Source: Candidatus Saccharimonadales bacterium
GTDB lineage: Bacteria; Patescibacteriota; Saccharimonadia; Saccharimonadales; UBA10212
Assembly (NCBI GenBank): GCA_049521895.1
Contig: JBEKOJ010000001.1
Location: 226,717 to 290,716 of the forward strand
Direction: 5' to 3'
Length of the DNA stretch: 64,000 nucleotides
Shown here: piece by piece, positions 1 through 64,000 of the stretch
Layout of the letters: each line of letters begins with the position of its first letter
Numbering within the stretch: the first letter of the stretch is position 1
Made by a program: the position numbers and the translations under genes
Notes under the pieces: generated by a model
What the model was told of the DNA's origin: nothing
Database searches by the model: none
Seen by the model: the letters and a program-made list of their open reading frames with translations, nothing else

Positions 1-151
1 CTATGAGCTCTCTCTGTTTTCTGTTAAATCGATCGATCTTTTTCTGCTCAGGATCAAAGCCAAATAAGCCAGCAGCTAATTTACGCAGGCGGGCAATTAT
101 GCCGTCATCTGGTGCTTCGGCGGAAGAAACTTTTGTTGTTTCGTATGCCAT
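1..151 (-). CDS. hypothetical protein, N-terminal part only (runs off left edge)
   Basis: The minus-strand ATG at 151 reads MAYETTKVSSAEAPDDGIIARLRKLAAGLFGFDPEQKKIDRFNRKQRELI with no stop before the window edge. It lies directly downstream of rsmD on the same strand. It is absent from the ORF track because there is no stop in the window. Confidence 0.3.
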   Translation of the reverse strand, partial: MAYETTKVSSAEAPDDGIIARLRKLAAGLFGFDPEQKKIDRFNRKQRELI

Positions 152-186
152 AGTAGTAACTTACCACTTTAGGAAAAATAATTAAA

Positions 187-717
187 CTATGATTTGCGGT
201 AAAACACCAGTTGGGCGTCGCCGTAATTTTTATCGGTAATTATCTGGCAGCTGTCAAAAGCCGGCGGTAGTTCATGTCCGGGCCAGGAAACTACCACGAT
301 GCCACCTTTCTTGGCGTGTTCGGTAAACTTAGCTAGCAATTTTAGCTGTAAATGTTGGTATGGTGGATCCAGAAATACAATGTCGAATTTTTCAGTTTGA
401 TTATGCGAGCTCCAGCTGGCTGCATCTGTATTAATAGCCTTGACTTGACTGCTTAAACCGAGTTCCTTAATGCTGTCGCTGATCGTTTGATGGGGAGCAC
501 GCTTTTGCTCAATAGCCAGTGCACTTTTAGCTCCTCGGCTAATGGCCTCAAAAGCTAGCGCGCCGCTACCGGCAAAGGCATCTAAAACACTCAAGCCGCT
601 GATGTCGCCCAGCACATTAAATAGCGCGCCGCGGGCCTTTTCGCTCATCGGGTGCGAGTGATGTCCCGGCGGGTCGCGGAATAGCCTGCCTTTTAGCGCC
701 CCGGCAATGATTCTCAT
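187..717 (-). CDS. rsmD: 16S rRNA (guanine966-N2)-methyltransferase RsmD
   Basis: 176 aa. Motifs seen: RIIAG..KGR, VLDAFAGSGALAFEAISRG (SAM site) and FLDPPY, the RsmD/COG0742 pattern. Confidence 0.85.
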   Translation of the reverse strand: MRIIAGALKGRLFRDPPGHHSHPMSEKARGALFNVLGDISGLSVLDAFAGSGALAFEAISRGAKSALAIEQKRAPHQTISDSIKELGLSSQVKAINTDAASWSSHNQTEKFDIVFLDPPYQHLQLKLLAKFTEHAKKGGIVVVSWPGHELPPAFDSCQIITDKNYGDAQLVFYRKS

Positions 718-821
718 ACAAATAGTTTACAGTTTATAGTTGATAGTTTATAGAAAGAACCGGTCAGCGCTCTATATTAATCTTTATTAATCGCTAAAAA
801 CTACAAACCAACAACTAATAA

Positions 822-2879
822 CTAGTTCAGATTGGTGATAGCGCGAAGAGCTGCAACTTTGGCATTGAGATGCGGGTATTTTTTAAGGTTTTCTTTGCGC
901 TCAATGAAATCTTGGGCAGCTCCACGGGCAGCGACGATCAATTTAGTGTCGGACAATTCTGCTACCCGCAAATCCAGTGCCCCGTGCTGCATGGTGCCAT
1001 AAATGGCTCCCGGGCCGCGTAGGCGCAGATCTAATTCGGCCAATCTAAAGCCGTCGGTGGTAGTCTCTAATGCCCTGAGGCGCTGGCTGGGCGCTTTACT
1101 ATCACTTAACATCAAAAAACAGTAGCTTTGATGGGCGCCGCGGCCAACGCGGCCGCGCAACTGGTGGATTTGCGCCAATCCAAAGCGCTCTGCGCCCTCT
1201 ACCAGCATAATTGTGGCATTCGGTATGTCCACGCCCACTTCTATAACTGTCGTGCTGACCAAAATGTCGTATTTTTTGGCCAGAAAATCACGCATCACTT
1301 TGTCTCTTTCGGCTGATTTCATTCTGCCGTGCAGCAGGGCTACTCGGCGATGTTTAAAATCGTGTTTGGCTAGTCTTTCGTAGACTTCTTCTACTGACAG
1401 GCCGCGGCTAAGTTCTGTATCTGTTATCAGCGGACAGACCACAAACATCTGGCGGCCGCTTGCCAGCTCTTTATCAACCTGCACATAGAGTTGTTTGCGT
1501 GAATTGGGAGAGCAAATTTTAGTTTTCACGACCCGCCTGCCAGGCGGCATTTCATCCAGCACCGAGATGTCCAGCTCGCCATAAAGCGTCAGCGCCAGGC
1601 TGCGCGGGATTGGCGTAGCTGTCATGTGCAGCACGTGCGGCATGTGGCCGGCCTTGGCTTGGAGTTTTTTGCGCTGTTCCACGCCAAAGCGATGCTGCTC
1701 GTCAATAATTATCAGCCCGAGCTTGTGCATATCAACTTTTTCGCTTATCAAGGCATGCGTACCGACAATTAATCTAATCTCGCCGGCGGTAATTTTTTCA
1801 TGCGCTAATTGCTTTGCCGCCGGCTTCAGTCCGCCAATTAGCAGGCTGACTTGGCCTCCGTAGCCAACATTACTTAACAAGTTAAGTAATGTATCGGCGT
1901 GTTGCCTGGCCAAGATTTCCGTAGGCGCCATAAATGCGGCTTGGAAACCTTGTTCCATGGCCATCAGCGCCGCCATGGCAGCCACCACGGTTTTACCAGA
2001 GCCGACATCGCCCTCAACCAGCCTATTCATTGGTTGGGTCTTGGCCGTATCCTGGTAAATCCGCCAAACGACCTTGCGCTGGGCATCGGTAAGCTTAAAA
2101 GGCAGTTTTGCGACAAAATCGCGAGCCAACTTCTCTCGGAACGGTATAGATAGACTCTTATCCTTAGTCAGTTCTTGTTTGTTGAGCAGCGCTGCCAATG
2201 TCAGCTGAAAAACTTCCTCAAACCCCAAGCGTTTTTTGGCTAGGCTGAGGGCTTTGGCGCCGCTAGGGAAATGCATTTCGCTTACTGCCCGGGCATAAAC
2301 GTTTAGCCCCTGCTCTTTTATCAGCCATGGCGGCAGATGCTCGGGCAGCTCGCTGACTTGCTGGATAGCTTCGCGCACCAGCTTGCGGATGGACGGTGAT
2401 TTGAGGCCGGCCGTTTCCCGGTATATCGGGATTATGCGGGCGGTATTGACTGGAAAGTCGCTAACCAGCTCCGCCGAGGGGTTCATGATAGCAAAGCGCC
2501 CGCGGCCGAGTTGGTATTCACCCGCTATAAAATAATCCCTACCGTGTTTAATAGCACCGGCGCGGTAGGGTTGGTTAAACCAGACTAGGCGCACACTGCC
2601 AGTCTTATCCGATGCAATCGCCTCGGTGATATGCATACCGCGGCGCACATAGCGCCCCCTTACCTGGCCGATTTTGGCCTGGATGGTTACAGCGCCCGGC
2701 TTTAGCTGGCCTACGGGTACGATATTGGAATAATCCTCGTAGCGGCGCGGGTAGTTATCTATTAAATCGCCGACGTTTTTTATGCCAAGGCTGGCCAGCT
2801 TTTTTGCTAGCTCATCCCCCACCCCTTTTAATTCAGTAATCGGTGATGATAATTCCATTACCACCAGTATAGATTGCAA
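822..2879 (-). CDS. recG: ATP-dependent DNA helicase RecG
   Basis: 685 aa with an N-terminal wedge/OB region, Walker A GDVGSGKT, DEQHRFG and the helicase C motif QLRGRVGRG. The start may be the internal MELSS (2858). Confidence 0.95.
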   Translation of the reverse strand: MQSILVVMELSSPITELKGVGDELAKKLASLGIKNVGDLIDNYPRRYEDYSNIVPVGQLKPGAVTIQAKIGQVRGRYVRRGMHITEAIASDKTGSVRLVWFNQPYRAGAIKHGRDYFIAGEYQLGRGRFAIMNPSAELVSDFPVNTARIIPIYRETAGLKSPSIRKLVREAIQQVSELPEHLPPWLIKEQGLNVYARAVSEMHFPSGAKALSLAKKRLGFEEVFQLTLAALLNKQELTKDKSLSIPFREKLARDFVAKLPFKLTDAQRKVVWRIYQDTAKTQPMNRLVEGDVGSGKTVVAAMAALMAMEQGFQAAFMAPTEILARQHADTLLNLLSNVGYGGQVSLLIGGLKPAAKQLAHEKITAGEIRLIVGTHALISEKVDMHKLGLIIIDEQHRFGVEQRKKLQAKAGHMPHVLHMTATPIPRSLALTLYGELDISVLDEMPPGRRVVKTKICSPNSRKQLYVQVDKELASGRQMFVVCPLITDTELSRGLSVEEVYERLAKHDFKHRRVALLHGRMKSAERDKVMRDFLAKKYDILVSTTVIEVGVDIPNATIMLVEGAERFGLAQIHQLRGRVGRGAHQSYCFLMLSDSKAPSQRLRALETTTDGFRLAELDLRLRGPGAIYGTMQHGALDLRVAELSDTKLIVAARGAAQDFIERKENLKKYPHLNAKVAALRAITNLN
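1867..1892. repeat. iterated palindrome copy (ACATTACTTAAC-AA-GTTAAGTAATGT)
   Basis: Perfect 12-bp arms inside recG. On the minus strand it reads TTA CTT AAC TTG TTA AGT = LLNLLS. Confidence 0.7.
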
Positions 2880-2909
2880 ATAAGATAAAGTTTGATTAAA
2901 TTATAGAAT

Positions 2910-3230
2910 ATGCGATTTGGACGTGAGCCAGCAGAACTACCGACCAGGGAAGAAGCTCTCGCTGCGGAGTCTCATTACTATGGCGACGTTAGAGAAGTCT
3001 ACATGCAACCCCCGGAAGGCAGCGAGGGAGCGGAAGCGCCACTACTTCTTGGCACAGAAGTGGCTATGGTGCAGATCGATACGGACCAAATTGTTTTATC
3101 TACCAGGATTGATAGAGCGTACTGCCGAACCGAAGGCGCTTATAGGCGTCAAATAAGAAAAATTATTAGCCAAGAAGCTCGAGCCATCCGTAGTTATAAT
3201 AGGACAATCCCGGGTTCTAGCGCTTTTTGA
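2910..3230 (+). CDS. hypothetical protein (weak call)
   Basis: This 106-aa ORF is the only long ORF in the 340-nt gap between recG and the methyltransferase gene. No motif was recognised. It overlaps the convergent gene by 14 nt. Confidence 0.3.
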   Translation: MRFGREPAELPTREEALAAESHYYGDVREVYMQPPEGSEGAEAPLLLGTEVAMVQIDTDQIVLSTRIDRAYCRTEGAYRRQIRKIISQEARAIRSYNRTIPGSSAF

Positions 3231-3999
3231 GGCGGAGCCAGATGCTGGGACCGAAATAAATTGGCGCCAGCAGCGGCTGCAGGCCCTTTTCCAAGCCTAA
3301 AAGCACGTTCTTGCCAAGAACTTTTTTGAGCCGGGGTGAGCGAAGGTTGGAACCGCTTAAAACAGTCTCTACTTCAAAACCAGCTTCGTGAAGTAATTTG
3401 ATAATTGTTTTGGGGTGATGGTTAACAAAAGCTACTTCGCCGGCTTTTTTGCTGGCTTCAGAGCTGATATCTACAGGAGTTTTAGGTACTCTTTTACCGT
3501 GTACGCCGTAGCGCAAACGGTTCAAAAAGTGCGCATCGTTAGCAAACTCCAAAATAAAAGTACCGCCAGGTTTTAGGACACGGGCAATTTCCTTAAACTC
3601 GGCCATCGGGTCCGGCAAATGGTGCAAAACCCGCACTACCAACACTAAATCAACGGATCTGGCCGGCATTTTAAGGTCGGCAGCCTGCAGATGCCTACGT
3701 TCTACTTCCGGCGAGTCTTTTAGATAGATTTTGGCGATGTCCAGCTGCTGCTGGCTGGGTTCAGCCAGCGTAACTTTATCAGCAAAGTTGGCCAGGAACT
3801 TGCTTAAGCGGCCATAACCCCCGCCGACGTCCACGGCGTTGTCAAAATGCCGTCCCTTGAGCAAGCGCTTGATAGCCATCTGCTCGGCGGCGTGCTCGTA
3901 TTCGCGACCGACCCAATAATTCTGGTAGTTGTACTTCGGATCGTCGTACTGGTCCGCCCTTTTGACCACTCTTTTCGCGGCCGGTTTCTTCGACTTCAT
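3217..3999 (-). CDS. class I SAM-dependent methyltransferase
   Basis: 260 aa with VDVGGGYGRLS (motif I) and LKPGGTFILEF. The start abuts the tyrS stop. Confidence 0.8.
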   Translation of the reverse strand: MKSKKPAAKRVVKRADQYDDPKYNYQNYWVGREYEHAAEQMAIKRLLKGRHFDNAVDVGGGYGRLSKFLANFADKVTLAEPSQQQLDIAKIYLKDSPEVERRHLQAADLKMPARSVDLVLVVRVLHHLPDPMAEFKEIARVLKPGGTFILEFANDAHFLNRLRYGVHGKRVPKTPVDISSEASKKAGEVAFVNHHPKTIIKLLHEAGFEVETVLSGSNLRSPRLKKVLGKNVLLGLEKGLQPLLAPIYFGPSIWLRLKKR

Positions 4000-5244
4000 C
4001 TATTCTAATTCTATCAAAGCGGAGTCCTTGAAAGCTTTACCACGGCGCAGCAGCAGCCGGCCATTTTGAAAATCGTTAGCTTCAAAATTCTCTCGGTTAA
4101 CAGATTGCCCATTGACATAAACCGCGCCGTTTTGCAGAAGCCGCCGGGCATCAGAATTTGAATCGGCTAACTTTGTTAATGCCAGTGCTTGGATGATAGA
4201 GCCTCCGGCTTGGGTTGACACGGCGGGGATTTCATTTCTTAGCTCTTCGAGGTCTGAATCAGTCGCTTCTCTAATAGATACTTGACCTGTTAAGTATTCC
4301 GAGGCACCCGTCGCTGCTTTGCTTGGTTCCTCTCCGTGTGCCAACTCGGTCACTTTTTCGGCCAACAGCTTTTGCGCAACTCTTTTGGCAGTATCAGCTC
4401 TGTGCTGTACCATCGCACGGTCTATTTTTTCTCTAGGCAGCAGAGTGAAGACTTTTAGATAGTCTTCGACATCAGCATCATCAGTATTGATCCAAAATTG
4501 ATACAATTGCGTGGGTGTAGTTTTGACCGGATCAAGCCAGACAGTTTCTTCCTCACTCTTGCCAAATTTGCGGCCGGTAGTTTTATTAATAACTAGCGGC
4601 ATGGAGAATGCGTGAGCCTCCTGGTTCTCTTTTTTGCGGATTAGGCTGACGCCCGAGAGCATATTGCCCCACTGGTCTGAGCCGCCAATCTGCATAACTA
4701 CACCGTGGTTTTTGAAAAGGTGCCAAAAGTCGTAACCCTGTATCAGGGAGTAGCTAAACTCGGCGTAGCTAATTCCGGAGCCTTCGGCGCCCATACGCTC
4801 GGTTACAAAATCGCGCTGCATCAGTTCGGTCATCGAGAAATGTTTACCGACATCGCGCAAAAAATCGATATATTTGAGCCCGGAAAGCCAATCATAATTA
4901 TCTGCAGCAGTAAAGTGCTCACCCGCAAACAAGTTGGCCACCTGCTTCTTTATAATTTCAATGTTGGCTTTAATCTCTTCGCGCGGTTTTAGCTCGCGCT
5001 CTTCGACTTTACCGCCGGGATCGCCGACTAAACTGGTGCCGCCGCCGGCCAGCAAAACGGCCTTCCAGCCGCCGTCAATCAAGCGCCTGGCCAGTAGCAA
5101 AATGGCTAGGTTGCCAACGGTTAAACTGTTGGACGAGGCGTCAATCCCTAAATAGAAAGTCTTGGGGCTGTCCAGCCAAGCCAACTCAGCAAAAGTTTTA
5201 TCTTTGATTAGCCCTCTCCAGGCTAGATCTTCGCTTAGGCTCAT
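4000..5244 (-). CDS. tyrS: tyrosine--tRNA ligase
   Basis: 414 aa with a class I fold, a KFGKS (KMSKS-type) loop, a C-terminal S4-like domain, and GGSDQWGN. Confidence 0.95.
   Translation of the reverse strand: MSLSEDLAWRGLIKDKTFAELAWLDSPKTFYLGIDASSNSLTVGNLAILLLARRLIDGGWKAVLLAGGGTSLVGDPGGKVEERELKPREEIKANIEIIKKQVANLFAGEHFTAADNYDWLSGLKYIDFLRDVGKHFSMTELMQRDFVTERMGAEGSGISYAEFSYSLIQGYDFWHLFKNHGVVMQIGGSDQWGNMLSGVSLIRKKENQEAHAFSMPLVINKTTGRKFGKSEEETVWLDPVKTTPTQLYQFWINTDDADVEDYLKVFTLLPREKIDRAMVQHRADTAKRVAQKLLAEKVTELAHGEEPSKAATGASEYLTGQVSIREATDSDLEELRNEIPAVSTQAGGSIIQALALTKLADSNSDARRLLQNGAVYVNGQSVNRENFEANDFQNGRLLLRRGKAFKDSALIELE
4279..4296. repeat. iterated palindrome copy (TACTTGAC-CT-GTTAAGTA)
   Basis: One G.T position. 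The copy lies inside tyrS in a different reading frame from the other coding copies (GAA TAC TTA ACA GGT CAA GTA). Confidence 0.6.
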
Positions 5245-5395
5245 AAGCTATCTTTCAGCAAAATTGTCATTACTTATATATAAGTATAGCGCAGGATTAA
5301 CACTTACAAGGCTACAAATTTCAAGACATCCATTATAGAGCTTATGCCAGCCGCAGATTTGCTATAATGTCCATGAAGAGGAAAATTTTTAGTTA

Positions 5396-8300
5396 ATGGC
5401 GAACAAGAGTTCCAGCAGCAATCGTCCGCGCCGGCCGAGCAGCCGTTATGTTACTACGCGCAGCGGGAAGATATTGAAGGTCAACCGCAATTTGGGTGAA
5501 CGTTGGACAGCCAGAAAAGAAGCCAAAGCCAGACGTAAAGTAGAGCGAATGCGCGGCCTGCCAAAGTCCAGACTAAAGCGCATAATTTGGCGCCTGAACC
5601 CTAGGCGCCAAGCGGAATATTGGTTTAGCCACGACGGCGGCATTATGGCGCTTAAGATCATCGGTGTCGGGGTCTTGGTACTGTTTGTGGTGTCAGTGTC
5701 AGTTTTTGCTTACTTCCGCAAGGATTTGCCGGACGTTACCGATATTTCCGGCGGTAATTTGGGCGGCAGTATCAGTTATTATGACCGTACCGGTAAAACT
5801 TTGTTATGGCAGGATTATAACGGTGTCAAGCGGGTACCCGTATCTGGCAATGCTATTTCCAATTATATGAAAGAGGCCACCGTGGCCACCGAAGACCGCA
5901 ATTTTTATAGTGAACGAGGGTTTGACCTAAAGGGAATCTTACGCGCGGCTTATGTTGATGTTTTCCACCGTGGTAGCACCCAGGGCGGCTCCACCATCAC
6001 CGAGCAGCTGGTCAAGTTGACCCAGGATTTTGGCCAGAAACGCAATCTCAGCCTGAAAGCTAAGGAGTTAATTCTGGCGGTAGAACTTGAGCGCACCTAC
6101 ACCAAAGACCAAATTTTAACTGGTTATCTTAATGCCGCTCCCTACGGTAGCGTGGACTACGGCGTGCAATCCGCCGCCGCGGATTACTTCCACAAGAGCG
6201 CCAAAGACCTGACTCTGCCAGAAGCGGCTATGCTGGCTGCCATCCCACAGTCACCGGCTTACTACTCGCCGTACGATGCTTCGACATTTGATAAGGCCGC
6301 GTTTGCAGTGCGCTACGATTACGTGCTGGACTCCATGCGAGCGACCGGCAAAATCACCAAAGCCCAAGCTACCGCCGCCAAGAAATACGACATCTTGGCT
6401 GAGGTACAGACGCAGCAGAGCCTATATGCGGGCATACAGGCACCGTATTTTGTACTGGCCGCTAAAGACCAGCTAACCACTGAGTTCGCACCCAGCGGTA
6501 GCAGCGCCTCCAGCAAAAAAGTTGGCGGCTGGAAAGTTATAACCACCCTGGACACTAATTTGCAGGCCGAATCGGAAAAACTAGTAGCTTCTAATTTATC
6601 CTACGTTGAGCGTTACAATGCCGACGAAGAGGCCCAAGTAGGTGAAGATGTCCAAACCGGCCAGATAGTGTCGTTGGTGGGCGGCGTAGACTTTACCAAT
6701 CCGCAGTATGGTCAGAACAATTACGCAGCCGGTATTCTTATTCCTCCCGGCTCGAGCTTTAAGCCTTATGATTACTCAACACTGATCAACGACAACAATA
6801 ATGTTGGCGCAGGTTCGGTATTATACGATACCCAGGGGCCGCTACCGGGCTACCCGTGTACTAACAATTCTTCGCAGTCCCACGGTGGTAACTGCCTACA
6901 GGATTACGACTTTTTGCAACCCGGGCCTGAAACCCTGCGCTACGCCTTGGGCGGCTCACGTAATATCCCCGCCGTTAAAACCATGCTGGAGTCCCAACCA
7001 GGTGATACCAGCACTAACCGTATCCCCTCAATCAACAACGTCATCAAGACAGCTACCGCTATGATGGACAACACCTATGACAATGAGCATAACCTGAACA
7101 GCTACAACTGTTATTCCGACATAGCTCTCACTCAACCAACTCAGTGCTATGGGGCCTCGGCTATCGGCGATGGCGCTTACCTGACCCTCGACGACCACGT
7201 TAACGGCCTTTCTACACTTGCCCGCCTGGGCCAGGCCATACCCCGGACTTTCATTCTCAAAATTACTGATTCAGGTAACAAGACTATCTACCAATGGAAG
7301 CAGCCTAAGCCAACTCAACCGATCAAGCCCGACACCGCCTACATACTGGATAATATGCTCTCCGACCCCAACGCCAGCTACTTACCGGGCAGCTGTAGTG
7401 CTACCACTTGCACTCCTCTAAGCCGCAGCGGCTATAAGTTCCAGCGCTACAACGGCTGGGATTTCGCTGTTAAAACCGGTACCACCAATAATGGCCTCGA
7501 CGGCCTGATGACCAGCTGGTCAACCAAATATGCCGTGGTTTCCTGGGTCGGCAACCACACCCGCAACATCGCGCTCGGTATAGATATGGAGTATTTAACG
7601 GAACCGCTTACCCGCGGTTGGATGGAATATGCCCACCAAAACCTTAAACCGGTCAACTGGACACAGCCGTCCGATATTAAAACTCTGCCGGCTTTCGTGG
7701 TGCGCAACCACATCCATTATGGCGACATAGAGCCAAGCCCTAGCACCGACTTATTCCCATCCTGGTATATAGGTAATACCTCTGGCAGTACTACCTCAGC
7801 GACAATAGATAAAGTTTCCGGCAAGCTGGCGACCAACTGCACGCCGGCGCTTGCCAAACAGACCCAGAACAATGCCAACGTGGCCAGCTGGAATGTGGAT
7901 ATATTCCACGGCGGAATGCCTAACGTGGGGGGCAGTAGCAGCAGTTCCGGTAGCGGTGGTTATGATGACGTCCATAGTTGCAGCGACAGCCCGCCCACTG
8001 TGGATTCGTTCTTTGTGCAAGATAACAGCGGTGGTAATCCAGAGGATGTGACCAACGGCGGTACGGCTAGCTGCACCGGCAGCTGTACTATAACTACAAC
8101 CGTCTCGGCTGGCACGCATCCATTCAACGATACCAACTACCCGCAGTATCCGGGCACAGTTAACCTACTGGTCAACGGCCAGGTCGCCCAATCGGCCCAG
8201 GTATCTGATTCACCAAGCACGGTTTCGTTCCAGTATACATCTGCCGGTACTGCCACTCTGGCTATCCAAGTTATAGACAGCGTGCTTTATAGCGGCCAGT

Positions 8301-8551
8301 CCGGCAACGCTACGGTAACAATCGTCGCGCAAGCGGCAGGGCCAACGAATTTTACTGCCAATGTAAGTGGCACCAGCACCGTCTTTACATGGTCAGGCGG
8401 CACAGCTCCTTATACAGTTTCCAAGGGTGGTACTCCGTTATGTACTACTAGCGGTCCTACCTGTTCAGTCTTGTCGGCACAGGCTCCTTCCGGAACCAAT
8501 GTCACGGTCCAAGACAACAACGGCTATACCGCAATCGCCACAGTAAATTAA
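5396..8551 (+). CDS. penicillin-binding protein 1A (bifunctional glycosyltransferase/transpeptidase) with a long C-terminal extension
   Basis: 1051 aa with an N-terminal TM segment, GT51 motifs EDRNFYSERGFD and GGSTITEQL, and transpeptidase motifs SSFKP and KTGTT. About 250 aa of Ser/Thr/Gly-rich, beta-rich tail follows. Confidence 0.9.
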   Translation: MANKSSSSNRPRRPSSRYVTTRSGKILKVNRNLGERWTARKEAKARRKVERMRGLPKSRLKRIIWRLNPRRQAEYWFSHDGGIMALKIIGVGVLVLFVVSVSVFAYFRKDLPDVTDISGGNLGGSISYYDRTGKTLLWQDYNGVKRVPVSGNAISNYMKEATVATEDRNFYSERGFDLKGILRAAYVDVFHRGSTQGGSTITEQLVKLTQDFGQKRNLSLKAKELILAVELERTYTKDQILTGYLNAAPYGSVDYGVQSAAADYFHKSAKDLTLPEAAMLAAIPQSPAYYSPYDASTFDKAAFAVRYDYVLDSMRATGKITKAQATAAKKYDILAEVQTQQSLYAGIQAPYFVLAAKDQLTTEFAPSGSSASSKKVGGWKVITTLDTNLQAESEKLVASNLSYVERYNADEEAQVGEDVQTGQIVSLVGGVDFTNPQYGQNNYAAGILIPPGSSFKPYDYSTLINDNNNVGAGSVLYDTQGPLPGYPCTNNSSQSHGGNCLQDYDFLQPGPETLRYALGGSRNIPAVKTMLESQPGDTSTNRIPSINNVIKTATAMMDNTYDNEHNLNSYNCYSDIALTQPTQCYGASAIGDGAYLTLDDHVNGLSTLARLGQAIPRTFILKITDSGNKTIYQWKQPKPTQPIKPDTAYILDNMLSDPNASYLPGSCSATTCTPLSRSGYKFQRYNGWDFAVKTGTTNNGLDGLMTSWSTKYAVVSWVGNHTRNIALGIDMEYLTEPLTRGWMEYAHQNLKPVNWTQPSDIKTLPAFVVRNHIHYGDIEPSPSTDLFPSWYIGNTSGSTTSATIDKVSGKLATNCTPALAKQTQNNANVASWNVDIFHGGMPNVGGSSSSSGSGGYDDVHSCSDSPPTVDSFFVQDNSGGNPEDVTNGGTASCTGSCTITTTVSAGTHPFNDTNYPQYPGTVNLLVNGQVAQSAQVSDSPSTVSFQYTSAGTATLAIQVIDSVLYSGQSGNATVTIVAQAAGPTNFTANVSGTSTVFTWSGGTAPYTVSKGGTPLCTTSGPTCSVLSAQAPSGTNVTVQDNNGYTAIATVN

Positions 8552-9894
8552 TCTTTTTCTAGAAATGTATTAAGGGCAGATCGAACATCCGGGATTGACA
8601 ATAGGAGCGGCGGCCTTTTGCCACTACGTACTTTGGGGCCGATGGCCGCTTCAAAACCCAGTTTTTTAGCCTCGGCCAGGCGTTTTTCCAGGAAAGGCAC
8701 GTGGCGCACTTCGCCGCTTAGGCCGACTTCACCAAAAACCACGGCGTTCTTCTTTAGCTGCATACCCTTGGCGGCACTGGCGATAGCCATACAAATCGCC
8801 AAATCGGCCGCTGGCTCGGTTAAGCGGATGCCGCCGACTATATTTACATAAATATCACGGTCGGCCAGTTTTAGTTTGGTGCGGCGCTCCAGCATGGCAA
8901 TAAGTAAATTAACCCGGTTCAAATCAATGCCGCTGGCGGTGCGTTTGGGGTAGCCGTAGCTCGTGGGATTTACCAAAGCCTGCACTTCCACCAGCAGCGG
9001 CCGGCTGCCTTCCATGGTGGCGTGCACAATTGAGCCGTCGCTAATCTGGCGCTCGGCCAGCAGCGCCGCTGAGGGGTTGTCTACAGCTTTTAAGCCATTG
9101 TCTTCCATCTCAAAGATTCCGGCCTCGTTGGTAGAGCCATAGCGGTTTTTTACCGCCCTAAGAATCTTGAAACCGCCGTATCTGTCGCCTTCCAGCTGCA
9201 GTACTACGTCCACGATGTGCTCCAGTACTTTTGGCCCGGCAATTGAGCCCTCTTTGGTCACGTGTCCAACCAGCAGCAGCGCGGTGTTGGTGGTTTTGGC
9301 CGCGGCGCTCAGCAGTTGGGTACTGTTGGTAATCTGGCTGACGCTACCAGCTGCCGAGGCTATCTCGTTAACCGCCACCGCTTGGATAGAGTCCACTACC
9401 ACTACTTCAAAATCACCGCCGGCGATAGTCGCCGCGATGTCGTTGGCCACATTGGACACCGCCAACTGCAAACTCTTGGCGTTAGCGCCCAGGCGCTCGG
9501 CGCGCAGGCCCACTTGGCGGGCGGATTCCTCGCCGCTAACATATAGAACCTTGTGCTTTTTGGATAAATTATCGGCGACTTGCAGCAGCAGCGTGCTTTT
9601 GCCAATACCCGGTTCGCCGGCTAGCAAGCTGACGCTGCCGGCCACAATGCCGCCGCCCAAAACTTCGTCCACTTCGGGCATGCCGGTATACAGCCTGGGG
9701 GTGCGGTCATTAACCGCCTTGGTTAGCGATTCAATAGATAATTTTTTGCCGCTGGCGCCGGCTGTCGCGGTGCTGACTTCTACCTGTTGTTGCAGCGTGT
9801 TCCACTCGCCACAGTTGCTGCAGCGCCCGGTCCAACTGCCAAAACCTTGTCCGCAGTTAGAGCAGACATATTTGACTCCCAAAGATTTGGCCAT
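8548..9894 (-). CDS. radA: DNA repair protein RadA/Sms
   Basis: 448 aa with an N-terminal C4 zinc ribbon (CSNCG..CSNCGEWNT), Walker A GEPGIGKST, a KNRYG motif and a Lon-like C-terminal domain. Confidence 0.95.
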   Translation of the reverse strand: MAKSLGVKYVCSNCGQGFGSWTGRCSNCGEWNTLQQQVEVSTATAGASGKKLSIESLTKAVNDRTPRLYTGMPEVDEVLGGGIVAGSVSLLAGEPGIGKSTLLLQVADNLSKKHKVLYVSGEESARQVGLRAERLGANAKSLQLAVSNVANDIAATIAGGDFEVVVVDSIQAVAVNEIASAAGSVSQITNSTQLLSAAAKTTNTALLLVGHVTKEGSIAGPKVLEHIVDVVLQLEGDRYGGFKILRAVKNRYGSTNEAGIFEMEDNGLKAVDNPSAALLAERQISDGSIVHATMEGSRPLLVEVQALVNPTSYGYPKRTASGIDLNRVNLLIAMLERRTKLKLADRDIYVNIVGGIRLTEPAADLAICMAIASAAKGMQLKKNAVVFGEVGLSGEVRHVPFLEKRLAEAKKLGFEAAIGPKVRSGKRPPLLLSIPDVRSALNTFLEKD

Positions 9895-9940
9895 ATTTTA
9901 TATTTTACTCTATAGCCTTCTTTTCCAAAGAAGCAAATAA

Positions 9941-16172: not shown

Positions 16173-18665
16173 TTATTCAGGGGTGGCGGCGTAGGTTAGT
16201 TCGGGCTCTTTAGCCTTGGTAGCTTTTTTGGTTTTAACCTTGACCACGTCCCCCTTGTGGTAACTTTCGTCCAGCAGGCCGGCGGCAATAGCGTCTTCTA
16301 AGGTTTCCTGCAACAAGCGGCGCATCGGGCGGGCGCCATTAAGCGCATCGTAACCTTTTTCTAACAGATGGTGCTTGGCGTCGGTGCTGACCTGCAGGCC
16401 GATACCTTTTTTGACCAGCCGGGCGCGCAAATCGTCCAGCTGTAGATCCAAAATCTTAAGGGCGTCTTTTTTGGTCAGGGCACGGAACACGATAGTTTTA
16501 TCAATCCGGTTAATAAGCTCCGGGCGCATCATTTTTTTGAGCTCTTCTTGCACCTTACTCTTGTTGGACTCGTGCAGCTCATCCAGGTTGTCTAAATCGG
16601 ACGGTTTCTTGGCAGCAAAGCCAAAGCTGGCTTCTTTTTGCAGTTTCTCAGCGCCGATATTGCTGGTCATGATAACGATGGTGTTAGTAAAGTCGATTTT
16701 GCGCCCCTTGGCATCGGATAGTACGCCGTCTTCCAAGACTTGCAGTAGGGTATTAAAGACCTCAGGGTGGGCTTTTTCTATCTCATCAAACAACACCACG
16801 CTGTAGGGGTGGCGGCGGATTTTATCAGTCAACTGGCCGCCATCATCATAGCCGACATAGCCGGCTGGCGCGCCCACCAGGCGGGCCACCGTGTGGTGCT
16901 CGGCAAACTCAGACATATCAATCTTGACCAAAGCCTCATCGGAGCCAAAAAATTCGCGGGCCAGCACTCGGGCCAGCTCGGTTTTACCGACGCCGGTGGG
17001 ACCCAAGAAAACGAACGAGCCTATCGGCCGTTTTTCGCTAGAAATACCGGAGCGGCTGCGCCGGACAGCGCTAGCGACGGTAGACACGGCCTCGTCCTGG
17101 CCGATAATGTACTTGCCAAGGTTTTTTTCCAGATTAACCAAATACTTAGCCTCGGAGCGGACAACTTTAGTCACCGGTACGCCGGTCATGCGGGCTACAG
17201 TGTCGGCCACATCGTCAGAGGTAATAGTTATGGGCTTGCCAGTCTTGTAGGCAGCTTCCAGCTCTTTGATCTTTTCGGTTATCTGGCTGGCTTGCTGTTT
17301 TTGCTGGGCGGCCTTTTCGTAGTCTTCCGAATCTACGGCATCTTCTATACGGGTGTTTACGAGCTTTAGTTCTTTTTGCAGTTGGCGCAGTTCGGGTGGT
17401 GTTTTACCTTTGTTGACCCGTAGGTAAGCTGATGTTTCGTCCATCAAGTCAATTGCTTTGTCAGGCATATAGCGGTCGTTGATGTAGCGGTGGGCAAACT
17501 GCACGGTATCGGCTAGCACATCGTCGCTGACTTTCACGCCATGGAAATCTTCATAATGCGACCTTAGGCCTTTTAGGATGGCCAGTGTCTCCGGCATGGT
17601 GGCTTCGGGCACTTGCACCGGCTGGAAACGGCGCTCCAAGGCGGCGTCTTTTTCTACGTAACGGGTATATTCATCGGTAGTTGTAGCGCCAATCATATGG
17701 ATCTTACCGCGCGCCAAGGAGGGTTTTAAGATATTGCCGGCATCCATGCTGCCCTCGGCCGCGCCGGCGCCAACTATTAGGTGTAACTCATCGATAAAGA
17801 CGATGACATTTTTGTCTCGCTCCAACTCAGCAATGACCTTTTTGAGGCGGTCTTCAAACTCGCCGCGGTATTTGGTACCAGCAATCATACCGGCCAAATC
17901 CAGCATTATAATTCGCTTATCGAGGAGGCTGTCGGGCACTTCTTCATTAACAATCCTCTGGGCAATGCCCTCCACGATGGCGGTTTTGCCGACGCCCGGC
18001 TCGCCAATAAGTACCGGGTTGTTTTTAGTGCGGCGGTTAAGGATGGTGATTACGCGGCGGATTTGTGCTTCGCGGCCGACCACCGGATCCAGCTTGCCGG
18101 CTTTGGCCAGTTCGGTCATATCAGTACCAAAAAATTCCAGCGCGGTTTGTTTGCTAGTCTTACCACGAGTGCGGTTAGGGGTTGTGCTGCTCTCTTCGTA
18201 TTGCTGGCGGTTCAGGAATTGTTCCACTTCGCTACTAAGTACATCAGTATTGACGCTCATATCGCGCAGCAGCGTTGTGGCGCGGGCGTTTTTTTGGCTT
18301 AAGATGCTATATAAAATGTGTTCTGTACCGCAATAATCCTGGCCAAACTCTTGGGCTATCTCCCAAGCCATTTTGAGGGTAAGTTTAGCCGTTTCTGACA
18401 GGCCTTTACCGCCCATATTAATAACTAGCGTTTTAGGCGTGAGATTAAGCGCCAAGCGGGCCCGATCCAGCGTAATTCCAGCACCCTCTAAAATTTTAGC
18501 GCCCATGGAACCTTCTTGCGCCAACACGCCAAGCAGTAAGTGCTCGGTACCAATATAGGTACTGCCGCTGGCACGCGAAATGGCGTCGGCGTGCTTCAGA
18601 CTCTGTAGCGCGTTGTTGGTCAGATGATTTAAGAACTCTTGGAAATCTGGGCTATTTGGCATCAT
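16173..18665 (-). CDS. clpC: ATP-dependent Clp protease ATP-binding subunit ClpC
   Basis: 830 aa with an N-terminal Clp_N repeat pair, two AAA+ modules (GEPGVGKT and GPTGVGKT) and a short UVR-like middle motif. This is ClpC-type rather than ClpB-type. Confidence 0.9.
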   Translation of the reverse strand: MMPNSPDFQEFLNHLTNNALQSLKHADAISRASGSTYIGTEHLLLGVLAQEGSMGAKILEGAGITLDRARLALNLTPKTLVINMGGKGLSETAKLTLKMAWEIAQEFGQDYCGTEHILYSILSQKNARATTLLRDMSVNTDVLSSEVEQFLNRQQYEESSTTPNRTRGKTSKQTALEFFGTDMTELAKAGKLDPVVGREAQIRRVITILNRRTKNNPVLIGEPGVGKTAIVEGIAQRIVNEEVPDSLLDKRIIMLDLAGMIAGTKYRGEFEDRLKKVIAELERDKNVIVFIDELHLIVGAGAAEGSMDAGNILKPSLARGKIHMIGATTTDEYTRYVEKDAALERRFQPVQVPEATMPETLAILKGLRSHYEDFHGVKVSDDVLADTVQFAHRYINDRYMPDKAIDLMDETSAYLRVNKGKTPPELRQLQKELKLVNTRIEDAVDSEDYEKAAQQKQQASQITEKIKELEAAYKTGKPITITSDDVADTVARMTGVPVTKVVRSEAKYLVNLEKNLGKYIIGQDEAVSTVASAVRRSRSGISSEKRPIGSFVFLGPTGVGKTELARVLAREFFGSDEALVKIDMSEFAEHHTVARLVGAPAGYVGYDDGGQLTDKIRRHPYSVVLFDEIEKAHPEVFNTLLQVLEDGVLSDAKGRKIDFTNTIVIMTSNIGAEKLQKEASFGFAAKKPSDLDNLDELHESNKSKVQEELKKMMRPELINRIDKTIVFRALTKKDALKILDLQLDDLRARLVKKGIGLQVSTDAKHHLLEKGYDALNGARPMRRLLQETLEDAIAAGLLDESYHKGDVVKVKTKKATKAKEPELTYAATPE

Positions 18666-18782
18666 TGAAAAAAATTGTTCTCCAATTTTTTTAGTGTGTA
18701 GTTGATAGTTTTTAGTTAGTGGTTTTTGGGCTTGTTATTCACTACAAATTAAGCACTATCAACTATTTAATGATAGCATGGA

Positions 18783-18809
18783 TTAGCACTCTCGTGTCAA
18801 GAGTGCTAA
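18783..18809. promoter_or_regulatory. CIRCE operator (HrcA binding site), perfect consensus
   Basis: TTAGCACTC-TCGTGTCAA-GAGTGCTAA matches TTAGCACTC-N9-GAGTGCTAA exactly. It lies 118 nt upstream of the clpC start. TTGACC..TAATAC hexamers sit immediately upstream on the minus strand. Confidence 0.8.
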
Positions 18810-18815
18810 TTTGTA

Positions 18816-19100
18816 TTACTTACTCCCATTTCGGGTCAAAAGGTACATGGATGCTGCCCAGCTGGATTGAAAACGGGCAGAAAAAAGCGTATCGCGAGCA
18901 GACTGTAGATAAATATTTCTTTCCAGTTCAGAATAGTTACCGTTAGTGGTGATATCTAAAATTGCGCCTTTGGCTGCTCGCCAGACCCTACGATGGTGCA
19001 AAAAATTTTCCCTCCAGTCAGTATCCGGGAAAGCGTCTACTAGCCAGTCTAGTATCTGTCCGCCTTGAGGAATCTCGCCTGATTGCTCTGATAGGCTCAT
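18816..19100 (-). CDS. hypothetical protein
   Basis: 94-aa ORF directly downstream of nusA. No motif was recognised. Confidence 0.4.
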   Translation of the reverse strand: MSLSEQSGEIPQGGQILDWLVDAFPDTDWRENFLHHRRVWRAAKGAILDITTNGNYSELERNIYLQSARDTLFSARFQSSWAASMYLLTRNGSK

Positions 19101-19108
19101 AGTAAAAA

Positions 19109-20419
19109 CTACTTTTTAGACGCTTCTGGCTTCTGGCCTTCTTCGGTACCGAGTTCTTCGATGGCTTTGAGGAGTGAATCCTCCAGTTCGGACTTCTTCT
19201 TAAGTTTTTGCACTACCGGTTTGGATTCAATCTGCTCGGCAGATTGCCCCGTAGGATTGACCTTAGATTCCACTGGGGTTGCTGCCGCTTTAGCTTCTGG
19301 CGCGGCCTCTTTAGTTCCAGCCTCCGGCTCGGCCGCTTTAGCGGCCCTCTTACCTTGCTCGCCTTCTACATCCAACTCGTAGCCGGTTAATTTGCCGGCT
19401 AGGCGGACGTTTTGGCCGGACTTGCCAATAGCAATGCTCAATTGGTCTTCGGCCACAATGACGCTAGCTTTTTGGCCGCCTTTATCTATCTTTACGCGCT
19501 CGACGTTGGCTGGCTTCATGGCGTTGGCAATAAAAGTAGCCGGGTCCCCGTCCCAGACCACGATATCGATCATTTCCTGATTGCCAATCTCGTCGCGGAC
19601 AGCATTAATGCGCGTGCCGTGGCCGCCGACAAAAGTCCCCACCGGGTCAACGCCTTGCACATTGCTGGTGACAGCAATCTTAGAACGCACGCCGGCTTCA
19701 CGGGCAATTTCTTTGATCTCGACGGCATCGTTGTCCATCTCCGGTACCTCACTACGGAAGAGCTGCTCGATGAATTCTTTGCAGCCGCGGCTGACAATCA
19801 ATTGCGGGCCGCGGAAACTTTTTTCGACGTCTTTTAGAAACAGCTTTAAGCGCTGTCCAGGATAATAACGCTCGCCCTGGATTTGCTCGCCCAAAGGCAT
19901 AATACCTTGCGCCCGTCCTAGCTCAACCCGCACTAAGCGGCCTTCTACGCGGGTGACAATACCATTAACGACGGTGCCGATTTTATCTTCGAATTCAGCC
20001 AACACAATTTCGCGCTCGGCCTCGCGCAAACGCTGCAGGATAACCTGCTTGGCAGTCTGGGCGGCTACGCGGCCGAAATCCTCGATCTTTTGCACCATCT
20101 CCACGGTCTCACCGGCTTTGGCATTTTTGCGCATGACTTTGGCCTCAGCCAAGCTGATTTGCAAGTTGGGGTCTTGTGCCTCATCCACGATTTCTTTGGT
20201 CACATAGGCGGTAACTTCACCAGTATTTAGGTTCATGGTTACGCGCACTTCTTGCTCCCGGTCGCCATAATCACGGCGCCATGCGGCAGCTAGGGCTTGC
20301 TGTACGATATCCTGCACCTGTTCTTCAGGCAGGTTTTTTTCTTCGGCGATTAGCCTTATTGCGACTGCTAGTTGTTTAAAATCCATTTCCACGAGTTTTC
20401 TCCTTTCAGTCGAAAACAA
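19109..20419 (-). CDS. nusA: transcription termination/antitermination factor NusA
   Basis: 436 aa with an N-terminal domain, S1 and two KH domains (GxxG: IGKSGQNV), plus an Ala/Lys/Glu-rich tail. The likely start is at 20392 (GTG) or 20386 (ATG), with AAGGAG upstream. Confidence 0.9.
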   Translation of the reverse strand: MFSTERRKLVEMDFKQLAVAIRLIAEEKNLPEEQVQDIVQQALAAAWRRDYGDREQEVRVTMNLNTGEVTAYVTKEIVDEAQDPNLQISLAEAKVMRKNAKAGETVEMVQKIEDFGRVAAQTAKQVILQRLREAEREIVLAEFEDKIGTVVNGIVTRVEGRLVRVELGRAQGIMPLGEQIQGERYYPGQRLKLFLKDVEKSFRGPQLIVSRGCKEFIEQLFRSEVPEMDNDAVEIKEIAREAGVRSKIAVTSNVQGVDPVGTFVGGHGTRINAVRDEIGNQEMIDIVVWDGDPATFIANAMKPANVERVKIDKGGQKASVIVAEDQLSIAIGKSGQNVRLAGKLTGYELDVEGEQGKRAAKAAEPEAGTKEAAPEAKAAATPVESKVNPTGQSAEQIESKPVVQKLKKKSELEDSLLKAIEELGTEEGQKPEASKK

Positions 20420-20460
20420 TGTTCAATGATCAATGCTCAATAGGTAAGTGTCTATTTACT

Positions 20461-20486
20461 AAAAAATCCGACCTTTTGCGGCCGGA
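20461..20486 (-). terminator. rho-independent terminator after yraN
   Basis: On the minus strand the sequence is UCCGGCC-GCAAAA-GGUCGGA followed by UUUUUU. Confidence 0.7.
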
Positions 20487-20534
20487 CGATTACTCCGTAA
20501 TTATATCAAAAAATGGTCCAAGTGCAAGCGTAGT

Positions 20535-20882
20535 TTACTCCAGCTCAATAATTTCTTCAATGATGTAGTCCAGGCCGTTGGTGGTGACGCTGGCAGCCAG
20601 CAGCCGGTAGTCGCCGCCCCAGCCATTTTGCTGGTTCCAGATACTAGCCGCGAAGTGGAGTTGGCGAAGTTTTTGCGCCGTGATGTAGTCCAGGCCTACA
20701 CCTTGGCTGTCGCCACTGCGGTATTTTACTTCCACAAAGTAAATAATCCCGTTCTTCCTAGCAACAACATCAATCTCGCAAACCTTAGTTTTCCAGTTTT
20801 GGGTGATAATTTCGTAGCCTTCACACGCCAGTCGTTCGGCGACAGCGGTCTCGGCCTGCTTGCCGCGAATGGTTGTTTTCAA
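20535..20882 (-). CDS. yraN: YraN family (UPF0102) endonuclease-like protein
   Basis: 115 aa with the EIDVVA...FVEVK pattern of UPF0102. It overlaps the rnhB stop. Confidence 0.8.
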   Translation of the reverse strand: MKTTIRGKQAETAVAERLACEGYEIITQNWKTKVCEIDVVARKNGIIYFVEVKYRSGDSQGVGLDYITAQKLRQLHFAASIWNQQNGWGGDYRLLAASVTTNGLDYIIEEIIELE

Positions 20883-21448
20883 TTCTGAGCCTCGGCTAAA
20901 ATTTGTAGTGGCTTAAAACTCATGCGGTGGACGCCCTCTAAAATACCGTGCTGCTCAATCGCCAGCTTGTGGGCGGCCGTACCATAGCCAACATGATTCT
21001 CGAAACCATATGCCGGATAGCGCTTTTTGAGCTTGCCCATATAGCTATCCCGGCGAACTTTAGCAAAAATTCCGGCGGCCGACACAAGCGGGATTAGCAC
21101 GTCGGCGTCAACCAGACACTTAACATTACTAAAGTGCGCCGGTACGTAATTTACCTTGCCATCCATAATAATTTCTTCGTCAATTTGGGCTTTGAGCATC
21201 CTTAGCGCTCTGGCTATGCCTAATCGTAGCGCGATTGCTAAGCCCCGGCTATCTATTTCCGCGACGTTTACCCAGCCCTCGCCAAATTCACAACAACTAC
21301 TTAACGTGTTAAGTATTTGCTGTCTTTGCAACTTGGTCATAAGTTTGGAATCTTTGAGCCCAAGCGGCAAGTCAGCTTTGGCCCGCACTGCTACTACCAG
21401 CAGTGGGCCAGCCCAACAACCCCGCCCCACTTCATCTACCCCTATCAT
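20879..21448 (-). CDS. rnhB: ribonuclease HII
   Basis: 189 aa starting MIGVDEVGRGCWAGPL, with DSK and a later D residue, matching the RNase HII pattern. Confidence 0.9.
   Translation of the reverse strand: MIGVDEVGRGCWAGPLLVVAVRAKADLPLGLKDSKLMTKLQRQQILNTLSSCCEFGEGWVNVAEIDSRGLAIALRLGIARALRMLKAQIDEEIIMDGKVNYVPAHFSNVKCLVDADVLIPLVSAAGIFAKVRRDSYMGKLKKRYPAYGFENHVGYGTAAHKLAIEQHGILEGVHRMSFKPLQILAEAQN
21298..21315. repeat. iterated palindrome copy (TACTTAAC-GT-GTTAAGTA)
   Basis: Perfect 8-bp arms inside rnhB, reading CTT AAC ACG TTA AGT = LNTLS. Confidence 0.7.
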
Positions 21449-21499
21449 AAGTCTAATGCTTGCTCATTTATCACTGCTGGGCTTATTATATCCAACATT

Positions 21500-21964
21500 G
21501 TGGTGTTTGTTATAAGACCCGGCGAATCGCTATACGATCAGCGATGGCAGCCAGAGCAATTGGACGGTGCTTTAACCGAACAAGATTTTGCGCGCGGCCA
21601 GCAGTTTGTGGATGCCGCTATACTGCTGAGTGAATCCTTAAAAGACTCTAGCGATAGACGCCTTTTCAAGCTTAGCCATAGTTTAAGCCAGGGCGTTATG
21701 GTTGTTGTACCATCCGCACCTATCAGAAAAGTTGTTAGAGGTACCGCGTTTAGCGAGAGGGTTGTACGCCCGGAAGAATCATTAGAAGTTGGGGCTGTCC
21801 CAATTAGATATTTCGAGCTCACTATAGGTAGTGATGGTCAACCCGCGCTCAAAGGTACGAGCCCGGAATATGATAGCCCATACAACTATCATATGGTGGA
21901 GGATTATTATCTCAACCCTTTGGAGCATAGACTGGCAATCTGTGTTCAGTCAAAAGAAGCTTAA
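21500..21964 (+). CDS. hypothetical protein (start uncertain)
   Basis: The tracked ORF 21317..21964 overlaps the rnhB 5' end. There is no ATG after the overlap, so a GTG at 21500 is proposed. No motif was recognised. Confidence 0.35.
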   Translation: MVFVIRPGESLYDQRWQPEQLDGALTEQDFARGQQFVDAAILLSESLKDSSDRRLFKLSHSLSQGVMVVVPSAPIRKVVRGTAFSERVVRPEESLEVGAVPIRYFELTIGSDGQPALKGTSPEYDSPYNYHMVEDYYLNPLEHRLAICVQSKEA

Positions 21965-21971
21965 CTTCTGA

Positions 21972-22559
21972 TTATTCTTTGTTTTGCTCAGCGGCTGGGC
22001 TTTTGGCCTCGGCGCGTTCGACGGGCTGTTTTTCTAGTTTTTCGGCTTCGGATTTTGGCGCTTCAGTAGTGGCGGCCTTGGCTTCGGCCTCCTCGGCGGC
22101 TTTTTCGGCCTTGGCGGCCTCCGGGTCATAAGATTCTACCTGCTCTTCGCGGATCTTGGCTTCCTCGGCCTCAGCAGTTTCGTCACGGATGGCATTAACC
22201 GCCTCCCTGTCAAAATCGGTGCCGCTCAGACGGGTACTTTTGCCGGTTAGTCCGCGCATATAAGTCAGGTAGTTGCGGCGGACCTTGCTGCGCTTGGTCA
22301 CCTCTACTTTAAGAATACTGGGCGAGTGGACTAAAAACGTTTTTTCTACGCCCACGCCGCTGGCAATGCGCCTGACCGTAATGCTACTAGTTAGGCTGTT
22401 CTTGCGGCTGACACGGATTACCAAGCCCTCAAAAATCTGCACGCGCTCTTTGTTACCTTCGCGGACTTTTTGGTGCACGCGGGCATTGTCGCCGGGCCGC
22501 ACATCAACTACGGCACTTTTCTTCTGCTGAGCCTCAATTTTCTGAATAACACTCTCCAT
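21972..22559 (-). CDS. rplS: 50S ribosomal protein L19 with an acidic/Ala-Lys-rich C-terminal tail
   Basis: The N-terminal 115 aa match the L19 pattern (RPGD.V.V...EG.KERVQ.FEG.VI). About 80 aa of low-complexity tail follows. Confidence 0.95.
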   Translation of the reverse strand: MESVIQKIEAQQKKSAVVDVRPGDNARVHQKVREGNKERVQIFEGLVIRVSRKNSLTSSITVRRIASGVGVEKTFLVHSPSILKVEVTKRSKVRRNYLTYMRGLTGKSTRLSGTDFDREAVNAIRDETAEAEEAKIREEQVESYDPEAAKAEKAAEEAEAKAATTEAPKSEAEKLEKQPVERAEAKSPAAEQNKE

Positions 22560-22602
22560 AAGTTCTATACATCCTACACTAAAATGACCTCTGTTTCAAG
22601 CA

Positions 22603-22731
22603 CTAAATCCTAAACCCGAAATTCTAAACAATATCGAAATCCCAAGGTCCCAAACCTTAAACTCGTTTGGATTATTGTGATTTAGAATTTGTAATTTGTT
22701 TCGTATTTAAATATTCGTGCTTAGGATTTTT
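22603..22731. repeat. AT-rich imperfect inverted repeat
   Basis: Left-arm words AAATCCTAA, GAAATTCTAAAC and CCAAAC pair with GTTTGG, GATTTAGAATTT and TTAGGATTT in the right arm. A related word set lies at 24385-24435 on the other side of pilB. Confidence 0.35.
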
Positions 22732-24379
22732 AACCTACTACTCTGTAAACTTCTTCAAGGGTTGTAATACCGGCAATGGCTTTTAGGATACCGTCGTGGA
22801 GCATAGTACGCATACCTTCTTCCACAGCCTTGGCTTCCAACATTTCGGTAGTGATTTGGTTGGGCGGTAATTTCAAGATTTGCTGGACACCTAGCGTCAT
22901 CCGTAACTGTTCGCGCACTGCCAACTGGCCACTGTAGCCAAAAGGGTTTTGCTCGGAACTGCCAGCTTTATATAGCGTAATCTGGTTGATATCCGGCCTT
23001 TGGATAGACGGCGGAAAAGTATCGATAATACTTTGTAGTTGTTTTTTTAGGGCTTCGTCCGGCTGATAAGCTTGTTTACTGGCGTCATCCAAGCGACGTA
23101 CCAGGCGTTGAGCCATCACCAAATGCATGGCATTCGCGAACAACGGATTAATACCTACCATGTCCAGCATGCGTGTCAATGCCGCCGAGGCACTACTGGC
23201 GTGAAAGGTGCTCAGCACCAAGTGCCCAGTTAGCGCTCCCTGCAAGGCAGTTTTAGCAGTATCTTGATCGCGGATTTCGCCAACCATGACTACATCTGGG
23301 TCAAGCCTCAGTACGGCCCGTAATTTTTCGGCAAAATCGTGGCTCTCAAGCTGGCCGACTACGGGAATCTGTACCACGCCTGGTAAATCGTATTCTACGG
23401 GATCCTCTAGGGTAATTATTTTACGCTCCGGCGTATTGAGGGTACTGATAATCGAATAAAGAGTCGTCGTTTTACCCGAACCGGTAGGCCCGACAATCAT
23501 TACCATACCAGTCGGATGCTTAATGACATCTTGGACAACAGTCAGTTCTTGCTGGCTTAGGCCCAGATTCTCCAACCTAAACATCTCCATGCGCATATTG
23601 AAAAGACGCATCACGGCATCCATACCGTAAACTGTCGGGACAGTCTCCACGCGCAAATTAATAGTCACGTTCTCGCCGGTAGTCATTTTATAGCTGCGGC
23701 TAATGTGGCCAGTCTGGGCATCGGTAGCGTTGGTCGAAACGTTAGCGGCGCTGGCCAAGGCGGCCACGAGATGGCGGTACTTTTCCTGGCTCATAGTCGC
23801 TACCGGATGCAGTACGCCATCCACCCTGAAACGAACGCGCACCTTGTCACGCTGATTTTCCAAATGGATATCACTAGCCTTCAAGCCGTAGGCTTGCTGC
23901 ACCAGATAGGCCAGCACGTCGTCCGGGCGTACTTGATCCAGCGTGGCGCTAACAGCGGCAACCATTTTTTCGGCGTCAGAACCGGCACTGAATGATATGT
24001 CCTGGTATTCCACCTGCTTGGGCGGATCATAAAGTTTCATGTACTCGCCATAGCCGGTCTCCGAGATGATAGAAAACTTTAAGCGCTGATCCGTAAAACG
24101 GTTGCGCAGTTGGTTGATTGTTTGTTGGGCGGTGGTGGTAGTTATACCAAATTGGATATTATGCTCATCTGCTACTAAGGGCACCACTTTAAGGCTGTAT
24201 AACTCCGGTACCGACAGTATGGTCCTGAACAGTTGTTTTTGGATCTGGCTAGTATCAACATAGTCAAGCCCCAGAACGCCGGCGCGGCGCTGGGTTACCA
24301 GCTCTTCATTGACACGGGCTACTTCGGGCATATAAATCATTATAAGCTTACGCTTATAAAAACTCGAGATTCTAAGCAC
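22730..24379 (-). CDS. pilB: type IV pilus assembly ATPase PilB / GspE family
   Basis: 549 aa with Walker A GPTGSGKTTT and the Asp/His boxes (RLDPDVVMVGEIRD, LTGHLVLSTFH). The true start is probably MPEVARV near 24331. Confidence 0.9.
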   Translation of the reverse strand: MLRISSFYKRKLIMIYMPEVARVNEELVTQRRAGVLGLDYVDTSQIQKQLFRTILSVPELYSLKVVPLVADEHNIQFGITTTTAQQTINQLRNRFTDQRLKFSIISETGYGEYMKLYDPPKQVEYQDISFSAGSDAEKMVAAVSATLDQVRPDDVLAYLVQQAYGLKASDIHLENQRDKVRVRFRVDGVLHPVATMSQEKYRHLVAALASAANVSTNATDAQTGHISRSYKMTTGENVTINLRVETVPTVYGMDAVMRLFNMRMEMFRLENLGLSQQELTVVQDVIKHPTGMVMIVGPTGSGKTTTLYSIISTLNTPERKIITLEDPVEYDLPGVVQIPVVGQLESHDFAEKLRAVLRLDPDVVMVGEIRDQDTAKTALQGALTGHLVLSTFHASSASAALTRMLDMVGINPLFANAMHLVMAQRLVRRLDDASKQAYQPDEALKKQLQSIIDTFPPSIQRPDINQITLYKAGSSEQNPFGYSGQLAVREQLRMTLGVQQILKLPPNQITTEMLEAKAVEEGMRTMLHDGILKAIAGITTLEEVYRVVG

Positions 24380-24441
24380 AAAACCCTCGAGAAATTAGGT
24401 TTCGAATTTAGATATTTGGATTTAGTATCTACAATTAAGAC

Positions 24442-24939
24442 ATGCCGCGCATCATCCTAATCATTCATAATGTACGTTCAGCCTATAATGTTGGCAGCTT
24501 GCTTAGGACAGCCGACGCCTTAGGGATTAGTAAGGTTTACTTTTCTGGTTTCAGCCCTTATCCGGAAGCTCCTCGCGACAGGCGCTTACCGCACGTCCGG
24601 GCCCGTGCCACTAGCCAAATACATAAAACCGCTTTGGGTGCAGAGAAAATGCTCGCGTGGCAGTATGTAACTGATATTTCCAGTCTGCTCCAACGACTCG
24701 GTAGAAAAAATTATTTGGTCGCCGCCCTGGAGCAATCGCCCAAAAGCCAGACTTTGCAGAGCTATCGGACCGAGCGGGATGTTGCATTAATCTTAGGCAA
24801 TGAAGTGACCGGCTTGGAAGCCGATGTTCTTAAGCACGCCGATGTGTACTTGGAAATACCCATGTTGGGCAACAAGGAATCGCTTAACGTGGTGGTGGCT
24901 GCTGGCATAGCCCTGTATCACCTACGCTACCACGCATAA
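24442..24939 (+). CDS. SpoU/TrmH family RNA 2'-O-methyltransferase
   Basis: 165 aa with IHNVRSAYNVGSLLRTADA, ILGNEVTGL and SLNVVVAAGIALY (SPOUT knot motifs). Confidence 0.8.
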   Translation: MPRIILIIHNVRSAYNVGSLLRTADALGISKVYFSGFSPYPEAPRDRRLPHVRARATSQIHKTALGAEKMLAWQYVTDISSLLQRLGRKNYLVAALEQSPKSQTLQSYRTERDVALILGNEVTGLEADVLKHADVYLEIPMLGNKESLNVVVAAGIALYHLRYHA

Positions 24940-24985
24940 AGCATCTGGACAAAGTGCTAATGTTAGTTTAAAATTTTGCTTGTAA

Positions 24986-25975
24986 ATGACCGCTAAAATA
25001 AAAATTCGTGCGCGTTCAGTTCATAGCAGCCACCGACATCGCCCAAAAGGTGTTAGTAGACGTGCTTTCGAAAAAGTCTACTGGCCATATATACCGGTAG
25101 TGTTGATCATCGGATTATTGTTATCTTTCAGCGGTCAGAGCGGTGCCTTACAAGCGGCGTTTGCCCGCCATAATGGCCGAGTTCTGGCCTACGCCACCAG
25201 CATGAGTATAAACGGCCTGTTGGCCGACACCAATATAGCACGGGCAGATAATGGCGTAGGTAGTTTAAACCTCAATGGCAAATTAGATGCGGCCGCGCAG
25301 GCCCAAGCCAATGACATGGTGGCGCGTAATTATTGGAGTCACAATACGCCGGAGGGTGGCCCGCCATGGACATGGGTGACTGACCAAGGCTATGTCTACC
25401 TGGCGCTTGGCCAAAACTTAGCTGCTGGCTTTAATGATGAACAATCTACTATAAATGGCTGGCTTGCCAGCTCGCTGCACCGCGAAAACATGCTCAACCC
25501 GATATATAGCGATGTAGGTTTTGGTTTCGCCAATAATCCTAACTACACCTCCGCGGGTGGCGGTCCGATGACCATCGTAGTAACTTTTTATGGCGAGCCA
25601 ACCTCAGTAGCAACCGCAGTGGCCGCTTCAACTCCTTCAAATTCTTCTACGAGCAGTCCAAGTACAACGTCGTCTAAGGCAGCAGCATCCGCGACAGTTC
25701 AAACACCGGCATCAGGCATGGCGTTAGCTTATCGAACCTCCAGAGCCAACCTGGCTTTTGCCAAATTGCCATTTGCCAGTTTTGCTACCGGTCTAGCAAC
25801 GTTTGGTGTAATCGCAGCCGTTGGATTCTGGCTGAGTCGCCACCTGCTTAAGCTGCGGCGAGCCCTCACCCACAGTGAAGCTTACATTTTTAACCACCCG
25901 TTGATGGATGTTGGGTTGCTGATAATTGCAGCCTTGTCTTATTTACTGAGCCAGACCGCCGGCTTTATCCAGTAA
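24986..25975 (+). CDS. CAP/SCP (PR-1-like) domain protein, membrane-anchored
   Basis: 329 aa with YWSHNTPEG and HRENML typical of CAP domains. It also has an N-terminal TM segment, a Ser/Thr-rich linker and two C-terminal TM segments. Confidence 0.75.
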   Translation: MTAKIKIRARSVHSSHRHRPKGVSRRAFEKVYWPYIPVVLIIGLLLSFSGQSGALQAAFARHNGRVLAYATSMSINGLLADTNIARADNGVGSLNLNGKLDAAAQAQANDMVARNYWSHNTPEGGPPWTWVTDQGYVYLALGQNLAAGFNDEQSTINGWLASSLHRENMLNPIYSDVGFGFANNPNYTSAGGGPMTIVVTFYGEPTSVATAVAASTPSNSSTSSPSTTSSKAAASATVQTPASGMALAYRTSRANLAFAKLPFASFATGLATFGVIAAVGFWLSRHLLKLRRALTHSEAYIFNHPLMDVGLLIIAALSYLLSQTAGFIQ

Positions 25976-26096
25976 AATGAACAAATGCGACAAATGAACA
26001 ATGTTCAATGAATGCTTGAAATGCTATTAATGCATTAAGTTATTGCTGTATCGACTATTCATTCGTCCATTAGTCCATTCGTCCATTGAACATCAT
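25976..26096. repeat. octamer-type tandem repeats forming an imperfect inverted repeat
   Basis: (AAATGAAC/AAATGCGAC)n on the left faces (GTCCATTN)n on the right, with ATGTTCAATG / CATTGAACAT pairing. The mismatches become G.U pairs on the minus strand. Confidence 0.4.
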
Positions 26097-26099
26097 AAA

Positions 26100-26117
26100 T
26101 ACTTAACTTGCTAAGTA
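26100..26117. repeat. iterated palindrome copy (TACTTAAC-TT-GCTAAGTA)
   Basis: One mismatch. Flanking AAA/TTT extends the arms. The copy directly abuts the dnaE stop codon and may double as a weak terminator. Confidence 0.6.
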
Positions 26118-26120
26118 TTT

Positions 26121-29100
26121 TTACCTCACTACTACATTAGTAGAACCGAAGATGTCCGCCAAAGCTCTAAGGCTAGACTCGTTAATACTGATAGTCTGCG
26201 GCAATTTTATGACTTGCTTAGCGGACGGTGCTCCAGTCACCAGAACAACCTCAGTCTCCCCTCTATGATCGTCGAGTTTTTCTTTTAGCGTTAGTAACAA
26301 TGATTGGTTAGCGCTGTTTTCTAACCTTATGTAAAGTCGCTGTTTGGATATAGGCGGCTCGTATTGGCTTGCTTGGGTTTCTTCTGGCGGGGGTATATTC
26401 TTGCTGCTCGGCTGAAACTCCGAGGCTTCTTTGATGGATACTAGTTGGATTTCATCGGCGAGTAATTTTAGCTCACTATCGTCGCGCGACCCGCGCCCAC
26501 CGCCCAGCTTGCCTTTGACTATGACTACTTGGTCGCGCTGGAGCGGCTCAGTCAAAGTTTGATAAGCCCTAGGAAAAACCACCACTTCGATTTCGCCAGA
26601 TTTGTCGGCAATACTGATAAATGCCATTTTAGCGCCGTTTCTGGTAACAATGTCGCGCAAGCTGACAATTGATCCGCCAAGTGCCAGGCTACGGCCGTCC
26701 ATCTCCGGTGTAATAAACGATATAGGCGCAGTTCTTTCCGCCAAAAGGGCCTCGTAAGCTTCAAGCGGGTGATGGCTGAGATATAGCCCAAGTAGCTCTC
26801 TCTCCCAATTCAGCTGTTCTGCCTGCGGGTATTCAGCTGCGCTCTTATCAAGCACCAGTTTGACAGCCAGATTCTGGTTATCGCTATCTTCGCTAAATAA
26901 ATCTACCTGGCCGGAGCTGGCGTCTTTTTGCAAACGCGACGCAAAAGCTTGCATATTTTCTATGTTATCGAACATCTGCCCGCGTTCGCCAAAGCCGTCA
27001 AGCGCACCGGCTTTAATCAAGCTTTCGAGGGCTTTACGGTTAACGATATGGGCGCTGACTGTGCGTAAGAAGTCTTCTAGTTTTTCAAACTTCCCCCCAA
27101 GTACTTCACGGGCACGTAAAATTTCTTCTACAGCTCCATGCCCGACATTTTTTACAGCATCTAGACCAAAACGGATCTGATTTTTCCCTGGAACAATACC
27201 AAATTCATGGAAAGATTGATTAACATCCGGCGACAAGACTTCAATGCCCATATTCTTGCATTCGGTAATTTCAATAGCCAAGCGATCAGTATTATCGTAA
27301 TCGCTAGTCATTAGCGCCGCCATGTAAGCTGCCGGATAATTGGCCTTGAGATAAGCTGTCTGATAAGCAATCAAGCCATAGCAGGCTGAGTGCACCTTGT
27401 TAAAACAGTAGGCGGCGAATTCTTCCAATTGCGTCCAGAACTTCTCCATGGCTATGCGGTCAGCTCCGGAATGTTTAATAGCTCCATCTATAAATTCTTT
27501 TTTCATCTTGGCTAGAACCTCAGGGATTTTCTTGGCTATACCTTTGCGCAAGGTATCGGCCTGGCCGCCGGAGAAACCACAGAGGTCTTTGCTGATTTGC
27601 ATAACCTGCTCTTGGTAAACAATTACACCATAAGTATTCTCCAAGGCGTTTTTCATGACAGGATGCAGATACTCGATTTTTCTAAGGCCGTGCTTGCGAG
27701 CTATAAAATCGTCGATCCATTGTATTGGCCCTGGGCGGTATAGCGCGACCATGGCTACGATGTCTTCGAAAACCGTCGGTTTGAGTTGCTTGAGGTAGCG
27801 GCGCATGCCAGCCGATTCCAGCTGGAAAACACCGGTGGTTTCACCTTTTTGCAACAGTTCAAAGGTCTTTCTATCGTCCAGTGCGATCTCAGCGATGTCG
27901 ATATCCTTTTTATAGACCTTTTTAATAATCCGCAGGGCATTTTTAATAGTTGTAAGGTTGGATAGCCCTAAAAAGTCCATTTTAAGCAACCCCAATTCTT
28001 CTATCGGCCCCATGGAATACTGGGTTGCGATAACACCTTTCTGGGCCATTTCAAGCGGTACAAATTTGACAATATCGTCTGGTGCAATAACTACACCAGC
28101 AGCATGCACACCATGGCTGCGGATTGTTCCTTCCAACTTTGTGGCCAAGTCAAATACACGGGCCGATTGCTGGTTAGTTTCGTTCTCGACTTTGAGTTCC
28201 GGAACCTGTTTTAAGTGCACCTTTAGCGGCGTATGGCGGCCCTGCACTGGCGGCGGGATCATTTTGGCCAAGCGATCAGCTTCTGCATAAGGCACTTGTA
28301 ATACGCGCGCCACATCGCGCACCGAGTTACGCGCCGCCATGCGCCCAAAGGTCACAATGTTGGCAACCCTGTCGCGACCATATTTTTCAACGCAATAATT
28401 TATGACTTCGTCACGTCTGGAGTCCTGGATATCTATGTCCATGTCCGGCATACTGATGCGGTCAGGGTTAAGGAATCGCTCAAACAACAAGTCGTAGCTT
28501 AGCGGATCGATCTCAGTAATACGCAAGCTGTAGGCCATAATGGAACTGGCCGCGCTACCCCGGCCGGGGCCAAACACGATTCCCCTGTCTTTACCCCAAT
28601 TGATAAAATCGGCTACGATCAGAAAATAGCCATTAAATTCCATCTTGTCCACAATACCCAGCTCATAGTTGGCGCGGGTAATCACATCACCACGGAGAGT
28701 TTTCTTGGCTTGGTTAATGGTTAGCTGATCTGCTTGGGCGCGACTCCTACCACCGTAGCGCCAGGCTAAACCTTGCCAGACTTTTTTTTCTAACAGGCTC
28801 TTCTCGGTCTCGTTTTTGGGTGTGGGAAATTTAGGGATTAAGATCTTACCTAACTCAATTTCAACTTTGCAACGCTTGGCTATAGTCTTGGTATTGGTAA
28901 TCAACTCCGGATGGTCCGGCCCCCAGCGTTTAACTATATCTTTGGGGTCCGCTACGTAGAGTTCGAAGTCTTTGAGGCTGAAGCGATTCTCGTCAGATAA
29001 GAAGGCGCCTGTTTGTACGCATAACAAAATCTCATGGGCTTCTTGATCCTCGTGCTTTAAATAGTGGGCATCGCATGTAACCACCGCCGGTATATTAAGT

Positions 29101-29732
29101 TCTTTGGCAAGTTTCAGTAGCTGGTTATTCACTTTATTTTGTTCATCCCAAGCAGTCGGGTGTGCTGGATGTCCATGATCCTGGAGCTCTATATAATAAC
29201 GGTCAGCGAAGATTTTCTTGTACCACTCAGCAATTTTTTTGGCTTGCTCGTATTGGTCCTGCCTTAGTGCGTCACTGACTTCGCCACCGATACAACCGCT
29301 CAAGATGATAATTCCTTCGTTATATTTTTCTATTAATTGATGGTCAATTCTAGGCCGGTAATAAAATCCCTCTAAGTTGGCGATCGTGTTGAGCCGCATC
29401 AGGTTTTGATAGCCCTTAGCGTTCATGGCCAGCATCGTCAAGTGGTAATACTGGCGGTCGTGGGTCGGATCTCTATCCGTATACTTTCTGGGGGCAATAT
29501 AAGCCTCCATGCCGATAATTGGTTTTATGCCCGCATCTTTGGCTTCTTCATAAAACTCGATGGCTCCGCTCATAGTGCCATGATCAGTTATGGCCACGCT
29601 ATCCATGTGCATTTCCTTGATACGTTCAATTAGCGCCGGTACCTTAGTCAAGCCATCCAAGAGCGAATACTGAGTATGGTTGTGCAGATGCACAAAGTCA
29701 GACGGTTTAAGTTGTGCCCCCAGCTTTGCCAT
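26121..29732 (-). CDS. dnaE: DNA polymerase III alpha subunit DnaE
   Basis: 1203 aa with a PHP domain (FVHLHNHTQYSLLDG), the palm/fingers motif GRGSAASS, an HhH element and an OB fold. Confidence 0.95.
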   Translation of the reverse strand: MAKLGAQLKPSDFVHLHNHTQYSLLDGLTKVPALIERIKEMHMDSVAITDHGTMSGAIEFYEEAKDAGIKPIIGMEAYIAPRKYTDRDPTHDRQYYHLTMLAMNAKGYQNLMRLNTIANLEGFYYRPRIDHQLIEKYNEGIIILSGCIGGEVSDALRQDQYEQAKKIAEWYKKIFADRYYIELQDHGHPAHPTAWDEQNKVNNQLLKLAKELNIPAVVTCDAHYLKHEDQEAHEILLCVQTGAFLSDENRFSLKDFELYVADPKDIVKRWGPDHPELITNTKTIAKRCKVEIELGKILIPKFPTPKNETEKSLLEKKVWQGLAWRYGGRSRAQADQLTINQAKKTLRGDVITRANYELGIVDKMEFNGYFLIVADFINWGKDRGIVFGPGRGSAASSIMAYSLRITEIDPLSYDLLFERFLNPDRISMPDMDIDIQDSRRDEVINYCVEKYGRDRVANIVTFGRMAARNSVRDVARVLQVPYAEADRLAKMIPPPVQGRHTPLKVHLKQVPELKVENETNQQSARVFDLATKLEGTIRSHGVHAAGVVIAPDDIVKFVPLEMAQKGVIATQYSMGPIEELGLLKMDFLGLSNLTTIKNALRIIKKVYKKDIDIAEIALDDRKTFELLQKGETTGVFQLESAGMRRYLKQLKPTVFEDIVAMVALYRPGPIQWIDDFIARKHGLRKIEYLHPVMKNALENTYGVIVYQEQVMQISKDLCGFSGGQADTLRKGIAKKIPEVLAKMKKEFIDGAIKHSGADRIAMEKFWTQLEEFAAYCFNKVHSACYGLIAYQTAYLKANYPAAYMAALMTSDYDNTDRLAIEITECKNMGIEVLSPDVNQSFHEFGIVPGKNQIRFGLDAVKNVGHGAVEEILRAREVLGGKFEKLEDFLRTVSAHIVNRKALESLIKAGALDGFGERGQMFDNIENMQAFASRLQKDASSGQVDLFSEDSDNQNLAVKLVLDKSAAEYPQAEQLNWERELLGLYLSHHPLEAYEALLAERTAPISFITPEMDGRSLALGGSIVSLRDIVTRNGAKMAFISIADKSGEIEVVVFPRAYQTLTEPLQRDQVVIVKGKLGGGRGSRDDSELKLLADEIQLVSIKEASEFQPSSKNIPPPEETQASQYEPPISKQRLYIRLENSANQSLLLTLKEKLDDHRGETEVVLVTGAPSAKQVIKLPQTISINESSLRALADIFGSTNVVVR

Positions 29733-29746
29733 TACTGTCTATTATA

Positions 29747-29777
29747 AATAGAACCGGCTTATTTTGCCGGTCCTATT
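29747..29777 (-). terminator. hairpin terminator between the YtxH-like gene and dnaE
   Basis: On the minus strand, AAUAGGACCGGC-AAAAUAA-GCCGGUUCUAUU is followed by UAUAAU. One pair is a G.U that exists only on the minus strand. Confidence 0.5.
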
Positions 29778-29797
29778 TTTACAACGGAAACGATAAA

Positions 29798-30205
29798 CTA
29801 CTTTTTCAGATATTTCCCAAGGCTTTTTTTAGCCAGCTTGGCCTGTTTAATGGCTCTATTAAGCTGCGGGTCTTCGGCTTCACCAGCTTTAACTGCCTTG
29901 AGCACTGATGAGGCTTTGTTTTGGGCATCTTTAGCCTTAACGACGGTCTCGTCGAACTCTTTCCTGGCCTGGGCGCCCAGCGCTACAGTTTTTTTCTTGG
30001 TCTCATTAATTAGCCCGTTCAAATCTTTATTTAAGTCTTGCAGCTGCTGTTCGGCGTTTTTCTTGACGTCTTCGGCCGTACCGGCTAGTTCCTGTCGGGT
30101 TGCCTTGCCGCTTTTTGGCGCTGTCAGAATTCCTGTGACATAGCCTACTGCTCCGGCTACAACAGTGCCCAGCGCCAGTTTCCGCCCGGTGTGTTCTTTA
30201 CTCAT
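29798..30205 (-). CDS. YtxH domain-containing protein
   Basis: The start was trimmed to MSKEHTGRK at 30205. The protein has an N-terminal TM segment (GTVVAGAVGYVTGILTAPKSG) followed by Lys/Glu/Ala-rich helices. Confidence 0.7.
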   Translation of the reverse strand: MSKEHTGRKLALGTVVAGAVGYVTGILTAPKSGKATRQELAGTAEDVKKNAEQQLQDLNKDLNGLINETKKKTVALGAQARKEFDETVVKAKDAQNKASSVLKAVKAGEAEDPQLNRAIKQAKLAKKSLGKYLKK

Positions 30206-30209
30206 ATGT

Positions 30210-30470
30210 TTATCCTTTCTTGCGGCGCATACGGTTGGCATGCTCCACGATGTTACCTACTAACCTCAAAACGGCCAGGGGTGTAGCAGTTTTTTCAAAT
30301 GCCGAAGCTGCAGACTCCATGGAATCGGCTACATTTTCGGCATGTCGGGTAATCTGCCGGATTTGTTTCATGATTTTTACCACGTAGACCAGCGCAAAGA
30401 TAAGCACCAACAAAAAGACCGCTAAAATCGCACTAACAATTATTAATAGTACTTCTGATGCTGTATTCAT
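30210..30470 (-). CDS. DUF948-like small membrane protein
   Basis: 86 aa with an N-terminal TM segment followed by a helical region. This is the usual partner found upstream of YtxH genes. Confidence 0.55.
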   Translation of the reverse strand: MNTASEVLLIIVSAILAVFLLVLIFALVYVVKIMKQIRQITRHAENVADSMESAASAFEKTATPLAVLRLVGNIVEHANRMRRKKG

Positions 30471-30517
30471 GTTTTCAGTATACGCTCAGAGGTTGAAGAG
30501 TTGCAACCACCAGCAGT

Positions 30518-31948
30518 TTATATGCCTAGCTGTTTTTTGATGATTTGCTGGGCCAGGCCCGGGTTGGCTTTGCCTTGGCTTTTGGCCATGACTTGGCCGA
30601 CCAAAAAGCCGATAGCTTTAGTTTGCCCGGCTTTAACGTCTGCTGCAACTTTAGAGTTTTCTTTGATGGCTTCTGCCACAATTTTTTCTATTTCGCTTTC
30701 GTCCGAAACTTGCAGCAGATTTTTAAATTCTCTTGGGTCTCGCGAATCTTTTATCGAGGACACTATAGCTATTGTAGCGTTGGTTGAACTAAGCAAATTA
30801 TCCGATAGCATTCCTGATACTGTAGTAAAGTAGCTTTTAGCTAAATCGCTCAAGGCTTGTTCGCGCGTTAAGACTCCGCTGACTGTGGCATTTTGGATCG
30901 GGCCAGTCCACCACTTTGCCGTGTCGCTGGCATCCTTTAGATTTCCTTCAGCTATTTTTTCTAGAATAAGCTTTGTGCCGTCGACGTCCTCAATCAAGCT
31001 CTCGAGCTGAGCTTTACCCATATCTAGTCTGGCAAGTTCTGAGCGAATTGCAGTCGGTAGTTTAGGTAAATCTTTTTTGAATTTGGCAATATCTGCATTC
31101 GTCAGTCCAATCGGCGGAATGTCCGGTTCGGGCATGTAGCGATAATCGTGAGCCTCTTCTTTTTCACGCTGGCCGGTGGTTTTTTGCTTGGCCTCGTCCC
31201 AGCCGCGTGTTTCTTGGACTACTGTCCCGCCTTTTTCCAGCAGCTCAATTTGCCGTTCAATCTCGTAAGCAACCGCGCCCTCGACACTGCGGAAGCTATT
31301 CAGGTTTTTTATCTCACTGCGTGTGCCTAGCTTGTTCGGATTCTGGCTGACGCTGATATTCACATCAAATCGGACATGCCCGTGGTACATATCGCCCTCG
31401 GTAACATCGGCGTATTTCATCAACAGCCACATTTCTCGGGCAAAGGCTTTAGCCTCAGTCGCGTTGTGGATCTCAGGTTTGCTAACAATTTCCAGAAGCG
31501 GCGTACCAGCCCGGTTGAGGTCTACCAACGAATAATCCGCACCAGCTGGGTGGATATTCTTACCGGCATCTTCTTCCAAGTTAACGCGCTCAATACCGAC
31601 ACGTATCTGCCGACTGTTTACCGGCACATCAACGTAACCGCCGATGATGATCGGCTGTTCGTACTGGGTAATTTGGTAGCCTTTGGGCAAATCAGGATAG
31701 AAGTAGTGTTTGCGGTCAAATTTGCTGAAAGTTTGCGGTTTGGTATTCAGGGCAAAGGCCGCGCGCGCGGCCAGCTCCAGGGCTTTTTTATTCAAAAACG
31801 GTAATGCTCCTGGCAGGCCAACGCAAATGTGGCTGATTAAGGTATTCGGCGGGGCTTCACGGGCATCGTTGTTAACAGCTGCGAATAGCTTGGTTCTGGT
31901 TTTTAGCTGCACATGACATTCGATACCGATAGTCGGAATGTATTTCAT
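30518..31948 (-). CDS. gatB: Asp/Glu-tRNA(Asn/Gln) amidotransferase subunit B
   Basis: 476 aa starting with IGIECHVQL, with a YqeY-like C-terminus. GGAGGG lies upstream. Confidence 0.95.
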   Translation of the reverse strand: MKYIPTIGIECHVQLKTRTKLFAAVNNDAREAPPNTLISHICVGLPGALPFLNKKALELAARAAFALNTKPQTFSKFDRKHYFYPDLPKGYQITQYEQPIIIGGYVDVPVNSRQIRVGIERVNLEEDAGKNIHPAGADYSLVDLNRAGTPLLEIVSKPEIHNATEAKAFAREMWLLMKYADVTEGDMYHGHVRFDVNISVSQNPNKLGTRSEIKNLNSFRSVEGAVAYEIERQIELLEKGGTVVQETRGWDEAKQKTTGQREKEEAHDYRYMPEPDIPPIGLTNADIAKFKKDLPKLPTAIRSELARLDMGKAQLESLIEDVDGTKLILEKIAEGNLKDASDTAKWWTGPIQNATVSGVLTREQALSDLAKSYFTTVSGMLSDNLLSSTNATIAIVSSIKDSRDPREFKNLLQVSDESEIEKIVAEAIKENSKVAADVKAGQTKAIGFLVGQVMAKSQGKANPGLAQQIIKKQLGI

Positions 31949-31958
31949 ACATCCCTCC

Positions 31959-32042
31959 AGTTTGTAGTTTGTAGTTTGTAGTTTGTAGTAGAAAAAGCAA
32001 AAAGATTACAACTGTAAACTGTAAACTGTAAACTGTAAACTG
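31959..32042. repeat. heptamer tandem repeats (AGTTTGT)x4 ... (ACTGTAA)x4
   Basis: Block 31959-31988 and block 32011-32042 are separated by 22 nt. On the plus strand the two blocks can pair using 5 Watson-Crick and 2 G.U pairs per heptad. Confidence 0.7.
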
Positions 32043-32045
32043 TTC

Positions 32046-32456
32046 TCATAGTGCTCCCAAATCTCTTAGAGCTTGGCGAAAACCAGTTAATGCATCCTGA
32101 GCTTCACGCTTTTTGAGTTGTACGTTGGGTTCGTGTACCAACCGGTTGCGTAGTTTGTGCGCATACCAAACATTGTCGTTGTTAGAAAGTGTCCGTTGGG
32201 CCGAAACCAATCGCTCCCCCATGGTTTTACCGCCAAAATGCAGCTTTCTTAATGCTTCATCAACCAGTTTATCGGCGTCAATCACAGCCAGTGTCATGCC
32301 GTCATCAGATGTCTTGACTCGGGCGAGTATTTCGAGCCACTGCTTCTGGAAGTGCTCGTGATTAAGCCGGCGCCTGGGCTTAGGGGCAAAACGGCCAATC
32401 AAAAAAAGTACGACAATGCCAAAAATTATCGCCAGGATCAGTAATACGCTGATCAT
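32046..32456 (-). CDS. membrane-anchored protein with a HEPN-like Rx4H motif
   Basis: 136 aa with an N-terminal TM segment. The C-terminal helical domain ends in WYAHKLRNRLVHE. An ATGA overlap with the gatA stop places it inside the gat operon. Confidence 0.55.
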   Translation of the reverse strand: MISVLLILAIIFGIVVLFLIGRFAPKPRRRLNHEHFQKQWLEILARVKTSDDGMTLAVIDADKLVDEALRKLHFGGKTMGERLVSAQRTLSNNDNVWYAHKLRNRLVHEPNVQLKKREAQDALTGFRQALRDLGAL

Positions 32457-33877
32457 TGTGCAATCTCCTCAAAGGCTTTAGCGGCTCCCAGTAGCTGTCG
32501 GTCAGCACCTTGCGGAGCTATGATCTGCAGTCCGACAGGCAACTTACCGACCGACCCTGCCGGCACGCTAACGGCCGGATTGCCGGATATGTTAGCTGCC
32601 ACGGTCATGATATCGGCCAAGTACATTTGCAACGGATCGTGGGTTTTTTCGCCAATTTTAAAGGCCGGGGTAGGTGCTACCGGCCCAATCAAAAAATCTA
32701 CTTGCCCAAAGGCTTGTTTAAGCTCGTTGATGATCTTTGTCCTGACCGTTTGGGCCTTTTTATAATAAGCATCGTAATAGCCGCTGGACAGAACGTGCGT
32801 GCCGATCATAATCCGGCGTTTGGCCTCGGCGCCAAAGCCTTGCTCGCGGCTAAGCTCATAACTATCGGTGAGGCTCTTGGTGTCTGGGGCGCTGTATCCA
32901 TAACGCTGGCCGTCGTAGCGAGCCAGGTTGCTGCTGACCTCGGCCGGACAGATAATATAGTAAACTGCGAGGGAAAGCGGTATAGATGGGAGGCTGATTT
33001 GTTGAACTTCAGCGCCCGCGCTCTTTAATTTTTCTACAGCTTCACCGATAACTTGTCTGACGCCGGGATCCAATTGGTCGTTCATATATTCCTTAATCAA
33101 ACCAATTTTCTTGCTCTTTAGGTCTGCGGGCAACTTGGTGTAGACAGTTTTATCGCGGTCGATCATGGTGCCATCAAGCCCATCTTTACCGGCCATCACA
33201 TCAAACACCAAAGCGGCATCGTCTACTGTTCTAGCTAATGGGCCGATTACATCGGTGCTGGAGGCCATGGCTACAACCCCGCTACGGCTCACCAGACCAT
33301 AGGTCGGCTTATAACCAACCACACCGCAAAAGCTGGCCGGTTGGCGGATGGAGCCGCCGGTGTCTGTTCCCAGTGCAAACGGTGCCATTTTGAGAGCGAC
33401 AGCAGCGGCCGAGCCGCCGGAGCTGCCACCCGGCACCCGGGTTTTATCGTAAGGGTTTTTGGTAGTAAACCAGTCGCTATTTTCGGTGCTGGCGCCGTGG
33501 GCGAAGGCATCCATGTTGGCTTTAGCCACGCAAATCGCGCCCTCGGCCTCTAGCCGTTCAATGGCGGTAGCTTGGTACGGCGCTTCAAACGGGCGCAGAA
33601 TGTTGCTGGCAGCAGTAGTTCTGCCGCCAAAAGTCAAAAAATTGTCTTTGGCGATGAATGGTACGCCGGCCAATCTACCGACAGACTCGCCGCTTGCGAT
33701 TTTTTTATCAATATCCTCGGCTCGGGATAGCGCCCGATTTTCAAGCGTGGAGATAATAGCGTCGTATTCTTTTTTTGCCTCAATCGCAGCCAAAGATTGC
33801 TTGACCAGATTAACGGCTTTTAGCTCAGCCTTTTGCACGCGCATCGCAATATCAGCGATAGCTGGCCAGTCATCCAT
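32453..33877 (-). CDS. gatA: Glu-tRNA(Gln) amidotransferase subunit A
   Basis: 474 aa with the amidase signature GGSSGGSAAAVA. Confidence 0.95.
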   Translation of the reverse strand: MDDWPAIADIAMRVQKAELKAVNLVKQSLAAIEAKKEYDAIISTLENRALSRAEDIDKKIASGESVGRLAGVPFIAKDNFLTFGGRTTAASNILRPFEAPYQATAIERLEAEGAICVAKANMDAFAHGASTENSDWFTTKNPYDKTRVPGGSSGGSAAAVALKMAPFALGTDTGGSIRQPASFCGVVGYKPTYGLVSRSGVVAMASSTDVIGPLARTVDDAALVFDVMAGKDGLDGTMIDRDKTVYTKLPADLKSKKIGLIKEYMNDQLDPGVRQVIGEAVEKLKSAGAEVQQISLPSIPLSLAVYYIICPAEVSSNLARYDGQRYGYSAPDTKSLTDSYELSREQGFGAEAKRRIMIGTHVLSSGYYDAYYKKAQTVRTKIINELKQAFGQVDFLIGPVAPTPAFKIGEKTHDPLQMYLADIMTVAANISGNPAVSVPAGSVGKLPVGLQIIAPQGADRQLLGAAKAFEEIAQ

Positions 33878-33879
33878 TG

Positions 33880-34170
33880 CTATAGGACCTTTTTTACTTT
33901 AAATTGCCCGTCTTGCACGGCGGGGGCGTTTTTTAGTAAATCCAAGCTTTTGTAGCCGTAATCCCGTATCTGATCCTGGCGCGTAACGTTTTTCAGCCCA
34001 GTCACCTGGTAGGTTGGCTGAAGTCCTTTGGTATCGGCTTTGTCGAGTACCTCTACATAACCTAAGATGTTAGATAGCTCTTCGCGGAAACGCTCGACTT
34101 CCTCGTTTGATAACTTCAACCGGTTCAAACGAGCCAGTTTTAAGACGTCGTCCCTGGAGAGTTTACTCAT
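33880..34170 (-). CDS. gatC: Asp/Glu-tRNA amidotransferase subunit C
   Basis: About 96 aa from MSKLSRDDVLKLARL, matching the GatC pattern. The start was trimmed from the tracked 34185. Confidence 0.9.
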   Translation of the reverse strand: MSKLSRDDVLKLARLNRLKLSNEEVERFREELSNILGYVEVLDKADTKGLQPTYQVTGLKNVTRQDQIRDYGYKSLDLLKNAPAVQDGQFKVKKVL

Positions 34171-34216
34171 ACTTCTGACAATCAAGTATAGCAGACCCTT
34201 AACAGATAGAAAGCGA

Positions 34217-34245
34217 TTGACAAAGCGCTTTTGTTATTATAAGAT
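34217..34245 (+). promoter_or_regulatory. putative promoter TTGACA-N17-TAAGAT
   Basis: A perfect -35 hexamer sits in AT-rich host-like sequence about 110 nt upstream of the island-2 operon. Confidence 0.4.
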
Positions 34246-34357
34246 GCTAGCAACCATGAAGTAACGTCCCGACTAGGAGGTTGTTTTATTGGCGTTCTTT
34301 TAGCAGAGTAGTTCAGTGTACGTGTAAACGACTACGAAAATGAGGAGATCTGACCAA

Positions 34358-34702
34358 ATGACGCAGGTATGGGACGTCGAAATTGATGGTCGACACATCA
34401 GAGTCAACACCGGTCGCTGCGAGATCAGCCGCATCCAAGGAACGGTCACCTTCCGAGACGGCGATCTCCGGGGCGAACGATGTTGCAACGAGGAGTCGAT
34501 CTTCGCGGCCGAGCTTGGCGATCGGGGAGAAAGAATCGTCACCACGCTGGGGCCACTCGCTCCCAGAACAAGCGTGCTGATCGCACGCAACAGCTTCAAG
34601 TTGTGCCTGCCCAACGAGGACGAGAGGATGATCGAAAGGGCGAAGACGCTCATCGACGGCCTCGAGGTTGCAATGATCCCCCAGATCGCGGCGGTCGCAT
34701 GA
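34358..34702 (+). CDS. GC-rich ORFan protein A (island 2)
   Basis: 114 aa starting from MTQVWDVEIDG, with GAGGAG 9 nt upstream. High GC3. Spurious ORFs overlap in several frames. Confidence 0.6.
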   Translation: MTQVWDVEIDGRHIRVNTGRCEISRIQGTVTFRDGDLRGERCCNEESIFAAELGDRGERIVTTLGPLAPRTSVLIARNSFKLCLPNEDERMIERAKTLIDGLEVAMIPQIAAVA

Positions 34703-34703
34703 G

Positions 34704-35036
34704 ATGTCCGACACCCTTCAAACAGAACGTTTGAGCTCTTCGCTCTGGCGCACCTGGGCACCACCGGACGTCGAGCTCAGCGACAGCTATCTCGTGATCC
34801 ACTTCGACGCGAGTGGAGATCCGCAACCAGTCCTACATACGGGCGGGCTGCGCACCGACAAGATCTCACTTACCGACGTCGGCAAAGCTGTACTGGATGC
34901 TGTCCACAACATCCGGGGTATCCCGATGGTTGGCATCTCGTGCCGGTTCGTGGATCTGTGCTTCACTGAATCCTGTCTCAGGGGAAGACCGGCACCTCTC
35001 GATACCGCCGAACAAGCACTGGCAAGCATCCTCTGA
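34704..35036 (+). CDS. GC-rich ORFan protein B (island 2)
   Basis: 110 aa. The start lies 1 nt after the stop of protein A (ATGAGATG). A strong terminator follows. Confidence 0.6.
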   Translation: MSDTLQTERLSSSLWRTWAPPDVELSDSYLVIHFDASGDPQPVLHTGGLRTDKISLTDVGKAVLDAVHNIRGIPMVGISCRFVDLCFTESCLRGRPAPLDTAEQALASIL

Positions 35037-35051
35037 TTCGCTCATGGAAAC

Positions 35052-35095
35052 GGAGAAACCGGCTGGCACATGCAGGCCGGTTTCTCCAGCGTTTT
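35052..35095 (+). terminator. rho-independent terminator
   Basis: GGAGAAACCGGCUG-GCACAUG-CAGCCGGUUUCUCC is followed by AGCGUUUU. Confidence 0.75.
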
Positions 35096-35209
35096 AGCGA
35101 GATTAAGGCTGTATAAAGCAGCTTTGGTCAATAGCCGCAACCGCACGGGCAATTACTACTCTGCCCTTCAACCAAGCAGTTTTTAATAAAGACTTTTCGG
35201 CAGAAGGTT

Positions 35210-37168
35210 TTACAATTTGGCTCTGACTTCACCGATTAGGTCACGTAACTCGGCGGCTTTTTCGAATTCCAGGTTGGCGGCCGCCAGATCCATCTGGGAG
35301 GTCAGGTCGCGGATCAGGAAGTTATATTCATCTTTGGGTATTTTACGCAGATCCAACTTTGGCTTCGCTGCCTTTTCGGCTCTTGGCAGCAGTTCATCCA
35401 CGGCACGCACGATACTGCGGGGTGTAATACCATGGCCTTTATTATATTTCCCTTGGACCGCCCGGCGGCGGTTAGTCACATCAATGGTGCGTTGCATGCT
35501 GCCAGTCACCGTATCGGCGTACATTATCACCCGTCCCTCTTCGTGGCGGGCTGCCCGGCCGACGGTCTGGACCAGTGCTTGCTCGCTGCGTAAAAATCCT
35601 TCCTTGTCAGCATCTAAGATTGCTACTAGGCTGACTTCTGGCAGGTCCAGCCCTTCCCTAAGTAAGTTGATACCGACCAGTACGTCATAAACTCCCAGCC
35701 TAAGGTCGCGTAAAATATCGGTACGGTCTAGGGTATCGATCTCGCTGTGTAGGTATGCAACTTTTACGTCCAGTTCCTTCAGGTATTCGGCTAAGTCTTC
35801 CGACATGCGCTTGGTTAATGTTGTCACTAAAACACGTTGAGCTTTGCCCACTGTCGCGCGGATCTCGGCAATCAGGTCGTCAATCTGCCCATCAATCGGC
35901 CGGACTTCAATTTTAGGATCCAGTAGGCCGGTTGGCCGGATGATTTGCTGGACCGGTTCCGGGCTGCGCGATAGTTCGTACTCGGCAGGTGTGGCGCTGA
36001 CGTACACAACTTGGTTCATATGGCGCTCAAATTCAGAAAAAGTCAGCGGCCGGTTGTCCAGTGCCGAAGGCAAGCGGAAGCCATATTCCACCAGCACCTC
36101 TTTGCGCGAACGGTCGCCGTGGTACATACCTCGGACTTGCGGAATGGTCATGTGCGATTCGTCCACGAACATCAGGTAGTCATCCGGGAAGTAATCTAAC
36201 AGAGTAGCGGGTTGCTCGCCAGCTTCGCGATTGGTCAAATAACGGCTGTAGTTTTCGATACCTTTCACAAAGCCGGTCTGCTCCAGCATCTCCAGGTCAA
36301 ATTTGACACGCTGCTCCAAGCGCTGGGCTTCCAGCAGTTTACCTTGTTTTTTAAACCAAGCTCCTCGCTTATCGGCTTCCTGGCGGATTTTAACCAGCGC
36401 TTTTTGGAGTTTTTCTTGCGGTGTAACGTAGTGGCTCCCTGGGAAAATACTTAACTCGTTAAGTGTTTTTTCTATCTCGCCGGTCAACGGATTAATTTGG
36501 TTCATGCGTTCCACTTCATCGCCAAAAAATTCAATCCGATAGGCATTTTCTTCACCTGCTGGGAAAACGTCCACGACGTCTCCCCTGACCCGGAAATTGC
36601 CACGCTCAAAGGCCATATCATTCCGGCGGTACTGGATATCTGTTAGCTGCCTAAGTAGTTTGTCGCGCAGTCGCCGCTCGCCGACTTTAAGCCTAACAGC
36701 CATATTGCCGTAATCTTCCACCGAGCCAATGCCGTAGATACAAGATACAGAAGCCACAATAATCACGTCGTTGCGCGACAGCAGTGCACTAGTTGCGGCG
36801 TGACGCAAACGGTCAATTTCTTCATTGATATCACTGTCTTTCTCGATATAAGTGTCAGAACGGGGCATATAAGCTTCCGGCTGGTAATAATCAAAGTAGC
36901 TAACAAAGTAGTGCACAGCATTATCCGGGAAAAACAGCCGGAATTCATTATAAAGCTGCGCGGCCAGAGTTTTGTTGTGGCTCAGTACCAGCGTCGGTTT
37001 CTGGGTATTTTGGATCAGGTTAGCCATAGTAAAAGTCTTGCCGCTGCCGGTCACACCCAGCAGCACCTGATTCTTGGCACCGGCTTTTAGTCCCTCGGTC
37101 AATTTAGCAATTGCCGCCGGTTGGTCGCCCGTCGGCTTATAGTCGCTCCTCAGTTTGAACTTACTCAC
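35210..37168 (-). CDS. uvrB: excinuclease ABC subunit B
   Basis: 652 aa with Walker A GVTGSGKT, helicase motifs including DESH, and a C-terminal UVR domain ([15 protein letters not shown]). Confidence 0.95.
36448..36465. repeat. iterated palindrome copy (TACTTAAC-TC-GTTAAGTG)
   Basis: The copy lies inside uvrB and reads CTT AAC GAG TTA AGT = LNELS. Flanking AAAA/TTTT extends the arms to 12 bp with one T.G position. Confidence 0.65.
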
Positions 37169-37191
37169 CTATAAATTGTAGCAAGAAGATT

Positions 37192-37758
37192 CTATTGCGG
37201 AATGGCTTGCAGATTAGGTACTAGTGCTTGCACTGCGTCATTATTTTGTGATTGTAGCGTCGTTGCGGTATCGCTATCAGAACAGGCGGCTTGATCGTGC
37301 GTAAAGATGTAATAGTAACCGCCCACGTAGGCGTATGTAGCGCCGCTTTGAGCCACCGTAGAAGCAGGGTCACCCGCTGGACCGACTGGATCATTTGGTA
37401 GAGCTCTTAATATCGCTCCGCCCCGAGTGCAAGCTGGATCAGCTGCTAGCAGCTGTTTTGAGGTTACGGAAGCCAAAGTATTACTGTCCGACAAACTGTA
37501 TTGTAAGTCTAACGTCCCAGTGTACGGTGCCCGCACGCCCCATTCTTTGATGGTGAAATACTGTTGAGCCTTGGCCGAAGAGCTGTTGGTAGTTTTATTG
37601 GTTTGAACAGTCTGGGCGGAATTTGAAGCCTCATTAAGGATTTTATCTGTCTGGTTTTTAGTATGCCATGTGTACCAGCCGGTGCCGGCTATCATGGCAA
37701 TAATAACTAAAATCAGCAAGGTCTCTAAAACCGCGAAGCCTTTTTGATTTTTATTCAT
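37192..37758 (-). CDS. type IV pilin-like protein (prepilin N-terminal cleavage/methylation domain)
   Basis: The start was trimmed to MNKNQKGFAVLETLLILVIIAMIAG, a class III signal with G|F and Glu at +5. The tracked longer ORF overlaps the upstream gene. Confidence 0.75.
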   Translation of the reverse strand: MNKNQKGFAVLETLLILVIIAMIAGTGWYTWHTKNQTDKILNEASNSAQTVQTNKTTNSSSAKAQQYFTIKEWGVRAPYTGTLDLQYSLSDSNTLASVTSKQLLAADPACTRGGAILRALPNDPVGPAGDPASTVAQSGATYAYVGGYYYIFTHDQAACSDSDTATTLQSQNNDAVQALVPNLQAIPQ

Positions 37759-37798
37759 AAGCTGAATATATCTTGAGTGTTGTAAAAATACAAGCGTT

Positions 37799-38362
37799 TC
37801 ATTCGTAGATTTTGCGGTAAGGTTCGTGAAGTTTGTCAAGCAAATGGGTAAGTTTAGCAATTAACTTATCTGGATCTTCCTCAAAAATTATTGTATCCGG
37901 ATCAGCATTAGGCAGCAGTTCCATCAGCTGCGAAATTTGAGCGCTGATACCGCCGGCACTCTCTAGGATGCCAATTGGCGTGTGACTTTCCATAGCGATG
38001 GTGAATTCGTGCAGCGTGCCTAGCCGCCCACCAATTGTCACGACAGCGTCAGCTGAATTGATAAGTAGCGAGTCGCGACCACCGTAATGCAAGCCGGTAA
38101 ATAATATTGCGTCATAAGGTTCGGTGGGCAGCCGATATTTTAAAACGTGCTCAATTTTGGTAGAAGCCGGGCTTAAGCCCAAACACATCTTGCCACCGGC
38201 CTTTTTATAGCCCCTGGCGGCAGCTTCCGGCAGACCAGTAGTAGCACCGGTTAGTAGAGAGTGGCCGGCGGAGGCAATCGCCCGTCCAATCTCTTCGGCC
38301 AGCTTATGTCCCTCCTCCACGCTTTCGCCGCGGGCTGCACCAGATACGCAAATTTGATACAT
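37799..38362 (-). CDS. LOG/TIGR00725-family (SLOG) protein
   Basis: 187 aa with VSGAARG...LLTGATTGLPEAAARG...GGRLGTLHEF, the Rossmann-like LOG/DprA-type pattern. Confidence 0.65.
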   Translation of the reverse strand: MYQICVSGAARGESVEEGHKLAEEIGRAIASAGHSLLTGATTGLPEAAARGYKKAGGKMCLGLSPASTKIEHVLKYRLPTEPYDAILFTGLHYGGRDSLLINSADAVVTIGGRLGTLHEFTIAMESHTPIGILESAGGISAQISQLMELLPNADPDTIIFEEDPDKLIAKLTHLLDKLHEPYRKIYE

Positions 38363-38378
38363 TATTGGGCCATTCTCA

Positions 38379-39443
38379 TTAATTATTCTGAAGACTATAC
38401 TCGGCTGCTAGCCGTGTTGCCAGCGGAGCTTCAAGACTATCGTTTCTTAGACTATCTAGATTATAGCCTATACCTCTAATGGTATCGGCAAGCTGTTCAG
38501 ACTGATTTTGGTATCGACCCAGAAGCTCGTTCAATAAAGCCCCCGCCCCGTGTTTGGATGACCGGCTAGAATAAGTATTGTTTTTCAAAAAATCACGTGA
38601 TAGATCTTTGATGTTAAGCGAAACGGGGCCATCCCGATGGTCGGATATCAAACGGGCGTTGTCCGCCCACCACCTGAGAACCGGACTGGCGTTATATAAC
38701 TTAGAGCCAAAGTCCGCGCCAGCTAATTTTTCTACGGAACTAAGGAGCATAATCGCCAAGGGCAATACTTGACTATCCCGCGCCATACCAGCCGGCCAAA
38801 GAGCAACCGCACCGATATTGCGATCTAAAAGCACATGGGATTTTGGACCATCGACGTTCTGCCAGTAAGCCTTTGGCAAGGCAGTTATTTGCGGCCCGCG
38901 CATTTCAAAACCGGCGGTATCAAGCTTGGCGATTTTCCTACTGGCGGTGCTTTGCCACGAGTGCGGCTCTAGCCAAACTGCAGCCAGATAAATTCTACCG
39001 ATATCCTCATGCTTTAGTAGTGATTCCAGCGAACGGTAACCAAGTTTCTTCATCAATTTCTTAGGCGGAGTTTGGCGTAGAAGTTTTTTGGCGGCACTGT
39101 GTTTTAGTGCCCAGATTTCAGGTGGTGGACCTAGACCAGCGACTAGTTGTGTCGCTTTTATCACACGTTTAGCTAAGCTGGTTTGTTCGTCAATCCCCCA
39201 AGCTTTGTCAAGCTGGCTGCAATCATTGGCAAACCGAGCCTTCAAAGCTTGATACAGTTCCTCCCCGGTAGTGTCATCGGGGTCTAATCCAAGCTGTGAT
39301 AATTTGACACGTATTTTTTGCTGGTTCTCAGAAATTAGCCGTACGTCTTCGCTGGGAGAACCATTCATATCTTCCAGCTTTCTGACCATATCGACCACCA
39401 GATGCTCAGGGGCGTTTAAGAGTTTTGCAATGGCTTTAGACAT
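38379..39443 (-). CDS. hypothetical protein
   Basis: The start was trimmed to MSKAIAKLL (39443), 5 nt after the kinase stop. The tracked 399-aa version overlaps the kinase by 130 nt. No motif was recognised. Confidence 0.55.
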   Translation of the reverse strand: MSKAIAKLLNAPEHLVVDMVRKLEDMNGSPSEDVRLISENQQKIRVKLSQLGLDPDDTTGEELYQALKARFANDCSQLDKAWGIDEQTSLAKRVIKATQLVAGLGPPPEIWALKHSAAKKLLRQTPPKKLMKKLGYRSLESLLKHEDIGRIYLAAVWLEPHSWQSTASRKIAKLDTAGFEMRGPQITALPKAYWQNVDGPKSHVLLDRNIGAVALWPAGMARDSQVLPLAIMLLSSVEKLAGADFGSKLYNASPVLRWWADNARLISDHRDGPVSLNIKDLSRDFLKNNTYSSRSSKHGAGALLNELLGRYQNQSEQLADTIRGIGYNLDSLRNDSLEAPLATRLAAEYSLQNN

Positions 39444-39448
39444 ATGTT

Positions 39449-40456
39449 TTAGCGCAACCTTGTTGGGTGGTAATTGGGTGGGGCAGATCTTAAATAATGG
39501 TTTATTTCGCCCTCGTCTAATAGGCCGGCTTGGGCGCCAACTTTTTGGACTACACTCATAGAATTGATTGGCGCCCATAGCAGCGCACCCTGGATATCGG
39601 CACCGCGCATAATGGCCGCCACGAAAGTAGAGGTAAAGGCATCACCGGCACCAGTGCGCTCATACGGTGGTTTAGGATCAGGGTAAATCGGCATTTTGTA
39701 ACGATTGGTGCCGTCGCTGGCATATGATCCAGCATGGCCATCGCTAATGACTACAATCTTCGGGCCAAGCTCGTGTAACTTATCGAGCAAGTCATGGATA
39801 TTATTGTGGTCACCGCTGGTAATAGTTGTCGCTTCTTCACGGTTAACCGCCAAAACTTCCGACCTCATGTAAATCCGCTTTAGACGGTGCGCGCCAGCCT
39901 CAATTTGGAAGGTCCCGGGTTGAAACGCTAATTTAACTAGCGGATGGCTCTCCAGCCAAGTTGCCAGCTGGTCATGATACTCAAGGCCATGTTTACTAAT
40001 AGAGCTAAAGTAGATCCACCCGGGGATATCCACGATACGAAAGCGTGGCCAGTGATAATCGTACTCCTCGTGTTTGATCAAAATAGTACGTTCTTCTTTG
40101 TACCACAACACGTAATGGTAGTTACTGAGTTTCCCCGGATTAATATGTATAAAACGGCGATCCACTTTAGCTGCATGCAAAGCTGTTAGAATATCCCGGC
40201 CATTGCTGTCGTCGCCGATATTAGAGACCAAGCCAGAACGAAGACCAAGTTTAGCAAAAGCCACCGATGCATTGCTAGCGTTGCCGACAGCTGGGACCAC
40301 TTCAACATGATCGAATGGCACCTTCGTGCCAAACGGTAAAGCCAGCCATAGTCCATCCGGCCGGTGCTCTACCCGTTCTTCATCATCAAACAGCCTAATA
40401 AAGGCATCCGTTACTACATCGCCGACACTTAAGACATCAAGTTGTTGCTGAGCCAT
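39449..40456 (-). CDS. PfkB-family carbohydrate kinase
   Basis: 335 aa with N-terminal VGDVV.D and the C-terminal signature RTGAGDAFTSTF. Confidence 0.8.
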   Translation of the reverse strand: MAQQQLDVLSVGDVVTDAFIRLFDDEERVEHRPDGLWLALPFGTKVPFDHVEVVPAVGNASNASVAFAKLGLRSGLVSNIGDDSNGRDILTALHAAKVDRRFIHINPGKLSNYHYVLWYKEERTILIKHEEYDYHWPRFRIVDIPGWIYFSSISKHGLEYHDQLATWLESHPLVKLAFQPGTFQIEAGAHRLKRIYMRSEVLAVNREEATTITSGDHNNIHDLLDKLHELGPKIVVISDGHAGSYASDGTNRYKMPIYPDPKPPYERTGAGDAFTSTFVAAIMRGADIQGALLWAPINSMSVVQKVGAQAGLLDEGEINHYLRSAPPNYHPTRLR

Positions 40457-40482
40457 AATCCTAACGGCTATTTTAGCATAAG

Positions 40483-40564
40483 CCCAGTAGTGAGCTTTCG
40501 AGATTATCCGTAAAGCGGATATTTAGCCCGCAAAAGCGGGCTGACTTGAAAGTCTACTACTGGG
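40483..40564 (+). mobile_element. ORF-less CCCAGTAG-terminus element (82 nt, three-way junction form)
   Basis: Sequence: CCCAGTAGTGAGCTTTCGAG...CTTGAAAGTCTACTACTGGG. The internal hairpins are ATCCG-TAAAG-CGGAT and AGCCCGC-AAAA-GCGGGCT. TAAG flanks both sides. Confidence 0.7.
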
Positions 40565-40574
40565 TAAGCCCATC

Positions 40575-41486
40575 TTAAGGTTGAGCTTTCCCGGCGGAAT
40601 TGAATGTTTCGATTTTTGATTCCACTACCGCTTGTACGGCACTGATGACTTGCGGCATTAGTTTGACGACAGCATATTCGGTCTTATTAGCAGCTAAAAC
40701 TTTTTCCAGCGTATCGCGGTAAGCCATGCGCATATCACTGTTGATATTAATTTTACTAACCCCAATCTTTACAGCCTCTATAAAGTAATGCGGTGGCGTG
40801 TCGCTGCCACCATGCAGACTGATATTGCAATCAATTGCCGAGCGGATTCTTTGCAGCAACTCCAGATCCAGAACCTTGGGTACCGGATAATGGCCGTGCA
40901 GGTTGCCGATAGCCGCGGCGAACGTGTCAATACCCGTGGCATCGACGAATGCCTTGGCAGCTTCCGGCGTACTAAAGGTTTTTTTGATTTCTTCATAATT
41001 AATGTCTTCGGTGTGGACGTTGCTGGAGCCACTAAAGTAGTGCGGCTCGGCCTCAACCAGCGCACCGGTAAATTTAGCTGCCTCCACCACCTCTTTAGTT
41101 TTGGCGATAATTTCGGCATCCGTGGCATCGTGGTTAGCCTGGCTAATATCAATGTGAATACACTCAAAACCGGCTTCGATGCCGGCAATCGCGTCTTCTA
41201 CGCTGGGGCTATGGTCTAGATTTACGTACATCTCCAGCCCGTACTGCGTCTTGTAGTTATCTACCATATCGCGGACATTGGGCAGTCCCATAGCATCCGC
41301 TTCGGTCTTGCTAACCTCCACCAGCACCGGAGCTTTTTTGGCTGCCGCGGCTTTTACCACAGCCACCAAAGTTTCCTGGTTATCGAGATTGAAAGCCCCC
41401 AGCGCAAAATGCTCCGCCCGAGCACGCGCAAAAGTCGCACGTGCCGTCTGGCAGTTGATTCTGATCTGTTGCAGTGTCAGTGGCAT
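40575..41486 (-). CDS. fba: class II fructose-bisphosphate aldolase
   Basis: 303 aa with FNLDNQE, LDHS, IHIDIS and LHGGSD, the ketose-bisphosphate aldolase class II pattern. Confidence 0.9.
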   Translation of the reverse strand: MPLTLQQIRINCQTARATFARARAEHFALGAFNLDNQETLVAVVKAAAAKKAPVLVEVSKTEADAMGLPNVRDMVDNYKTQYGLEMYVNLDHSPSVEDAIAGIEAGFECIHIDISQANHDATDAEIIAKTKEVVEAAKFTGALVEAEPHYFSGSSNVHTEDINYEEIKKTFSTPEAAKAFVDATGIDTFAAAIGNLHGHYPVPKVLDLELLQRIRSAIDCNISLHGGSDTPPHYFIEAVKIGVSKININSDMRMAYRDTLEKVLAANKTEYAVVKLMPQVISAVQAVVESKIETFNSAGKAQP

Positions 41487-41489
41487 GAG

Positions 41490-42470
41490 CTAGTGTTTAT
41501 GTTTAGGCTGGTTCATTAAGAGATGGTGGGCAGCCATGGCAATATGATGCGCTGTCAGGCCAAAGTGCTTAAGCAACTCGTCCGGGTGGCCAGACTCGCC
41601 AAAACGGTCATGCATACCAACCCGAATCAACGGCGTAGGCAGGTTTTCGCCTAGAACCTCGGCCACGGCACTGCCCAGGCCGCCATTGACCTGGCCCTCC
41701 TCGGCAGTCACTACGTGCCGCGTACGTTCGGCACTATCCAGAATGGTTTGCGCGTCCAGCGGCTTAATTGTTGGTACGTGTACGACTTCAGCGTGAATGC
41801 CATCTTTGGCCAAAACATCGGCCGCGGTCATTGCCTGGTAGGTCATTGTGCCAGTGGTGATCAGACTGACATCGGCCCCAGGCCGGAAAATATAGGCTTT
41901 GCCGATTTCAAAAGGTGTTTCTTCGGTCGTAAAAACTGGGGTAGCCTCGCGGGTAACGCGCATGTAGTTTGGTTGTTTATCTACCGCCATGGCCAGCGTG
42001 GCCTTGCTGGCTTCAAGGCTATCGCAGGGGGCTAACACCACCATGTTTGGTAATGCACGCATTAGCGATAAGTCTTCAAGCATCTGATGGGTAGCGCCAT
42101 CGGCGCCCGTATACAGTCCGGCGTGCGAGCCAATGATTTTAACCGGCTGGTCGTTTAGGCAAATAGTGGTACGAATTTGCTCCCAGTTGCGCCCGGGGCT
42201 AAAGGCGGCATAGCTGCTGACGAACGGGATTTTACCCATGGCCGCCAAACCGGAACCAACCGTCACCAAATTCTGCTCGGCTACACCAACCTGAATAAAC
42301 CGCTCAGGATAAGCCTCAGCAAAAAAGTGCATGTTGGTTGATTCTGTTAAATCGGCGCAGATGCCAACGATGTTATCCCAACGCTTGCCAGCTTCCAGTA
42401 AACCACGGCCAAAACCTTTGCGGATGGGTTCTTGCGTCAGCACTTTGCTTACCAAATTCATCTCAGCCAT
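41490..42470 (-). CDS. transketolase, C-terminal section (pyrimidine-binding and C-terminal domains)
   Basis: 326 aa with GVAEQNLV and GATHQ..EDL. This is the second half of a split transketolase. Confidence 0.9.
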   Translation of the reverse strand: MAEMNLVSKVLTQEPIRKGFGRGLLEAGKRWDNIVGICADLTESTNMHFFAEAYPERFIQVGVAEQNLVTVGSGLAAMGKIPFVSSYAAFSPGRNWEQIRTTICLNDQPVKIIGSHAGLYTGADGATHQMLEDLSLMRALPNMVVLAPCDSLEASKATLAMAVDKQPNYMRVTREATPVFTTEETPFEIGKAYIFRPGADVSLITTGTMTYQAMTAADVLAKDGIHAEVVHVPTIKPLDAQTILDSAERTRHVVTAEEGQVNGGLGSAVAEVLGENLPTPLIRVGMHDRFGESGHPDELLKHFGLTAHHIAMAAHHLLMNQPKHKH

Positions 42471-42502
42471 TTATTTCCCCAGTCTGCCAAGTGAGCATGT
42501 TG

Positions 42503-42579
42503 TTTGAAAGAGGGTTCAGAGCGCAAGTGCAGCCCGAGCCCGTTTTTAGCGAACCCGGCGTGGAACGCACTCTTTCAAA
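42503..42579. repeat. intergenic hairpin between the two transketolase halves
   Basis: TTTGAAAGAG (42503-42512) pairs with CTCTTTCAAA (42570-42579), and GGGTTC pairs with GAACCC inside. It shares the words AGCGCAAG and CGAGCCCGT(N0-2)TTTTA with 48417-48530. Confidence 0.45.
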
Positions 42580-42592
42580 TAATATGCGAGTA

Positions 42593-43459
42593 TCACTCAT
42601 GTTCGCTCCGAATCCTGCCGCCAAGAGTTCGCAGTTCTTTGAGAGCCTTGATTGCTTCTTCATGATCGGGTGGTTTACCGTGCCAATGAAAATCGTATTC
42701 CATAAAATCAACGCCCTCGCCTGGAATGGTGTGGGCGATTATCATCACCGGTTTCTCCACTATAGCCTTAGCCATATTACAAGCATCAATTACGGCCTCT
42801 ATATCGTTGCCGTCAATCTCCAGCACGTGCCAGCCAAAGGCTTCCCATTTATCGCGCAGATTTTCCAAGGGCATCACGATCTCTGTCGGTCCTTCAATTT
42901 GGATGTTATTTCTATCGGTTATAGCAATGATGTTGCTAAGCTTATATTTGCCCGCTAGCATAGCCGCTTCCCAAGTATTACCCTCGTCCTGCTCGCCGTC
43001 GCTCATCACCACGTACACCCAGCGGTGCTGAGTCTTATCCATCCGAAGCGCCAGCGCCATACCGCAAGCCTGGCTTAAACCGCTGCCCAGCGGCCCACTG
43101 GTAGTTTCCAACCCGGGCAGGCGCAGCCGTTCCGGGTGGCCTTGCAGACGCGAGCCAAACTGGCGAAGTGTCATTAACTCTTTTTTAGACAAGTATCCGG
43201 CGTGGGCCATCGCGGCATAACGTACCGGTACGCAGTGGCCGTTACTCAGCACCAAGATATCACGCTCCTGCCAATCGGGATTTTTAGGGTCATGCTTTAG
43301 AACATGAAAGTATAGCGCCGTAAAAATGTCAGCCAGCCCCAGGGGGCCGGCCGAATGGCCACTGCCAGCTCGTAGTAGCATTTTGATAATATCTTCCCGG
43401 ATTTCATTGGCTTTTTTCTCCAGCGCCACCAAGGAATAATTTTTTTGCTCTTTGGCCAT
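42593..43459 (-). CDS. transketolase, N-terminal (thiamine diphosphate-binding) section
   Basis: 288 aa with SGHSAGPLG, SNGH and the ThDP motif GDG...N (MSDGEQDEGNTWEA). Confidence 0.9.
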   Translation of the reverse strand: MAKEQKNYSLVALEKKANEIREDIIKMLLRAGSGHSAGPLGLADIFTALYFHVLKHDPKNPDWQERDILVLSNGHCVPVRYAAMAHAGYLSKKELMTLRQFGSRLQGHPERLRLPGLETTSGPLGSGLSQACGMALALRMDKTQHRWVYVVMSDGEQDEGNTWEAAMLAGKYKLSNIIAITDRNNIQIEGPTEIVMPLENLRDKWEAFGWHVLEIDGNDIEAVIDACNMAKAIVEKPVMIIAHTIPGEGVDFMEYDFHWHGKPPDHEEAIKALKELRTLGGRIRSEHE

Positions 43460-43500
43460 TCTGCTTAAGATTATACCTAATATTCATTCATTTTGCTTGG

Positions 43501-43599
43501 CTCTCGTGATACCGCATGAGGCACCACAGAAGCGCTAATTGTATTACGAGCAAAGATATAATTAGTGACCCGCAAGTGCCAAGGGCAGTATCACTAGAG
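43501..43599. repeat. long imperfect hairpin
   Basis: CTCTCGTGATAC (43501-43512) pairs with GTATCACTAGAG (43588-43599) at 11 of 12 positions. Nested GGCAC/GTGCC and CTAATT/AATTAG stems lie inside. Confidence 0.4.
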
Positions 43600-43616
43600 T
43601 CAAGTCGTCCCGGTTT

Positions 43617-43772
43617 CCCAGCAGTGAGCTTGCGAGATTATTCGATTCCCTTGGAGCCGTCAGCTCGTCAGCATCTCTTACGAAGACTGTAAGTCGGGAA
43701 CAGTTATGTTAGCGAGGCCTCGAATAATTAGCTCATGCGAGCGATGAGCTGACTCGAAAGTCTACTGCTGGG
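43617..43772 (+). mobile_element. ORF-less CCCAGCAG-terminus element (156 nt, expanded hairpin)
   Basis: Sequence: CCCAGCAGTGAGCTTGCGAG...CTCGAAAGTCTACTGCTGGG. The termini co-vary (T-A changed to C-G). The hairpins are ATTATTCGA-[69 nt]-TCGAATAAT and AGCTCAT-GCGAGCG-ATGAGCT. TTT flanks both sides, and the right terminus overlaps the rpe stop codon. Confidence 0.7.
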
Positions 43773-44406
43773 TTTCGTCGGCGATGCGTTGCAGAGCCGC
43801 GAAAGCCCGCGCCGGGTCTTCAGCTCTTTGGATATAACCGCCAACGTTTAGTACGTCCACGCCACCATTTATTAGCTCAGCAACATTTTGGTCATTAATA
43901 CCACCGTCCCAGCCCACTTCCAAATCAGGTTTATACTGTTTCAAAATACTTAACTTGTTAAGTAATTTAAGGTCGGCGTGGCTGCCGGTTTGGTAACCTA
44001 AATTACCGGAGAATATCAACACGTGGTCAATACTACTTAGCGCCGGCAGGATTGTTTCAGCCGGTGTCCGTTGCAACAGTGCCACACCAACCCCTACTTC
44101 ATGACGGTGGCAAAAGTTGGCAATATCCTCAAAACCGCCTTCGGCTTCGGCGTGAACTATTATCAGATTTGGCCGGTGCTCCATGATAGTTTGAACAGCT
44201 GGCATTGGATGGCGGTACATGAGATGAAAATCGGCTTTAACCCCCACCGGCCACCAAGCTTGCTCGGGCCTAACGGTACGGCTGGGTGCAAACTGCCCGT
44301 CTGTTAAATCAATCTGGATACGCTGGGCAAAATGGGCTATCTTGGCTATTTGTTGTCTGTATTCTTCTTCGCTGCCAGCTAAAATTGCCGGGCAAATAGT
44401 CGGCAT
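43762..44406 (-). CDS. rpe: ribulose-phosphate 3-epimerase
   Basis: 214 aa with a TIM-barrel pattern (ICPAILA, DLTDG, HLM, VHAE, GWDGG). The last codons, ACC CAG CAG TAG, are contributed by the inserted element terminus. Confidence 0.85.
   Translation of the reverse strand: MPTICPAILAGSEEEYRQQIAKIAHFAQRIQIDLTDGQFAPSRTVRPEQAWWPVGVKADFHLMYRHPMPAVQTIMEHRPNLIIVHAEAEGGFEDIANFCHRHEVGVGVALLQRTPAETILPALSSIDHVLIFSGNLGYQTGSHADLKLLNKLSILKQYKPDLEVGWDGGINDQNVAELINGGVDVLNVGGYIQRAEDPARAFAALQRIADETQQ
43947..43964. repeat. iterated palindrome copy (TACTTAAC-TT-GTTAAGTA)
   Basis: Perfect 8-bp arms inside rpe, reading CTT AAC AAG TTA AGT = LNKLS. Confidence 0.7.
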
Positions 44407-44408
44407 GA

Positions 44409-44903
44409 TTAATTTAGCCCGTCCAGTTTGGCGATCCGCCGTTGGTGCCGTTCTTCATCGCTAAACGGCGTTTCCAGCCATAGCTTAATAACTTGTTTCA
44501 TGTCCTCCAAGCTGACAAAACGCGCAGCCAGGCTTAGCATGTTGGCGTCATTGTGGCGACGCTCCAGTCTTACTATTTCATACGGGTCATGGCTGATATC
44601 CCCTTCGACATCTACTGGCCGCCGAGCAACGACTGGTCCGTAAAAAACCGCGCATCTTACTCCTTTAAAACGGTTAGCGGCCATAGCTTCGCCCTGGCCG
44701 CTACCGCCCAGAATTACGCCCATTTGGCAGTCGCCAGCAGCTACAGATTTGGCCGCCGGCATAATAAAGTCCGGGTAGTCGTCATCCGGATTTAGCGACC
44801 CCGGGCCGAAATTTTTGCAGGTGTGGCCGGCTGACTCAAGATAGACCTGCAGCTCTTTCAGCTGCTCGAAGCCAGCATGGTCAGTGGCAAGTGCGATATT
44901 CAT
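44409..44903 (-). CDS. rpiB: ribose-5-phosphate isomerase B
   Basis: 164 aa with IALATDHAG and GVILGGSGQGEAMAANR, the RpiB/LacAB pattern. Confidence 0.9.
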   Translation of the reverse strand: MNIALATDHAGFEQLKELQVYLESAGHTCKNFGPGSLNPDDDYPDFIMPAAKSVAAGDCQMGVILGGSGQGEAMAANRFKGVRCAVFYGPVVARRPVDVEGDISHDPYEIVRLERRHNDANMLSLAARFVSLEDMKQVIKLWLETPFSDEERHQRRIAKLDGLN

Positions 44904-44913
44904 AGGCTAAAAG

Positions 44914-46125
44914 CTAGTTATTTTGGTGCGATTCTTGGCCAAGGTTGGCCATTAAGGGCTGCGTTTTGTCCTCCGACGGTTCCGGTTTAGGAAGAAGGTC
45001 TTCAGGTGTAGGAGGTTCCAGGAGTGGCTCATCTGGGTCAGTGGATGGCGGGGTATCGGCCGGATTATTTTTGGTATTAGAATTATCAGTTTGCCCGGTG
45101 TTGCTGTCAGTTTGTTCAGCTAACATCCGCCCTACGTCAGCGGTCAGTTCCACCAAGCGGTTGGAATAACCCCATTCGTTGTCATACCAGGCAACAACTT
45201 TAAGGAGGTTCCCGCCAACAACGGATGTAAGATTTAGGTCCATGATTGCCGAGTGGCTGTTGCCGATAAAATCGCTGCTGACCAGTTCCTCTTCGGTTAC
45301 GGTAAGTATGCCCTGAAAGTACGGATCCTTAGCGGCATTTTTAAACACTTCGTTGACTTCCTCGACCGTAACATCGCGCTTGGTGACCACGGCGAAGTCA
45401 CTAAGTGAAACTACGGGGGTAGGCACGCGGACAGACATACCACCAAAAATATTGTTAAGCGTCGGTAAGGCTTGGGCGGCAGCAATCGAGGCGCCAGTAG
45501 TGGTGGGTACAATGTTGGTTGCCGCATTACGGGCTTCGCGCAGGTCTTTGGCTGGAGCATCTTGCAGGCGTTGGCTGGCTGTATAGCTGTGTACGGTAGT
45601 CATCATGGCTTTTTCTATGCCAAAATGCTCTTCTAAAATAGCCATCACCGGCGTGATGCAGTTAGTGGTACAGGAAGCGTTGCTGATAACTTCACCGGCT
45701 TGGTCTAGCTCATTTTCGTTAACACCGATAACTACCGTCTTGGCGCCCTCACCCTTGGCCGGCGCGCTTAAGATTACCCGTTTAGCACCGGCATCAATAT
45801 GGGCATGGGCTTTAGTCGGGTCAACAAACAAACCGGTAGATTCAATTACCACCTCTACGCCAAGATCGCGCCACGGCAAAGCACTAGGGTCTTTTTCCGC
45901 CAAAACTTTTATCTTTTGGCCATCGACTATAAGATTTTGGTCATCAAACTCAACTTTGTGTTGGTACTCACCGTAGTTACTATCGTGTTTAAGGAGGTGA
46001 GCCAGGGTTTTAGTGTCAGTCAAATCATTGACGGCTACAACCTCTAAATCGGGGCGCTCAAAAGCTACCTTAAAGGCATTACGCCCAATACGGCCAAAGC
46101 CATTGATACCAATTTTAGTTTTCAT
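44914..46125 (-). CDS. gap: type I glyceraldehyde-3-phosphate dehydrogenase with a ~65-aa low-complexity C-terminal tail
   Basis: 403 aa with INGFGRIGR, the active site SNASCTTNC and WYDNEWGYS. The protein then continues with a Pro/Thr/Asp/Asn-rich extension. Confidence 0.95.
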   Translation of the reverse strand: MKTKIGINGFGRIGRNAFKVAFERPDLEVVAVNDLTDTKTLAHLLKHDSNYGEYQHKVEFDDQNLIVDGQKIKVLAEKDPSALPWRDLGVEVVIESTGLFVDPTKAHAHIDAGAKRVILSAPAKGEGAKTVVIGVNENELDQAGEVISNASCTTNCITPVMAILEEHFGIEKAMMTTVHSYTASQRLQDAPAKDLREARNAATNIVPTTTGASIAAAQALPTLNNIFGGMSVRVPTPVVSLSDFAVVTKRDVTVEEVNEVFKNAAKDPYFQGILTVTEEELVSSDFIGNSHSAIMDLNLTSVVGGNLLKVVAWYDNEWGYSNRLVELTADVGRMLAEQTDSNTGQTDNSNTKNNPADTPPSTDPDEPLLEPPTPEDLLPKPEPSEDKTQPLMANLGQESHQNN

Positions 46126-46190
46126 CTACCCACCATTTTAACGTAAGCGTTCTACAGCTACATTGTATGATCTAAGCCCACGCCGCGCAA

Positions 46191-46724
46191 CTATCTAGGG
46201 TTGTTGGCGCGAGCAATCGAGTCTGCGACGACCTTTTTGGCTTCTTCAGCGTTGCCCCAGCCCAGTACCTGTGCTGCACCAGGCTTATATAAATCTTTAT
46301 AGTGAGCAAAGTGGTGCTCGACTTCCTCTTTCCAGCGTGTACCAAGGTTGTCAAGATTTTTTACAGCATTATCCGTCTGGCGATCATCGGCCGGAACAAC
46401 GATTATCTTATGGTCAATCCCCTTTTCGTCTTTGAAATTCAGAATTCCTATAATTCTAGCCTCTAGCCAGACGCCGGTAGGGATTGGGTCTTCGGTAACT
46501 ACCAGCGTGTCCAGCTCGTCGCCATCTTCATCTAGCGTCCCGGGGATAAAGCCGTAATTAGCCGGCTTGGGAAAAATCTTAGGCTCGACCCTATCCAATA
46601 CAAAAACAGCCCTGTTTTTATCCCACTCAATTTTCATCGTTGAGCCTTTGGGGATCTCAACAACTGTGTTAACCTTGCCATTTTGATAGTCGCCTGGTTC
46701 TAAAACTTTATTAAAATCAGCCAT
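46191..46724 (-). CDS. ppa: inorganic pyrophosphatase (family I)
   Basis: 177 aa with the family I motifs VEIPKGS, YGFIPGT, DGDELD and DHKII. Confidence 0.9.
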   Translation of the reverse strand: MADFNKVLEPGDYQNGKVNTVVEIPKGSTMKIEWDKNRAVFVLDRVEPKIFPKPANYGFIPGTLDEDGDELDTLVVTEDPIPTGVWLEARIIGILNFKDEKGIDHKIIVVPADDRQTDNAVKNLDNLGTRWKEEVEHHFAHYKDLYKPGAAQVLGWGNAEEAKKVVADSIARANNPR

Positions 46725-46766
46725 AGATATCTCCTTTTGCTGCTAATAATTGTACACTAATTCGTA

Positions 46767-47417
46767 GTGAAGATAATCGGACACCGCGGCGCGAGGGGGC
46801 TAGCTCCAGAAAATACCTTGCCCTCGTTCAAGAAAGCCCTTGATATTGGCGTGGATCAAATCGAATTTGATGTCAGGGTGACGCACGACCATGTCCCGAT
46901 TTTATACCACAACGCCACTATCGTAGACGGTGCTGGCGATAAGTTTCTTATCAGTAACTGCAGATATGAAGACCTCAAGGCCCACAAACCCGACCTCGCC
47001 AAGCTCGAGGAGGCATTGGAAACCGTAAAAGGTGCCGTGCCTCTATATATAGAAGTGAAGTCTGATGTTAATATTGGGCCGATCGTTGAAATTTTAAAAG
47101 GGTATAGACATGCCTATGCCTTGAGTTCATTCAGCCAACGGACATTGCGAGAACTACAGACCTCCCTGCCGAAAATACCAAAAATCGTGATTGATAATTG
47201 GTCCGGCGTGCGCGCTAGACTGCGCGCCAAGCAAATCGGCACGAGAACCATAGCCATGAACCAGACGTGGCTATGGTCGGGTTTTATCAGGGCTATGAAG
47301 CGTAGTGGTTATGAACTTTATGCTTACACGGTCAATAATCCGGCTAAGGCCCGACGTTGGGCTAAATACGGCCTGGCCGGTGTGATTACCGATTATCCAG
47401 ACAGGTTTAAGAACTAA
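46767..47417 (+). CDS. glycerophosphodiester phosphodiesterase family protein
   Basis: 216 aa with a GTG start, IGHRGARGLAPENT and EFDVRVT..H, the GDPD pattern. Confidence 0.8.
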   Translation: MKIIGHRGARGLAPENTLPSFKKALDIGVDQIEFDVRVTHDHVPILYHNATIVDGAGDKFLISNCRYEDLKAHKPDLAKLEEALETVKGAVPLYIEVKSDVNIGPIVEILKGYRHAYALSSFSQRTLRELQTSLPKIPKIVIDNWSGVRARLRAKQIGTRTIAMNQTWLWSGFIRAMKRSGYELYAYTVNNPAKARRWAKYGLAGVITDYPDRFKN

Positions 47418-48394
47418 TCGCCGTAGAGGGTTTGTACCGCAGTTTTGCTAATTTGCTCGTGGTGCTCCAGATATTCCCGGATCATTAGTGCGGCTGTGGC
47501 GCCTTCGCCGGTGGCACTGGCAATTTGCAGCGTGGCTCCAGAACGCACATCGCCGGCCACGAATACGCCTGGCACACTGGTCATTAATTTATTATCTGAC
47601 TTGATAAACTTGCGCTCATCCAGTTCCACGCCACTGCCTTCCAAAAATTTGGTGGTAGGATCAAGGCCCACAAACACAAACACCCCATCTGTCGGGTACT
47701 CCACTTTTTGGCCGGTAGTCTTATCAGTACCGATAACTTTGCTTACCTTGCCATTCAGGCCAACGATTTCGTCGGTTGTGGTATTAAAGTGGACGGTTAT
47801 TTTGTCTCTGTAAGCTTTCAGCTCATGTTGCAGTACCTCGCTAGCACGCAGTTTATCGGCCCGCACCAGCATATCTATGTGGCTGGCGAATTTGGTCAAG
47901 AACATGCCCTCCTGCACGGCCGAGTTGCCGCCGCCAACTATTACTATTTTCTTGTCGCGGTAAAAGGCGCCATCACAGGTCGCGCAATAATGCACGCCAC
48001 GGGCGTAATATTCTTGCTCACCGGGTACACCGATTTTTCGGTAGTCGCTGCCGGTGGCGATCAGCACGGCCTTGGCCCTAAAATCGCCACTGGTGGTTTT
48101 CAATTTTATAAAGTTACCGTCTTTGGTTAACTTTTGGACCTCGCCTAACTCGATTTTGGCGCCAAAGCGTTCGGCTTGGGCACGCATGGCATCAGCCAGT
48201 TCCAGTCCGGCTACGCCCTTAGCAAACCCTGGGTAATTATCCACCCAGTCGGTCACCGCGGCCAAGCCACCAATAGCACCCTTTTCAAACAGCAGGGTTT
48301 TAATATCTTCGCGAGAGGTATAAATCGCCGCGCTCAACGCTGCCGGCCCTGCCCCTACAATAATAAGGTCATGGGTGTTATTTATTTCTACCAA
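47414..48394 (-). CDS. trxB: thioredoxin-disulfide reductase
   Basis: 326 aa with GAGPAALSAAIY, the redox-active CATCDG, and GGGNSAVQE. Confidence 0.9.
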   Translation of the reverse strand: MVEINNTHDLIIVGAGPAALSAAIYTSREDIKTLLFEKGAIGGLAAVTDWVDNYPGFAKGVAGLELADAMRAQAERFGAKIELGEVQKLTKDGNFIKLKTTSGDFRAKAVLIATGSDYRKIGVPGEQEYYARGVHYCATCDGAFYRDKKIVIVGGGNSAVQEGMFLTKFASHIDMLVRADKLRASEVLQHELKAYRDKITVHFNTTTDEIVGLNGKVSKVIGTDKTTGQKVEYPTDGVFVFVGLDPTTKFLEGSGVELDERKFIKSDNKLMTSVPGVFVAGDVRSGATLQIASATGEGATAALMIREYLEHHEQISKTAVQTLYGD

Positions 48395-48416
48395 AATTTT
48401 TCCTTCTTATTTATCT

Positions 48417-48530
48417 TAAGCGCAGGCGAGCCGCAGCGCAAGAAAAAGCTGAGTATCGGATCGAGCCCGTATTTTTATTAATACGTTAAGTGAAGCTTGC
48501 AAGTTTTGACGCAGCAATGTAGTCCGATTT
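48417..48530 (+). repeat. element X2, partial homolog of X1 (16004-16172)
   Basis: CTTAAGCGCAG...CAAGAAAAAGCTGAGTATCGGATCGAG..GTATT aligns with X1 CTTGAGCGCAG..CAAGGAAGAGCTGAGCAACGGACTGAGG.GTATT. TTGACGCAGCAATG aligns with CTGACGCCATAATG. Confidence 0.35.
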
Positions 48531-48534
48531 ACCT

Positions 48535-48783
48535 TTAGGCGATGGCGGGGGCTAGGCGAGACAGGTTATAACCCACGACTACTTCCTGAGAGTTGTCGTA
48601 CTTAGTAACTATAGTAACAGGTACGGTTAAAGCGCCGCTCATATTAAAGACTTCTTCTTGGCGTTCGGGGTGCTCGTCTAAATTGACCACCTCGTACTTC
48701 ATGCCCTTCATATCTAAGAATTTTTTGACCATGGCGCAGTACGAGCAGGTGTTGGTCGTGAAGATGGTAATATTCTTGGTCAT
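48535..48783 (-). CDS. glutaredoxin-like protein (NrdH/YruB type)
   Basis: 82 aa starting IFTTNTCSYCAMVKKFL (CxxC). AGGAGGG lies upstream. Confidence 0.8.
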   Translation of the reverse strand: MTKNITIFTTNTCSYCAMVKKFLDMKGMKYEVVNLDEHPERQEEVFNMSGALTVPVTIVTKYDNSQEVVVGYNLSRLAPAIA

Positions 48784-48930
48784 TATCCGAATCCCTCCTA
48801 TTGGATATTTTTGTTTGATATATGACTTACGCTTATAAATATAGCTAGTGGTCGGGTGTAAGTCAATAGCGCTATATGTAGTGCTTTTGTCATCAAATAT
48901 GCACCCAAAGGTGTAAATTTGGCCCGTTGT

Positions 48931-49551
48931 TTATTGCTTACTAATGCTGAGAAGCTGGACGTCAAAGACCAAGTCAGTATTAGGCGGAACGGCATAAGTC
49001 TGACAAGTTTTTTTGTCGGCTTTATAAGTCTTACAGGCACCGCTCGTGCCATAGCCGAGGGTAGCCGGAATCAATAGGCGCCTAATGCCGCCCTCCTTCA
49101 TGCCTATTAAACCAATCGACCAGCCAGGGATGACTGAAGACAGGCCGGTGGTAAAAGCCTGGCCGGTGTCAAATGAATTGTCAAAGACGATACCACTGCT
49201 AGCCAGTGCGCCGGCGTAATTGACGGTTATTAAATCCGTGGAGCTCACGGCTTGCCCGCTGCCGGTTTTAATGTCAATGCACGTCAGATCCGGGATTTTG
49301 GTACCTGGCTTAAAACCGGCCACGTGAACACCGTCCACTTTGCCGCTGGGCCCTGGCTGGGTTAGCGAAAGGTGAGTATTAATCTGACAGTTTAGACTAT
49401 TTTGGCTCTGGTTATTTTGATGGGTGGCCTGTAGAAAATAGTATACTCCGACTCCCAGACCAGTTACCAGGAATAACAAAGCCATAAACAACCACATAGC
49501 ACGCCTGAGGCCACTTTTTAATTTTTCTCCATTAAACTCCGGTTTTTTCAT
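48931..49551 (-). CDS. FKBP-type peptidyl-prolyl cis-trans isomerase, membrane-anchored
   Basis: 206 aa with an N-terminal TM segment. The C-terminus carries VIPGWSIGLIGMKEGGIRRLLIP..LGYG and LVFDVQLL, the FKBP pattern. Confidence 0.8.
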   Translation of the reverse strand: MKKPEFNGEKLKSGLRRAMWLFMALLFLVTGLGVGVYYFLQATHQNNQSQNSLNCQINTHLSLTQPGPSGKVDGVHVAGFKPGTKIPDLTCIDIKTGSGQAVSSTDLITVNYAGALASSGIVFDNSFDTGQAFTTGLSSVIPGWSIGLIGMKEGGIRRLLIPATLGYGTSGACKTYKADKKTCQTYAVPPNTDLVFDVQLLSISKQ

Positions 49552-52110
49552 CTAAACCCTTTCTGCCTTTAATTCTTTTTTAGCCGTAGCTGCTAGTTGA
49601 TCCAGCAATTGGTTAGTCTCTTGGGTAGTCAGCGTCCTTTCAGGATGGAACAAGGTTATACGCCAAGTGGTTTGCTTGTGGGTTTTGTCGCCGGCTTTCT
49701 GGAAAATGTCAATTGGCCGCCACCGGAATTCATAACCGTGCGGCTTGGTAAGCTGGGTTAAGTTTTTAACGATGAATTCAGCCAGTTCGGTGTAGCTAAG
49801 ATTCGCCGGGGCGCGCAGGCAAAAATCCTGCTCCACTTCCGGATAGCGGTTGAGAGGATAGTACTGATTGACCATAGCTAATTCTTGCAGCACCTTTACA
49901 TCAAACTCCAGTTGAGCCGTTCGCTCAGGTAATTTTAGACTTGATCGCAAACCTGCAGTTGGCTCACCAATCAGGCCAACTACCAGATTGCCGCTATAGA
50001 TCACTGCTGACCGCTGCGACTCAAATGCTTGAGCGGCTAGTGTCCAAGCGGGCGGTAATATATTTTTGCCCGCCAAAGGAACGTATTTCAGGGAGTAAAT
50101 TCCCAGATTCTGCGTCAAATAATCAGTGAATTTCCTAGCGACAAAATACGGAGCCCCCCAATTGGGACGAACTTGCAAAGTTGTTACAACTATTCCTAAA
50201 CGTTGTGGCTCGCTTGGTAGGCCCTCATTATCAAGAACGCCTTTAATATGAGTACGACCTAGTTCATAAATTGCAAAGTGGTCAAAGCCGGCTTTGATGT
50301 TGGGGTGAACTTTTTCCAGCAGGCTGGGTGTGAGGCTAAGGCGATAGTACTGCAGATTGGGGCTGAGAGCATTGGCCAGCTGGTAGGCCTGCCTGGGATC
50401 TTGACCGACTTTTTGCAACAGGCTGTCATGGACGAAACTGTAGGTCAGGATCTCGTTAGCGCCGGCTGCGGCCAGGATATTACGCAGGCGGTCTTTAAAA
50501 ACCACAACTGGGTTCAACGCGGCCGGTGACAGATCGCGCGGCGGCAGAACTAGCGGTAGCTGGTCATAGCCCTGCAGGCGGCCAATTTCTTCTACGATGT
50601 CTTCCGCGATCCCGATGTCAGTGCGCCAGAATGGCGGTGTAATTTTTAGGAAGTTGCCGCTAAGTTCTACTTCAAACTCCACATTCGTTAGCAGCTTTTG
50701 CATTTCTTTTGCTGACAGTTGCAGCCCGAGCCTTTGGTTTATGAATTCTGTCGATGCCTCCAATGCTTTTTGCTTGTTGCCTGTTGCTTGTTGCTCGAAG
50801 TCGTCTACGACTTCGCTGGCTTGGCGGCCGCCGGCAATTTTCTTGATATCCTCTGCAGCTTTAGCTAATACCGCCATGTTCTGCCGAGGGCTTTGGCCCT
50901 TCGTAAAACGGGTGGCCGCGTCGGTGAACAAACCATACGCCATGGCGGTTTTACGTGTCAGGTTCATGTCAAAATTGGCTACTTCCAGCACGATGTTCTT
51001 GGTACTTTCATCGACCTCGGTGCCAGCGCCGCCCATCACACCGCCCAGACCGATCGGTTTGTTGCCATCGGTGATCACCACGGCGCTTCCATCTAGTTTT
51101 ATGGTCTTGCCGCCCAGTAATTTAAGCTCCTCGCCTTTTTTGGACAGCCTAATTCCAATTACTACTTCTTGTTTCTTGTTTCCTGTTTCTTGTTTCTGCT
51201 GCACTAGCAGCTTATCGTAATCGTAGGCGTGCAGCGGCTGAGCGGTTTCCAGCATCACTAAGTTGGTGATGTCCACTATGTTGTTGACAGGCCGTACGCC
51301 CACGCGGACCAAGAAACTTTGCAGCCAAGCTGGGCTGGGCTCCACTCTGACGTCTTTAAAAGCTACAGCGCAAAATCGCGGGACCAGTTTCGGGACGCCA
51401 TTTTTGACTGTGATTTTCAGGACGTTTTTGCGTCCGTCAGCCGGCAAGCTAGCATTTTCGCGGTACCAATCTGGGCTTTTGAAAGCTTGGTGGTTGATGC
51501 CGGCGATTTCACGGACTACGCCCAGCATGCCAAAACAGTCCGGCCGGTGGGTGAACATTTTATTCTCAATATCAATGATGTGGTCGTCCAGCCAGAGTGT
51601 TTTGGCGAAGCTGTCGCCGGGTTTACCGTTTTCTAAAACCACAATCCCTTCATGGTTATCACCCAGGGCTAACTCTTTGGCACTAGCTAGCATTCCATGG
51701 CTAGTTTTACCTCTTATCTCACGGGGCTCGACGACAAATGGCTCCTTATCATAAGTGCTGGGCACAGTCACGCCGGGCGGAATCCAAACTGCCAGCTGGC
51801 CGGCTTTGACGTTCGGCGCACCACAGACAATCTCGATCAAACCGTCCTTGTTGCGTCTGACCTTCTTGTTCGCCCGGCCGTCGTCCACCAGACAGAAAGT
51901 GAGCTTATCGGCGTTTGGGTGTTTCTCGCAAGCGACAACTTTAACGACTAAAACACCATCATATTTTTTGCCAAGATTCACAACTTCTTCTACAGCGCCG
52001 AGCTGCGCGCCAATTTTCTCAACTAAAGCATTGATACCATCCGGCATCGGATTGGCTGCGCAGCCATATTCATCGTTAATAAATCTTATCCAGTTGACGC
52101 TAACTTTCAT
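49552..52110 (-). CDS. pheT: phenylalanine--tRNA ligase beta subunit
   Basis: 852 aa with tRNA-binding, B3/4, B5, catalytic-like and FDX-ACB domains. It contains two heptamer-repeat-encoded Q/K/E/T/G/N inserts (about 51168-51198 and 50771-50797). Confidence 0.95.
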   Translation of the reverse strand: MKVSVNWIRFINDEYGCAANPMPDGINALVEKIGAQLGAVEEVVNLGKKYDGVLVVKVVACEKHPNADKLTFCLVDDGRANKKVRRNKDGLIEIVCGAPNVKAGQLAVWIPPGVTVPSTYDKEPFVVEPREIRGKTSHGMLASAKELALGDNHEGIVVLENGKPGDSFAKTLWLDDHIIDIENKMFTHRPDCFGMLGVVREIAGINHQAFKSPDWYRENASLPADGRKNVLKITVKNGVPKLVPRFCAVAFKDVRVEPSPAWLQSFLVRVGVRPVNNIVDITNLVMLETAQPLHAYDYDKLLVQQKQETGNKKQEVVIGIRLSKKGEELKLLGGKTIKLDGSAVVITDGNKPIGLGGVMGGAGTEVDESTKNIVLEVANFDMNLTRKTAMAYGLFTDAATRFTKGQSPRQNMAVLAKAAEDIKKIAGGRQASEVVDDFEQQATGNKQKALEASTEFINQRLGLQLSAKEMQKLLTNVEFEVELSGNFLKITPPFWRTDIGIAEDIVEEIGRLQGYDQLPLVLPPRDLSPAALNPVVVFKDRLRNILAAAGANEILTYSFVHDSLLQKVGQDPRQAYQLANALSPNLQYYRLSLTPSLLEKVHPNIKAGFDHFAIYELGRTHIKGVLDNEGLPSEPQRLGIVVTTLQVRPNWGAPYFVARKFTDYLTQNLGIYSLKYVPLAGKNILPPAWTLAAQAFESQRSAVIYSGNLVVGLIGEPTAGLRSSLKLPERTAQLEFDVKVLQELAMVNQYYPLNRYPEVEQDFCLRAPANLSYTELAEFIVKNLTQLTKPHGYEFRWRPIDIFQKAGDKTHKQTTWRITLFHPERTLTTQETNQLLDQLAATAKKELKAERV

Positions 52111-52552
52111 CTATAGGCTCCCTGGTGTCAATAAAGTAACCGCGATCTTCGCCATCAACGTTGGTCCATTTTTCTCCAAGCTGTGCCACAAATATCCTAG
52201 TTGGGGCTTTGCCAGATGAATTATTCATTGATAGCTTAAAAACGGTGGATCGTGCGTTATAAATCTTTATAGCATCTCTGATTTGCACATTGTTTTCTAG
52301 CGCTTTTGCTGACGCCCGAATATATATTCCTTTTCCTTTCCCTTCAGGTAGCTGAGAGTTAAATATAGTAATGAAAATTTCTGGTCTGTGAATAATATTT
52401 TGGGAGTGCTGTGCTTTCAAAGGAGACCACCAGTAAATCTTGTTTTGATGGTACACATAAAAAAGAGGAGTGTTCCACGGCATGCCATCAAGAGTCACTG
52501 TGGCAACATTGCAATAAAGATTTTGACTTATAGTATCAGTGAATAAACTCAT
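52100..52552 (-). CDS. pyridoxamine 5'-phosphate oxidase-like FMN-binding fold protein
   Basis: 150 aa with a split-barrel-like pattern (GMPWNTPLFYVY...IYWWS). It is wedged between pheS and pheT and overlaps both. Confidence 0.55.
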   Translation of the reverse strand: MSLFTDTISQNLYCNVATVTLDGMPWNTPLFYVYHQNKIYWWSPLKAQHSQNIIHRPEIFITIFNSQLPEGKGKGIYIRASAKALENNVQIRDAIKIYNARSTVFKLSMNNSSGKAPTRIFVAQLGEKWTNVDGEDRGYFIDTREPIDES

Positions 52553-53574
52553 GGGAATTGCCTCAGGAATTTTAGATTGCCGCTATGAAAGTATCGAATG
52601 TCTTCGATGCCATACTTAAGCATCACTAGGCGATCTATGCCAAAGCCCCAAGCGAAACCGGTGTAAATTTTCGGGTCAATACTGCCTTCGCGCAGGACGT
52701 TCGGGTGGATCATGCCACAGCCGCCAAGCTCTATCCAGCCAGTATAGCTGCAGATATTGCAGCCTTTTTGGTCGCAGAAAATACAGCTGGCAGCGAATTC
52801 AAAACTTGGTTCGGTGAACGGGAAATAGAATGGTTGGATTTTGATTTTTATATCTTTCTGGTAGTAAGCGCTTAGCCAAGTTTTGATGGTTGCGACCAAG
52901 TGACCGGCATTGATGCCTTCATCGATATAAACGCCTTCCAGCTGATAGAAAGTGTGCTCGTGTCGGGCGTCAAGATCCTCGTTGCGGAAGACCCGGCCTG
53001 GTATGACAACGCGGATCGGCGGTTTTTGGCTTTTCATCACGCGGTTTTGCATGATGCTGGTGTGCGCCGGTGCAATCAGCCCTTCAGTAGTTACAAACGT
53101 GTCATACTCGTCGCGGGCCGGGTGCTCCGGCGGAAAATTCAGGCTGCTGAACATGTGGTAATCATCGTCAATCTCGCGTGATTCTACTACCGAAAATCCC
53201 ATCCGACCAAAGATATCTAAAATAATCTTTAATTCGGTGTTAATAGGGTGGCGGCTGCCGTTTTTGGCTGGCAATAACTCAGGGCGTTGGTCGACTGGAG
53301 TATTAATATCAAACGGCGCAGTAACATCGATAGTTTGTAGTTTGTAGTTTGTAGTTTGTAGGGATTCTCGAGTCAGGGATTCTAGGTCGGATTTGAGGTG
53401 ATTTACTTCTTTGCCAAAATCAGCTCGCGGCTTACCTGCCGGCAAAGTTTTAAGCCGGTCGTATAAAGCTGCCATCTCTGGTGCGCGTAAAATTGCCCGC
53501 TTATCTTCAAGCTTAGCAAGCTTATCTTTCAGCTGTTTGGCAGCCTTTGCGATCTCGGGATTTTTATACTCCAT
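52549..53574 (-). CDS. pheS: phenylalanine--tRNA ligase alpha subunit
   Basis: The start was trimmed to MEYKNPEIAK. Class II motifs are present (FRNEDLDARHEHTFYQLEG and GFAWGFGIDRL). The (TAGTTTG)x4 repeat at 53332-53361 encodes LQTTNYKLQT. Confidence 0.95.
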   Translation of the reverse strand: MEYKNPEIAKAAKQLKDKLAKLEDKRAILRAPEMAALYDRLKTLPAGKPRADFGKEVNHLKSDLESLTRESLQTTNYKLQTIDVTAPFDINTPVDQRPELLPAKNGSRHPINTELKIILDIFGRMGFSVVESREIDDDYHMFSSLNFPPEHPARDEYDTFVTTEGLIAPAHTSIMQNRVMKSQKPPIRVVIPGRVFRNEDLDARHEHTFYQLEGVYIDEGINAGHLVATIKTWLSAYYQKDIKIKIQPFYFPFTEPSFEFAASCIFCDQKGCNICSYTGWIELGGCGMIHPNVLREGSIDPKIYTGFAWGFGIDRLVMLKYGIEDIRYFHSGNLKFLRQFP

Positions 53575-53646
53575 AACTCGCTTTACAGTATAACAGCTCG
53601 CCGCCCCTGATAAACAATTGTTGCACTTCAAGATATACTTAAGCTT

Positions 53647-54969
53647 ATGGCTATAGACGAGTCAAAACTGCTGGATGAGGCCAAGAAAGTTCTGGCGCAC
53701 AATGACCGCAAAAAATGGACAGTCCCGGCAGGTGATTTATATCCGCATCAGTGGCTATGGGACAGTTGTCTTATTTCCATCGGTTTGCGGCATCTTGATA
53801 TCGACCGGGCGCAAATCGAATTGACCAGTCTGCTACAAGGCCAATGGAGCAACGGTATGCTACCGAATATAATTTTCTCAAGCGATGATAAGTACCACCG
53901 CGACCGCGAACTTTGGCGTAGTTATGTCAGTCCTTACTCGCCCGACAAGGTAGCCACCAGCGGTGTCACCCAGCCGCCGCTGTTGGCGGAGGCCGTAGTG
54001 CGCATTGGCCAAAAATTAAAGCAGCCAGAACGTCGCACTTGGTACAGGCAAATGTACCAGCCGCTAATCGAATATCACCAGTGGCTATACCGCGAGCGCA
54101 ATCCACACAATGAGGGCCTGATCGTTCTCCTGCATCCTTATGAAGGCGGTCTAGATAACGCTCCGCCTTGGATCAGCGAGCTCAGAAAACATAACATGCC
54201 TTTTTGGCTCACCCTAGTTGAAAAAGCCCACCTTGGTGGCATAATCGGCTTAGCCAGACGAGATACGCAGCATACAACCTTGGCCCAACGTATGGACAAC
54301 ATCGAAGCTGCGGCTTATTGGGCATCTATGCACCGTCTGCGGCGCAAAGCTTATAATAGCGAGGCTCTCTTTTCCCGTTCGCTTTTCACTGTGGAGGATC
54401 TGGCTTTCAACTGTATCTTGATCCAAGCCAATACCCGTCTGGCTGAGATAGCTAAGACCATCGGGCAAAAATTGCCAGACAATTTGGTACAATCGATACA
54501 CAAAACTGAATCCGCTCTGGAGCAACTATGGGATGAATCTACAGGCCAGTATTACTACCGTAGTTTTATTAGCCATAAACTGATAGAAGAATCGACTATT
54601 GCTACACTGCTGCCACTTTATGCTGGCTCAATCAGCAAAGACCGGGCCAAACAGCTGGTGGAATTACTCAATAGGCCCAAGCAGTTTGCGACTAAGTGGC
54701 CGGTGCCTAGTGTCCCCGCTAGTTCGCCATATTTTAATCCGTTTCGATACTGGCAAGGGCCAACCTGGATAAACACTAATTGGCTAATCATCGAGGGTCT
54801 TGGACTATATGGTTTTAGTAAAGAGGCAGCGTCGCTGCGCCAAAAAACTCTGGATTTAGTAGCCAAAAGCGGCTTTTACGAGTACTACAATCCTCTAACT
54901 GGCGAACCGGCCGGAGCCGCCAATTTTAGCTGGACCGCCGCCTTAATCATTGATTTATTGAAAGACTAG
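53647..54969 (+). CDS. (alpha/alpha)6-barrel glycoside hydrolase, GH63 / mannosylglycerate hydrolase / debranching-enzyme-like
   Basis: 440 aa with LWDSCLISIGL, HPYEGGLDNAPPW, YWQGPTWINTNW and EYYNPLTGEP.GAANFSWTAA. Confidence 0.7.
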   Translation: MAIDESKLLDEAKKVLAHNDRKKWTVPAGDLYPHQWLWDSCLISIGLRHLDIDRAQIELTSLLQGQWSNGMLPNIIFSSDDKYHRDRELWRSYVSPYSPDKVATSGVTQPPLLAEAVVRIGQKLKQPERRTWYRQMYQPLIEYHQWLYRERNPHNEGLIVLLHPYEGGLDNAPPWISELRKHNMPFWLTLVEKAHLGGIIGLARRDTQHTTLAQRMDNIEAAAYWASMHRLRRKAYNSEALFSRSLFTVEDLAFNCILIQANTRLAEIAKTIGQKLPDNLVQSIHKTESALEQLWDESTGQYYYRSFISHKLIEESTIATLLPLYAGSISKDRAKQLVELLNRPKQFATKWPVPSVPASSPYFNPFRYWQGPTWINTNWLIIEGLGLYGFSKEAASLRQKTLDLVAKSGFYEYYNPLTGEPAGAANFSWTAALIIDLLKD

Positions 54970-56030
54970 TCTTCTTCAAGATTGGGTTTATCTAGCAGCA
55001 TCGGCTCCACGGACGGTTCCACTTCAGCAATTTTAACAATGTCTTTATCGATTTTGCCCAATTCCTTATAGGTAGTATTGAAGTGTCCGACGGTTGTGTT
55101 GAGACTACCGCCTAGCTTTTGCATATAGCCGTAATGTGATACTAAATGTTTCTGTAACTGCTCGATATTTTTACGGATTCTTTCAGTGTCCTGATTAATC
55201 TGTATAGACCTCATACCTTGAATGATAATCTGTAAGTTTGCTGCGAGCGTGCTGGGGCCAACGATCGTGACCTTTTTTTCAGCAGCCGCATATTGGATGA
55301 GGTTTCTGCTGTTCACGCCCCCAGCACCAACTTTGTTAGCTAGTAAGTCATAGTAAATGCCCTCGCTAGGGATATACATAAAAGCTTGGTTAAGGGTGCC
55401 CCTGTTGGGTTTTATATACTTGGCTGTCTCGTCGATACGCTTTTTAAGGTCTTCTTTAAAGACACGCTCCAATGCTGGCTTTTCTTCGGGTTTGGCTTCA
55501 ACTAGCCGATTATAGTTTTCCAAGCTGAATTTACTGTCAACTGGAATCAGTTTATCGCCAAATTTTATAACTGCATCGACAATGAGACCTTCACCTAATT
55601 TATACTGGAGCTCATAAGTACCCGGAGGCAACATGTTTTTTAACGCTTGTTCCAGATAGAACTCGCCCAGAACACCTCGCTGCTTAGGGTTCTGTAGGAC
55701 ATTTTGTAGAGTTTTTAAGCCGTCTGCTACGTCTCCCACGCTCTTGTTGGTTCGTTCAATCTCCGTTAGCTGACGTGTTACTTCTTGAAGAGTTTTTATA
55801 TTCTGACCATGTTGCACGCCCATTTGTTTGTTGCTACTACTAAGTTGTTCGCTCAGTTGTTTTTGCAGACTGTCTTTAAGCTGGGCCATGCCTTTGGTGA
55901 GCTCCGTCATATCGGCCTTTAGCAGCATCGTGGCGTCAGAGCCGGTCTTTCTTGGCCGGGCGAAGTTCCAAAAAACAAACCCAGCCAGGGCTACGCACAA
56001 AACCGCCAAAATAATCACCGCCACAATCAT
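54966..56030 (-). CDS. rmuC: DNA recombination protein RmuC
   Basis: 354 aa with an N-terminal TM segment, a coiled coil, and a C-terminal nuclease-like region (DSKFSLENY, FMYIPSEG). Confidence 0.9.
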   Translation of the reverse strand: MIVAVIILAVLCVALAGFVFWNFARPRKTGSDATMLLKADMTELTKGMAQLKDSLQKQLSEQLSSSNKQMGVQHGQNIKTLQEVTRQLTEIERTNKSVGDVADGLKTLQNVLQNPKQRGVLGEFYLEQALKNMLPPGTYELQYKLGEGLIVDAVIKFGDKLIPVDSKFSLENYNRLVEAKPEEKPALERVFKEDLKKRIDETAKYIKPNRGTLNQAFMYIPSEGIYYDLLANKVGAGGVNSRNLIQYAAAEKKVTIVGPSTLAANLQIIIQGMRSIQINQDTERIRKNIEQLQKHLVSHYGYMQKLGGSLNTTVGHFNTTYKELGKIDKDIVKIAEVEPSVEPMLLDKPNLEED

Positions 56031-56031
56031 A

Positions 56032-56155
56032 CCCAGTAGTAGACTTTCTGTTGGCTATTCGCCAAAACTTACTTACTTCTATATTTTACCTGCCAAGTAT
56101 AGCTTTGTTATATACACTGTTCACTGCGAAACAGCACAGAAAGCTCACTACTGGG
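56032..56155 (-). mobile_element. ORF-less element, apparent internal-deletion derivative of the GIY-YIG copy
   Basis: The minus strand reads CCCAGTAGTGAGCTTTCTGTGCTG...AGCCAACAGAAAGTCTACTACTGGG. The subterminal sequence matches 58349-58661. It is flanked by CATG on one side and TATG on the other, and the TATG holds the rmuC start codon. Confidence 0.7.
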
Positions 56156-56164
56156 CATGCCTAT

Positions 56165-56170
56165 ATTGTA
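56165..56170 (-). promoter_or_regulatory. putative -10 box TACAAT (original rmuC promoter, leaderless type)
   Basis: On the minus strand, TACAAT-ATAGGC-ATG now leads into the inserted element. Confidence 0.4.
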
Positions 56171-56215
56171 GCTTAAGTTGGTAGTGCAACACGAGGCTGA
56201 TGCTAAACTAAAACC

Positions 56216-56851
56216 ATGAAAAACGACACAACTTGTCCTTCTTGCGGCAGTGTCCTAAGTAAGCCACCAAAACGAGACACGAAGTGCCCGGAGTGTGGCA
56301 AGATAATTTACGTTCGTGGGAAGCAACCTTTTTTTGATAAAACTTTGTTAACCGAAAAAGAGAAAATTGTATCTGATATATTCGAACAGCTTAGCAACAC
56401 TGCAGGTTACGGAGTCACTAAAGAAACATATCAAGAAACTCGCGACAGACTAACCAAAAAATGGGGAATGCAAGCAAGCTGGACAGATGTTACCCGAGCA
56501 GTACATGTTCAGTTGAGCCTCCGTTTCGCCAAAGAGGGCAATTTTCAACATTTAGCTTGGCTCGAATCCAGCATGGCTAATTTTTTATGGCAGAACCATG
56601 CAGATTTTCGGAACTCACAACTACAAAGCGCAAGATACAATTTGATGCTATTTAAAAAGGCGGGGGCTAAGTCAGCTTGGGTGGATGTCTCGACATCCGG
56701 TTGTACTGCGTGCAAAAGCTTGGATGGTAAGACTTTTGATATAACAGATGCTTTGCGCAATATACCTATCCCGCCGAAAGACTGTACTTGCAAGCCGGAC
56801 GAGAATCTTGCAAGAGGTTACTGTACCTGTTTGCTATACGCAAATTTCTAA
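56216..56851 (+). CDS. zinc-ribbon hypothetical protein
   Basis: 211 aa with an N-terminal CPSCG...CPECG and a C-terminal Cys cluster (CTACKSLDG...CTCKP...CTC). Confidence 0.5.
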   Translation: MKNDTTCPSCGSVLSKPPKRDTKCPECGKIIYVRGKQPFFDKTLLTEKEKIVSDIFEQLSNTAGYGVTKETYQETRDRLTKKWGMQASWTDVTRAVHVQLSLRFAKEGNFQHLAWLESSMANFLWQNHADFRNSQLQSARYNLMLFKKAGAKSAWVDVSTSGCTACKSLDGKTFDITDALRNIPIPPKDCTCKPDENLARGYCTCLLYANF

Positions 56852-57444
56852 CTCTGTATGGTAACGGTCGTGCCAACCGGTGCCCAGCCATAGAGCCATT
56901 TTGCGGCGGCCAGTGGCATTTCCACGCAGCCATGCGAAGCATTGGAAGAATTGGGGTCAATATTGCCAAAGTCACTAGCCGCCCGCCAAGTGGCATCGTG
57001 AAAACCATAAACACCGTAGTTATTAGATAGAAACGGCATCCAATAACTTACCGGGTCGTTCCAACAGCCAGTGGTATCGCAACCTTTAAGAACAGTGTCC
57101 GTTTGCTTAGCGTAAATTTTATAGGTGCCGGCTGGCGTTAGGTCTTCGGGCAGGTTTTCCATGCCGGTTATGACCGGGTTGTCGTAGACAGTTTTGCTGC
57201 TTTCGCAGACCCACATATGTCGCTTACTGATGCTGACAATTACCGCTTGGGCTGCCGTGTTGCCGGCGCAGTGGCTGGCCAGTTCTTCTGCCGCGGCTTT
57301 AGCGGCATCAGCTTTGGCGGTAGCGATTTTAGCCGTAGCGGCTGCTTTTTGCGACACTTGTTTAACCGTGTTTTGACGGTGGTAAACAAAAAAACCGGCA
57401 GCGGCTACAACTAAAATAACGGCGACAAGTTTTATTTTTAGCAT
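56848..57444 (-). CDS. L,D-transpeptidase (YkuD domain)
   Basis: 198 aa with an N-terminal TM segment, GFHDATW and the catalytic SHGCVEMP. Confidence 0.85.
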   Translation of the reverse strand: MLKIKLVAVILVVAAAGFFVYHRQNTVKQVSQKAAATAKIATAKADAAKAAAEELASHCAGNTAAQAVIVSISKRHMWVCESSKTVYDNPVITGMENLPEDLTPAGTYKIYAKQTDTVLKGCDTTGCWNDPVSYWMPFLSNNYGVYGFHDATWRAASDFGNIDPNSSNASHGCVEMPLAAAKWLYGWAPVGTTVTIQS

Positions 57445-57460
57445 CGTGTTCTTAATTATA

Positions 57461-57547
57461 CCCAGTAGTAGACTTTTGAGCGAGCCCGCATGTCTGCGGG
57501 CTCATATATCCACCGGGGATGGATAATCTCAAAAGCTCACTACTGGG
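57461..57547 (-). mobile_element. ORF-less CCCAGTAG-terminus element (87 nt, three-way junction form)
   Basis: The minus strand reads CCCAGTAGTGAGCTTTTGAG...CTCAAAAGTCTACTACTGGG. The hairpins are ATCCATC-CCC-GGTGGAT and GAGCCCGC-AGACAT-GCGGGCTC. TATAA (TTATA on the plus strand) flanks both sides. Confidence 0.7.
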
Positions 57548-57554
57548 TTATACC

Positions 57555-58280
57555 TTAGACGAAACGGGTAACGACAAACATGAAAACCGTACCAAGAACC
57601 GTCAGGCCGATAGTTGTACGTGAGGAATTCTTGCTGTGAGCCTGCGGCAAAATATCACTGGCTCCGATATAGAGCAAGAAACCAGCAAAAAAACCAAGAT
57701 AAAGTACCAGCCACCTATCAGGGACGCTGAATAGCAAGGTGGAAGCCGCTCCCAAAACCGGCGCGATGGCATCTAGGAATAGTAGCTTTTTAGCTCGGCT
57801 GGCTTCATTTTTATTATGCAGCATTAAAATCACGGTGTTCATTCCATCGGTAAAGTCATGGGCGATGACGGCTATAGCTACAGTGATGCCAACGGCATTA
57901 CCGGCCTGAAAGCCAAGACCGATGCCAACACCATCCAAAAAGCTGTGTCCGGACAGCGCTAGCGCGCTGGCGATGCCGACCTTTGGGTGAACATGTTTGC
58001 CGTATTCTTTTTCTTGCGCGTAGTGCAACAAGATCGTTTTTTCTAAGATGTGAAATAGCAAAAACGCTAAAACAAGTGCCACCATCGGCCGCACAAAAGC
58101 GGTATGGGTAGAATTCACCTCATTGGCGATTTCCGGCAGCAGGTCAAAGGCCACCACGCCCAGCAGCACGCCAGCAGTGTAGCCCATAATACGATGTAAG
58201 ATTTTTTGGTTTCTTAGCGCCGTGATTCCACCTGTGAGCGTAGAAAAGAAGGTGGCGCCGGAAAGTAATATTGGAAGCAT
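57555..58280 (-). CDS. zupT: ZIP family metal (zinc) transporter
   Basis: 241 aa with about 8 TM segments. The motifs HSFLDGVGIG and HDFTDG are typical of ZIP/ZupT. Confidence 0.85.
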   Translation of the reverse strand: MLPILLSGATFFSTLTGGITALRNQKILHRIMGYTAGVLLGVVAFDLLPEIANEVNSTHTAFVRPMVALVLAFLLFHILEKTILLHYAQEKEYGKHVHPKVGIASALALSGHSFLDGVGIGLGFQAGNAVGITVAIAVIAHDFTDGMNTVILMLHNKNEASRAKKLLFLDAIAPVLGAASTLLFSVPDRWLVLYLGFFAGFLLYIGASDILPQAHSKNSSRTTIGLTVLGTVFMFVVTRFV

Positions 58281-58333
58281 GGGCTAAAGCATAAACAAAG
58301 TGCTAATATATTTGCAAATTTGTCGCAAAAATA

Positions 58334-58339
58334 TACAAT
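58334..58339 (+). promoter_or_regulatory. putative -10 box TACAAT (original fur-family promoter, leaderless type)
   Basis: TACAAT-ATTGAT-ATG. This ATG (58346) is now fused in frame to the GIY-YIG ORF. Confidence 0.4.
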
Positions 58340-58345
58340 ATTGAT

Positions 58346-58660
58346 ATGCCTAGTAGTGAGCTTTCTATAGTGTTCTGCTATGTCTACGTTTTATACTCTA
58401 ATGTCAGCAAGAGCTTCTATGTAGGTTTTACGCATGATCTTAAGAAGAGGATTGCAGAACACAATAAGGGCTTAATTTTTTCTACAAAAGGCTATAAGCC
58501 CTGGGAGTTAATTTATTACGAGGCGCATGCTAAAGAGGCAGACGGCAGACGCCGTGAAAAATATCTAAAGACCACGGCAGGGGATAGAGCTTTACATAGA
58601 ATGCTTAGAGGGAAGCTGACTGAGGTGAAAAATTTAAGCCGACAGAAAGTCTACTACTAG
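58346..58660 (+). CDS. GIY-YIG nuclease family protein (small COG2827/UPF0213-like)
   Basis: YVYVLYS-x6-FYVGFT-DLKKRIAEHNKG...ELIYYE...REKYLKT matches the GIY-YIG pattern. The tracked ATG (58346) is the duplicated host start codon, and an internal GTG at 58370 is an alternative start. The stop TAG lies inside the right terminus. Confidence 0.85.
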   Translation: MPSSELSIVFCYVYVLYSNVSKSFYVGFTHDLKKRIAEHNKGLIFSTKGYKPWELIYYEAHAKEADGRRREKYLKTTAGDRALHRMLRGKLTEVKNLSRQKVYY

Positions 58661-58661
58661 G
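58349..58661 (+). mobile_element. ORF-bearing CCTAGTAG-terminus element (GIY-YIG nuclease cargo)
   Basis: CCTAGTAGTGAGCTTTC...GAAAGTCTACTACTAGG encloses a single ORF. A TATG direct duplication flanks it (58345-58348 and 58662-58665). Confidence 0.75.
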
Positions 58662-58662
58662 T

Positions 58663-59079
58663 ATGCAACACAACACTCTTAAAGCGCTTTTAAAGAAAGA
58701 CGGCGCCAGTCTGACTAAGCCACGCAAAATCGTATTTGACCTGTTACTCAACCAGGAGCCACAGAGTATGAAAGTTTTGACCCAGAGGGCTGCCGGCAAA
58801 GTTGACCGGGCGACCGTTTATCGCACCGTGGAGCTATTTGAGCGTTTAGGTATTGTCCACCGCTTAAATATCGGCTGGAAATATAAAATGGAGCTAAGTG
58901 ACGTATTTCATGCCCACCACCACCATTTTTATTGCACCAATTGCAATAAAACATACCCCTTGCCCGCCAACCCTATGCTAGAGACCATGATAGATAGCAC
59001 GGTGGCCAAGGACGGTTTCTCGCCACGCGGCCATCAACTAGAAGTTTACGGCCTATGCGCCCAGTGTTCTCGCGGCTAA
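58663..59079 (+). CDS. Fur family transcriptional regulator (Zur-like by context)
   Basis: 138 aa with a winged helix, then HHHHFYCTNC and CAQC metal sites. It is divergent from zupT. Confidence 0.85.
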   Translation: MQHNTLKALLKKDGASLTKPRKIVFDLLLNQEPQSMKVLTQRAAGKVDRATVYRTVELFERLGIVHRLNIGWKYKMELSDVFHAHHHHFYCTNCNKTYPLPANPMLETMIDSTVAKDGFSPRGHQLEVYGLCAQCSRG

Positions 59080-59140
59080 GTTCTCCTCGCCGTTCTTAGC
59101 TAAATCTCAGCTAATTCTGTTGTTATGATTTAGACAAATT

Positions 59141-60637
59141 ATGAATTTTGCGGCGAAACTTTATCAGCGACCACTAGATCTTGTCGATAGCCTGCTTGAT
59201 GGCATAACTTCTTACCGTTTATTACTCTATTTCCTCTTGACGGTTCTAGGCTGGGCTACGCTGGCCAGTTTCAGGGGGAATGTTCCCTTTAGCTGGCACG
59301 CCATCGTTTTTTCTGCACTGGCACTGGTGATAGTCTGCCGGCTAAGCGGGGAGTTTTTCGCCCGCGTTTTAAACATCGCCCGTAATTTTGAATCTGATTA
59401 CATAACGGCGTTGATTTTGGCCCTAATTATGAGTCCAGCGACCACCTTGAAGGGTTTCGCGATTCTGGTAGGAGCGGGTTTTGCTGCCATTGCTTCTAAG
59501 TATTTATTGACCATCGGCCGGCGTCATATCCTTAATCCGGCCGCAGCTGGCGCCGTTGTCGCCGGAGTATTTTTTGGGCAGTATGCCAGCTGGTGGGTCG
59601 GCACGGCAGTACTGGCACCGCTAGTACTGGTTGGCGGCTTATTAATAATGCGTAAAATGAAACGGTTCTACATGGTCGCAGGTTTTGCGTTAGTTTACGG
59701 CGTGTTTCTGCATCACCAATTTGATGGCGCTCCGGCCCTGCATACCATATGGCTGGCGGCGTCCGGTACTGCCGTGATGTTTTTTGCTTTCATCATGCTG
59801 ACCGAGCCTTTAACGTTGCCGGACTTGGCTATGCGCTATATGCCGTACGCCGTTTTGGTAGCCGTCCTATATAGCGTTAACCGTTTGCGGCTGGCCCCAG
59901 AAGAAGCTCTGCTGATCGGCAACGTTTTTGCCTACGCACTGGAACGCGGCAAGCGACTGGAGTTGAGCTTAAATAGCGTGCGCAAAGAGGCCGAGGGGAT
60001 ATATAGTTTCGTCTTTACTTACCACGGCGCTTTTAATTTCAAGCCCGGGCAGTACATGGAATGGACGCTGCCGCTTCGCCATAGTGACAGCCGCGGTAAC
60101 CGGCGTTATTTAACCCTTTCCTCAGCACCGACCGAAAACCAGCTAATGTTTACGGTTCGTTTGCCGCGCCGGGCAAGCCATTTCAAAAAAGCTTTAGCGG
60201 CTTCTAAGCCGGGCGGCAAGATATTAGCCTCGCACCTCGCCGGCTCGTTCGTTCTGCCCGGCGACGATAGCAAAAAACTGGCATTTATCGCCGGCGGCAT
60301 TGGTGTTACACCTTTCCGTTCGATGATTAAATATGTGGTAGACAGCCGCCAGCAGCGGCCAATTAGCCTACTGTATGCCGCTAACCACGCCAACGAATTC
60401 GCCTTCACCCAGTTGCTTAAGCAAGCCGAGCCTTTTGGTATTACTACCAATTATCTTGACACTTCCAAGCGCAGCCTCGACCAACAGGCTATCGTCGAAA
60501 ATTTGCCGGACTGGCGAGAGCGGCATTTTTATTTGTCTGGACCTTACGGATTTGTAAAATCAGTGCGGGAATCACTTTTGGATATGGGTGTGAGCCTGAG
60601 AAATATTAAGTCCGATTATTTTCCCGGCTACGGCTAA
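59141..60637 (+). CDS. polytopic membrane domain fused to an FNR-like FAD/NAD(P)-binding oxidoreductase
   Basis: 498 aa with about 7 TM segments in the N-terminal half. The C-terminal half has RRYLTLSS (RxYS FAD motif) and GGIGVTPFRSM (NAD motif). Confidence 0.75.
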   Translation: MNFAAKLYQRPLDLVDSLLDGITSYRLLLYFLLTVLGWATLASFRGNVPFSWHAIVFSALALVIVCRLSGEFFARVLNIARNFESDYITALILALIMSPATTLKGFAILVGAGFAAIASKYLLTIGRRHILNPAAAGAVVAGVFFGQYASWWVGTAVLAPLVLVGGLLIMRKMKRFYMVAGFALVYGVFLHHQFDGAPALHTIWLAASGTAVMFFAFIMLTEPLTLPDLAMRYMPYAVLVAVLYSVNRLRLAPEEALLIGNVFAYALERGKRLELSLNSVRKEAEGIYSFVFTYHGAFNFKPGQYMEWTLPLRHSDSRGNRRYLTLSSAPTENQLMFTVRLPRRASHFKKALAASKPGGKILASHLAGSFVLPGDDSKKLAFIAGGIGVTPFRSMIKYVVDSRQQRPISLLYAANHANEFAFTQLLKQAEPFGITTNYLDTSKRSLDQQAIVENLPDWRERHFYLSGPYGFVKSVRESLLDMGVSLRNIKSDYFPGYG

Positions 60638-60787
60638 GGATCATTTTTCAGCTATGAAAACGGGCACGAATTTTGCTACGAGCGATTTTAAATAATCGCG
60701 AGCGTTCGTGCCCAAAATGAGCGGAACTCAGAGGCCCGAGGAACGAATTCCAAGGGCCTCCAAGTCCCAAGAGACGAAGTCTCAGTG

Positions 60788-61606
60788 CTACGACTCCCTG
60801 ACCACCGGCGCAGCCCAGTTGCTTCTGACGCGGTCTGCCCAGCCGGCGTCCAGGCCGACCTCGCGGCTGACCCTGTCCCCGTAGAGGTACAGAACGCTCG
60901 TCCAGGGCTGGTCGTCGGGCACCGTGGCCTCGAAACCGGCCATGTCGGCATACGGCAGGTTCGTTCCGTCTTGCTGCCTGAGCAGCTCGTCGTGAACGGC
61001 GTAGGCCGCCAGGACTTCAGCGGCCGCCAGGGTCTCGCCCGTGCGGGCGGCCTGCTCACGAACCTGAAGCACCGAACGGCCGTCTTCTGGCTCCCAGTGA
61101 GCCACCAGGTTGATCCGGATCCGATGGATGCCGGGCTCGTACCAGCGGGCAGTCGGCGTCAGGCGCAGATGGTTGGAGTCGATTTTCAAACCGTCGTAAC
61201 ACCGGGCGTTGGGCTGATTGGCCTTGATGGCCCGCCAGTACGCTTCGACGTTGCCTTCCGACGACCCGAACTCGATGTAGAAGATCTCAAGGTCGTTGAC
61301 GCTCTGGACGTGGTCGCTGGAGGTGTCGACGGTATCGAACCAACCGACCGACTTGATCTGGCCGTCCAAGACACTGAGGTCGAGAACTTGCCAGAGGTTC
61401 AGCTGATCTTCGAGGCTCAGAAGATGCAGCCTGTAGCGGTCGAAGCGGATCTGCTGCAGCTGCTCTTTCAGTGCAGCAACCATAGGATCGACCAACTCCG
61501 GCTGCTTGATAAGCGCCCGCGCCATTTCGGCGTCGAGACCGCTCTGAGAAAGGATGCGATAAAGTTCCACATCCTCTCCCTTGGTGATGTCGTAAAGGCT
61601 TGCCAT
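60788..61606 (-). CDS. GC-rich ORFan protein (island 3)
   Basis: The start was trimmed to MASLYDITKG, with GGGAGG 9 nt upstream. 272 aa, high GC3, with spurious overlapping ORFs on both strands. No motif was recognised. Confidence 0.6.
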   Translation of the reverse strand: MASLYDITKGEDVELYRILSQSGLDAEMARALIKQPELVDPMVAALKEQLQQIRFDRYRLHLLSLEDQLNLWQVLDLSVLDGQIKSVGWFDTVDTSSDHVQSVNDLEIFYIEFGSSEGNVEAYWRAIKANQPNARCYDGLKIDSNHLRLTPTARWYEPGIHRIRINLVAHWEPEDGRSVLQVREQAARTGETLAAAEVLAAYAVHDELLRQQDGTNLPYADMAGFEATVPDDQPWTSVLYLYGDRVSREVGLDAGWADRVRSNWAAPVVRES

Positions 61607-61826
61607 TTCTGGCTGACCTCCCTTTGGTACGCCGCCAGGCTGACTCATTATCCGCGCATCGCGAGCGTAGAAAGCTTACCCGTTTGAGAACGGCATATTG
61701 GGGCTAAGTTTTGGCCCCAAAATGCCGCCCTCAACTTAAAGGTATCGGGGGTTGTAGCTTAACCCGCCAAATTTTCTTTGAAATTTTAGGCGGGTAAATC
61801 TGTTAAGGTACAATAGGCAAATTATA

Positions 61827-62522
61827 CTATTTAAGCTTATTCTTGTCAACTATTATTACCTCGTAGCCGGGTTGTTTTTTAATGAATTCAACGCAGGCAA
61901 GACCCATAACAAAACAGGCTGTCGCTAAGACGTCGGCTTTGATGATGTCCGGCCCGGTGACTGTCAGGCTCAGTAGCTCATTGGCTGGGCGGCCGGTTTT
62001 AGGATTAATGATGTGCTTACCGCGCTCATAAGTACCGCTGGTGGCAACCGCCCCGTTCGAAACACTTAGCGTGTTAAGTATTTTTGATTTATTGCGCGGA
62101 TCCTGAATACCAATATTCCAAGTTTTGGCACTGTTGGAGCGCGCCAGAATATCGCCGCCGGCGCCGATACAATAAGTTTTATAGCCGGCCTTTTCTATCG
62201 CCTTCCCCGCCTCCTTAATTCCGTAACCTTTGACATAGCCGGTAGGGTTAAATTTGCCTTCAAAATGCGCCGAAAAGTAGCCATCCGTGTATTTTTCCGC
62301 CTGTTTGCAGGCCCGTATGACTCGTTTCATCTCCCTGCTTAAGTCTGATTCTTTGATTTCGCCGCGCCTGAATTTACTGAGTTCACTGGCTGGCTTATAG
62401 GGGCTAAAGCGATTATCAATAGCCTCCAAACACCTAAAAGCAGCGATAAACGGCGCCTCAGTGCGGGCAGCTGGAATATCAATGCTGATGGGCAGACCCA
62501 TAATGAATTCGACGCGTCTCAT
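61827..62522 (-). CDS. apbE: FAD:protein FMN transferase (ApbE family), short form
   Basis: 231 aa with MGLPISIDI, IGAGGD, ATSGTYERG and ADVLATACFVMG. Confidence 0.85.
   Translation of the reverse strand: MRRVEFIMGLPISIDIPAARTEAPFIAAFRCLEAIDNRFSPYKPASELSKFRRGEIKESDLSREMKRVIRACKQAEKYTDGYFSAHFEGKFNPTGYVKGYGIKEAGKAIEKAGYKTYCIGAGGDILARSNSAKTWNIGIQDPRNKSKILNTLSVSNGAVATSGTYERGKHIINPKTGRPANELLSLTVTGPDIIKADVLATACFVMGLACVEFIKKQPGYEVIIVDKNKLK
62063..62080. repeat. iterated palindrome copy (CACTTAGC-GT-GTTAAGTA)
   Basis: Two changes relative to the consensus. The copy lies inside apbE and reads CTT AAC ACG CTA AGT = LNTLS. Confidence 0.55.
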
Positions 62523-62651
62523 TCATTTACCATTTTACATTTAACATTTCACATTTATTTAACAGGTAACATTTGGACATTGTAGCGGCAATGACAAATG
62601 GCTGAATGCCAAAATAAATGCTAAATGACAAATGACAAATGTTAAGTGCCG

Positions 62652-64000: not shown

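Follow-up and report, generated by a model that had tools for sequence, protein, structure and literature searches.

A palindrome iterated in housekeeping genes of Saccharibacteria and its probable recognition by a MarR-family regulator

Results

Seven copies of the palindrome TACTTAAC-NN-GTTAAGTA (three exact, three with one mismatch, and one with two mismatches) occur in the 64,000-nucleotide stretch of DNA of an uncultured Candidatus Saccharimonadales bacterium that was analyzed (the window), and selection at the DNA level maintains the palindrome. We regard it as the probable recognition site of a homodimeric winged-helix regulator of the MarR family that is conserved across the Saccharibacteria, which are ultrasmall episymbiotic bacteria; the copies in the window would then be orphans of the operator of this regulator.

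All seven copies were recovered at the positions given in a preliminary description of the window, and its estimate that far less than one copy would be expected by chance in 64 kb was in line with shuffling of the window, which predicted 0.00 exact copies and 0.01 copies with up to two mismatches versus the 7 observed. Raising the tolerance to three mismatches added no copy in the window. The half-site GTTAAGTA was found 10 times in the window (1.7 expected), in all 10 cases within the seven palindromes. The full site spans ~24 bp (AAATACTTAAC-WW-GTTAAGTATTT) with half-site centers one helical turn apart, and its logo is AAATACTT(A/G)AC-WW-GT(T/C)AAGTATTT (97 exact sites; also 72 marR-linked and 122 orphan sites). 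The tendency toward AAAA on the left and TTTT on the right, noticed earlier in the window copies, proved to be general in the site logos, with an A-rich left flank, a T-rich right flank, and an AAA preference common to orphan and marR-linked sites. The tetranucleotide TTAA is present twice per site. The same motif was present lineage-wide, in many Saccharibacteria (TM7) MAGs of different species, and the window copies are therefore not local duplications, a case that the preliminary description had named as one that would refute its idea.

Six of the copies are intragenic, one lies between convergent genes, and none (0 of 7) lies at a promoter; the gene names assigned previously (recG, tyrS, rnhB, dnaE, uvrB, rpe, and apbE) were checked by Pfam and hold. 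In recG (open reading frame [ORF] 822 to 2879, minus strand), an exact core at 1871 to 1888 is extended to perfect 12-bp arms at 1867 to 1892, as had been described, and encodes L-L-N-L-L-S-N. The recG ortholog of the relative L226 (87% amino acid identity) keeps the peptide LLNLLS by other codons, the DNA motif being absent, that of L227 (79%) has the site in the same place with one mismatch, and that of L108 (53% amino acid identity) is without the site. The tyrS copy (4279 to 4296; ORF 4000 to 5244, minus strand) has one mismatch (plus-strand sequence TACTTGAC) and is read as Y-L-T-G-Q-V-S; L081 and L226 match it at all 16 specified bases, with 67 to 68% identity elsewhere in the gene, the tyrS copy in L227 has two mismatches to the consensus, and the ortholog in L225 has no copy. 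The exact rnhB copy (21298 to 21315; ORF 20879 to 21448, minus strand) is identical at 16 of 16 bases at the same aligned position in L008 and L043, and rnhB of L054 has no site and encodes a different peptide there. The uvrB copy (36448 to 36465; ORF 35210 to 37168, minus strand) has one mismatch; uvrB of L083 (76% amino acid identity) has neither site nor peptide at this position and bears a copy at its stop codon instead. The remaining coding copies are in rpe (43947 to 43964, exact; ORF 43762 to 44406, minus strand) and apbE (62063 to 62080, two mismatches; ORF 61827 to 62522, minus strand), and in L014 and L099 the position aligned with the apbE copy holds an exact one. The intergenic copy (26100 to 26117, one mismatch) lies between the convergent genes for a CAP-domain protein (24986 to 25975, plus strand) and dnaE (26121 to 29732, minus strand), its end being separated by 3 nt from the dnaE stop codon; in L008 and L043 the gap between these genes is only ~6 nt and is without the site.

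By sequence logic, whichever strand is read, two of the three frames through the perfect palindrome meet a TAA. Because TAA blocks these two, xTA CTT AAC NNG TTA AGT Axx is the sole open frame, and every coding copy is in this one phase except that in tyrS, which was correctly reported to be in another frame and can be so because its single mismatch replaces the coding-strand TAA by CAA. The identical codons in five unrelated genes, to which the preliminary description drew attention, are indeed shared and yet uninformative, since stop codons force the frame, and a preferred frame as a sign of behavior like that of the Neisseria uptake sequence DUS is void for the same reason. The claim that conservation concerns the nucleotides and not an encoded peptide was borne out by ortholog alignments: in pairs not picked for the site, 16 of 16 site bases were identical versus ~50% identity at synonymous third positions. 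In orthologs lacking the motif, the peptide LNxLS was not kept, with the exception of recG of L226; retention of LNxLS with varied codons had been proposed as a sign of protein-level selection, and we judged this single instance to be outweighed by the other sites. Origin by substitution and not by insertion, first suspected from recG, was likewise seen in the ortholog alignments, which show replacement at unchanged length. Orphans in coding DNA had no consistent position within genes. Repeats of the REP or MITE type were ruled out, as two thirds of all sites are coding and replacement occurred without length change.

Site density differed markedly between genomes. The window organism has 7 sites in 64 kb and 9 in 84 kb (~1 per 9 kb); most relatives have ~1 per 40 to 60 kb, and ~16 were found in 644 kb of relatives' DNA not selected for the motif. 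Syntenic ~20-kb regions of close relatives held 0, 2, 3, and 4 sites, and L225, a close relative, had 0 sites in 22 kb. The class lying between convergent genes comprised 19 sites overall.

Directly upstream of a MarR-family gene lay 5 of 47 intergenic sites, and among ~230 sites this gene, marR, was the sole recurrent promoter-proximal position. In a motif-blind test, in which MarR homologs were located by protein search and their DNA was then fetched, an upstream site was present in L122, L124, L126, and L130, with a degenerate core in L125; in L126 and L130, ksgA is separated from marR and the site remains beside marR. When metagenomes were scanned with the MarR alignment, 80 loci were obtained, 79 of them with sufficient upstream DNA, and in 78 of these 79 the palindrome (at most two mismatches) was located 48 to 79 nt upstream of marR, the chance of such a site being ~4e-5 per locus by our own estimate. 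One 340,642-bp contig of a site-rich relative bears both marR with its operator and orphan sites located as in recG and tyrS of the window.

The marR-linked form is TACTTGAC-NN-GT(T/C)AAGTA, in which TTGAC serves as the −35 box; next come a TAnnnT −10 box, at a spacing of 17 to 18 nt, and the ATG, a few to ~30 nt further. TAnnnT at 17 to 18 nt occurred 63 times among 72 distinct marR-linked sites and was not enriched among 122 orphan sites. The deduced protein (~140 to 155 amino acids) matches Pfam MarR_2 and MarR (PF12802 and PF01047) above curated cutoffs, and among solved structures it is nearest to MepR and other MarR repressors (profile match, E = 1e-17 to 1e-18). The recognition helix QTEANVSRQL is invariant in the marR loci, in proteins that are mutually only 24 to 50% identical. 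The gene is often in an operon with that of an MFS transporter. MarR operators are AT-flanked inverted repeats of ~16 to 24 bp whose half-sites are spaced by one helical turn, a pattern that the palindrome fits, and they overlap core elements of the marR promoter, as the palindrome does in the relatives. Judged by its sequence, the marR upstream site is a classical autorepressor operator. The window copies, with six coding positions and one convergent position and, like the other orphans, without a −10 box at operator spacing, are therefore operator-like sites and not operators. Neither ParB-like nor MarR-like genes were found in 84 kb of the window organism; because no marR ortholog lies in these 84 kb, we infer its presence from the relatives.

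Discussion

Among the three readings offered by the preliminary description, a site for a dimeric protein fits best, and the 78 of 79 marR promoters indicate a protein of the MarR family, not one of the ParB, MatP, or Noc type. That the MarR protein binds the site and occupies the orphans we infer from the autoregulation logic of the family. The site supplies the marR −35 box, and a dimer bound over it would therefore block RNA polymerase, i.e., cause autorepression, which may be relieved by a small-molecule ligand, as precedent in the MarR family suggests. The orphans in the window arose where point substitutions hit tolerant positions in unrelated genes, or they lie directly at the ends of genes, and purifying selection on the DNA then retains them; most likely they are bound by the same MarR protein, which at ~1 site per 9 kb would be a genome-wide DNA-binding factor in the window organism. 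Candidate roles of the orphans are a transcription roadblock, a block of read-through between convergent genes, nucleoid architecture, and repressor titration. Several considerations count against recognition by MarR: a molecular drive accounts more readily for the fast lineage-specific change in site number than does selection acting on single sites, ~100 conserved high-affinity sites in housekeeping genes are atypical of a MarR efflux repressor, no marR ortholog was found in the 84 kb of the window organism, the orphans have neither promoter architecture nor a consistent position within genes, and recG of L226 retains the peptide without the DNA motif.

More tentatively, and with the balance tilting against it, one branch of the Saccharibacteria may have co-opted a MarR-type efflux repressor as a genome-wide factor by seeding its operator at ~100 positions of an ~0.8-Mb genome, mostly in housekeeping genes and convergent gaps, where the dimers could act as roadblocks, insulators, or nucleoid anchors. 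If so, the history would resemble that of Noc, which evolved from ParB, and the MarR ligand could tune transcription or chromosome state genome-wide in an episymbiont with very few regulators.

The closest known system is MepR of Staphylococcus aureus with its mepR and mepA operators. Here too, the protein is a winged-helix MarR protein, predicted to be a homodimer, the operator is an inverted repeat with AT-rich flanks that overlaps the core promoter of the regulator's own gene, and a transporter gene often comes next after the regulator. MepR needs ~22 bp and inverted-repeat sites of this kind ~22 to 27 bp, the wings of MepR entering the AT-rich flanks (PMC3936728). The half-sites read CTTAAC-N2-GTTAAG here versus GTTAG-N4-CTAAC for MepR. 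Unlike the MepR system, the palindrome has dozens of extra perfect copies, which lie within unrelated housekeeping genes or where genes end, keep their positions between orthologs, and are without promoter features, and to our knowledge such intragenic copy sets have not been described for MarR-family operators. Intragenic binding sites conserved across species are described for sigma-54 in E. coli (PMC4591121). Sigma-54 is of another protein class and its sites are promoter-like, unlike the orphans here, which are not paired with a −10 box.

Alternatively, a different dimeric protein (nucleoid-associated, occlusion, partition-type, or paralogous winged-helix) might bind the orphans and regulate the marR promoter, MarR not being the binder, which we think unlikely. 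The tie between MarR and the site is itself deduced from sequence, and the number and spread of the orphans are closer to the site sets of Noc, SlmA, and MatP than to a MarR regulon. The sites of these proteins (NBS, SBS, and matS, respectively) are palindromes of 14 to 16 bp or more, present in tens per genome, often intragenic, and under selection as binding sites and not as regulators of the gene around them, just as the orphans here are mostly coding and conserved as DNA. The site sequences, however, have no similarity, the candidate belongs to the MarR family and not to the ParB, TetR, or MatP family, and we know of no link of this palindrome to division or segregation. A different binder would also be less parsimonious, as marR is the only recurrent promoter-proximal position among ~230 sites; moreover, the MarR recognition helix is frozen along with the site, and size, symmetry, and AT-rich flanks match MarR-family footprints. 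ParB-parS and Noc-NBS in particular were rejected, as the palindrome by inspection does not resemble TGTTNCACGTGAAACA or ATTTCCCGGGAAAT and no ParB-type gene is annotated in 84 kb.

A DNA uptake signal, i.e., preference of a competence or type IV pilus surface receptor for DNA with the palindrome, so that copies accumulate by uptake bias and recombination, seems improbable. Natural competence through comEC is documented for the host phylum (PMC10633639), and a PilB-type ATPase is encoded in the window. Like DUS of Neisseria and USS of the Pasteurellaceae, the palindrome is shared by related species, has spread through coding sequences by substitution, dictates residues where the protein tolerates them, and also occurs at gene ends. 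Its copy number shifts quickly between close relatives, and the state of the recG peptide is patchy among homologs of 76 to 87% identity, as expected from recombination. The 19 sites between convergent genes also fit, since DUS and USS pairs likewise occupy such terminator-like positions. DUS and USS, however, reach ~1 copy per kb, with hundreds to thousands per genome, versus ~1 per 9 kb here, 1 per 40 to 60 kb in most relatives, and 0 in 22 kb of one. The palindrome is thus 10- to 50-fold sparser, and it is also twice as long, a symmetric 24-bp site in place of a short asymmetric word, and tied to the promoter of one regulator. Uptake would leave the fixed −35 position at marR (78 of 79) and the invariant recognition helix without a reason. 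Low density, the 24-bp palindrome, and the promoter tie hence weaken the uptake reading put forward earlier, and a literature search returned no paper tying Saccharibacteria to uptake sequences. HIP1 of cyanobacteria (8-bp GCGATCGC, at least 1 copy per kb) differs from the palindrome in sequence, length, density, and phylum.

It is very improbable that the palindrome acts as an RNA-level hairpin, i.e., as a terminator, processing site, or stability element, as the preliminary description had also considered. Folding energies ranged from −3.8 to −15 kcal/mol across copies; the perfect recG and rnhB copies fold at −12 to −15 kcal/mol (z-scores of −4 to −5), and the flanking A/T runs and positions just past stop codons resemble terminators. 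Against this, shuffled sequences fold as well as the copies in tyrS and uvrB, the sequence is conserved and not the pairing (mismatches are never compensated), the stem is AU-rich, most copies are mid-gene, and at marR promoters the same site is upstream of the transcription start. The class of structured RNAs and intrinsic terminators was also rejected on the uncompensated mismatches, the folding energies, and an Rfam search that gave no match for the palindrome.

A methylation- or restriction-related site, suggested only by the palindromic symmetry and the two TTAA words, or a neutral by-product is just as hard to credit: with 16 to 24 specified bases, the site greatly exceeds the targets of type I and type II systems, genomes usually avoid restriction targets and do not accumulate them, phage contigs were not enriched for the motif (10 exact matches in IMG/VR, about chance level in our own judgment), and neutrality is contradicted by the conservation of 16 of 16 site bases versus ~50% synonymous identity.

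Definition and distribution of the palindrome

A search of the 64-kb window for TACTTAACNNGTTAAGTA recovered 3 exact copies and 7 with at most 2 mismatches, compared with 0.00 and 0.01 copies, respectively, expected from dinucleotide-preserving shuffles. No further copies were gained at 3 mismatches, and the window copies are therefore sharply defined rather than a decaying family. All seven copies of the preliminary description were found where it had placed them, six within genes (recG, tyrS, rnhB, uvrB, rpe, and apbE) and one beside the dnaE stop; its gene names were upheld by Pfam, and the arms of the recG copy were indeed perfect over 12 bp. The half-site GTTAAGTA was present 10 times in the window, in all 10 cases within the seven palindromes. 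Among the matches listed, 97 exact sites defined a full conserved unit of approximately 24 bp, A-A-(A/T)-TACTTAAC-W-W-GTTAAGTA-(T/A)-T-T, which, written out, is AAATACTTAACAAGTTAAGTATTT and is distinct from a variant containing TTGAC. Overlapping one-and-a-half copies, TACTTAACTTGTTACTTAACAAGTTAAGTA, were present in an unclassified metagenome-assembled genome (MAG; L060, 6347 to 6376, and L115, 2262 to 2291) and look like a partial tandem duplication of the palindrome. Immediately left of the copy at the dnaE stop, two occurrences of the 12-mer CATTCGTCCATT are separated by 4 nt (window 26060 to 26087). They lie in a 145-nt spacer separating dnaE from the CAP-domain gene; this spacer is missing in relatives, in which approximately 6 nt separate the two genes (L008 and L043).

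One genome per prokaryotic species (596 Gb in total) was scanned for the exact palindrome, which gave at least 116 loci. Of the 116 matches listed, approximately 85 were labelled Saccharibacteria, Saccharimonadales, or Saccharimonadia, approximately 10 carried vaguer or doubtful labels, and 21 were single matches in unrelated taxa, in line with the chance expectation for 596 Gb. The palindrome is present in many Saccharibacteria and is thus a lineage-wide feature, so that its restriction to the window by local duplication, which had been considered, was rejected. Peat and soil metagenomes contained matches to window proteins, on contigs of up to 769 kb. Several exact sites were also found in MAGs not labelled Saccharibacteria (L028, L036, L047, L089 [MAG DATIIZ, Candidatus Babeliales], and L027 [Sulfotelmatobacter]); the site-bearing open reading frame (ORF) of L089 groups with a ValRS-like family of Saccharibacteria loci, which suggests that such contigs are mis-binned or mislabelled. 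Ten exact matches in IMG/VR were judged, by estimate, to be at about chance level, and phage enrichment was rejected. In the literature searched, we did not find a description of the palindrome or its regulon or relevant work on uptake sequences or MarR proteins of Saccharibacteria.

Selection on DNA and not on the encoded peptide

On either strand of a perfect copy, TAA interrupts two of the three frames, leaving xTA CTT AAC NNG TTA AGT Axx, encoding (I/L)-L-N-x-L-S-(I/N), as the sole open reading, and all coding copies with an intact core share this phase. The identical codons noted earlier are thus uninformative as to a preferred frame, because the stop codons of the palindrome force the frame. 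The tyrS copy is in a different frame because a single mismatch turns TAA into CAA on the coding strand; its orthologs carry the same mismatch.

Motif-bearing ORFs of different species could be grouped into families, within which the aligned position of the site is shared. RecX, the most frequent carrier overall among the matches listed, comprised 15 site-bearing ORF entries from at least 14 loci, 14 of them with the site at a shared position; a ValRS-like family of approximately 850 amino acids (likeness by sequence pattern) was found in at least 6 loci and FolD in at least 5, and further such families were RNase HII, ApbE, GatB, a TsaB-like protein, MurI, pseudouridine synthase, and TyrS. 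One recX gene (L068) has two exact copies, at 1523 to 1540 and 1616 to 1633, 93 bp apart, which occupy successive three-helix repeats of RecX. In pairs not selected for their site (window tyrS versus L226 and versus L081, and a glutamate dehydrogenase site in L223, from the flank of the window, versus L226), 16 of 16 specified bases were identical, whereas the remaining gene was 67 to 76% identical and synonymous third positions were approximately 50% identical. Where an ortholog lacks the motif, the residues encoded at its position are unrelated (rnhB of L054, recG of L108, and uvrB of L083, the last with 76% amino acid identity), and the same holds for the site-less gatB of the window compared with the site-bearing gatB of L032 and L041. 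Peptide-level selection was rejected on the basis of these residues and the frame-forcing stops, in agreement with the earlier claim that the nucleotide sequence is the conserved unit; nor did any length change accompany site presence in ortholog alignments, which supports the proposed origin by substitution and not insertion. Retention of the peptide with varied codons, named beforehand as a sign of protein-level selection, was seen once: recG of L226 (87% amino acid identity) retains LLNLLS with the codons TACTCAATTTGCTTAGCA (aligned to window 1871 to 1888), reflecting either a decayed site with a fixed peptide or a peptide older than the site. Among 120 RecG homologs (76 to 100% identity), LLNLLS and LYKLLD are distributed patchily, and homologs of 76 to 87% identity alternate between the two. 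As judged from these alignments, selection acts on DNA, overriding the amino acid sequence at site positions.

The palindrome as the probable operator of a MarR-family gene

Approximately one-third of the sites among the matches listed were intergenic, with many located between convergent genes or 2 to 7 nt past a stop codon; occasionally, a gene uses the TAA of the motif as its own stop. The sole recurrent intergenic position was 16 to 45 nt upstream of a MarR-family gene (Pfam; approximately 140 to 155 amino acids), here called marR. MarR homologs were then fetched independently of the motif, by five protein-based look-ups and by a metagenome scan with a MarR alignment. In the look-ups, L122, L124, L126, and L130 had the palindrome upstream of marR, and L125 had a degenerate core; the metagenome scan gave 80 loci, 79 with sufficient upstream DNA, and a copy with at most 2 mismatches was located 48 to 79 nt upstream of the MarR match in 78 of these 79. 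Where other genes separate ksgA from marR (L126 and L130), the palindrome remains beside marR, and a ksgA terminator was thus rejected.

At marR, nearly every left half reads TACTTGAC, in which TTGAC forms the −35 box, followed 17 to 18 nt later by TAnnnT (63 occurrences in 72 distinct promoters) and soon after by ATG. No variation was seen in the recognition helix, QTEANVSRQL, among the marR loci, whose proteins are mutually just 24 to 50% identical; in the wider family it reads QT/SE/Q-A/P-S/N-V/I-SRQ. Among solved structures, MepR and other MarR repressors are the nearest, and an MFS transporter gene follows marR in several loci. MepR needs at least approximately 22 bp, its wings enter the AT-rich flanks, and its sites overlap promoter elements (PMC3936728); likewise, the palindrome is approximately 24 bp with AT-rich flanks and overlaps the marR promoter. 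By its sequence, this layout is that of a classical MarR autorepressor operator.

No marR homolog was identified in the 84 kb examined of the window organism, nor is the window syntenic with the surroundings of marR in relatives. A 101-amino-acid winged-helix protein with weak MarR_2 and IclR matches is encoded approximately 1.5 kb to the left of the window (L223, 11992 to 12297); its gene, seemingly GC-richer than its surroundings by eye, had no palindrome upstream and no match to the MarR profile.

Orphan copies and their possible role

None of the seven window copies is adjacent to marR. Among 122 sites away from marR, no enrichment of a −10 box at operator spacing was observed, and marR-type promoters were therefore rejected as an explanation of these orphans, which also had no preferred position within genes. 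A preference for AAA/TTT flanks is common to orphans and marR-linked sites and speaks for a shared binder. Site density differed strongly between lineages. It was 9 in 84 kb in the window organism, 4 in 22 kb in L227 (RecG 79% identical), including the recG and tyrS positions, 2 in 21 kb in L226 (RecG 87%), and none in 22 kb in L225 (RecG 84%); in other Saccharibacteria, the 644 kb surrounding marR genes contained 16 sites, approximately 11 of them unique. L227 and the marR locus L158, which has the operator, are on one 340,642-bp contig, and the regulator is thus encoded by at least one site-rich relative. A one-mismatch copy 48 nt upstream of an MgsA/RarA-type AAA+ gene of the window organism (L224, 17502 to 17519) is among the few orphans that are promoter-like in position beside a DNA-maintenance gene.

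Most likely, the palindrome is a MarR-family operator sequence that has been multiplied in coding DNA, where its copies are orphans. As an operator it is ordinary, unlike its conserved copies within genes and their lineage-specific expansion. Our best guess is that orphans would bind the same MarR protein as the marR operator and that this protein would then act genome-wide, as a roadblock, an insulator of convergent genes, or an architectural factor. Of the readings proposed earlier, a binding site for a dimeric protein fits best, with a MarR-family protein as the candidate binder; parS-like clustering of sites in the window region was not supported, as only approximately 11 of 95 motif-selected loci were syntenic with the window, about its genome share; a second dimeric protein, other than MarR, is a possible binder. 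A DNA uptake signal has background plausibility, since natural competence is documented in the phylum (PMC10633639) and the mode of spread, gene-end positions, and fast change in copy number resemble those of DUS and USS; however, the density is too low by a factor of 10 to 50, the palindrome is long, and an uptake signal would leave unexplained why the site is fixed over the −35 box of a single regulator gene and why the recognition helix of that regulator is frozen. For a methylation- or restriction-related site, the palindrome is far longer than the usual targets. An RNA hairpin was not supported, as sequence and not pairing is conserved, mismatches are uncompensated, two copies folded no better than shuffles, and the palindrome matches no Rfam family.

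Patescibacteria cells have very few transcription factors, and to our knowledge gene regulation in this group (CPR) is almost unexplored. One regulator and one 24-bp site, kept in many Saccharibacteria, form a testable pair, and the multiplication of an operator in essential genes, with DNA-level selection over the amino acid sequence, is an unusual pattern. If orphans are occupied, they would point to a layer of global control or chromosome organisation in ultrasmall episymbionts and would be a clean natural case of binding-site selection moulding protein sequences. The motif is usable as a lineage marker, and codon- or peptide-based inference calls for caution at its positions.

Other features in and near the window

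No Rfam family reached its gathering score in window 1 to 64000 on either strand, so that neither tRNA genes nor other known RNA genes were detected there. Ribosomal protein L19 (21972 to 22559) is unusually long, at 195 amino acids. Approximately 5 kb past the right end of the window, on the same contig, lies an RVT_1 reverse transcriptase gene (315 amino acids; L224, 14874 to 15821), which is surrounded by several genes without Pfam matches and could be part of a retron, group II intron, or defence island.

Follow-up and report, generated by a model that had tools for sequence, protein, structure and literature searches.

Recombination at integron attC sites is strictly strand-specific and is carried out by a tyrosine recombinase at the R''/R' core sites (RYYYAAC / GTTRRRY). 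Among the GIY-YIG nucleases, Slx1 cuts branched DNA, and the homing enzymes possess a long DNA-binding domain and do not recognise their own DNA. To our knowledge, REPINs and IS200/IS605-type elements make no target-site duplications.

The hairpin doublets of the REPIN-RAYT system carry GTAG/CTAC near their ends and are reported to undergo compensatory stem evolution (PMC3116915, PMC3733652). A 2006 survey of GIY-YIG proteins described the prokaryotic Slx1-like stand-alone proteins as vertically inherited and of the repair type, and derived the selfish GIY-YIG genes from a UvrC-like lineage (PMC1564403).

Here we analyse a family of short repeated elements in a 64-kb stretch of DNA from a Candidatus Saccharimonadales bacterium (the whole stretch is referred to as the window), together with relatives in other genomes. 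The family is apparently undescribed, and no account of GIY-YIG elements bounded by repeats in CPR bacteria came up in a non-exhaustive literature search. We will elaborate on the copies in the window, the fold of the short copies and its strand polarity, the evidence for insertion and the nuclease gene that shares the repeats, and the ways in which such DNA might move.

Copies of the element in the window

The element family has five copies in the window, compared with three counted in a first-pass annotation made from the sequence. That annotation ascribed a single architecture to the copies at 40483, 57461 and 43617, and their coordinates and folds are confirmed here: in each, a 20-bp terminal helix surrounds two hairpins. 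The hairpin and terminus variants that it quoted are also correct, with the exception of the length of one insertion (see E2 below). These three copies, which we call E1, E4 and E2, are the short elements of the 64 kb; the other two, E3 and E5, are of the full-length type.

E1 (40483-40564, plus strand) is a short element of 82 nt, beginning CCCAGTAGTGAGCTTTCGAG and ending CTTGAAAGTCTACTACTGGG. Its closing helix, formed by 40483-40502 paired with 40545-40564, encloses hairpin A (40505-40521) and hairpin B (40523-40544). A conserved purine/pyrimidine bubble lies nine base pairs in from the tip, where GAG of the left repeat (40492-40494, plus strand) stands opposite TCT (40553-40555), giving G.T, A.C and G.T. 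E1 is located between the stop codon of an aldolase gene and the start codon of pfkB, antisense to both genes, and is flanked by the target-site duplication TAAG (40479-40482, second copy 40565-40568).

E2 (43617-43772, plus strand) is a short element of 156 nt with the termini CCCAGCAG / CTGCTGGG and the target-site duplication TTT. The loop of its hairpin A contains a single-copy insertion of 74 nt, for which the first-pass annotation gave 69 nt. The right repeat of E2 encodes the final three codons and the TAG stop of rpe (43762-44406, minus strand), and this gene is thus ended by a repeat-borne TAG. E4 (57461-57547, minus strand) is a short element of 87 nt with the three-way junction, located between zip and ykuD in sense orientation to both, and flanked by the target-site duplication TTATA (57456-57460 and 57548-57552).

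E5 (58349-58661, plus strand) is a full-length copy of 313 nt, bounded by the repeats CCTAGTAGTGAGCTTTC ... GAAAGTCTACTACTAGG, of which 16 of the first 17 bases are identical to the repeat of E1. Its target-site duplication is TATG (58345-58348, second copy 58662-58665), and it carries an ORF for a 104-aa GIY-YIG protein (58346-58660, plus strand; Pfam PF01541, E = 2.4e-16). E3 (56032-56155, minus strand; 124 nt) is a decayed derivative of the full-length type with an internal deletion, and its ends read ...GAGCTTTCTGT / ACAGAAAGTC... It is positioned exactly on the start codon of rmuC, with the flanks CATG / TATG on the element's strand.

Fold, covariation and strand polarity

Folded as RNA, the 82-nt and 87-nt copies form a 20-bp closing helix (one mismatch) and two hairpins, with minimum free energies of -49.5 kcal/mol for 40483-40564 (z = -10.8) and -53.8 kcal/mol for the minus strand of 57461-57547 (z = -11.6). 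The centroid fold of 43617-43772 follows the same plan, with a closing helix and two hairpins.

To test for covariation, a three-helix structure written by hand was applied to a MAFFT alignment of 19 copies, which was not fitted to the structure. Standard pairs fill 93.9% of the cells of this alignment, compared with 35-40% in controls whose 3' partners are shifted by 1-3 columns. Changes on both sides occur in 16 of the 34 pairs, and the observed values of five covariation measures are reached by 0/500 shuffles, a type of statistic that is raised by kinship among copies. The covariation picture is unchanged in a model-fitted alignment of 94 matches, in which each copy is represented by both strands; as the covariance-model search matches both strands of every copy, this alignment (A3) mixes polarities and serves as a secondary count only. 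Individual positions of the closing helix illustrate the range of pairs, with A-T in 22, C-G in 15, T-A in three and a mismatch in one of 41 copies at position 19, and C-G in 33 and T-A in five of the 41 at position 17.

Short copies in other repeat families (CGGGGTAGTGAAAATTGGGC..., CAGGGTAGTGAATTTTGGCG..., CCCGGAAGTGAGCC...) are unrelated in sequence and have the same plan of a closing helix and two hairpins. An origin by chance, or purely by recent copying, is untenable given the number of different pair types and the fact that unrelated families converge on this plan. Intrastrand pairing is kept while the sequence changes, in the inner closing helix and in both hairpins, and the compensatory changes first read from three copies are borne out in the larger set. 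Plain protein-binding terminal repeats would not predict the kept pairing, which implies that some folded single-stranded or extruded form matters; the argument of the first-pass annotation that double-stranded protein-binding TIRs would not give such a pattern is supported to that extent.

The loops and junctions of the short copies vary freely, and no conserved unpaired nucleotides fit for a catalytic core are seen in them. Their hairpin modules look shuffled from copy to copy.

The first-pass annotation also proposed selection on a form with defined polarity, and identified the better-pairing strand with the sense strand of the GIY-YIG ORF. The CCCAGTAGTGAGC-beginning strand is more stable in 36 of the 43 copies, with a mean advantage of 4.2 kcal/mol. 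The strand difference amounts to -3.0 kcal/mol for the closing helix alone and to -0.7 +/- 3.4 kcal/mol for the interior alone (22 versus 17 copies), and the sole source of the bias is the three fixed mismatch-bubble positions 10-12 of the terminal repeat. These positions are G.U, A.C and G.U on the CCCAGTAGTGAGC-beginning strand, and A.C, G.U and A.C on its complement. The G.U pairs ascribed to the better strand by the annotation are indeed found at positions 10 and 12, but the A.C mismatch between them on that same strand was omitted. When the same count rule is applied to both strands, the hairpins have 31 G.U pairs in sense and 23 in antisense, the inner closing helix has 7 and 6, and the G.U strand difference is confined to the fixed positions 10 and 12.

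With DNA parameters, the folds of the two strands are nearly equal (-25.9 versus -23.6, and -30.2 versus -29.0), and the DNA centroid structures of both strands have a 3x3 bubble at positions 10-12. Among the short elements located between co-directional genes, 7 are in sense and 8 in antisense orientation. Two short copies (L063 and L061) have interiors that are reverse complements of each other (score 25.5 versus -1.5), and at least three further copies have an interior flipped relative to the asymmetric termini. The coincidence of the better-pairing strand with the ORF sense strand holds in the Saccharibacteria full-length copies; in the sister families, the GIY-YIG ORF reads from the AGTGA end or from the AGTAG end. 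The variable parts show no detectable polarity between the strands. Thus the intrastrand pairing behind the proposed selection is real, while its polarity is not supported, the bias being present only at positions 10-12.

The covariance models of Rfam 15, small self-cleaving ribozymes included, gave no match at gathering thresholds in the whole window, and a search of 40400-40650 with E up to 10 gave chance-level matches only.

Insertion, distribution and the GIY-YIG gene

A scan of viral contigs with a 16-mer from the right terminus gave 56 matches, none with the left terminus nearby. These matches are due to chance, and a two-terminus pattern was therefore used, which has 0 matches in shuffles of the window. 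Applied to one genome per species (185,579 genomes), the pattern gave 38 matches in 36 loci, all of them in MAGs of Candidatus Saccharibacteria, Saccharimonadales or Patescibacteria. Beyond the window, 40 distinct short copies (71-94 nt) were collected from at least 15 Candidatus Saccharibacteria genomes, and looser searches and the covariance model added a few further copies. Nearly all of the short copies adopt the plan of a 20-bp closing helix with two hairpins. The lengths of the short copies are spread over all classes modulo 3, which rules out the idea that they are in-frame inserts.

A perfect 4-bp duplication flanks 28 of the 43 short copies, a 5-bp duplication four and a 3-bp duplication another four; the remaining 7 lack a perfect duplication, and several are off by one base of the 4-mer. 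The target consensus is palindromic, G|YWWR|C, with the flanking G in 19, Y in 28, R in 27 and the flanking C in 17 of 28 sites. Insertion can be followed at one orthologous site: a short copy in another Saccharibacteria genome (L078:2156-2238) has CTTG on each side, and local alignment of the filled and empty sites identified the orthologous site in the window (63174-63177, minus strand), which is empty and has a single CTTG (G|CTTG|C). The E1-type short elements are thus shown to be a mobile, MITE-like family with 4-bp duplications. The notion of a 'cohesive end', by which an element would pass on its flanking 4-mer along with itself, is rejected for the short copies, since the 4-mers of close relatives differ. 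No orthology is claimed for three loci that seemed to show the 'same site, different hairpin B' (L081, L092 and L094): by BLAST, the repeated unit comprises the element and ~14 nt of its flank, and L081 contains additional DNA to either side. In one sister family the duplicated segment ranges from about 3 to 9 bp, which is incompatible with a single fixed staggered cut.

The only ORF of the 58349-58661 copy encodes a 104-aa protein with a GIY-YIG domain. Its start ATG lies within the left copy of the target-site duplication, and the terminal repeats encode its residues PSSELS (2-7) and its C-terminal KVYY together with the TAG stop. Of the 614 homologues of this ORF obtained by a database search, most have exactly 104 aa, and most start with MPSSELS and end with QKVYY, both of them encoded by the repeats. 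Y12, Y14 and Y25 (the tyrosines of GIY and YIG), G27 and E71 are invariant in the homologues, and R35 is nearly so. The best PDB matches are UPF0213 BH0048 (1zg2), EF2693 (1ywl) and the structure-specific endonuclease SLX1, and judging from these closest solved proteins the predicted E5 nuclease is of the stand-alone Slx1/UPF0213 type. The protein consists of a single domain with no separate DNA-binding domain, the host genes downstream of it differ between genomes, and the group I intron endonuclease model scores 24.8 against it, below the cut-off of 56. No transposase family matched the E5 ORF. Small stand-alone relatives are numerous, with about 17,000 clusters at 50% identity in a profile search (E up to 0.001). 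Inspection of ~0.63 Mb around known copies found no ORF other than the GIY-YIG gene between such repeats, and in 315 kb of copy-rich Saccharibacteria DNA there was no element of greater length with the same repeats.

Relatives of the gene are encoded at 80 metagenomic loci that have the same layout and different repeats. In the Saccharibacteria clade the repeats begin CCTAGTAGTGAGCTTTCTGT..., in more distant clades CCAGGTAGTGAAAATTCGA..., CCCGTAGTAGATTTTTAATT... or CCCGGAAGTGAAAC..., and the repeat families follow the protein clades. Outside positions 10-12, the two arms are 96% identical within an element, compared with 68% between elements (71 distinct arm pairs). One AGTGA end and one AGTAG end are present in 114 of 115 repeat pairs, and in the one remaining pair the ends belong to two neighbouring elements. 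Whether the ORF reads from the AGTGA or from the AGTAG end varies from family to family and also inside families (compare L122 and L131 with L110 and L121). Both end types keep an inward-reading stop (TGA or TAG) in the same frame; a stop codon in both types does not account for the obligatory difference between them.

Across CPR bacteria, the full-length elements lie mainly at sites where the duplicated TATG contains a host start codon. In about 46 of the 58 that were listed (about 80%), the ATG of a host ORF (at least 75 codons, or running off the contig) lies within a few bases of the right end, in the direction of the nuclease gene. The TATG-flanked type is the commonest, with 1 nt from the right end to the host ATG, and TATG is the usual flank on both sides. 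The host genes of the full-length-type copies in the window are fur (E5) and rmuC (E3). For E5, the fur start codon is the ATG of the right copy of the target-site duplication (58663), and a promoter-like TTGCAA-16-TACAAT ends at 58339, 6 nt upstream of the left ATG, a spacing that suggests a leaderless transcript. Downstream of the host promoter, the nuclease ORF begins at this left ATG, passes through the left repeat and ends at a TAG in the right repeat, and the host ATG follows after 2 nt. One full-length copy (P0056) was used in a search for an identical copy at several sites; 25 contigs carrying it were read, and all 10 of the places shown, which come from separate samples, are one and the same locus. 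Full-length copies may accordingly be nearly immobile.

Proposed mechanism and rival explanations

We give a probability of about one half to the reading that E1 is non-autonomous MITE-like DNA, belonging to a tiny TIR superfamily of Patescibacteria and recognised as folded DNA, probably by the superfamily's own nuclease. The feature under selection would be the fold of the DNA and not a transcript of one strand: a closing helix of ~20 bp with a 2-3-nt purine/pyrimidine bubble (positions 10-12), around an interior that in the short copies would collapse into two hairpins of arbitrary sequence. This shape could form as single-stranded DNA on either strand, or on both together as a cruciform; the two-hairpin interior leaves almost no unpaired loop, so that the 20-bp stem is formable on either strand. 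The folded shape would probably be the substrate of the element's structure-specific nuclease, which would cut it at the junction with the flank, and the short copies may be mobilised in trans by a resident full-length copy. It speaks against this reading that strand transfer is not known for a hydrolytic GIY-YIG nuclease and that such an enzyme cannot itself join DNA; integration must then fall to host functions, and the move would be completed by host repair or ligation. In the full-length copies, the arrangement suggests that the left ATG, placed under the host promoter, expresses the nuclease, that the TAG of the right repeat ends translation 2 nt before the host ATG, and that a coupled restart of translation follows at the host gene. 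Other points against the reading are the single locus of P0056, the variable length of the duplicated segment in one sister family, and the AGTGA/AGTAG rule, for which it gives no reason; a conventional transposase with the same repeats may also lie outside the ~0.63 Mb searched around known copies, and complementarity could stem from mismatch correction within hairpins rather than from selection. With a lower but still substantial probability, the superfamily may represent a new enzymatic class of prokaryotic transposable element, in which a minimal Slx1-type nuclease mobilises shape-recognised DNA with no DDE, HUH, serine or tyrosine recombinase, and in which the autonomous copies parasitise host start codons.

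The same short copies might be explained as ordinary double-stranded MITEs that are moved by a conventional transposase encoded elsewhere, with the GIY-YIG gene as a passenger and the hairpins as unrecognised by-products, for example of template switching or of mismatch correction in palindromes. The terminal repeats, the 4-bp duplications and the palindromic target would all be expected of DDE transposons, the hairpin modules look shuffled between copies, and only a small part of each genome was inspected (~0.63 Mb around known copies). We nevertheless find this explanation rather unlikely. No longer element bearing the same repeats occurs in the 315 kb of copy-rich Saccharibacteria DNA, and the GIY-YIG gene, as the sole cargo across many divergent repeat families, has a coding sequence that extends into both repeats and diverges with them. 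The inner 7-8 bp of the closing helix, which vary freely yet stay complementary within single genomes, and the two-hairpin interior reached by unrelated families also count against it. A transcribed element, in which the CCCAGTAGTGAGC-beginning strand is a functional three-way-junction RNA acting as a cis-regulator, a processing signal (e.g. a 20-bp RNase III stem) or a small ribozyme, would account for the very stable RNA folds (z -10.8 and -11.6), the strong covariation, the greater stability of the sense strand in 36/43 copies and the identity of the stabler strand with the mRNA strand in full-length copies of the Saccharibacteria family. It is hard to reconcile with a strand bias limited to the fixed positions 10-12, with symmetric G.U counts in the variable stems (31 versus 23; 7 versus 6), or with the 7 sense and 8 antisense orientations to flanking co-directional genes. 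Interiors inverted relative to the termini in some copies, an ORF direction that flips against the end asymmetry in sister families, the lack of an Rfam match and the lack of visible conserved unpaired nucleotides for a catalytic core point the same way, and we regard a functional RNA as distinctly unlikely.

Two further explanations can be weighed. In the first, which resembles the REPIN/RAYT system, the short elements are paired inverted GTAG-tagged palindromes that the host retains and that a domesticated enzyme with a single gene copy moves in single-stranded form. GTAG/CTAC does occur near both ends of a long imperfect hairpin, as in GTAG-tagged REPs (PMC3733652), short copies are many and full-length copies few, and P0056 is at the same locus in 10/10 places shown, from different samples. 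This reading is very unlikely in view of the target-site duplications and of an empty site with a single 4-mer; moreover, the partner protein is a GIY-YIG nuclease and not a Y1 HUH transposase, and the GTAG is base-paired inside the repeat and variable (GCAG, GAAG). We consider it most improbable that the copies are host-serving hairpins (terminators, mRNA stabilisers or protein-binding sites) that happen to resemble mobile DNA. They are intergenic and often a few bases from gene ends, but their orientation to neighbouring genes is random, and presence and absence at an orthologous site in two Saccharibacteria genomes, together with the duplications, show insertion. The terminator idea in particular is rejected, since neither E1 nor E4 contains a site that scores as terminator-like.

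If the nuclease proves to be the mobilising enzyme in the way proposed for E1, bacterial transposition would gain one more catalytic class, and the finding would give a selfish role to stand-alone Slx1-like GIY-YIG proteins, which have so far been treated as repair proteins. The end of a transposon would then be defined by DNA shape rather than by sequence. The start-codon position is a compact way to express an insert, and the host gene may still be translated; it is also relevant to gene calling and to leaderless translation in CPR genomes. When Saccharibacteria MAGs are annotated, the 70-160-nt repeats should be masked as mobile DNA and not taken for small RNAs.

Comparison with known systems

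The short copies are anatomically MITEs with an unusual partner. They have 20-bp TIRs, target-site duplications and an empty site, they are small, non-coding and multi-copy, and a longer coding element shares their repeats; the partner does not, however, encode a recognised transposase, its only ORF being the GIY-YIG gene (PF01541). Like the Correia elements of Neisseria, the pneumococcal RUP and ERIC, they are short (about 70-160 nt), non-coding, multi-copy and mostly intergenic, and share with these MITEs the terminal inverted repeats, short target duplications and long hairpin folds. Unlike such MITEs, which are paired with a DDE-transposase IS, they have as partner a 313-nt unit whose sole gene encodes a ~100-aa GIY-YIG nuclease, and they combine a conserved two-hairpin interior of free sequence with a fixed AGTGA/AGTAG difference between the ends.

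The resemblance to REPIN-RAYT lies in the many short copies and the one or few protein-coding copies with the same flanking repeats. In the present family, GTAG occupies repeat positions 5-8 as part of the paired stem, and some copies have GCAG or GAAG there instead. A Y1 (HUH) RAYT gene flanked by repeats is absent at the inspected loci, where a GIY-YIG gene is found instead. The family thus differs from REPIN-RAYT in its target duplications, in its GIY-YIG nuclease in place of Y1 HUH, and in the location of the coding copy on host start codons. With integron attC sites it shares a structure that is kept while the sequence is free, a single-strand fold, and unpaired stem bases as a landmark. 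In contrast to attC, no strand preference is detected, the stem closes the whole element, and there are no R''/R' core sites, as the termini CCCAGTAG / CTACTGGG do not conform to them.

The nuclease gene can be compared with two groups of GIY-YIG genes. Like those of homing endonucleases (I-TevI, phage seg genes), it sits between host genes in the manner of a selfish insert. E5 has the catalytic domain of such genes, but neither the separate DNA-binding domain nor an intron or allele-specific homing site, and homing endonuclease genes are in turn devoid of terminal repeats, target duplications and miniature derivatives. With Slx1 and UPF0213 (COG2827, YhbQ-like), the protein shares the same minimal domain and the lack of a DNA-binding extension; unlike the surveyed members of that group, the gene described here is bounded by repeats and occurs at different host genes in different genomes.

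Position of full-length elements on host start codons

The full-length elements, in which a GIY-YIG nuclease ORF lies between terminal repeats, are positioned exactly on the start codons of host genes, both in the window (58345-58665 and, for a decayed copy on the minus strand, 56028-56159) and at loci L095-L174 outside it. By our count, this position is found in about 46 of the 58 full-length elements listed. TATG is the usual flank on both sides, the left ATG being the start of the nuclease ORF, and in the Saccharibacteria clade the TAG stop codon of the nuclease falls inside the right repeat, 2 nt 5' of the host ATG. The adjoining host genes are different in different genomes. Many of them carry a -10-like box 6-11 nt upstream, which suggests from sequence that their transcripts may be leaderless.

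Asymmetric ends and their stop codons

One end of the elements carries AGTGA and the other AGTAG in 114 of 115 repeat pairs across all loci, a rule that spans repeat families otherwise alike at only about 68% of positions. A stop codon that reads inward is retained in either version of the end: TGA or TAG, with TAG often in front of it. At the short element of window 43617-43772, the right repeat supplies the last three codons and the TAG stop codon of the minus-strand rpe gene (43762-44406), whose 3' end lies within this repeat (43762-43772).

Arrangement and variants of short and repeated elements

Elements also occur head to tail with only a shared 4-mer (TGGA or TATG) between them (L130:2921-3400, L127 and L137:380-420), and from this arrangement it looks as if each insertion regenerates the target of the next. 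A second short-element family (L063:5915-5987 and L093:2258-2340), flanked by the 4-bp duplications TTTG and TTTA, has fully symmetric termini (CCCAGCACCTAGC ... GCTAGGTGCTGGG) that differ from those of the type found at window 40483-40564, and shares with that type the interior start GAGATTAT.

Four sites in two genomes (L081:1926-2035, L092:255-367, L094:4339-4447 and L094:5070-5182) have a repeated unit in common, made up of a short element and about 14 nt of flank to its left and to its right (…gaggtgCTTA|element|CTTAtgcttgca). Hairpin B, one of the two internal hairpins of the fold, is unlike that of the other three in the L081 copy, and L081, compared with L092, has additional DNA on both sides, 1.6 kb on one and 0.55 kb on the other. 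A host inverted repeat (TCCCGTTAGAACC ... GGTCTAACGGGA, window 63128-63232) holds the empty target site in its loop, and this repeat is also kept around the filled site in L078.

Other repeats and genes

A reverse-transcriptase (RVT_1) gene on the same contig, about 4 kb past the window end (L001:19536-20417), showed no link to the elements. Between genes, the window has tandem arrays of heptamers at 724-753, 18693-18722, 31959-31988, 32010-32044 and 53331-53361. Among them, (AGTTTGT)4 is found twice, both occurrences having the identical 30-mer, and (CTGTAAA)5 lies close by. The 18-nt palindrome TACTTAACNNGTTAAGTA occurs seven times in the window (1871, 4279, 21298, 26100, 36448, 43947 and 62063) against 0.01 expected, mostly within ORFs. 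It may act as a sequence of the uptake-signal kind or as a binding site for a protein.

Follow-up and report, generated by a model that had tools for sequence, protein, structure and literature searches.

The 64,000-nucleotide stretch of Candidatus Saccharimonadales DNA analysed here (the window) carries on its minus strand the host gene rmuC (54966-56030), a 354-amino-acid ORF with a Pfam RmuC match (E-value 1.8e-51). On the start codon of this gene sits E3 (56032-56155, minus strand), a 124-bp non-coding element (MITE) with 20-bp terminal inverted repeats (TIRs), CCCAGTAGTGAGCTTTCTGT on the left (56136-56155) and ACAGAAAGTCTACTACTGGG on the right (56032-56051). As read on the minus strand, the order is TACAAT (56170-56165), ATAGGC, ATG (56158-56156), CCCAGTAGTGAGC...CTACTACTGGG (56155-56032) and T-ATG-ATT-GTG. 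The rmuC start is the ATG at 56030-56028, in agreement with the orthologue start ATGATTGTGGCGG in related loci L124/L125. By analogy with the exact 4-bp target-site duplications (TSDs) found elsewhere, the flanking CATG (56156-56159) and TATG (56028-56031) are probably the upstream and downstream TSD copies. The ATG of the downstream copy is the rmuC start, while that of the upstream copy opens, in frame 0, a 16-codon ORF, MPSSELSVLFRSEQCI plus a stop codon (56108-56158, minus strand), which runs through the left TIR. Since the stop lies 78 nt upstream of the rmuC ATG, translational coupling does not explain rmuC expression here. The −10-like hexamer TACAAT is located 6 nt upstream of the duplicated ATG and may be part of a leaderless-type rmuC promoter. 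E3 is unchanged in four sister strains that are 97% identical.

A matching layout, TACAAT-ATTGAT-ATG, element, T-ATG, is present on the plus strand at fur. The element there, E5 (58349-58661), is the full-length, 313-bp form and contains, from TIR to TIR, an entire GIY-YIG ORF (58346-58660; Pfam PF01541, E-value 2.4e-16) of 104 amino acids counted from the TSD ATG. Both TSD copies are TATG (58345-58348 upstream and 58662-58665 downstream), the ATG of the downstream one being the fur start; the fur sites of relatives are empty.

The initial annotation had placed E3 at the rmuC start codon, and every sequence detail that it gave is present. It was also right that rmuC and fur carry the same kind of insertion with the same geometry (TACAAT-N6-ATG, element and T-ATG at both), that the 16-mers CTACAATATAGGCATG and ATACAATATTGATATG are identical at 12 of 16 positions, and that the short ORF, which reads the left TIR like a remnant, shares its first seven residues with the N-terminus of the GIY-YIG ORF. 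The single T noted before the host ATG exists, but as the opening base of a 4-bp TSD, NATG (TATG at fur, c/tATG at rmuC), rather than as a spacer. The assignment of both copies to one subfamily stands as far as the kind of insertion is concerned; E3 is, however, not simply a truncated fur copy but belongs to a lineage of 124-130-bp non-coding elements with a hairpin of its own, TTGGC-N-GCCAA, which is absent from the coding elements. E3 is a gene-less relative of the 313-bp element that encodes a small GIY-YIG nuclease. As the ftsA locus suggests, the 124-130-bp copies may in part be descended from coding copies at the same site.

The sole product of the full-length, 312/313-bp form is a single-domain GIY-YIG nuclease of 96-104 amino acids, both ORF ends being inside the TIRs. 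In the E5 protein, Pfam assigns residues 11-78 of 104 to one GIY-YIG domain; the GTG at codon 9 matches the canonical N-terminus, and the aligned start spans codons 9-11. The AF2 model consists of one domain (pLDDT 82) whose nearest folds, UPF0213 and Slx1, are also the best PDB matches. Neither a second domain nor a DNA-binding module was found by Pfam and NCBIfam searches or in the AF2 model. Among the best 120 homologues, a Met immediately precedes the TIR-encoded PSSELS in nearly all whose called protein covers that N-terminus, also where a longer N-terminus was called, and three out of three internally started protein calls checked on DNA retain TATG abutting the left TIR. Comparison of 11 elements gave a pN of 0.21 against a saturated pS of 0.82, which shows purifying selection on the nuclease ORF across species at many loci; the terminal 18-19 nt are nonetheless invariant. 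The reading frame through the right TIR is not the same in the 312- and 313-bp versions, so the conservation of the TIR lies at the DNA level. The phage collection contained no relative of the protein, and plasmids yielded only distant Rhizobiaceae genes of the Ssn type (35-39% identity).

We have searched the window and public contigs for further copies. The exact 13-mer terminus occurs three times in the window, each time with a cognate right end, and looser matches led to five complete elements (E1-E5), all with 20-bp TIRs, four of them gene-less copies. E1 (40483-40564, plus strand; TSD TAAG) and E4 (57461-57547, minus strand; TSD TATAA) are short MITEs of 82 and 87 bp, the latter with a Y-shaped fold and located between zip and ykuD, within a TATAAT box. 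E2 (43617-43772, plus strand) is a 156-bp MITE flanked by TTT; its right TIR provides the last codons and the stop of an ORF at 43762-44406 (minus strand). A putative sixth copy at 21396-21481 was rejected, having only a 9-bp inverted repeat without the family termini. Outside the window, at least about 30 complete elements are among the matches listed in Saccharibacteria/Patescibacteria contigs by a genome-collection scan with a 16-mer query, whose matches in other bacteria are mostly due to chance; a metagenome scan with a narrow pattern retrieved six loci. One copy ending at a locus edge (L065) is real and one (L025) is a minimal element of 30 bp, while a 660-bp candidate in L012 and lone TIR matches in L038, L069 and L079 were discarded as chance matches. 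Among the approximately 35 TIR matches listed in Saccharibacteria/Patescibacteria loci, no element with these TIRs exceeds 313 bp, and the GIY-YIG gene is the only ORF found between them.

The family TIRs are ca. 20 bp long and imperfect (left CCYAGTAGTGAGCTTTC, right GAAAGTCTACTACTRGG), and their positions 17-20 covary between the left and right ends (CTGG/CCAG, CTGT/ACAG, CTGC/GCAG, CCTTC/GAAGG). The short MITEs adopt Y-shaped folds with compensatory pairs and invariant top-strand G.U pairs. Exact 4-bp TSDs flank 14 short copies (for example, TTTA, CAAG, CAAC, TAAA, TTGA, TTGG, TTAG, CCTG, CAGG and CTTG) and most of the coding copies. The TSD length varies: E2 and L063 have 3 bp, and E4, L094 and L108 have 5 bp. 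In three elements, the two copies disagree at the first base (E3, c/t; L128, a/c; L136, t/g). Short MITEs with the same outer TIRs occupy many non-ATG sites, so that ATG specificity is not a property of the insertion chemistry as such.

Comparison with the rmuC loci of three more distant lineages (L124, L144 and L146/147) found E3 to be absent from each of them. In L124, rmuC reads TATAAT-TAAGAT-ATGATTGTGGCGG, fur reads TACAAT-N9-ATG without an element, and a single TATAA is present at the position of E4; in L144 and L146/147, both fur and rmuC are empty. The E4 site of the sister strains, whose RmuC is 97% identical, contains a different, rearranged 63-bp variant. With TIRs, TSDs and empty sites in relatives, the E3/E5 family shows the hallmarks of IS- and MITE-type elements.

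Fifteen different host genes (16 with a divergent alaS copy) carry a coding element or one of its 124-130-bp derivatives, all in sense orientation and all on an (N)ATG start, with a −10-like hexamer 6-11 nt upstream of every such copy. The hosts include fur, rmuC, ftsA, a comM-like gene, alaS, tig, a HAD hydrolase, rplS, a kinase-like gene, rarA, a pgi-like gene, argS, an xerC-like gene and membrane or small ORFs; one short MITE of the other type is placed in the same way. For comparison, the window has 214 ATGs that are start codons or lie in non-coding DNA, and only 41 of them are called gene starts (0.19 per site), against the observed 15-16 out of 15-16. The concern raised in the initial annotation that two start codons out of two might be a coincidence is thereby removed, the association extending over many genomes. 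Its proposal of a target-site preference fares less uniformly: the association with start codons is real, but the TACAAT-N6-ATG likeness is largely the leaderless-promoter layout that is standard in this genome. Since TAnnnT-N6-11-ATG occurs at about 19 gene starts in the window and the empty fur and rmuC sites share the layout, the hexamer cannot be counted as a recognised target. In the coding elements, the upstream duplicated ATG opens the element ORF, whose stop lies inside or just past the right TIR, 0-5 nt from the regenerated host ATG.

Insertion that merely tracks transcription start sites is insufficient alone, as nearly every examined coding copy has the ATG and some of the promoters are leadered (rmuC in L146). 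The idea that the ATG is part of the element rather than of the TSD is not favoured, because short copies duplicate 4 bp of many sequences, although it is less improbable for the coding lineage. Start-codon placement would reflect mechanistic targeting, strong selection for expression, or both; the ATG rule could stem from selection for expression. We found no description in the literature of bacterial GIY-YIG elements with TIRs or TSDs, nor of insertion at start codons.

We propose, with somewhat more confidence than doubt, that the sequence at 56032-56155 is a non-autonomous member of an IS-like family whose coding form is a GIY-YIG gene fitted from TIR to TIR, that is placed on start codons and that is mobilised by the GIY-YIG protein. 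The protein would act on the TIR stem or on a Y-shaped fold in single-stranded DNA, as Ssn nucleases do on hairpins. Insertion would take place into NATG at the start of promoter-proximal, apparently leaderless genes, in sense orientation. Through the TSD, the transcript would begin with the first ATG, which opens the element frame, and a second ATG would follow directly after the right TIR, preserving the start of the host gene. With the stop of the element 0-5 nt from the host ATG, the host gene would be translated by termination-reinitiation. Both the leaderless nature of these genes and the coupling of host translation to the element ORF are predicted from sequence. At rmuC, the coding part is missing and the 16-codon ORF is all that remains. 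What speaks against the proposed role of the protein is that GIY-YIG enzymes are, to our knowledge, hydrolytic nucleases, none of which catalyses strand transfer or transposes DNA. Since Ssn enzymes cut single-stranded DNA only, the 4-bp duplication is not explained by that activity alone.

More tentatively, one may suppose that the 312/313-bp unit is an autonomous, GIY-YIG-only transposon. It would actively target leaderless genes at their start codon or transcription start, for example through cleavage of single-stranded DNA in the open promoter complex, borrow the promoter, start codon and ribosome of the host, and return the ribosome by coupling. If this is true, no autonomous DNA transposon would be smaller, and none with TIRs and TSDs would have been seen before to be driven by a GIY-YIG enzyme.

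A different origin of the mobility, which we regard as rather unlikely, is that a conventional transposase (e.g., a DDE enzyme of a family that makes 4-5-bp duplications), whose gene lies in another part of the genome or in a partner organism, acts in trans on the elements as on ordinary MITEs; the GIY-YIG gene would then be a passenger or addiction module filling one MITE lineage, and start-codon placement would result from selection for passenger expression. The combination of TIRs and 4-bp TSDs is classically the mark of DDE transposition, the non-ATG sites of the short MITEs agree with this explanation, GIY-YIG enzymes are, as far as we know, not transposases, and the genome is at least 770 kb long, of which the window covers 64 kb. 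Several observations point the other way: the size limit of 313 bp among the ca. 35 TIR matches listed, the fit of the GIY-YIG ORF from TIR to TIR with its purifying selection across species, and the left/right covariation and one-strand G.U pairs, which point to one folded strand and not to a pair of independent binding sites in duplex DNA. Moreover, homologous Ssn genes of other phyla are also bracketed by inverted repeats of their own (PMC11893778).

Two further explanations concern the nuclease gene and E3 separately. We hold it to be improbable that the GIY-YIG element spreads as a free-standing homing endonuclease gene, recombinational repair copying it into the empty alleles that it cuts, and that the repeats and ATGs are incidental. 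GIY-YIG is the catalytic domain of many homing endonucleases, the protein has a weak NCBIfam match to group I intron endonucleases that, at 24.8 bits, stays below the cut-off of 56, and the elements share with many homing endonuclease genes a position next to conserved and often essential genes (ftsA, alaS, argS, rplS, tig). Against this, the protein is a single domain of ca. 96 amino acids without a DNA-binding module, homing makes neither TIRs nor TSDs and cannot shift an element between unrelated genes, and non-coding copies with TSDs at unrelated sites show a transposition-like insertion. It is very improbable that E3 is primarily a host regulatory RNA, i.e., a 5′ stem-loop with an upstream short ORF controlling rmuC, and not a mobile insertion. 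It does fold strongly (−45 kcal/mol, z −6), with G.U pairs that favour the sense strand; two of the four 124-130-bp copies keep the ORF open up to the host ATG, and promoter-like hexamers occur inside E3. The latter are, however, not above shuffled sequences (6 against 4.1 ± 2.0), no Rfam 15 family matched anywhere in the window at the gathering threshold, presence or absence varies among related genomes together with duplicated target bases, and the same repeat recurs at unrelated genes and, pointing either way, between genes. Secondary co-option of E3 for regulation may nevertheless have occurred. A tRNA/tmRNA scan found none.

Small stand-alone GIY-YIG proteins are very common, and their role is mostly obscure. 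In the Saccharibacteria elements, TIRs, TSDs, empty sites and non-coding derivatives testify directly to mobility at the genomic level, which makes the mobile-element hypothesis for Ssn-type nucleases testable with a 313-bp construct. Exact placement on a start codon would let a gene that has neither promoter nor start codon be expressed while the host gene is left intact. In annotation, the copies create spurious short ORFs and alter the reading of the first genes of operons in CPR genomes.

By sequence and arrangement, the closest known system appears to be the Ssn family, single-domain GIY-YIG nucleases (cd10448) that are specific for single-stranded DNA and directed by hairpins in the repeats NTS/SRM (Chenal et al., Nat Commun 2025, PMC11893778). 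The IS-like layout NTS-ssnA-NTS was remarked upon and an IS-like origin of Ssn was proposed there, transposition being only hypothesised. Both systems have a single-domain nuclease of about 94-104 amino acids, a gene bracketed by inverted structured repeats that are also multicopy without the gene, and repeats that are strand-asymmetric, like the directional NTS. When the profile of the Saccharibacteria protein was compared by hhalign with a 94-amino-acid Rhizobium GIY-YIG gene flanked by inverted SRM hairpins, an Ssn-type locus, the probability was 98.3% (E-value 2.4e-14), a figure to be read with the relatedness of all small GIY-YIG proteins in mind. The published SRM pattern HGTCWYN(0-2)YYVSBRHN(0-5)WNVSBRGN(0-2)RNCYNB has no match in the window and one, unrelated to the elements, in 38 Saccharibacteria loci, whereas the same script found five and four matches around the Rhizobium and Shinella genes. 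The systems also differ in that the two arms here form pairs spanning the entire element and enclose the gene in the loop, instead of forming a self-contained 30-nt hairpin on each side, and in that both ends of the gene lie within the repeats. TSDs, empty sites and start-codon placement are unreported and CPR bacteria unmentioned in PMC11893778, and cleavage of single-stranded DNA by the Saccharibacteria protein is putative.

Bacterial MITEs such as Correia/NEMIS, RUP and the Rickettsia palindromic elements are likewise short (70-160 bp), non-coding and multicopy, with TIRs, TSDs and strong hairpin potential, and lie in intergenic DNA or at gene ends; like a Rickettsia palindromic element, the L093 copy contributes an in-frame N-terminal extension. 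In contrast to these, which are tied to DDE-type ISs or are not known to have a partner, the sole coding partner found here is a GIY-YIG nuclease, and one lineage is confined to start codons. Free-standing GIY-YIG homing endonucleases (T4 Seg/Mob, I-TevI-type) share the catalytic domain and are selfish genes located between or ahead of conserved host genes; the elements described here lack a DNA-binding domain and have TIRs, TSDs, non-coding derivatives and many unrelated target genes. The REP/BIME-RAYT system (IS200/IS605-like, HUH Y1) also has a small nuclease gene between inverted, proliferated structured repeats and likely shares the logic of folded single-stranded DNA recognition, but its enzyme is of the HUH rather than the GIY-YIG type, and IS200/IS605 elements insert without the TSDs that are seen here.

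On the minus strand, the 5′ side of rmuC reads TACAAT (56170–56165), ATAGGC and ATG (56158–56156), followed by a 124-bp element, E3 (CCCAGTAGTGAGCTTTCTGT...ACAGAAAGTCTACTACTGGG, 56155–56032), and by T-ATG-ATT-GTG, in which the ATG at 56030–56028 opens a 354-aa ORF with a strong match to RmuC. The rmuC orthologues start at the equivalent ATG (ATGATTGTGGCGG). As the initial annotation had noted, the geometry is that of the fur locus (TACAAT-ATTGAT-ATG, a 313-bp element, T-ATG), the 16-mers ending at the duplicated ATG are identical at 12 of 16 positions at the two loci, and the duplicated upstream ATG (56158–56156) at rmuC opens a short ORF, MPSSELSVLFRSEQCI*. The “single T” that it saw before the host ATG is, however, the first base of the target-site duplication. 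Inside E3 (56083–56123, minus strand), there are two σ70-like hexamer pairs, TGAACA-16-TATACT and ATAACA-17-TAAAAT, from which rmuC could be expressed with a predicted leader of 50–65 nt; the number of σ70-like hits in the E3 region is not above that in shuffled sequences.

E3 is one of five window elements that have common ends with terminal inverted repeats (TIRs). The others are E1 (40483–40564, plus strand, 82 bp), E2 (43617–43772, plus, 156 bp), E4 (57461–57547, minus, 87 bp) and E5 at the fur start (58349–58661, plus, 313 bp); the flanking duplications of E1 through E5 are TAAG, TTT, c/tATG, TATAA and TATG, respectively. A complete 104-aa GIY-YIG ORF (Pfam E 2.4e-16) is held within E5, its first codons being the left TIR and its last codons and stop the right TIR. 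The taxon names of RmuC and GIY-YIG homologues are Saccharibacteria/Saccharimonadales. The family was scanned with the left terminus as a query against one genome per species, a search in which many matches are due to chance. Among the matches listed, at least ~30 complete elements were present in Saccharibacteria/Patescibacteria contigs, with size classes of 30 bp (minimal), 71–94, 124–130, about 156 and 312/313 bp and no element with family ends larger than the last. Exact 4-bp duplications of varied sequence flank 14 short copies; the duplications are 3 or 5 bp in a few. The ~155–160-bp class has the same termini in five genomes (window 43617–43772 and fetched loci L012 2415–2569, L063 7041–7196, L094 3559–3718 and L144 4956–5112). 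L094 and E4 are inserted in one and the same target, TATAA|TATAATTAAG, so that a single -10-box site received insertions in different genomes. The 124–130-bp copies have in common a TTGGC-N-GCCAA hairpin adjoining the right TIR, which coding elements lack and which marks these copies as a lineage of their own. In two of four of them, E3 not included, the ORF is open up to the host ATG.

The rmuC loci of relatives were compared as well. In L124 (RmuC 79% identical), fur reads ...TTACAATTTTGCTAGA-ATGCAT and rmuC ...TATAAT-TAAGAT-ATGATTGTGGCGG, each without an element, and a single TATAA is found at the site where E4 has two as flanks. Two further lineages (RmuC 74–75% identical) have no element at either fur or rmuC. 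E3 is unchanged in four strains with 97%-identical RmuC, and the E4 site of the same strains carries a different, rearranged 63-bp element. We therefore conclude that the insertions arose within the lineage of the window and that the family is still changing.

The 63-bp element, located in the zip-ykuD spacer (L120 3500–3575, also L121–L123, corresponding to window 57456–57552), has right-type termini at either end (CCTAGTAGTAAAC...GTCTACTACTGGG) and is missing the TCTAAGGTATAA stretch; it stands in place of the 87-bp E4, and the difference is a rearrangement at strain level. In L120 (about 3505–3512), the zip stop codon comes from its terminus (GCC-TAG-TAG). Whichever strand is read, one frame of the family termini contains stop codons (CC-TAG-TAG-TGA; CC-CAG-TAG-TAG), so insertion into the 3′ end of a gene costs only a few residues. 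The right terminus of E2 (43762–43772) provides the last codons and stop of an ORF on the minus strand (43762–44406).

GIY-YIG-bearing elements that are 63–85% identical at the protein level precede different host genes: fur (window), ftsA (L097, L050), a comM-like gene (L063), a membrane protein gene (L126), tig (L128), a HAD hydrolase gene (L129–134), a kinase-like gene (L135), rarA (L136/138), a pgi-like gene (L140), a small membrane ORF (L141), argS (L142) and an xerC-like gene (L143). A more divergent element adjoins the alaS ATG (L047), and non-coding 124–130-bp copies precede rmuC (window), ftsA (L047, L139) and rplS (L088). The start-codon association, initially noticed for two copies, thus extends to 15 different host genes, or 16 with alaS, among the matches listed. 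The start-codon copies are in sense orientation throughout, and either flank ends in ATG (mostly TATG, with GATG/GATG once and a differing first base three times), the downstream ATG being the host gene start; a TAnnnT hexamer is found 6–11, mostly 6–7, nt upstream. In the best 120 protein homologues, Met immediately precedes PSSELS almost wherever the called protein has that N-terminus, and the junction is kept even under a longer called N-terminus; all three internal-start proteins checked on DNA have TATG against the left TIR. For scale, 41 of 214 window ATGs outside genes are called gene starts.

At the ftsA start in L050 (7244–7645), a reverse 86-bp short MITE (a non-coding element with TIRs), CCAA and a 312-bp GIY-YIG element lie within one TATG duplication, and in L097 the GIY-YIG element is alone at that site. 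The L050 arrangement may represent a composite unit, or a second event may have taken place at this site; its GIY-YIG ORF has no upstream ATG, and ACG replaces GTG at codon 9. In L093 (6616–6692), a TATG start carries a short MITE of 77 bp that keeps the reading frame of the host gene (77 + 4 = 81 nt); initiation at the upstream ATG would lengthen a secreted-looking protein by 27 residues (MPSSELSRIRLRRLTRVASRLESLLLG).

TACAAT-N6-ATG had been proposed as the insertion target. TAnnnT-N6–11-ATG precedes about 19 gene starts in the window and is also found at fur and rmuC in relatives that have no element there; the TACAAT-N6-ATG common to the two window loci is therefore how promoter-proximal, apparently leaderless genes are usually laid out in this organism. 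The promoter predicted on the fur side, TTGCAA-16-TACAAT, ends 6 nt before the ATG. The data support placement at the start codons of genes of this type and do not extend to recognition of the hexamer. Just 5′ of the fur -10 box and overlapping the -35 position, TATTTGCAAATTTGTCGCAA (58308–58329) is conserved in four lineages (L124, L144 and L146 included) and is probably a Fur operator for autoregulation, in which case the window GIY-YIG ORF would be iron/Fur-regulated together with fur. In L146/L147, 275 bp of extra DNA (2226–2500) precede rmuC, where the leaderless-type layout is replaced by a Shine-Dalgarno-like AAGGAG together with a GTG start.

Across 11 coding elements, pN is low (0.21) against saturation at synonymous sites (pS 0.82), indicating that the protein is maintained by selection. 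The outer 18–19 nt of each end are nearly invariant, third codon positions included, and the right TIR is read in different frames in the 312-bp and 313-bp versions (QKVYY* vs. RKSTTGYA*), which argues that the ends are conserved as DNA. Codon 9 is GTG or ATG in 12 of 13 elements and aligns with Met1 of canonical relatives; thus, MPSSELSx is a TIR-encoded extension, and translation may begin at either the upstream ATG or codon 9. Relative to the host ATG, the GIY-YIG stop is found in three arrangements, 2 nt ahead of it (TAG-GT-ATG), overlapping with it (ATGA) or 5 nt past it, and each of these would fit translational coupling. Three fixed differences between left and right TIRs (GAG vs. AGA) give G.U, A.C and G.U pairs in the top strand, so the sense strand folds better (for E1, -49.5 vs. 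-40 kcal/mol for the other strand). Variable inner TIR positions covary between left and right, and short MITEs form a Y-shaped fold (a stem and two hairpins) with compensatory changes. The folds nearest to the AF2 model (pLDDT 82) are UPF0213 and the nuclease domain of Slx1, a branched-DNA nuclease.

The family shows signatures of mobility and placement at start codons, both the protein and the ends are under constraint, and there is evidence that a single strand folds; the family's best-supported reading is an IS-like family whose only gene encodes an Ssn-like nuclease, with E3 as a non-coding member. The nuclease would move the elements, the host genes would be leaderless, and the host gene would be translated by coupling. 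The main rival, with 64 kb of the genome in view, is that a separate transposase moves the elements and the GIY-YIG gene is a passenger.

Placement at NATG starts may be chosen by the insertion machinery, since TATG starts are occupied by non-coding copies as well, at three different genes, and every coding copy among the matches listed was at a start codon. It may also be filtered by selection, given that the element has neither a promoter nor a start codon of its own, that short MITEs with the same outer ends are found at many other 4-mers and that copies at ftsA are coding in some species and non-coding in others, a pattern suggestive of decay in place. Speculatively, a nuclease specific to ssDNA could cut the chromosome only where it is melted, e.g., in an open promoter complex, whose downstream edge would be at the start codon of a leaderless gene.

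Other repeats are present in the window. Runs of a 7-nt unit (AGTTTGT/TTTGTAG) in four intergenic places (721–824, 18693–18765, 31959–32044 and 53331–53366), partly facing inverted (31959–31988 vs. 32012–32044), are a second repeat family unrelated to the TIR elements. A 24–26-nt palindrome, AAATACTTAAC-N4-GTTAAGTATTT, found in seven places (1866–1888, 4276–4301, 21295–21320, 26097–26122, 36445–36470, 43944–43969 and 62060–62085), may represent an operator or a terminator, or else one more small repeat. Two 84%-identical copies of a 56-nt direct repeat (11759–11814 and 12438–12493) are 679 bp apart.

A literature search found no description of bacterial GIY-YIG elements with TIRs and target-site duplications or of insertion at start codons, and there is a substantial chance that this family is the first documented GIY-YIG-driven transposon. 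Among known systems, the Ssn family comes closest; its members are GIY-YIG enzymes of 94 aa with a single domain, and they cleave ssDNA only, next to a directional hairpin repeat, NTS/SRM. The ssn genes commonly have the repeat on either side, an arrangement that the authors describe as IS-like and liken to REP/RAYT (PMC11893778). Target-site duplications and empty sites, seen for the Saccharibacteria elements, are absent from that paper, as are CPR data (PMC11893778). A query with the window protein retrieved plasmid genes from Rhizobium and Shinella that lie between inverted matches to the SRM pattern as published, and the Saccharibacteria profile matched the Rhizobium protein with 98.3% probability; the pattern itself has no match in the Saccharibacteria repeats. 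In these plasmids (Rhizobium L148 1273–2390, Shinella L149 1357–1954), a 94-aa Ssn-type gene lies between ~100–139-nt inverted repeats, with two inverted SRM hairpins in each Shinella arm, more SRM copies following in tandem-like arrays and an IS4 transposase gene adjoining the Rhizobium locus. A minimal 30-bp element in L025 (about 5254–5283, minus strand), consisting of both termini only (CCCAGTAGTGAGCTTTGCTCTACTACTGGG), is about equal in size to an Ssn-type hairpin repeat. The arrangement seen at rmuC is confirmed and gives a first view of a pattern that runs through the whole family, one related in kind to MITE-like elements and Ssn-type nuclease-repeat pairs.

Follow-up and report, generated by a model that had tools for sequence, protein, structure and literature searches.

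The window analysed here, a 64,000-nt stretch of DNA from a Candidatus Saccharimonadales bacterium, contained a gene for a fur-family regulator of 138 aa (58663-59079, plus strand; PF01475, E 4e-17) and, divergently transcribed beside it, a gene for a ZIP-family metal transporter (57555-58280, minus strand). Given this neighbor, the fur-family product is probably Zur-like. Directly in front of the fur-family gene was a 313-bp element (58349-58661, plus strand) with inverted ends and, as its only coding content, a GIY-YIG nuclease gene. The promoter of the host fur-family gene (58312-58339, plus strand) was the sole sigma-70-like match in 1 kb and comprised a -35 hexamer TTGCAA (58312-58317), a 16-nt spacer and the -10 box TACAAT (58334-58339, plus strand), which was separated by ATTGAT (58340-58345) from an ATG at 58346-58348. 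This promoter overlapped a conserved operator-like sequence, TTTGCAAATnTGTCGCAA, and both this motif and the -10 box were kept in orthologous sites that lack the element.

The element was flanked by two plus-strand copies of the 4-mer TATG. The left copy (58345-58348) includes the original fur start, i.e., the ATG at 58346-58348, 6 nt past the -10 box, and the right copy (58662-58665) includes the ATG at 58663, which now serves as start codon of the fur-family gene. Inside these copies were plus-strand terminal inverted repeats of 17 nt, CCTAGTAGTGAGCTTTC on the left (58349-58365) and GAAAGTCTACTACTAGG on the right (58645-58661). A repeat search gave inverted-repeat arms at 58346-58366 and 58644-58664 with 81% complementarity, and the element ends showed a 3-nt asymmetry. 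The nuclease ORF (58346-58660, plus strand, 104 aa) opened with the duplicated host ATG, crossed the left end and closed within the right end at a TAG stop codon (58658-58660), with 2 nt between this stop and the fur-family ATG. At the left end, the frame of the flank ATG was open (PSSELS) and the other two frames were closed (CC TAG TAG TGA and ..CTA TAG). These coordinates agree with the initial annotation, which had noted the arrangement TACAAT-ATTGAT-ATG (58334-58348) with its -10 box 6 nt before the ATG, the in-frame fusion of the nuclease ORF to the duplicated ATG at 58346 and the position of the nuclease stop within the right terminus, 2 nt from the fur-family ATG.

A scan of 58150-59150 revealed neither a sigma-70-like promoter inside the element nor a terminator. 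An outward promoter for fur in the right end was rejected, as the best hexamer, TCTACT, lacked the key A2 and the scan gave none. From direct reading of the sequence, candidate Shine-Dalgarno sequences for the internal GTG of the nuclease ORF (a weak GTGAG 9 nt upstream) and for the host fur ATG (AGG 1 nt before) were unconvincing. An Rfam scan by E-value of 55900-59200 and of a related locus (L084) identified no relevant RNA family in the ends or in the miniature copies of the element described below.

Insertion of the element into the fur-family start codon

Syntenic YkuD-ZIP-Fur loci without the element, for which the divergent ZIP gene set the frame, were found in relatives with 75-85% Fur identity (L083, L085-87 and L088). 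In these orthologs the -10 box was followed by N6-7 and then by ATG exactly at the insertion point, the starts being TAAGAT-N6, TATAAT-N7 and TAAAAT-N6 as compared with TACAAT-N6-ATG in the window; a single ATG occupied the position of the left TATG copy in L083, L085 and L088. Thus, the comparison with relatives lacking the insertion, on which the initial annotation had staked its interpretation, showed an ATG at the insertion point of the empty sites. No Shine-Dalgarno sequence was seen before host fur starts, in the window or in the empty orthologs, and the -10 box stood 6-7 nt before the start codon in each. Empty sites with one copy of the duplicated sequence were identified at fur (L083, L085-88), at rmuC (L169, L171) and at the ykuD promoter (L083, L085). 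These findings show that insertion took place at the TATG 4-mer in which the fur-family start codon lies and that this 4-mer was duplicated in the process. The syntenic orthologs without the element rule out a conserved ordinary upstream gene of an operon. That the ATG is part of the element was ruled out by the single ATG in empty sites and by miniature and distant copies with the same ends at other 4-mers (TAAG, TTGA, TATA, TAGG, TACG). Target duplications of 4 bp seen among all copies were TATG, CATG, GATG, TAAG, TTGA, TATA, TAGG, TACG, TAAA, TGGA and TGAA, and two copies that were 94% identical (L095 and L097) occupied two different host genes. In a separate observation, the Fur orthologs of L085-87 carried 9 extra nt, CCTAGCCCA, directly after the ATG; since the N-terminal length of Fur orthologs varies generally, no excision footprint is claimed.

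Four miniature copies (MITEs) and two end-only hairpins of about 32 nt were found in the 64-kb window, and more MITEs were present in related loci. The rmuC MITE (124 bp; 56032-56155, minus strand) had the same ends as the element and occupied the rmuC start codon (gene at 54966-56030, minus strand) in the order TACAAT (56170-56165), N6, ATG (56158-56156), MITE and T-ATG (56030-56028); its empty ortholog in L169 read TATAAT-N6-ATGATTGTGGCGG and a second was found in L171. The MITE at the YkuD-family gene (87 bp; 57461-57547, minus strand) was inside the -10 box of that gene, and its TATA(A) duplication rebuilt TATAAT (57460-57455) 10 nt before the ATG at 57444. The site was empty in L083 and L085, and L084 carried an orthologous MITE. 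The pfkB-family MITE (82 bp; 40483-40564, plus strand), flanked by a TAAG duplication (40479-40482 and 40565-40568), was just upstream of the TGnTAAAAT -10 box of a pfkB-family gene on the minus strand. The rpe MITE (156 bp; 43617-43772, plus strand) had TTT flanks, overlapped the final codons of rpe and showed compensating changes in its ends (CAGCAG/CTGCTG). The ends of the element paired in predicted single-stranded DNA folds, with z-scores of -8.9 and -9.3 for MITEs.

The nuclease and its relatives

The 104-aa product consisted of a Pfam GIY-YIG domain only (residues 11-78, E 2.4e-16), and the element encoded no recognised transposase class (DDE, HUH, Ser, Tyr or Cas1). More than 100 homologs began with MPSSELS and ended with QKVYY, and Y14, Y25 and E71 were invariant in the alignment. 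The AF2 model was confident for a core of residues 11-97, and the tails encoded by the ends were predicted to be disordered, residues 1-4 and 98-104 having pLDDT values below 50. Codon 9 of the ORF is a GTG (58370-58372, plus strand) that yields a 96-aa protein beginning MFCYVYVL. Among 35 copies of the subfamily, codon 9 was GTG in 25, ATG in nine and another codon in one, and neighboring valine codons were free to vary. The same codon aligned with Met1 of a 94-aa Ssn-type protein from Rhizobium that is flanked by canonical SRMs. An hhalign comparison of the nuclease with this Rhizobium protein, which is not SsnA itself, gave a probability of 98% and an E-value of 2e-13.

Ssn proteins, i.e., site-specific single-stranded DNA nucleases such as SsnA with its NTS repeats (CDD cd10448), were described by Chenal et al. 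(Nat Commun 2025; PMC11893778), who found that SsnA acts on single-stranded DNA only and has the catalytic residues Tyr6, Tyr17 and Glu64. Counted from GTG 58370, the present nuclease resembles the approximately 94-aa single-domain Ssn proteins in size (96 aa) and matches Y6/Y17/E64 of SsnA with Y6/Y17/E63; the Rhizobium protein has Y6/Y17/E64. A gene between inverted repeats that are also dispersed as short copies, folding as hairpins of single-stranded DNA, is a further likeness, and in other phyla, too, cognate repeats enclose the Ssn genes (PMC11893778). The ends differ, however, in being mutually complementary arms of one long stem rather than self-contained hairpins and in overlapping coding sequence. 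The SRM/NTS motif HGTCWY..RNCYNB had no match in the 64-kb window and two matches in 416 kb of related loci, neither of them at an element. On these sequence comparisons, the nuclease is probably a member of an Ssn/UPF0213-like clade and a relative of the Ssn nucleases. The best structural matches were UPF0213 (YhbQ/BH0048) and the nuclease domain of Slx1 (Foldseek probability 1.0; PDB 1zg2, 6seh, 7cq2), although their sequence match was weak (E 0.005-0.04), neither is known in an element with inverted ends, and Slx1 has in addition a RING domain and an Slx4 partner.

Several known systems share some of these features. IS200/IS605 and REP/RAYT elements are likewise small, have an enzyme that recognises end hairpins, many short palindromic derivatives and a short specific target beside the end, but their enzymes are HUH/Y1 transposases, their hairpins are subterminal, they make no target duplication and they are not known on start codons. 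Free-standing GIY-YIG homing genes (I-TevI, T4 Seg) are also selfish, often transcribed from host or neighboring promoters and overlap their neighbors. In contrast with the single-domain nuclease found here at 16 or more unrelated host genes, homing endonucleases have a separate DNA-binding domain and one long conserved target, and lack inverted ends, duplications and MITEs; in the fold search, I-TevI ranked under UPF0213 and Slx1, and the NCBIfam model for group I intron endonucleases scored 24.8 bits on the nuclease against a cutoff of 56. Integron cassettes resemble the element in consisting of one promoterless ORF, expressed from an external promoter, between imperfect inverted repeats whose single-stranded DNA is read in folded form; unlike it, they carry no gene for an enzyme of their own, enter one attI by means of a tyrosine recombinase and do not land on host start codons. 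The Correia elements of Neisseria, which are promoter-remodelling MITEs, are comparable as short inverted-repeat sequences in promoter regions that make a short duplication and are co-transcribed with neighbors, but no cognate encoded enzyme is known for them, their target is TA and they do not rebuild start codons.

A full-text literature search found no inverted-end or MITE GIY-YIG element in Patescibacteria and no start-codon-targeted insertion, the Ssn paper being the only relative. None of the features seen here, namely the 4-bp duplication of the target, the empty sites, the MITEs with internal deletions and the occupation of host start codons, was described in the literature searched, including the Ssn paper, in which the terms 'start codon' and 'Patescibacteria' do not occur (PMC11893778).

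Start-codon residence of full copies

Full copies were collected from Saccharibacteria and other Patescibacteria by protein-based search, which detects only intact, presumably expressed, copies, and were counted by pattern-based searches for the ends. An ATG adjoined the left end in 44 of the 47, and in 44 of 47 the right end was followed by (N)ATG and a host ORF whose length ranged from 71 to more than 480 aa. Compared with an expectation of 1/64, this frequency is far beyond chance for copies that look independent, although the 44 sites overstate the number of independent events because many are orthologous (about 16 distinct hosts in the close subfamily). The close subfamily occupied at least 16 different host genes; hosts included those for trigger factor, ArgRS, a class II aaRS, TrpRS/TyrRS, an FtsA-like protein, XerC/D, RarA, PGI and HIT. 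In the host ORFs for trigger factor, ArgRS and TrpRS/TyrRS, alignment to the corresponding Pfam models began at residue 1-4. Thus, the regeneration of an intact host start, proposed initially for the fur-family gene, was well supported across the family, as was the suggestion that this layout does little harm, since several of the hosts are essential genes.

Residence on ATG was a property of ORF-bearing copies (44/47) as opposed to MITEs (3/10, p 5e-5). In a second subfamily, the ends were shifted (TCCCGTAG..CTACAGGA), the duplication was TGGA or TGAA, and the host ATG was rebuilt from the element's own last A and the duplicated TG, which points to selection for the start-codon layout and not to a single DNA specificity. 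About eight distant ORF-bearing copies were at non-ATG 4-mers (TAGG, TACG, TAAA, AAAA, TTCG, TATAA). The 17-nt inverted ends were conserved, with covarying terminal bases, across about 80 elements, and the end motif CCnnGTAGTGA..TCTACTACnnGG accompanied GIY-YIG genes that were only about 50% identical in Saccharibacteria, Parcubacteria and other Patescibacteria. A plasmid collection gave weak protein matches only.

The start-codon bias of full copies is likely explained by insertion there being harmless in a gene-dense genome and securing expression of the nuclease, while MITEs, which have no ORF and need no expression, would scatter over other promoter-proximal 4-mers. Full copies may reach these sites more readily because T-rich 4-mers such as TATG are favored and, possibly, promoter DNA that is melted. 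If the nuclease works as SsnA does, it probably recognises the stem into which the two ends pair in single-stranded DNA and cuts the adjoining flank.

An unlikely alternative to this explanation by survival is active targeting, in which the Ssn-type nuclease would act on the open complex of RNA polymerase (about -11 to +3). At leaderless genes, the melted region would span both the -10 box and the ATG, where insertions cluster. In agreement with this, TATG occupied -1 to +3 past a -10 box in 19 of 38 distinct flanks, in which TAnnnT was found at spacer 6, as compared with 6 of 57 window genes taken from a crude gene call, a background that tempers the enrichment (Fisher p 3e-5). MITEs inside TATAAT (57461-57547, L084 and L065) and the restriction of SsnA to single-stranded DNA (PMC11893778) would also fit, whereas two MITEs within -35 sequences, TTGA(CA/CT), are in a region that is not melted, and three to four element sites are Shine-Dalgarno-led with no adjoining -10 box.

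Proposed expression of the nuclease and return of the host start codon

Only 21 nt of the element precede the nuclease's own start, and nothing promoter-like was found inside it; hence the promoter of the nuclease must be external. With no room for a promoter of its own, the element would be transcribed from the host TTGCAA-16-TACAAT promoter, with the 5' end of the mRNA probably at the A of ATG 58346 or beside it, i.e., leaderless. A leaderless context was seen in the majority of flanks, TAnnnT being present at spacer 5-8 in 26 of 38 and at spacer 6 in 19, the latter an enrichment over the window genes as given above; three or four sites were Shine-Dalgarno-led. Ribosomes loading at ATG 58346 would pass through the left end in frame and produce the 104-aa nuclease with a disordered 8-residue tail, and GTG 58370 could likewise initiate the native 96-aa form. 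Translation would end at the TAG in the right end and the ribosome would restart 2 nt on, at the regenerated fur ATG, so that the host gene stays expressed. The distance from the nuclease stop to the host ATG was TAG plus 2 nt in 26 copies and TAG plus 1 nt in four, and the two genes overlapped by 8 nt in five. Borrowing of the promoter and regeneration of the host start are well supported by these comparisons, and from the sequence we infer a leaderless fur start and re-initiation at 58663. The initial annotation had the element borrow both the promoter and the start codon of its host; the first part is well supported and the second needs qualifying, given that codon 9 supplies the nuclease with a start of its own in 34 of 35 copies. 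Since this start is conserved and corresponds to Met1 in Ssn-type nucleases, an optional 8-residue extension is the better description of what the borrowed ATG provides.

These properties of codon 9 would also fit an alternative, again judged unlikely, in which the in-frame fusion is incidental, i.e., the nuclease is made only from GTG 58370, Fur is initiated independently at 58663 and reading through from the flank ATG has no role. Consistent with it, the flank ATG was out of frame in about half of the copies of distant subfamilies, and at the rmuC MITE the nearest stop upstream of the host ATG was about 75 nt away, indicating that host genes here can apparently initiate without tight coupling. 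On leaderless mRNA, however, a 5'-terminal AUG is the preferred entry site of ribosomes, and the left-end frame from the flank ATG was always open in the close subfamily, where stops closed the other two. Moreover, two copies (L067, L113) had no internal start and depend on the flank ATG, and in the out-of-frame subfamilies the flank ATG opened a short uORF of 7-21 codons that stopped 5-7 nt before the nuclease ATG, an arrangement that resembles coupling.

Constraint on the nuclease was strong (median dN/dS 0.12), synonymous sites were saturated and the ends stayed conserved. Together with the usual presence of one full copy per retrieved genome, the occupation of xerC/D, tig and the MQPG gene in several genomes and the Ssn precedent, such purifying selection might suggest a domesticated host system like that proposed for SsnA/NTS of Neisseria, for example one restricting incoming single-stranded DNA in natural transformation, with the start-codon position as an old frozen accident. 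We regard this as quite unlikely in view of the 16 or more host genes occupied in close relatives, the syntenic empty sites, the 94%-identical copies at two loci and the convergence of two subfamilies on rebuilding ATG; it also leaves unexplained why a gene should reside on the start codon of another. The activity known for GIY-YIG enzymes is hydrolytic cleavage rather than strand transfer, and duplications of this length (4 bp) are a typical product of DDE transposition. On these grounds the ends might belong to a family of MITEs that an unrelated transposase, encoded elsewhere, mobilises, with the GIY-YIG gene as a passenger, but this is very unlikely, as no transposase gene was seen adjoining any of the approximately 80 elements, the same end motif travels with GIY-YIG genes of about 50% identity across Patescibacteria and Ssn genes of other phyla are likewise bracketed by cognate repeats (PMC11893778).

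The account that we consider probable as a whole is that of a start-codon-borne GIY-YIG element that uses the promoter and ribosome entry of its host and regenerates the host ATG. The element is little more than one gene for a nuclease of about 96 aa, with 17-nt inverted ends built into its first and last codons. A broader proposal, offered tentatively as possible, is that Ssn-type GIY-YIG proteins are the mobility enzymes of an unrecognised class of prokaryotic transposable elements, the smallest autonomous ones known at about 310 bp, whose patescibacterial lineages became adapted to start codons through the single-stranded DNA of open complexes and use, then return, the promoter and ribosome of the host.

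The authors of the Ssn paper likened NTS-ssnA-NTS to an insertion sequence and left its movement as a unit hypothetical (PMC11893778). The empty sites, 4-bp duplications, deletion-derived miniatures and near-identical copies at different genes described here are direct comparative evidence for such movement of a repeat-flanked Ssn-type GIY-YIG gene. The element also exemplifies selfish DNA that is unusually harmless in a tiny, gene-dense genome, in that the start codon is duplicated and the ribosome would be returned 2 nt past the nuclease stop codon; genes tolerating it include those for aminoacyl-tRNA synthetases, trigger factor and FtsA-like proteins. For gene calling it is a pitfall, since host genes seem to have an extra upstream 'gene' with zero intergenic space. 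Gene expression in Candidate Phyla Radiation bacteria is, to our knowledge, almost unexplored, and these loci provide a natural system in which to examine leaderless initiation and termination-reinitiation there.

The insertion on the fur start codon and its empty sites

As claimed in the initial annotation, TACAAT (58334-58339) is followed by six bases and then by ATG 58346, directly after which the left end of the element, CCTAGTAGTGAGCTTTC (58349-58365), begins. The right end, GAAAGTCTACTACTAGG, has its last base at 58661, and copies of TATG lie beside the two ends (58345-58348 and 58662-58665). The nuclease ORF (58346-58660, 104 codons), which contains a Pfam GIY-YIG domain (E 2.4e-16), shares its frame with the left ATG, and its TAG (58658-58660) is within the right end, two bases before ATG 58663, the start of a 138-aa Fur-family ORF (PF01475, E 4e-17). 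Every detail of that first description of the locus was thus confirmed in the sequence. The sole sigma-70-like site in the surrounding 1 kb was TTGCAA (58312)-16 nt-TACAAT (58334), and a scan of this region revealed neither a promoter-like sequence within the element nor a terminator-like site. A motif, TTTGCAAATnTGTCGCAA, is conserved in the window (58309-58327) and in orthologous loci between the divergent fur and metal transporter (ZIP) genes, where it overlaps the -35 hexamer, and is a candidate Zur/Fur operator.

In the same species, which the names on identical proteins identify as a Candidatus Saccharimonadales (Saccharibacteria) bacterium, 23 contigs encode an identical Fur protein, and the element was present in all 23. 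Among Fur orthologs at 75-85% identity, YkuD-ZIP-Fur synteny was kept, with a ZIP-fur spacer of 66 nt, and the element was absent. The empty sites of these related loci (designated by L-numbers) were ..TAAGAT-TGATAC-ATGCAACATCAA in L083, ..TATAAT-TTTGCAT-ATG.. in L085-87 and ..TAAAAT-TCGCTT-ATGCATTAC in L088, compared with ..TACAAT-ATTGAT-ATGCAACACAAC for the window minus the element and one TATG. Thus, ATG was present at the junction of orthologous empty sites, in agreement with the start codon proposed as the insertion point, and the -10/N6-7/ATG geometry was conserved across them. These comparisons show that the element was inserted on the fur start codon, with duplication of 4 bp.

Two other differences were noted in this region. 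The Fur orthologs (141 aa) of L085-L087 read ATG CCTAGCCCA CAG.. (1201-1215). In these, 9 additional bases follow the start codon immediately, and they open with the same CCTAG as the element itself; they may be an excision footprint, yet Fur N-terminus lengths vary generally. In L084, a different insert of approximately 140 nt (about 1060-1200), which had no Rfam match, lies between the conserved TATAAT and the fur ATG.

Recurrence of the start-codon layout

Homologs of the nuclease numbered 614 at E<=1e-5, and almost all of the best 106 of these start with MPSSELS (ATG plus left end) and finish with QKVYY* (right end). Among 160 loci retrieved from genome and metagenome collections, 47 full elements had both ends located. 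ATG closed the left flank in 44 of the 47, a fraction that overstates independent events since many insertion sites are orthologous between genomes, that comes from protein-based retrieval favouring intact, expressed copies, and that includes a few copies with duplication boundaries ambiguous by one base. The right flank in the same 44 was ATG, preceded by T, C, G or nothing, and opened a host ORF of 71 to >480 codons. The hosts were unrelated genes (trigger factor, ComM-like ATPase, FtsA/PilM-like proteins, HIT, XerC/D, ArgRS, PGI, RarA, histidine kinase, class II aaRS, TrpRS/TyrRS and several unknowns). The regenerated ATG is the true host start, as had been supposed for fur, since alignments of these ORFs to Pfam models begin at residues 1-4. 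Even when the close subfamily is reduced to its roughly 16 distinct host genes, the frequency of ATG-abutting insertions was far above the chance expectation of 1/64, and the layout seen at fur recurs in dozens of relatives.

A shifted version of this layout was found in Parcubacteria-type relatives, which have ends TCCCGTAGTAGA..TTCACTACAGGA and a duplication of TGGA, TGAA or TGTT. In this second subfamily (L016, 17, 22, 24, 44, 52, 56, 60, 75 and 77), the host ATG consists of the element's last A plus the duplicated TG, while the flank ATG opens a 7-codon uORF (MNPVVDF*) with its stop 7 nt before the nuclease ATG. Since the insertion point is displaced by 3 nt and the host ATG is still regenerated, comparison of the two subfamilies suggests that the start-codon layout is selected rather than following incidentally from a preference for one 4-mer.

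The insertion sites were frequently of the leaderless type. Among 38 distinct left flanks ending in ATG, the distance from the end of TAnnnT to ATG was 6 nt in 19, 7 nt in 6 and 8 nt in 2, and a Shine-Dalgarno-like GGGGGA/GGGAGAGG replaced TAnnnT in three or four. By a crude gene call, 18 of 57 window genes had TAnnnT at a spacer of 6-8, indicating that leaderless-type starts are common in this genome, and 14 of 57 looked SD-led. Against this crudely called background, elements were enriched on leaderless-type starts (N6 in 19/38 flanks versus 6/57 window genes, p 3e-5).

Other arrangements were also encountered. In L015 (1430-1499), L033, L057 and L117, elements and ORF-less miniature copies (MITEs) stand in tandem with one 4-mer (TATG, TACG or TTGA) shared between them, and new copies seem to insert preferentially beside an existing end. 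Distant small GIY-YIG genes (43-48% identity) in L148, L152/L154 and L159 directly follow tRNA 3' ends (..GGTTCGAATCC..), and therefore tRNA genes may serve as targets for other family branches.

Initiation of the nuclease and of the host gene

Codon 9 of the nuclease (GTG 58370 in the window) was GTG (25) or ATG (9) in 34 of 35 distinct close copies and never GTA, GTC or GTT; neighbouring Val codons use all four. In a family profile, residue 10 aligned with residue 2 of a 94-aa Rhizobium GIY-YIG protein starting MAGYVYIV (98% probability). Counting from codon 9, invariant Tyr, Tyr and Glu occupy positions 6, 17 and 63, and the catalytic residues of the ssDNA nuclease SsnA are Y6, Y17 and E64 (PMC11893778). 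The codon restriction, the Rhizobium alignment and the match to SsnA together argue that codon 9 is the ancestral start and is still constrained.

Reading from the flank ATG across the left end, the frame was always open in the close subfamily, and the other two frames are closed inside this end (CC TAG TAG TGA; ..CTA TAG). The 8 extra residues and the last seven (the QKVYY region) were predicted to be disordered (pLDDT <50 at 1-4 and 98-104, about 90 in the core). L067 and L113 have no start codon within the element and are bound to begin at the flank ATG. Among distant type-A subfamilies, just 8 of 18 copies had the flank ATG in frame. Thus, the suggestion that the nuclease borrows the host start codon is plausible from the open in-frame ORF but not obligatory given the conserved start of its own. 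In our reading, the ribosome entry site would be borrowed and the nuclease N-extended in the close subfamily, with the element's own GTG still available; a main alternative is incidental fusion, in which both ORFs are initiated independently.

The distance from the nuclease TAG to the host ATG was 2 nt in 26 copies and 1 nt in 4, and in 5 copies with end CTGGG, not CTAGG, the nuclease stop gives an 8-nt overlap with the host ORF. Neither an SD nor a convincing -10 box was found in the right end. Because essential genes stand behind the element, the regenerated ATG must support some efficient initiation, for which termination-reinitiation would be the simplest route. At the rmuC MITE, roughly 75 nt separate the host ATG from the nearest stop upstream of it, and tight coupling is therefore not the sole way to initiate such genes.

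Miniature copies, mobility and relationship to Ssn nucleases

Four ORF-less copies with element ends were found in the window. The 124-bp rmuC MITE (56032-56155, -) is exactly on the start codon of rmuC (54966-56030, -), between TACAAT-N6-ATG and T-ATG, and is a deletion derivative since it keeps the first ten nuclease codons (MPSSELSVLF), then a stop; empty rmuC orthologs (L169, L171) have TATAAT-N6/8-ATG, with TATAAT-N6-ATGATTGTGGCGG in L169. A second (57461-57547, -) is within the TATAAT of a YkuD-family gene, where the duplication rebuilds TATAAT 10 nt before ATG; this promoter is empty in L083 and L085, and L084 (184-264) has an orthologous MITE with changed terminal bases (CCCCGCAG/CTGCAGGG). 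A third (40483-40564, duplication TAAG) is just upstream of a TGnTAAAAT -10 element. The fourth (43617-43772, 156 bp, TTT on both flanks) is at the 3' end of rpe, and its right end (43756-43772) provides the last codons and stop of the ribulose-phosphate 3-epimerase ORF (43762-44406, -).

In 462 kb (window plus loci), MITE duplications were TATG (3), TTGA (2, inside -35 hexamers), TATA(A), TAAA, TAAG, TTT and GGA. MITEs were strikingly biased to promoter-proximal sites, the duplication rebuilding a -35, -10 or ATG next to the gene, a bias for which survivorship in a dense genome and real targeting of promoter DNA are equally possible reasons; for the elements as well, active targeting of melted promoter DNA is a main alternative. 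ORF-bearing copies were ATG-bound in 44/47 cases and MITEs in 3/10 (p 5e-5), a difference that fits retention of start-codon insertions as the only ones that would keep the nuclease expressed but also reflects the intact-protein search by which the former were found.

Two hairpins of approximately 32 nt (11768-11800 and 12447-12478) contain just the two element ends in head-to-head arrangement (CCGTGTAGTGAAC-TCT-GTTCTACTAC..). Both are preceded by the same ATCTGCTT and, in direct orientation, flank a 185-aa ORF (11817-12374, -) without a Pfam match; by analogy, they could be minimal repeat units like the ~30-nt NTS/SRM hairpins of Ssn nucleases. Tandem heptamers (ACTACAA x4; ACTATAA/ACTGTAA variants) were noted directly upstream of two genes, at 30518-31948 (-) and 187-717 (-).

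Identity between elements at unrelated genes was typically 75-80%, and it reached 94% for those of L095 and L097, from one metagenome, which occupy two different host genes. For 28 copies, median dN/dS was 0.12, and the ends stay conserved with synonymous sites saturated (pS about 0.8). The ends also covary in several copies (TCTAG../..CTAGA in L006 and L106; CAGCAG/CTGCTG in the 43617 MITE), and their conservation is at the DNA level: distant copies read the same end motif in a different frame. Mobilisation of the element in trans is another main alternative.

The sequence-closest solved structures were UPF0213 proteins BH0048 and EF2693, then Slx1 (E 0.005-0.04), and an AF2 model (pLDDT 81) matched the fold of BH0048 and Slx1 at probability 1.0, ahead of UvrC and I-TevI. 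According to Chenal et al. (2025, PMC11893778), the Ssn family (cd10448) consists of 94-aa single-domain GIY-YIG enzymes, which bind their hairpin repeat (NTS/SRM) exclusively in ssDNA form, with cleavage a few nucleotides upstream; the repeat is on both sides of ssn genes and dispersed in up to hundreds of copies, and the same authors noted an IS-like look, drew the REP/RAYT analogy and proposed domestication (PMC11893778). A Rhizobium plasmid homolog of our nuclease (39% identity) is organised in exactly this way, its ORF being bracketed at distances of 20 and 31 nt by canonical SRMs in inverted orientation. In contrast with Ssn, the element is without the SRM motif, each of its ends is one arm of a single stem, and the ends overlap coding sequence. 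Predicted ssDNA folds were Y-shaped for MITEs (z-scores -8.9, -9.3) and a panhandle for the full element. The nuclease is therefore treated as a relative with a probably Ssn-like mode of action; a main alternative is a domesticated Ssn-like host function. In L030 (732-805), a Patescibacteria contig, a canonical NTS/SRM-type hairpin pair (TGTCATTCCCGTGAAGACGGGAATCCAG plus inverted partner) occurs about 700 nt from a GIY-YIG element, not at its ends.

In the mechanism we favour, transcription would be from the host promoter and probably leaderless, ribosomes would enter at ATG 58346 and the host gene would restart at 58663. The nuclease would be a mobility enzyme acting on paired ends in ssDNA, and selection for harmlessness and expression would retain the element at start codons. 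A full-text literature search of partial coverage yielded no account of a prokaryotic GIY-YIG transposase, of Patescibacteria with inverted-end or MITE GIY-YIG elements, or of any element for which start codons are targets that it regenerates. The repeat-flanked Ssn gene is already known; new here are the duplication, the empty sites, the deletion-derived MITEs, the ends embedded in an ORF and, above all, systematic residence on host start codons with what would be translational fusion and restart.
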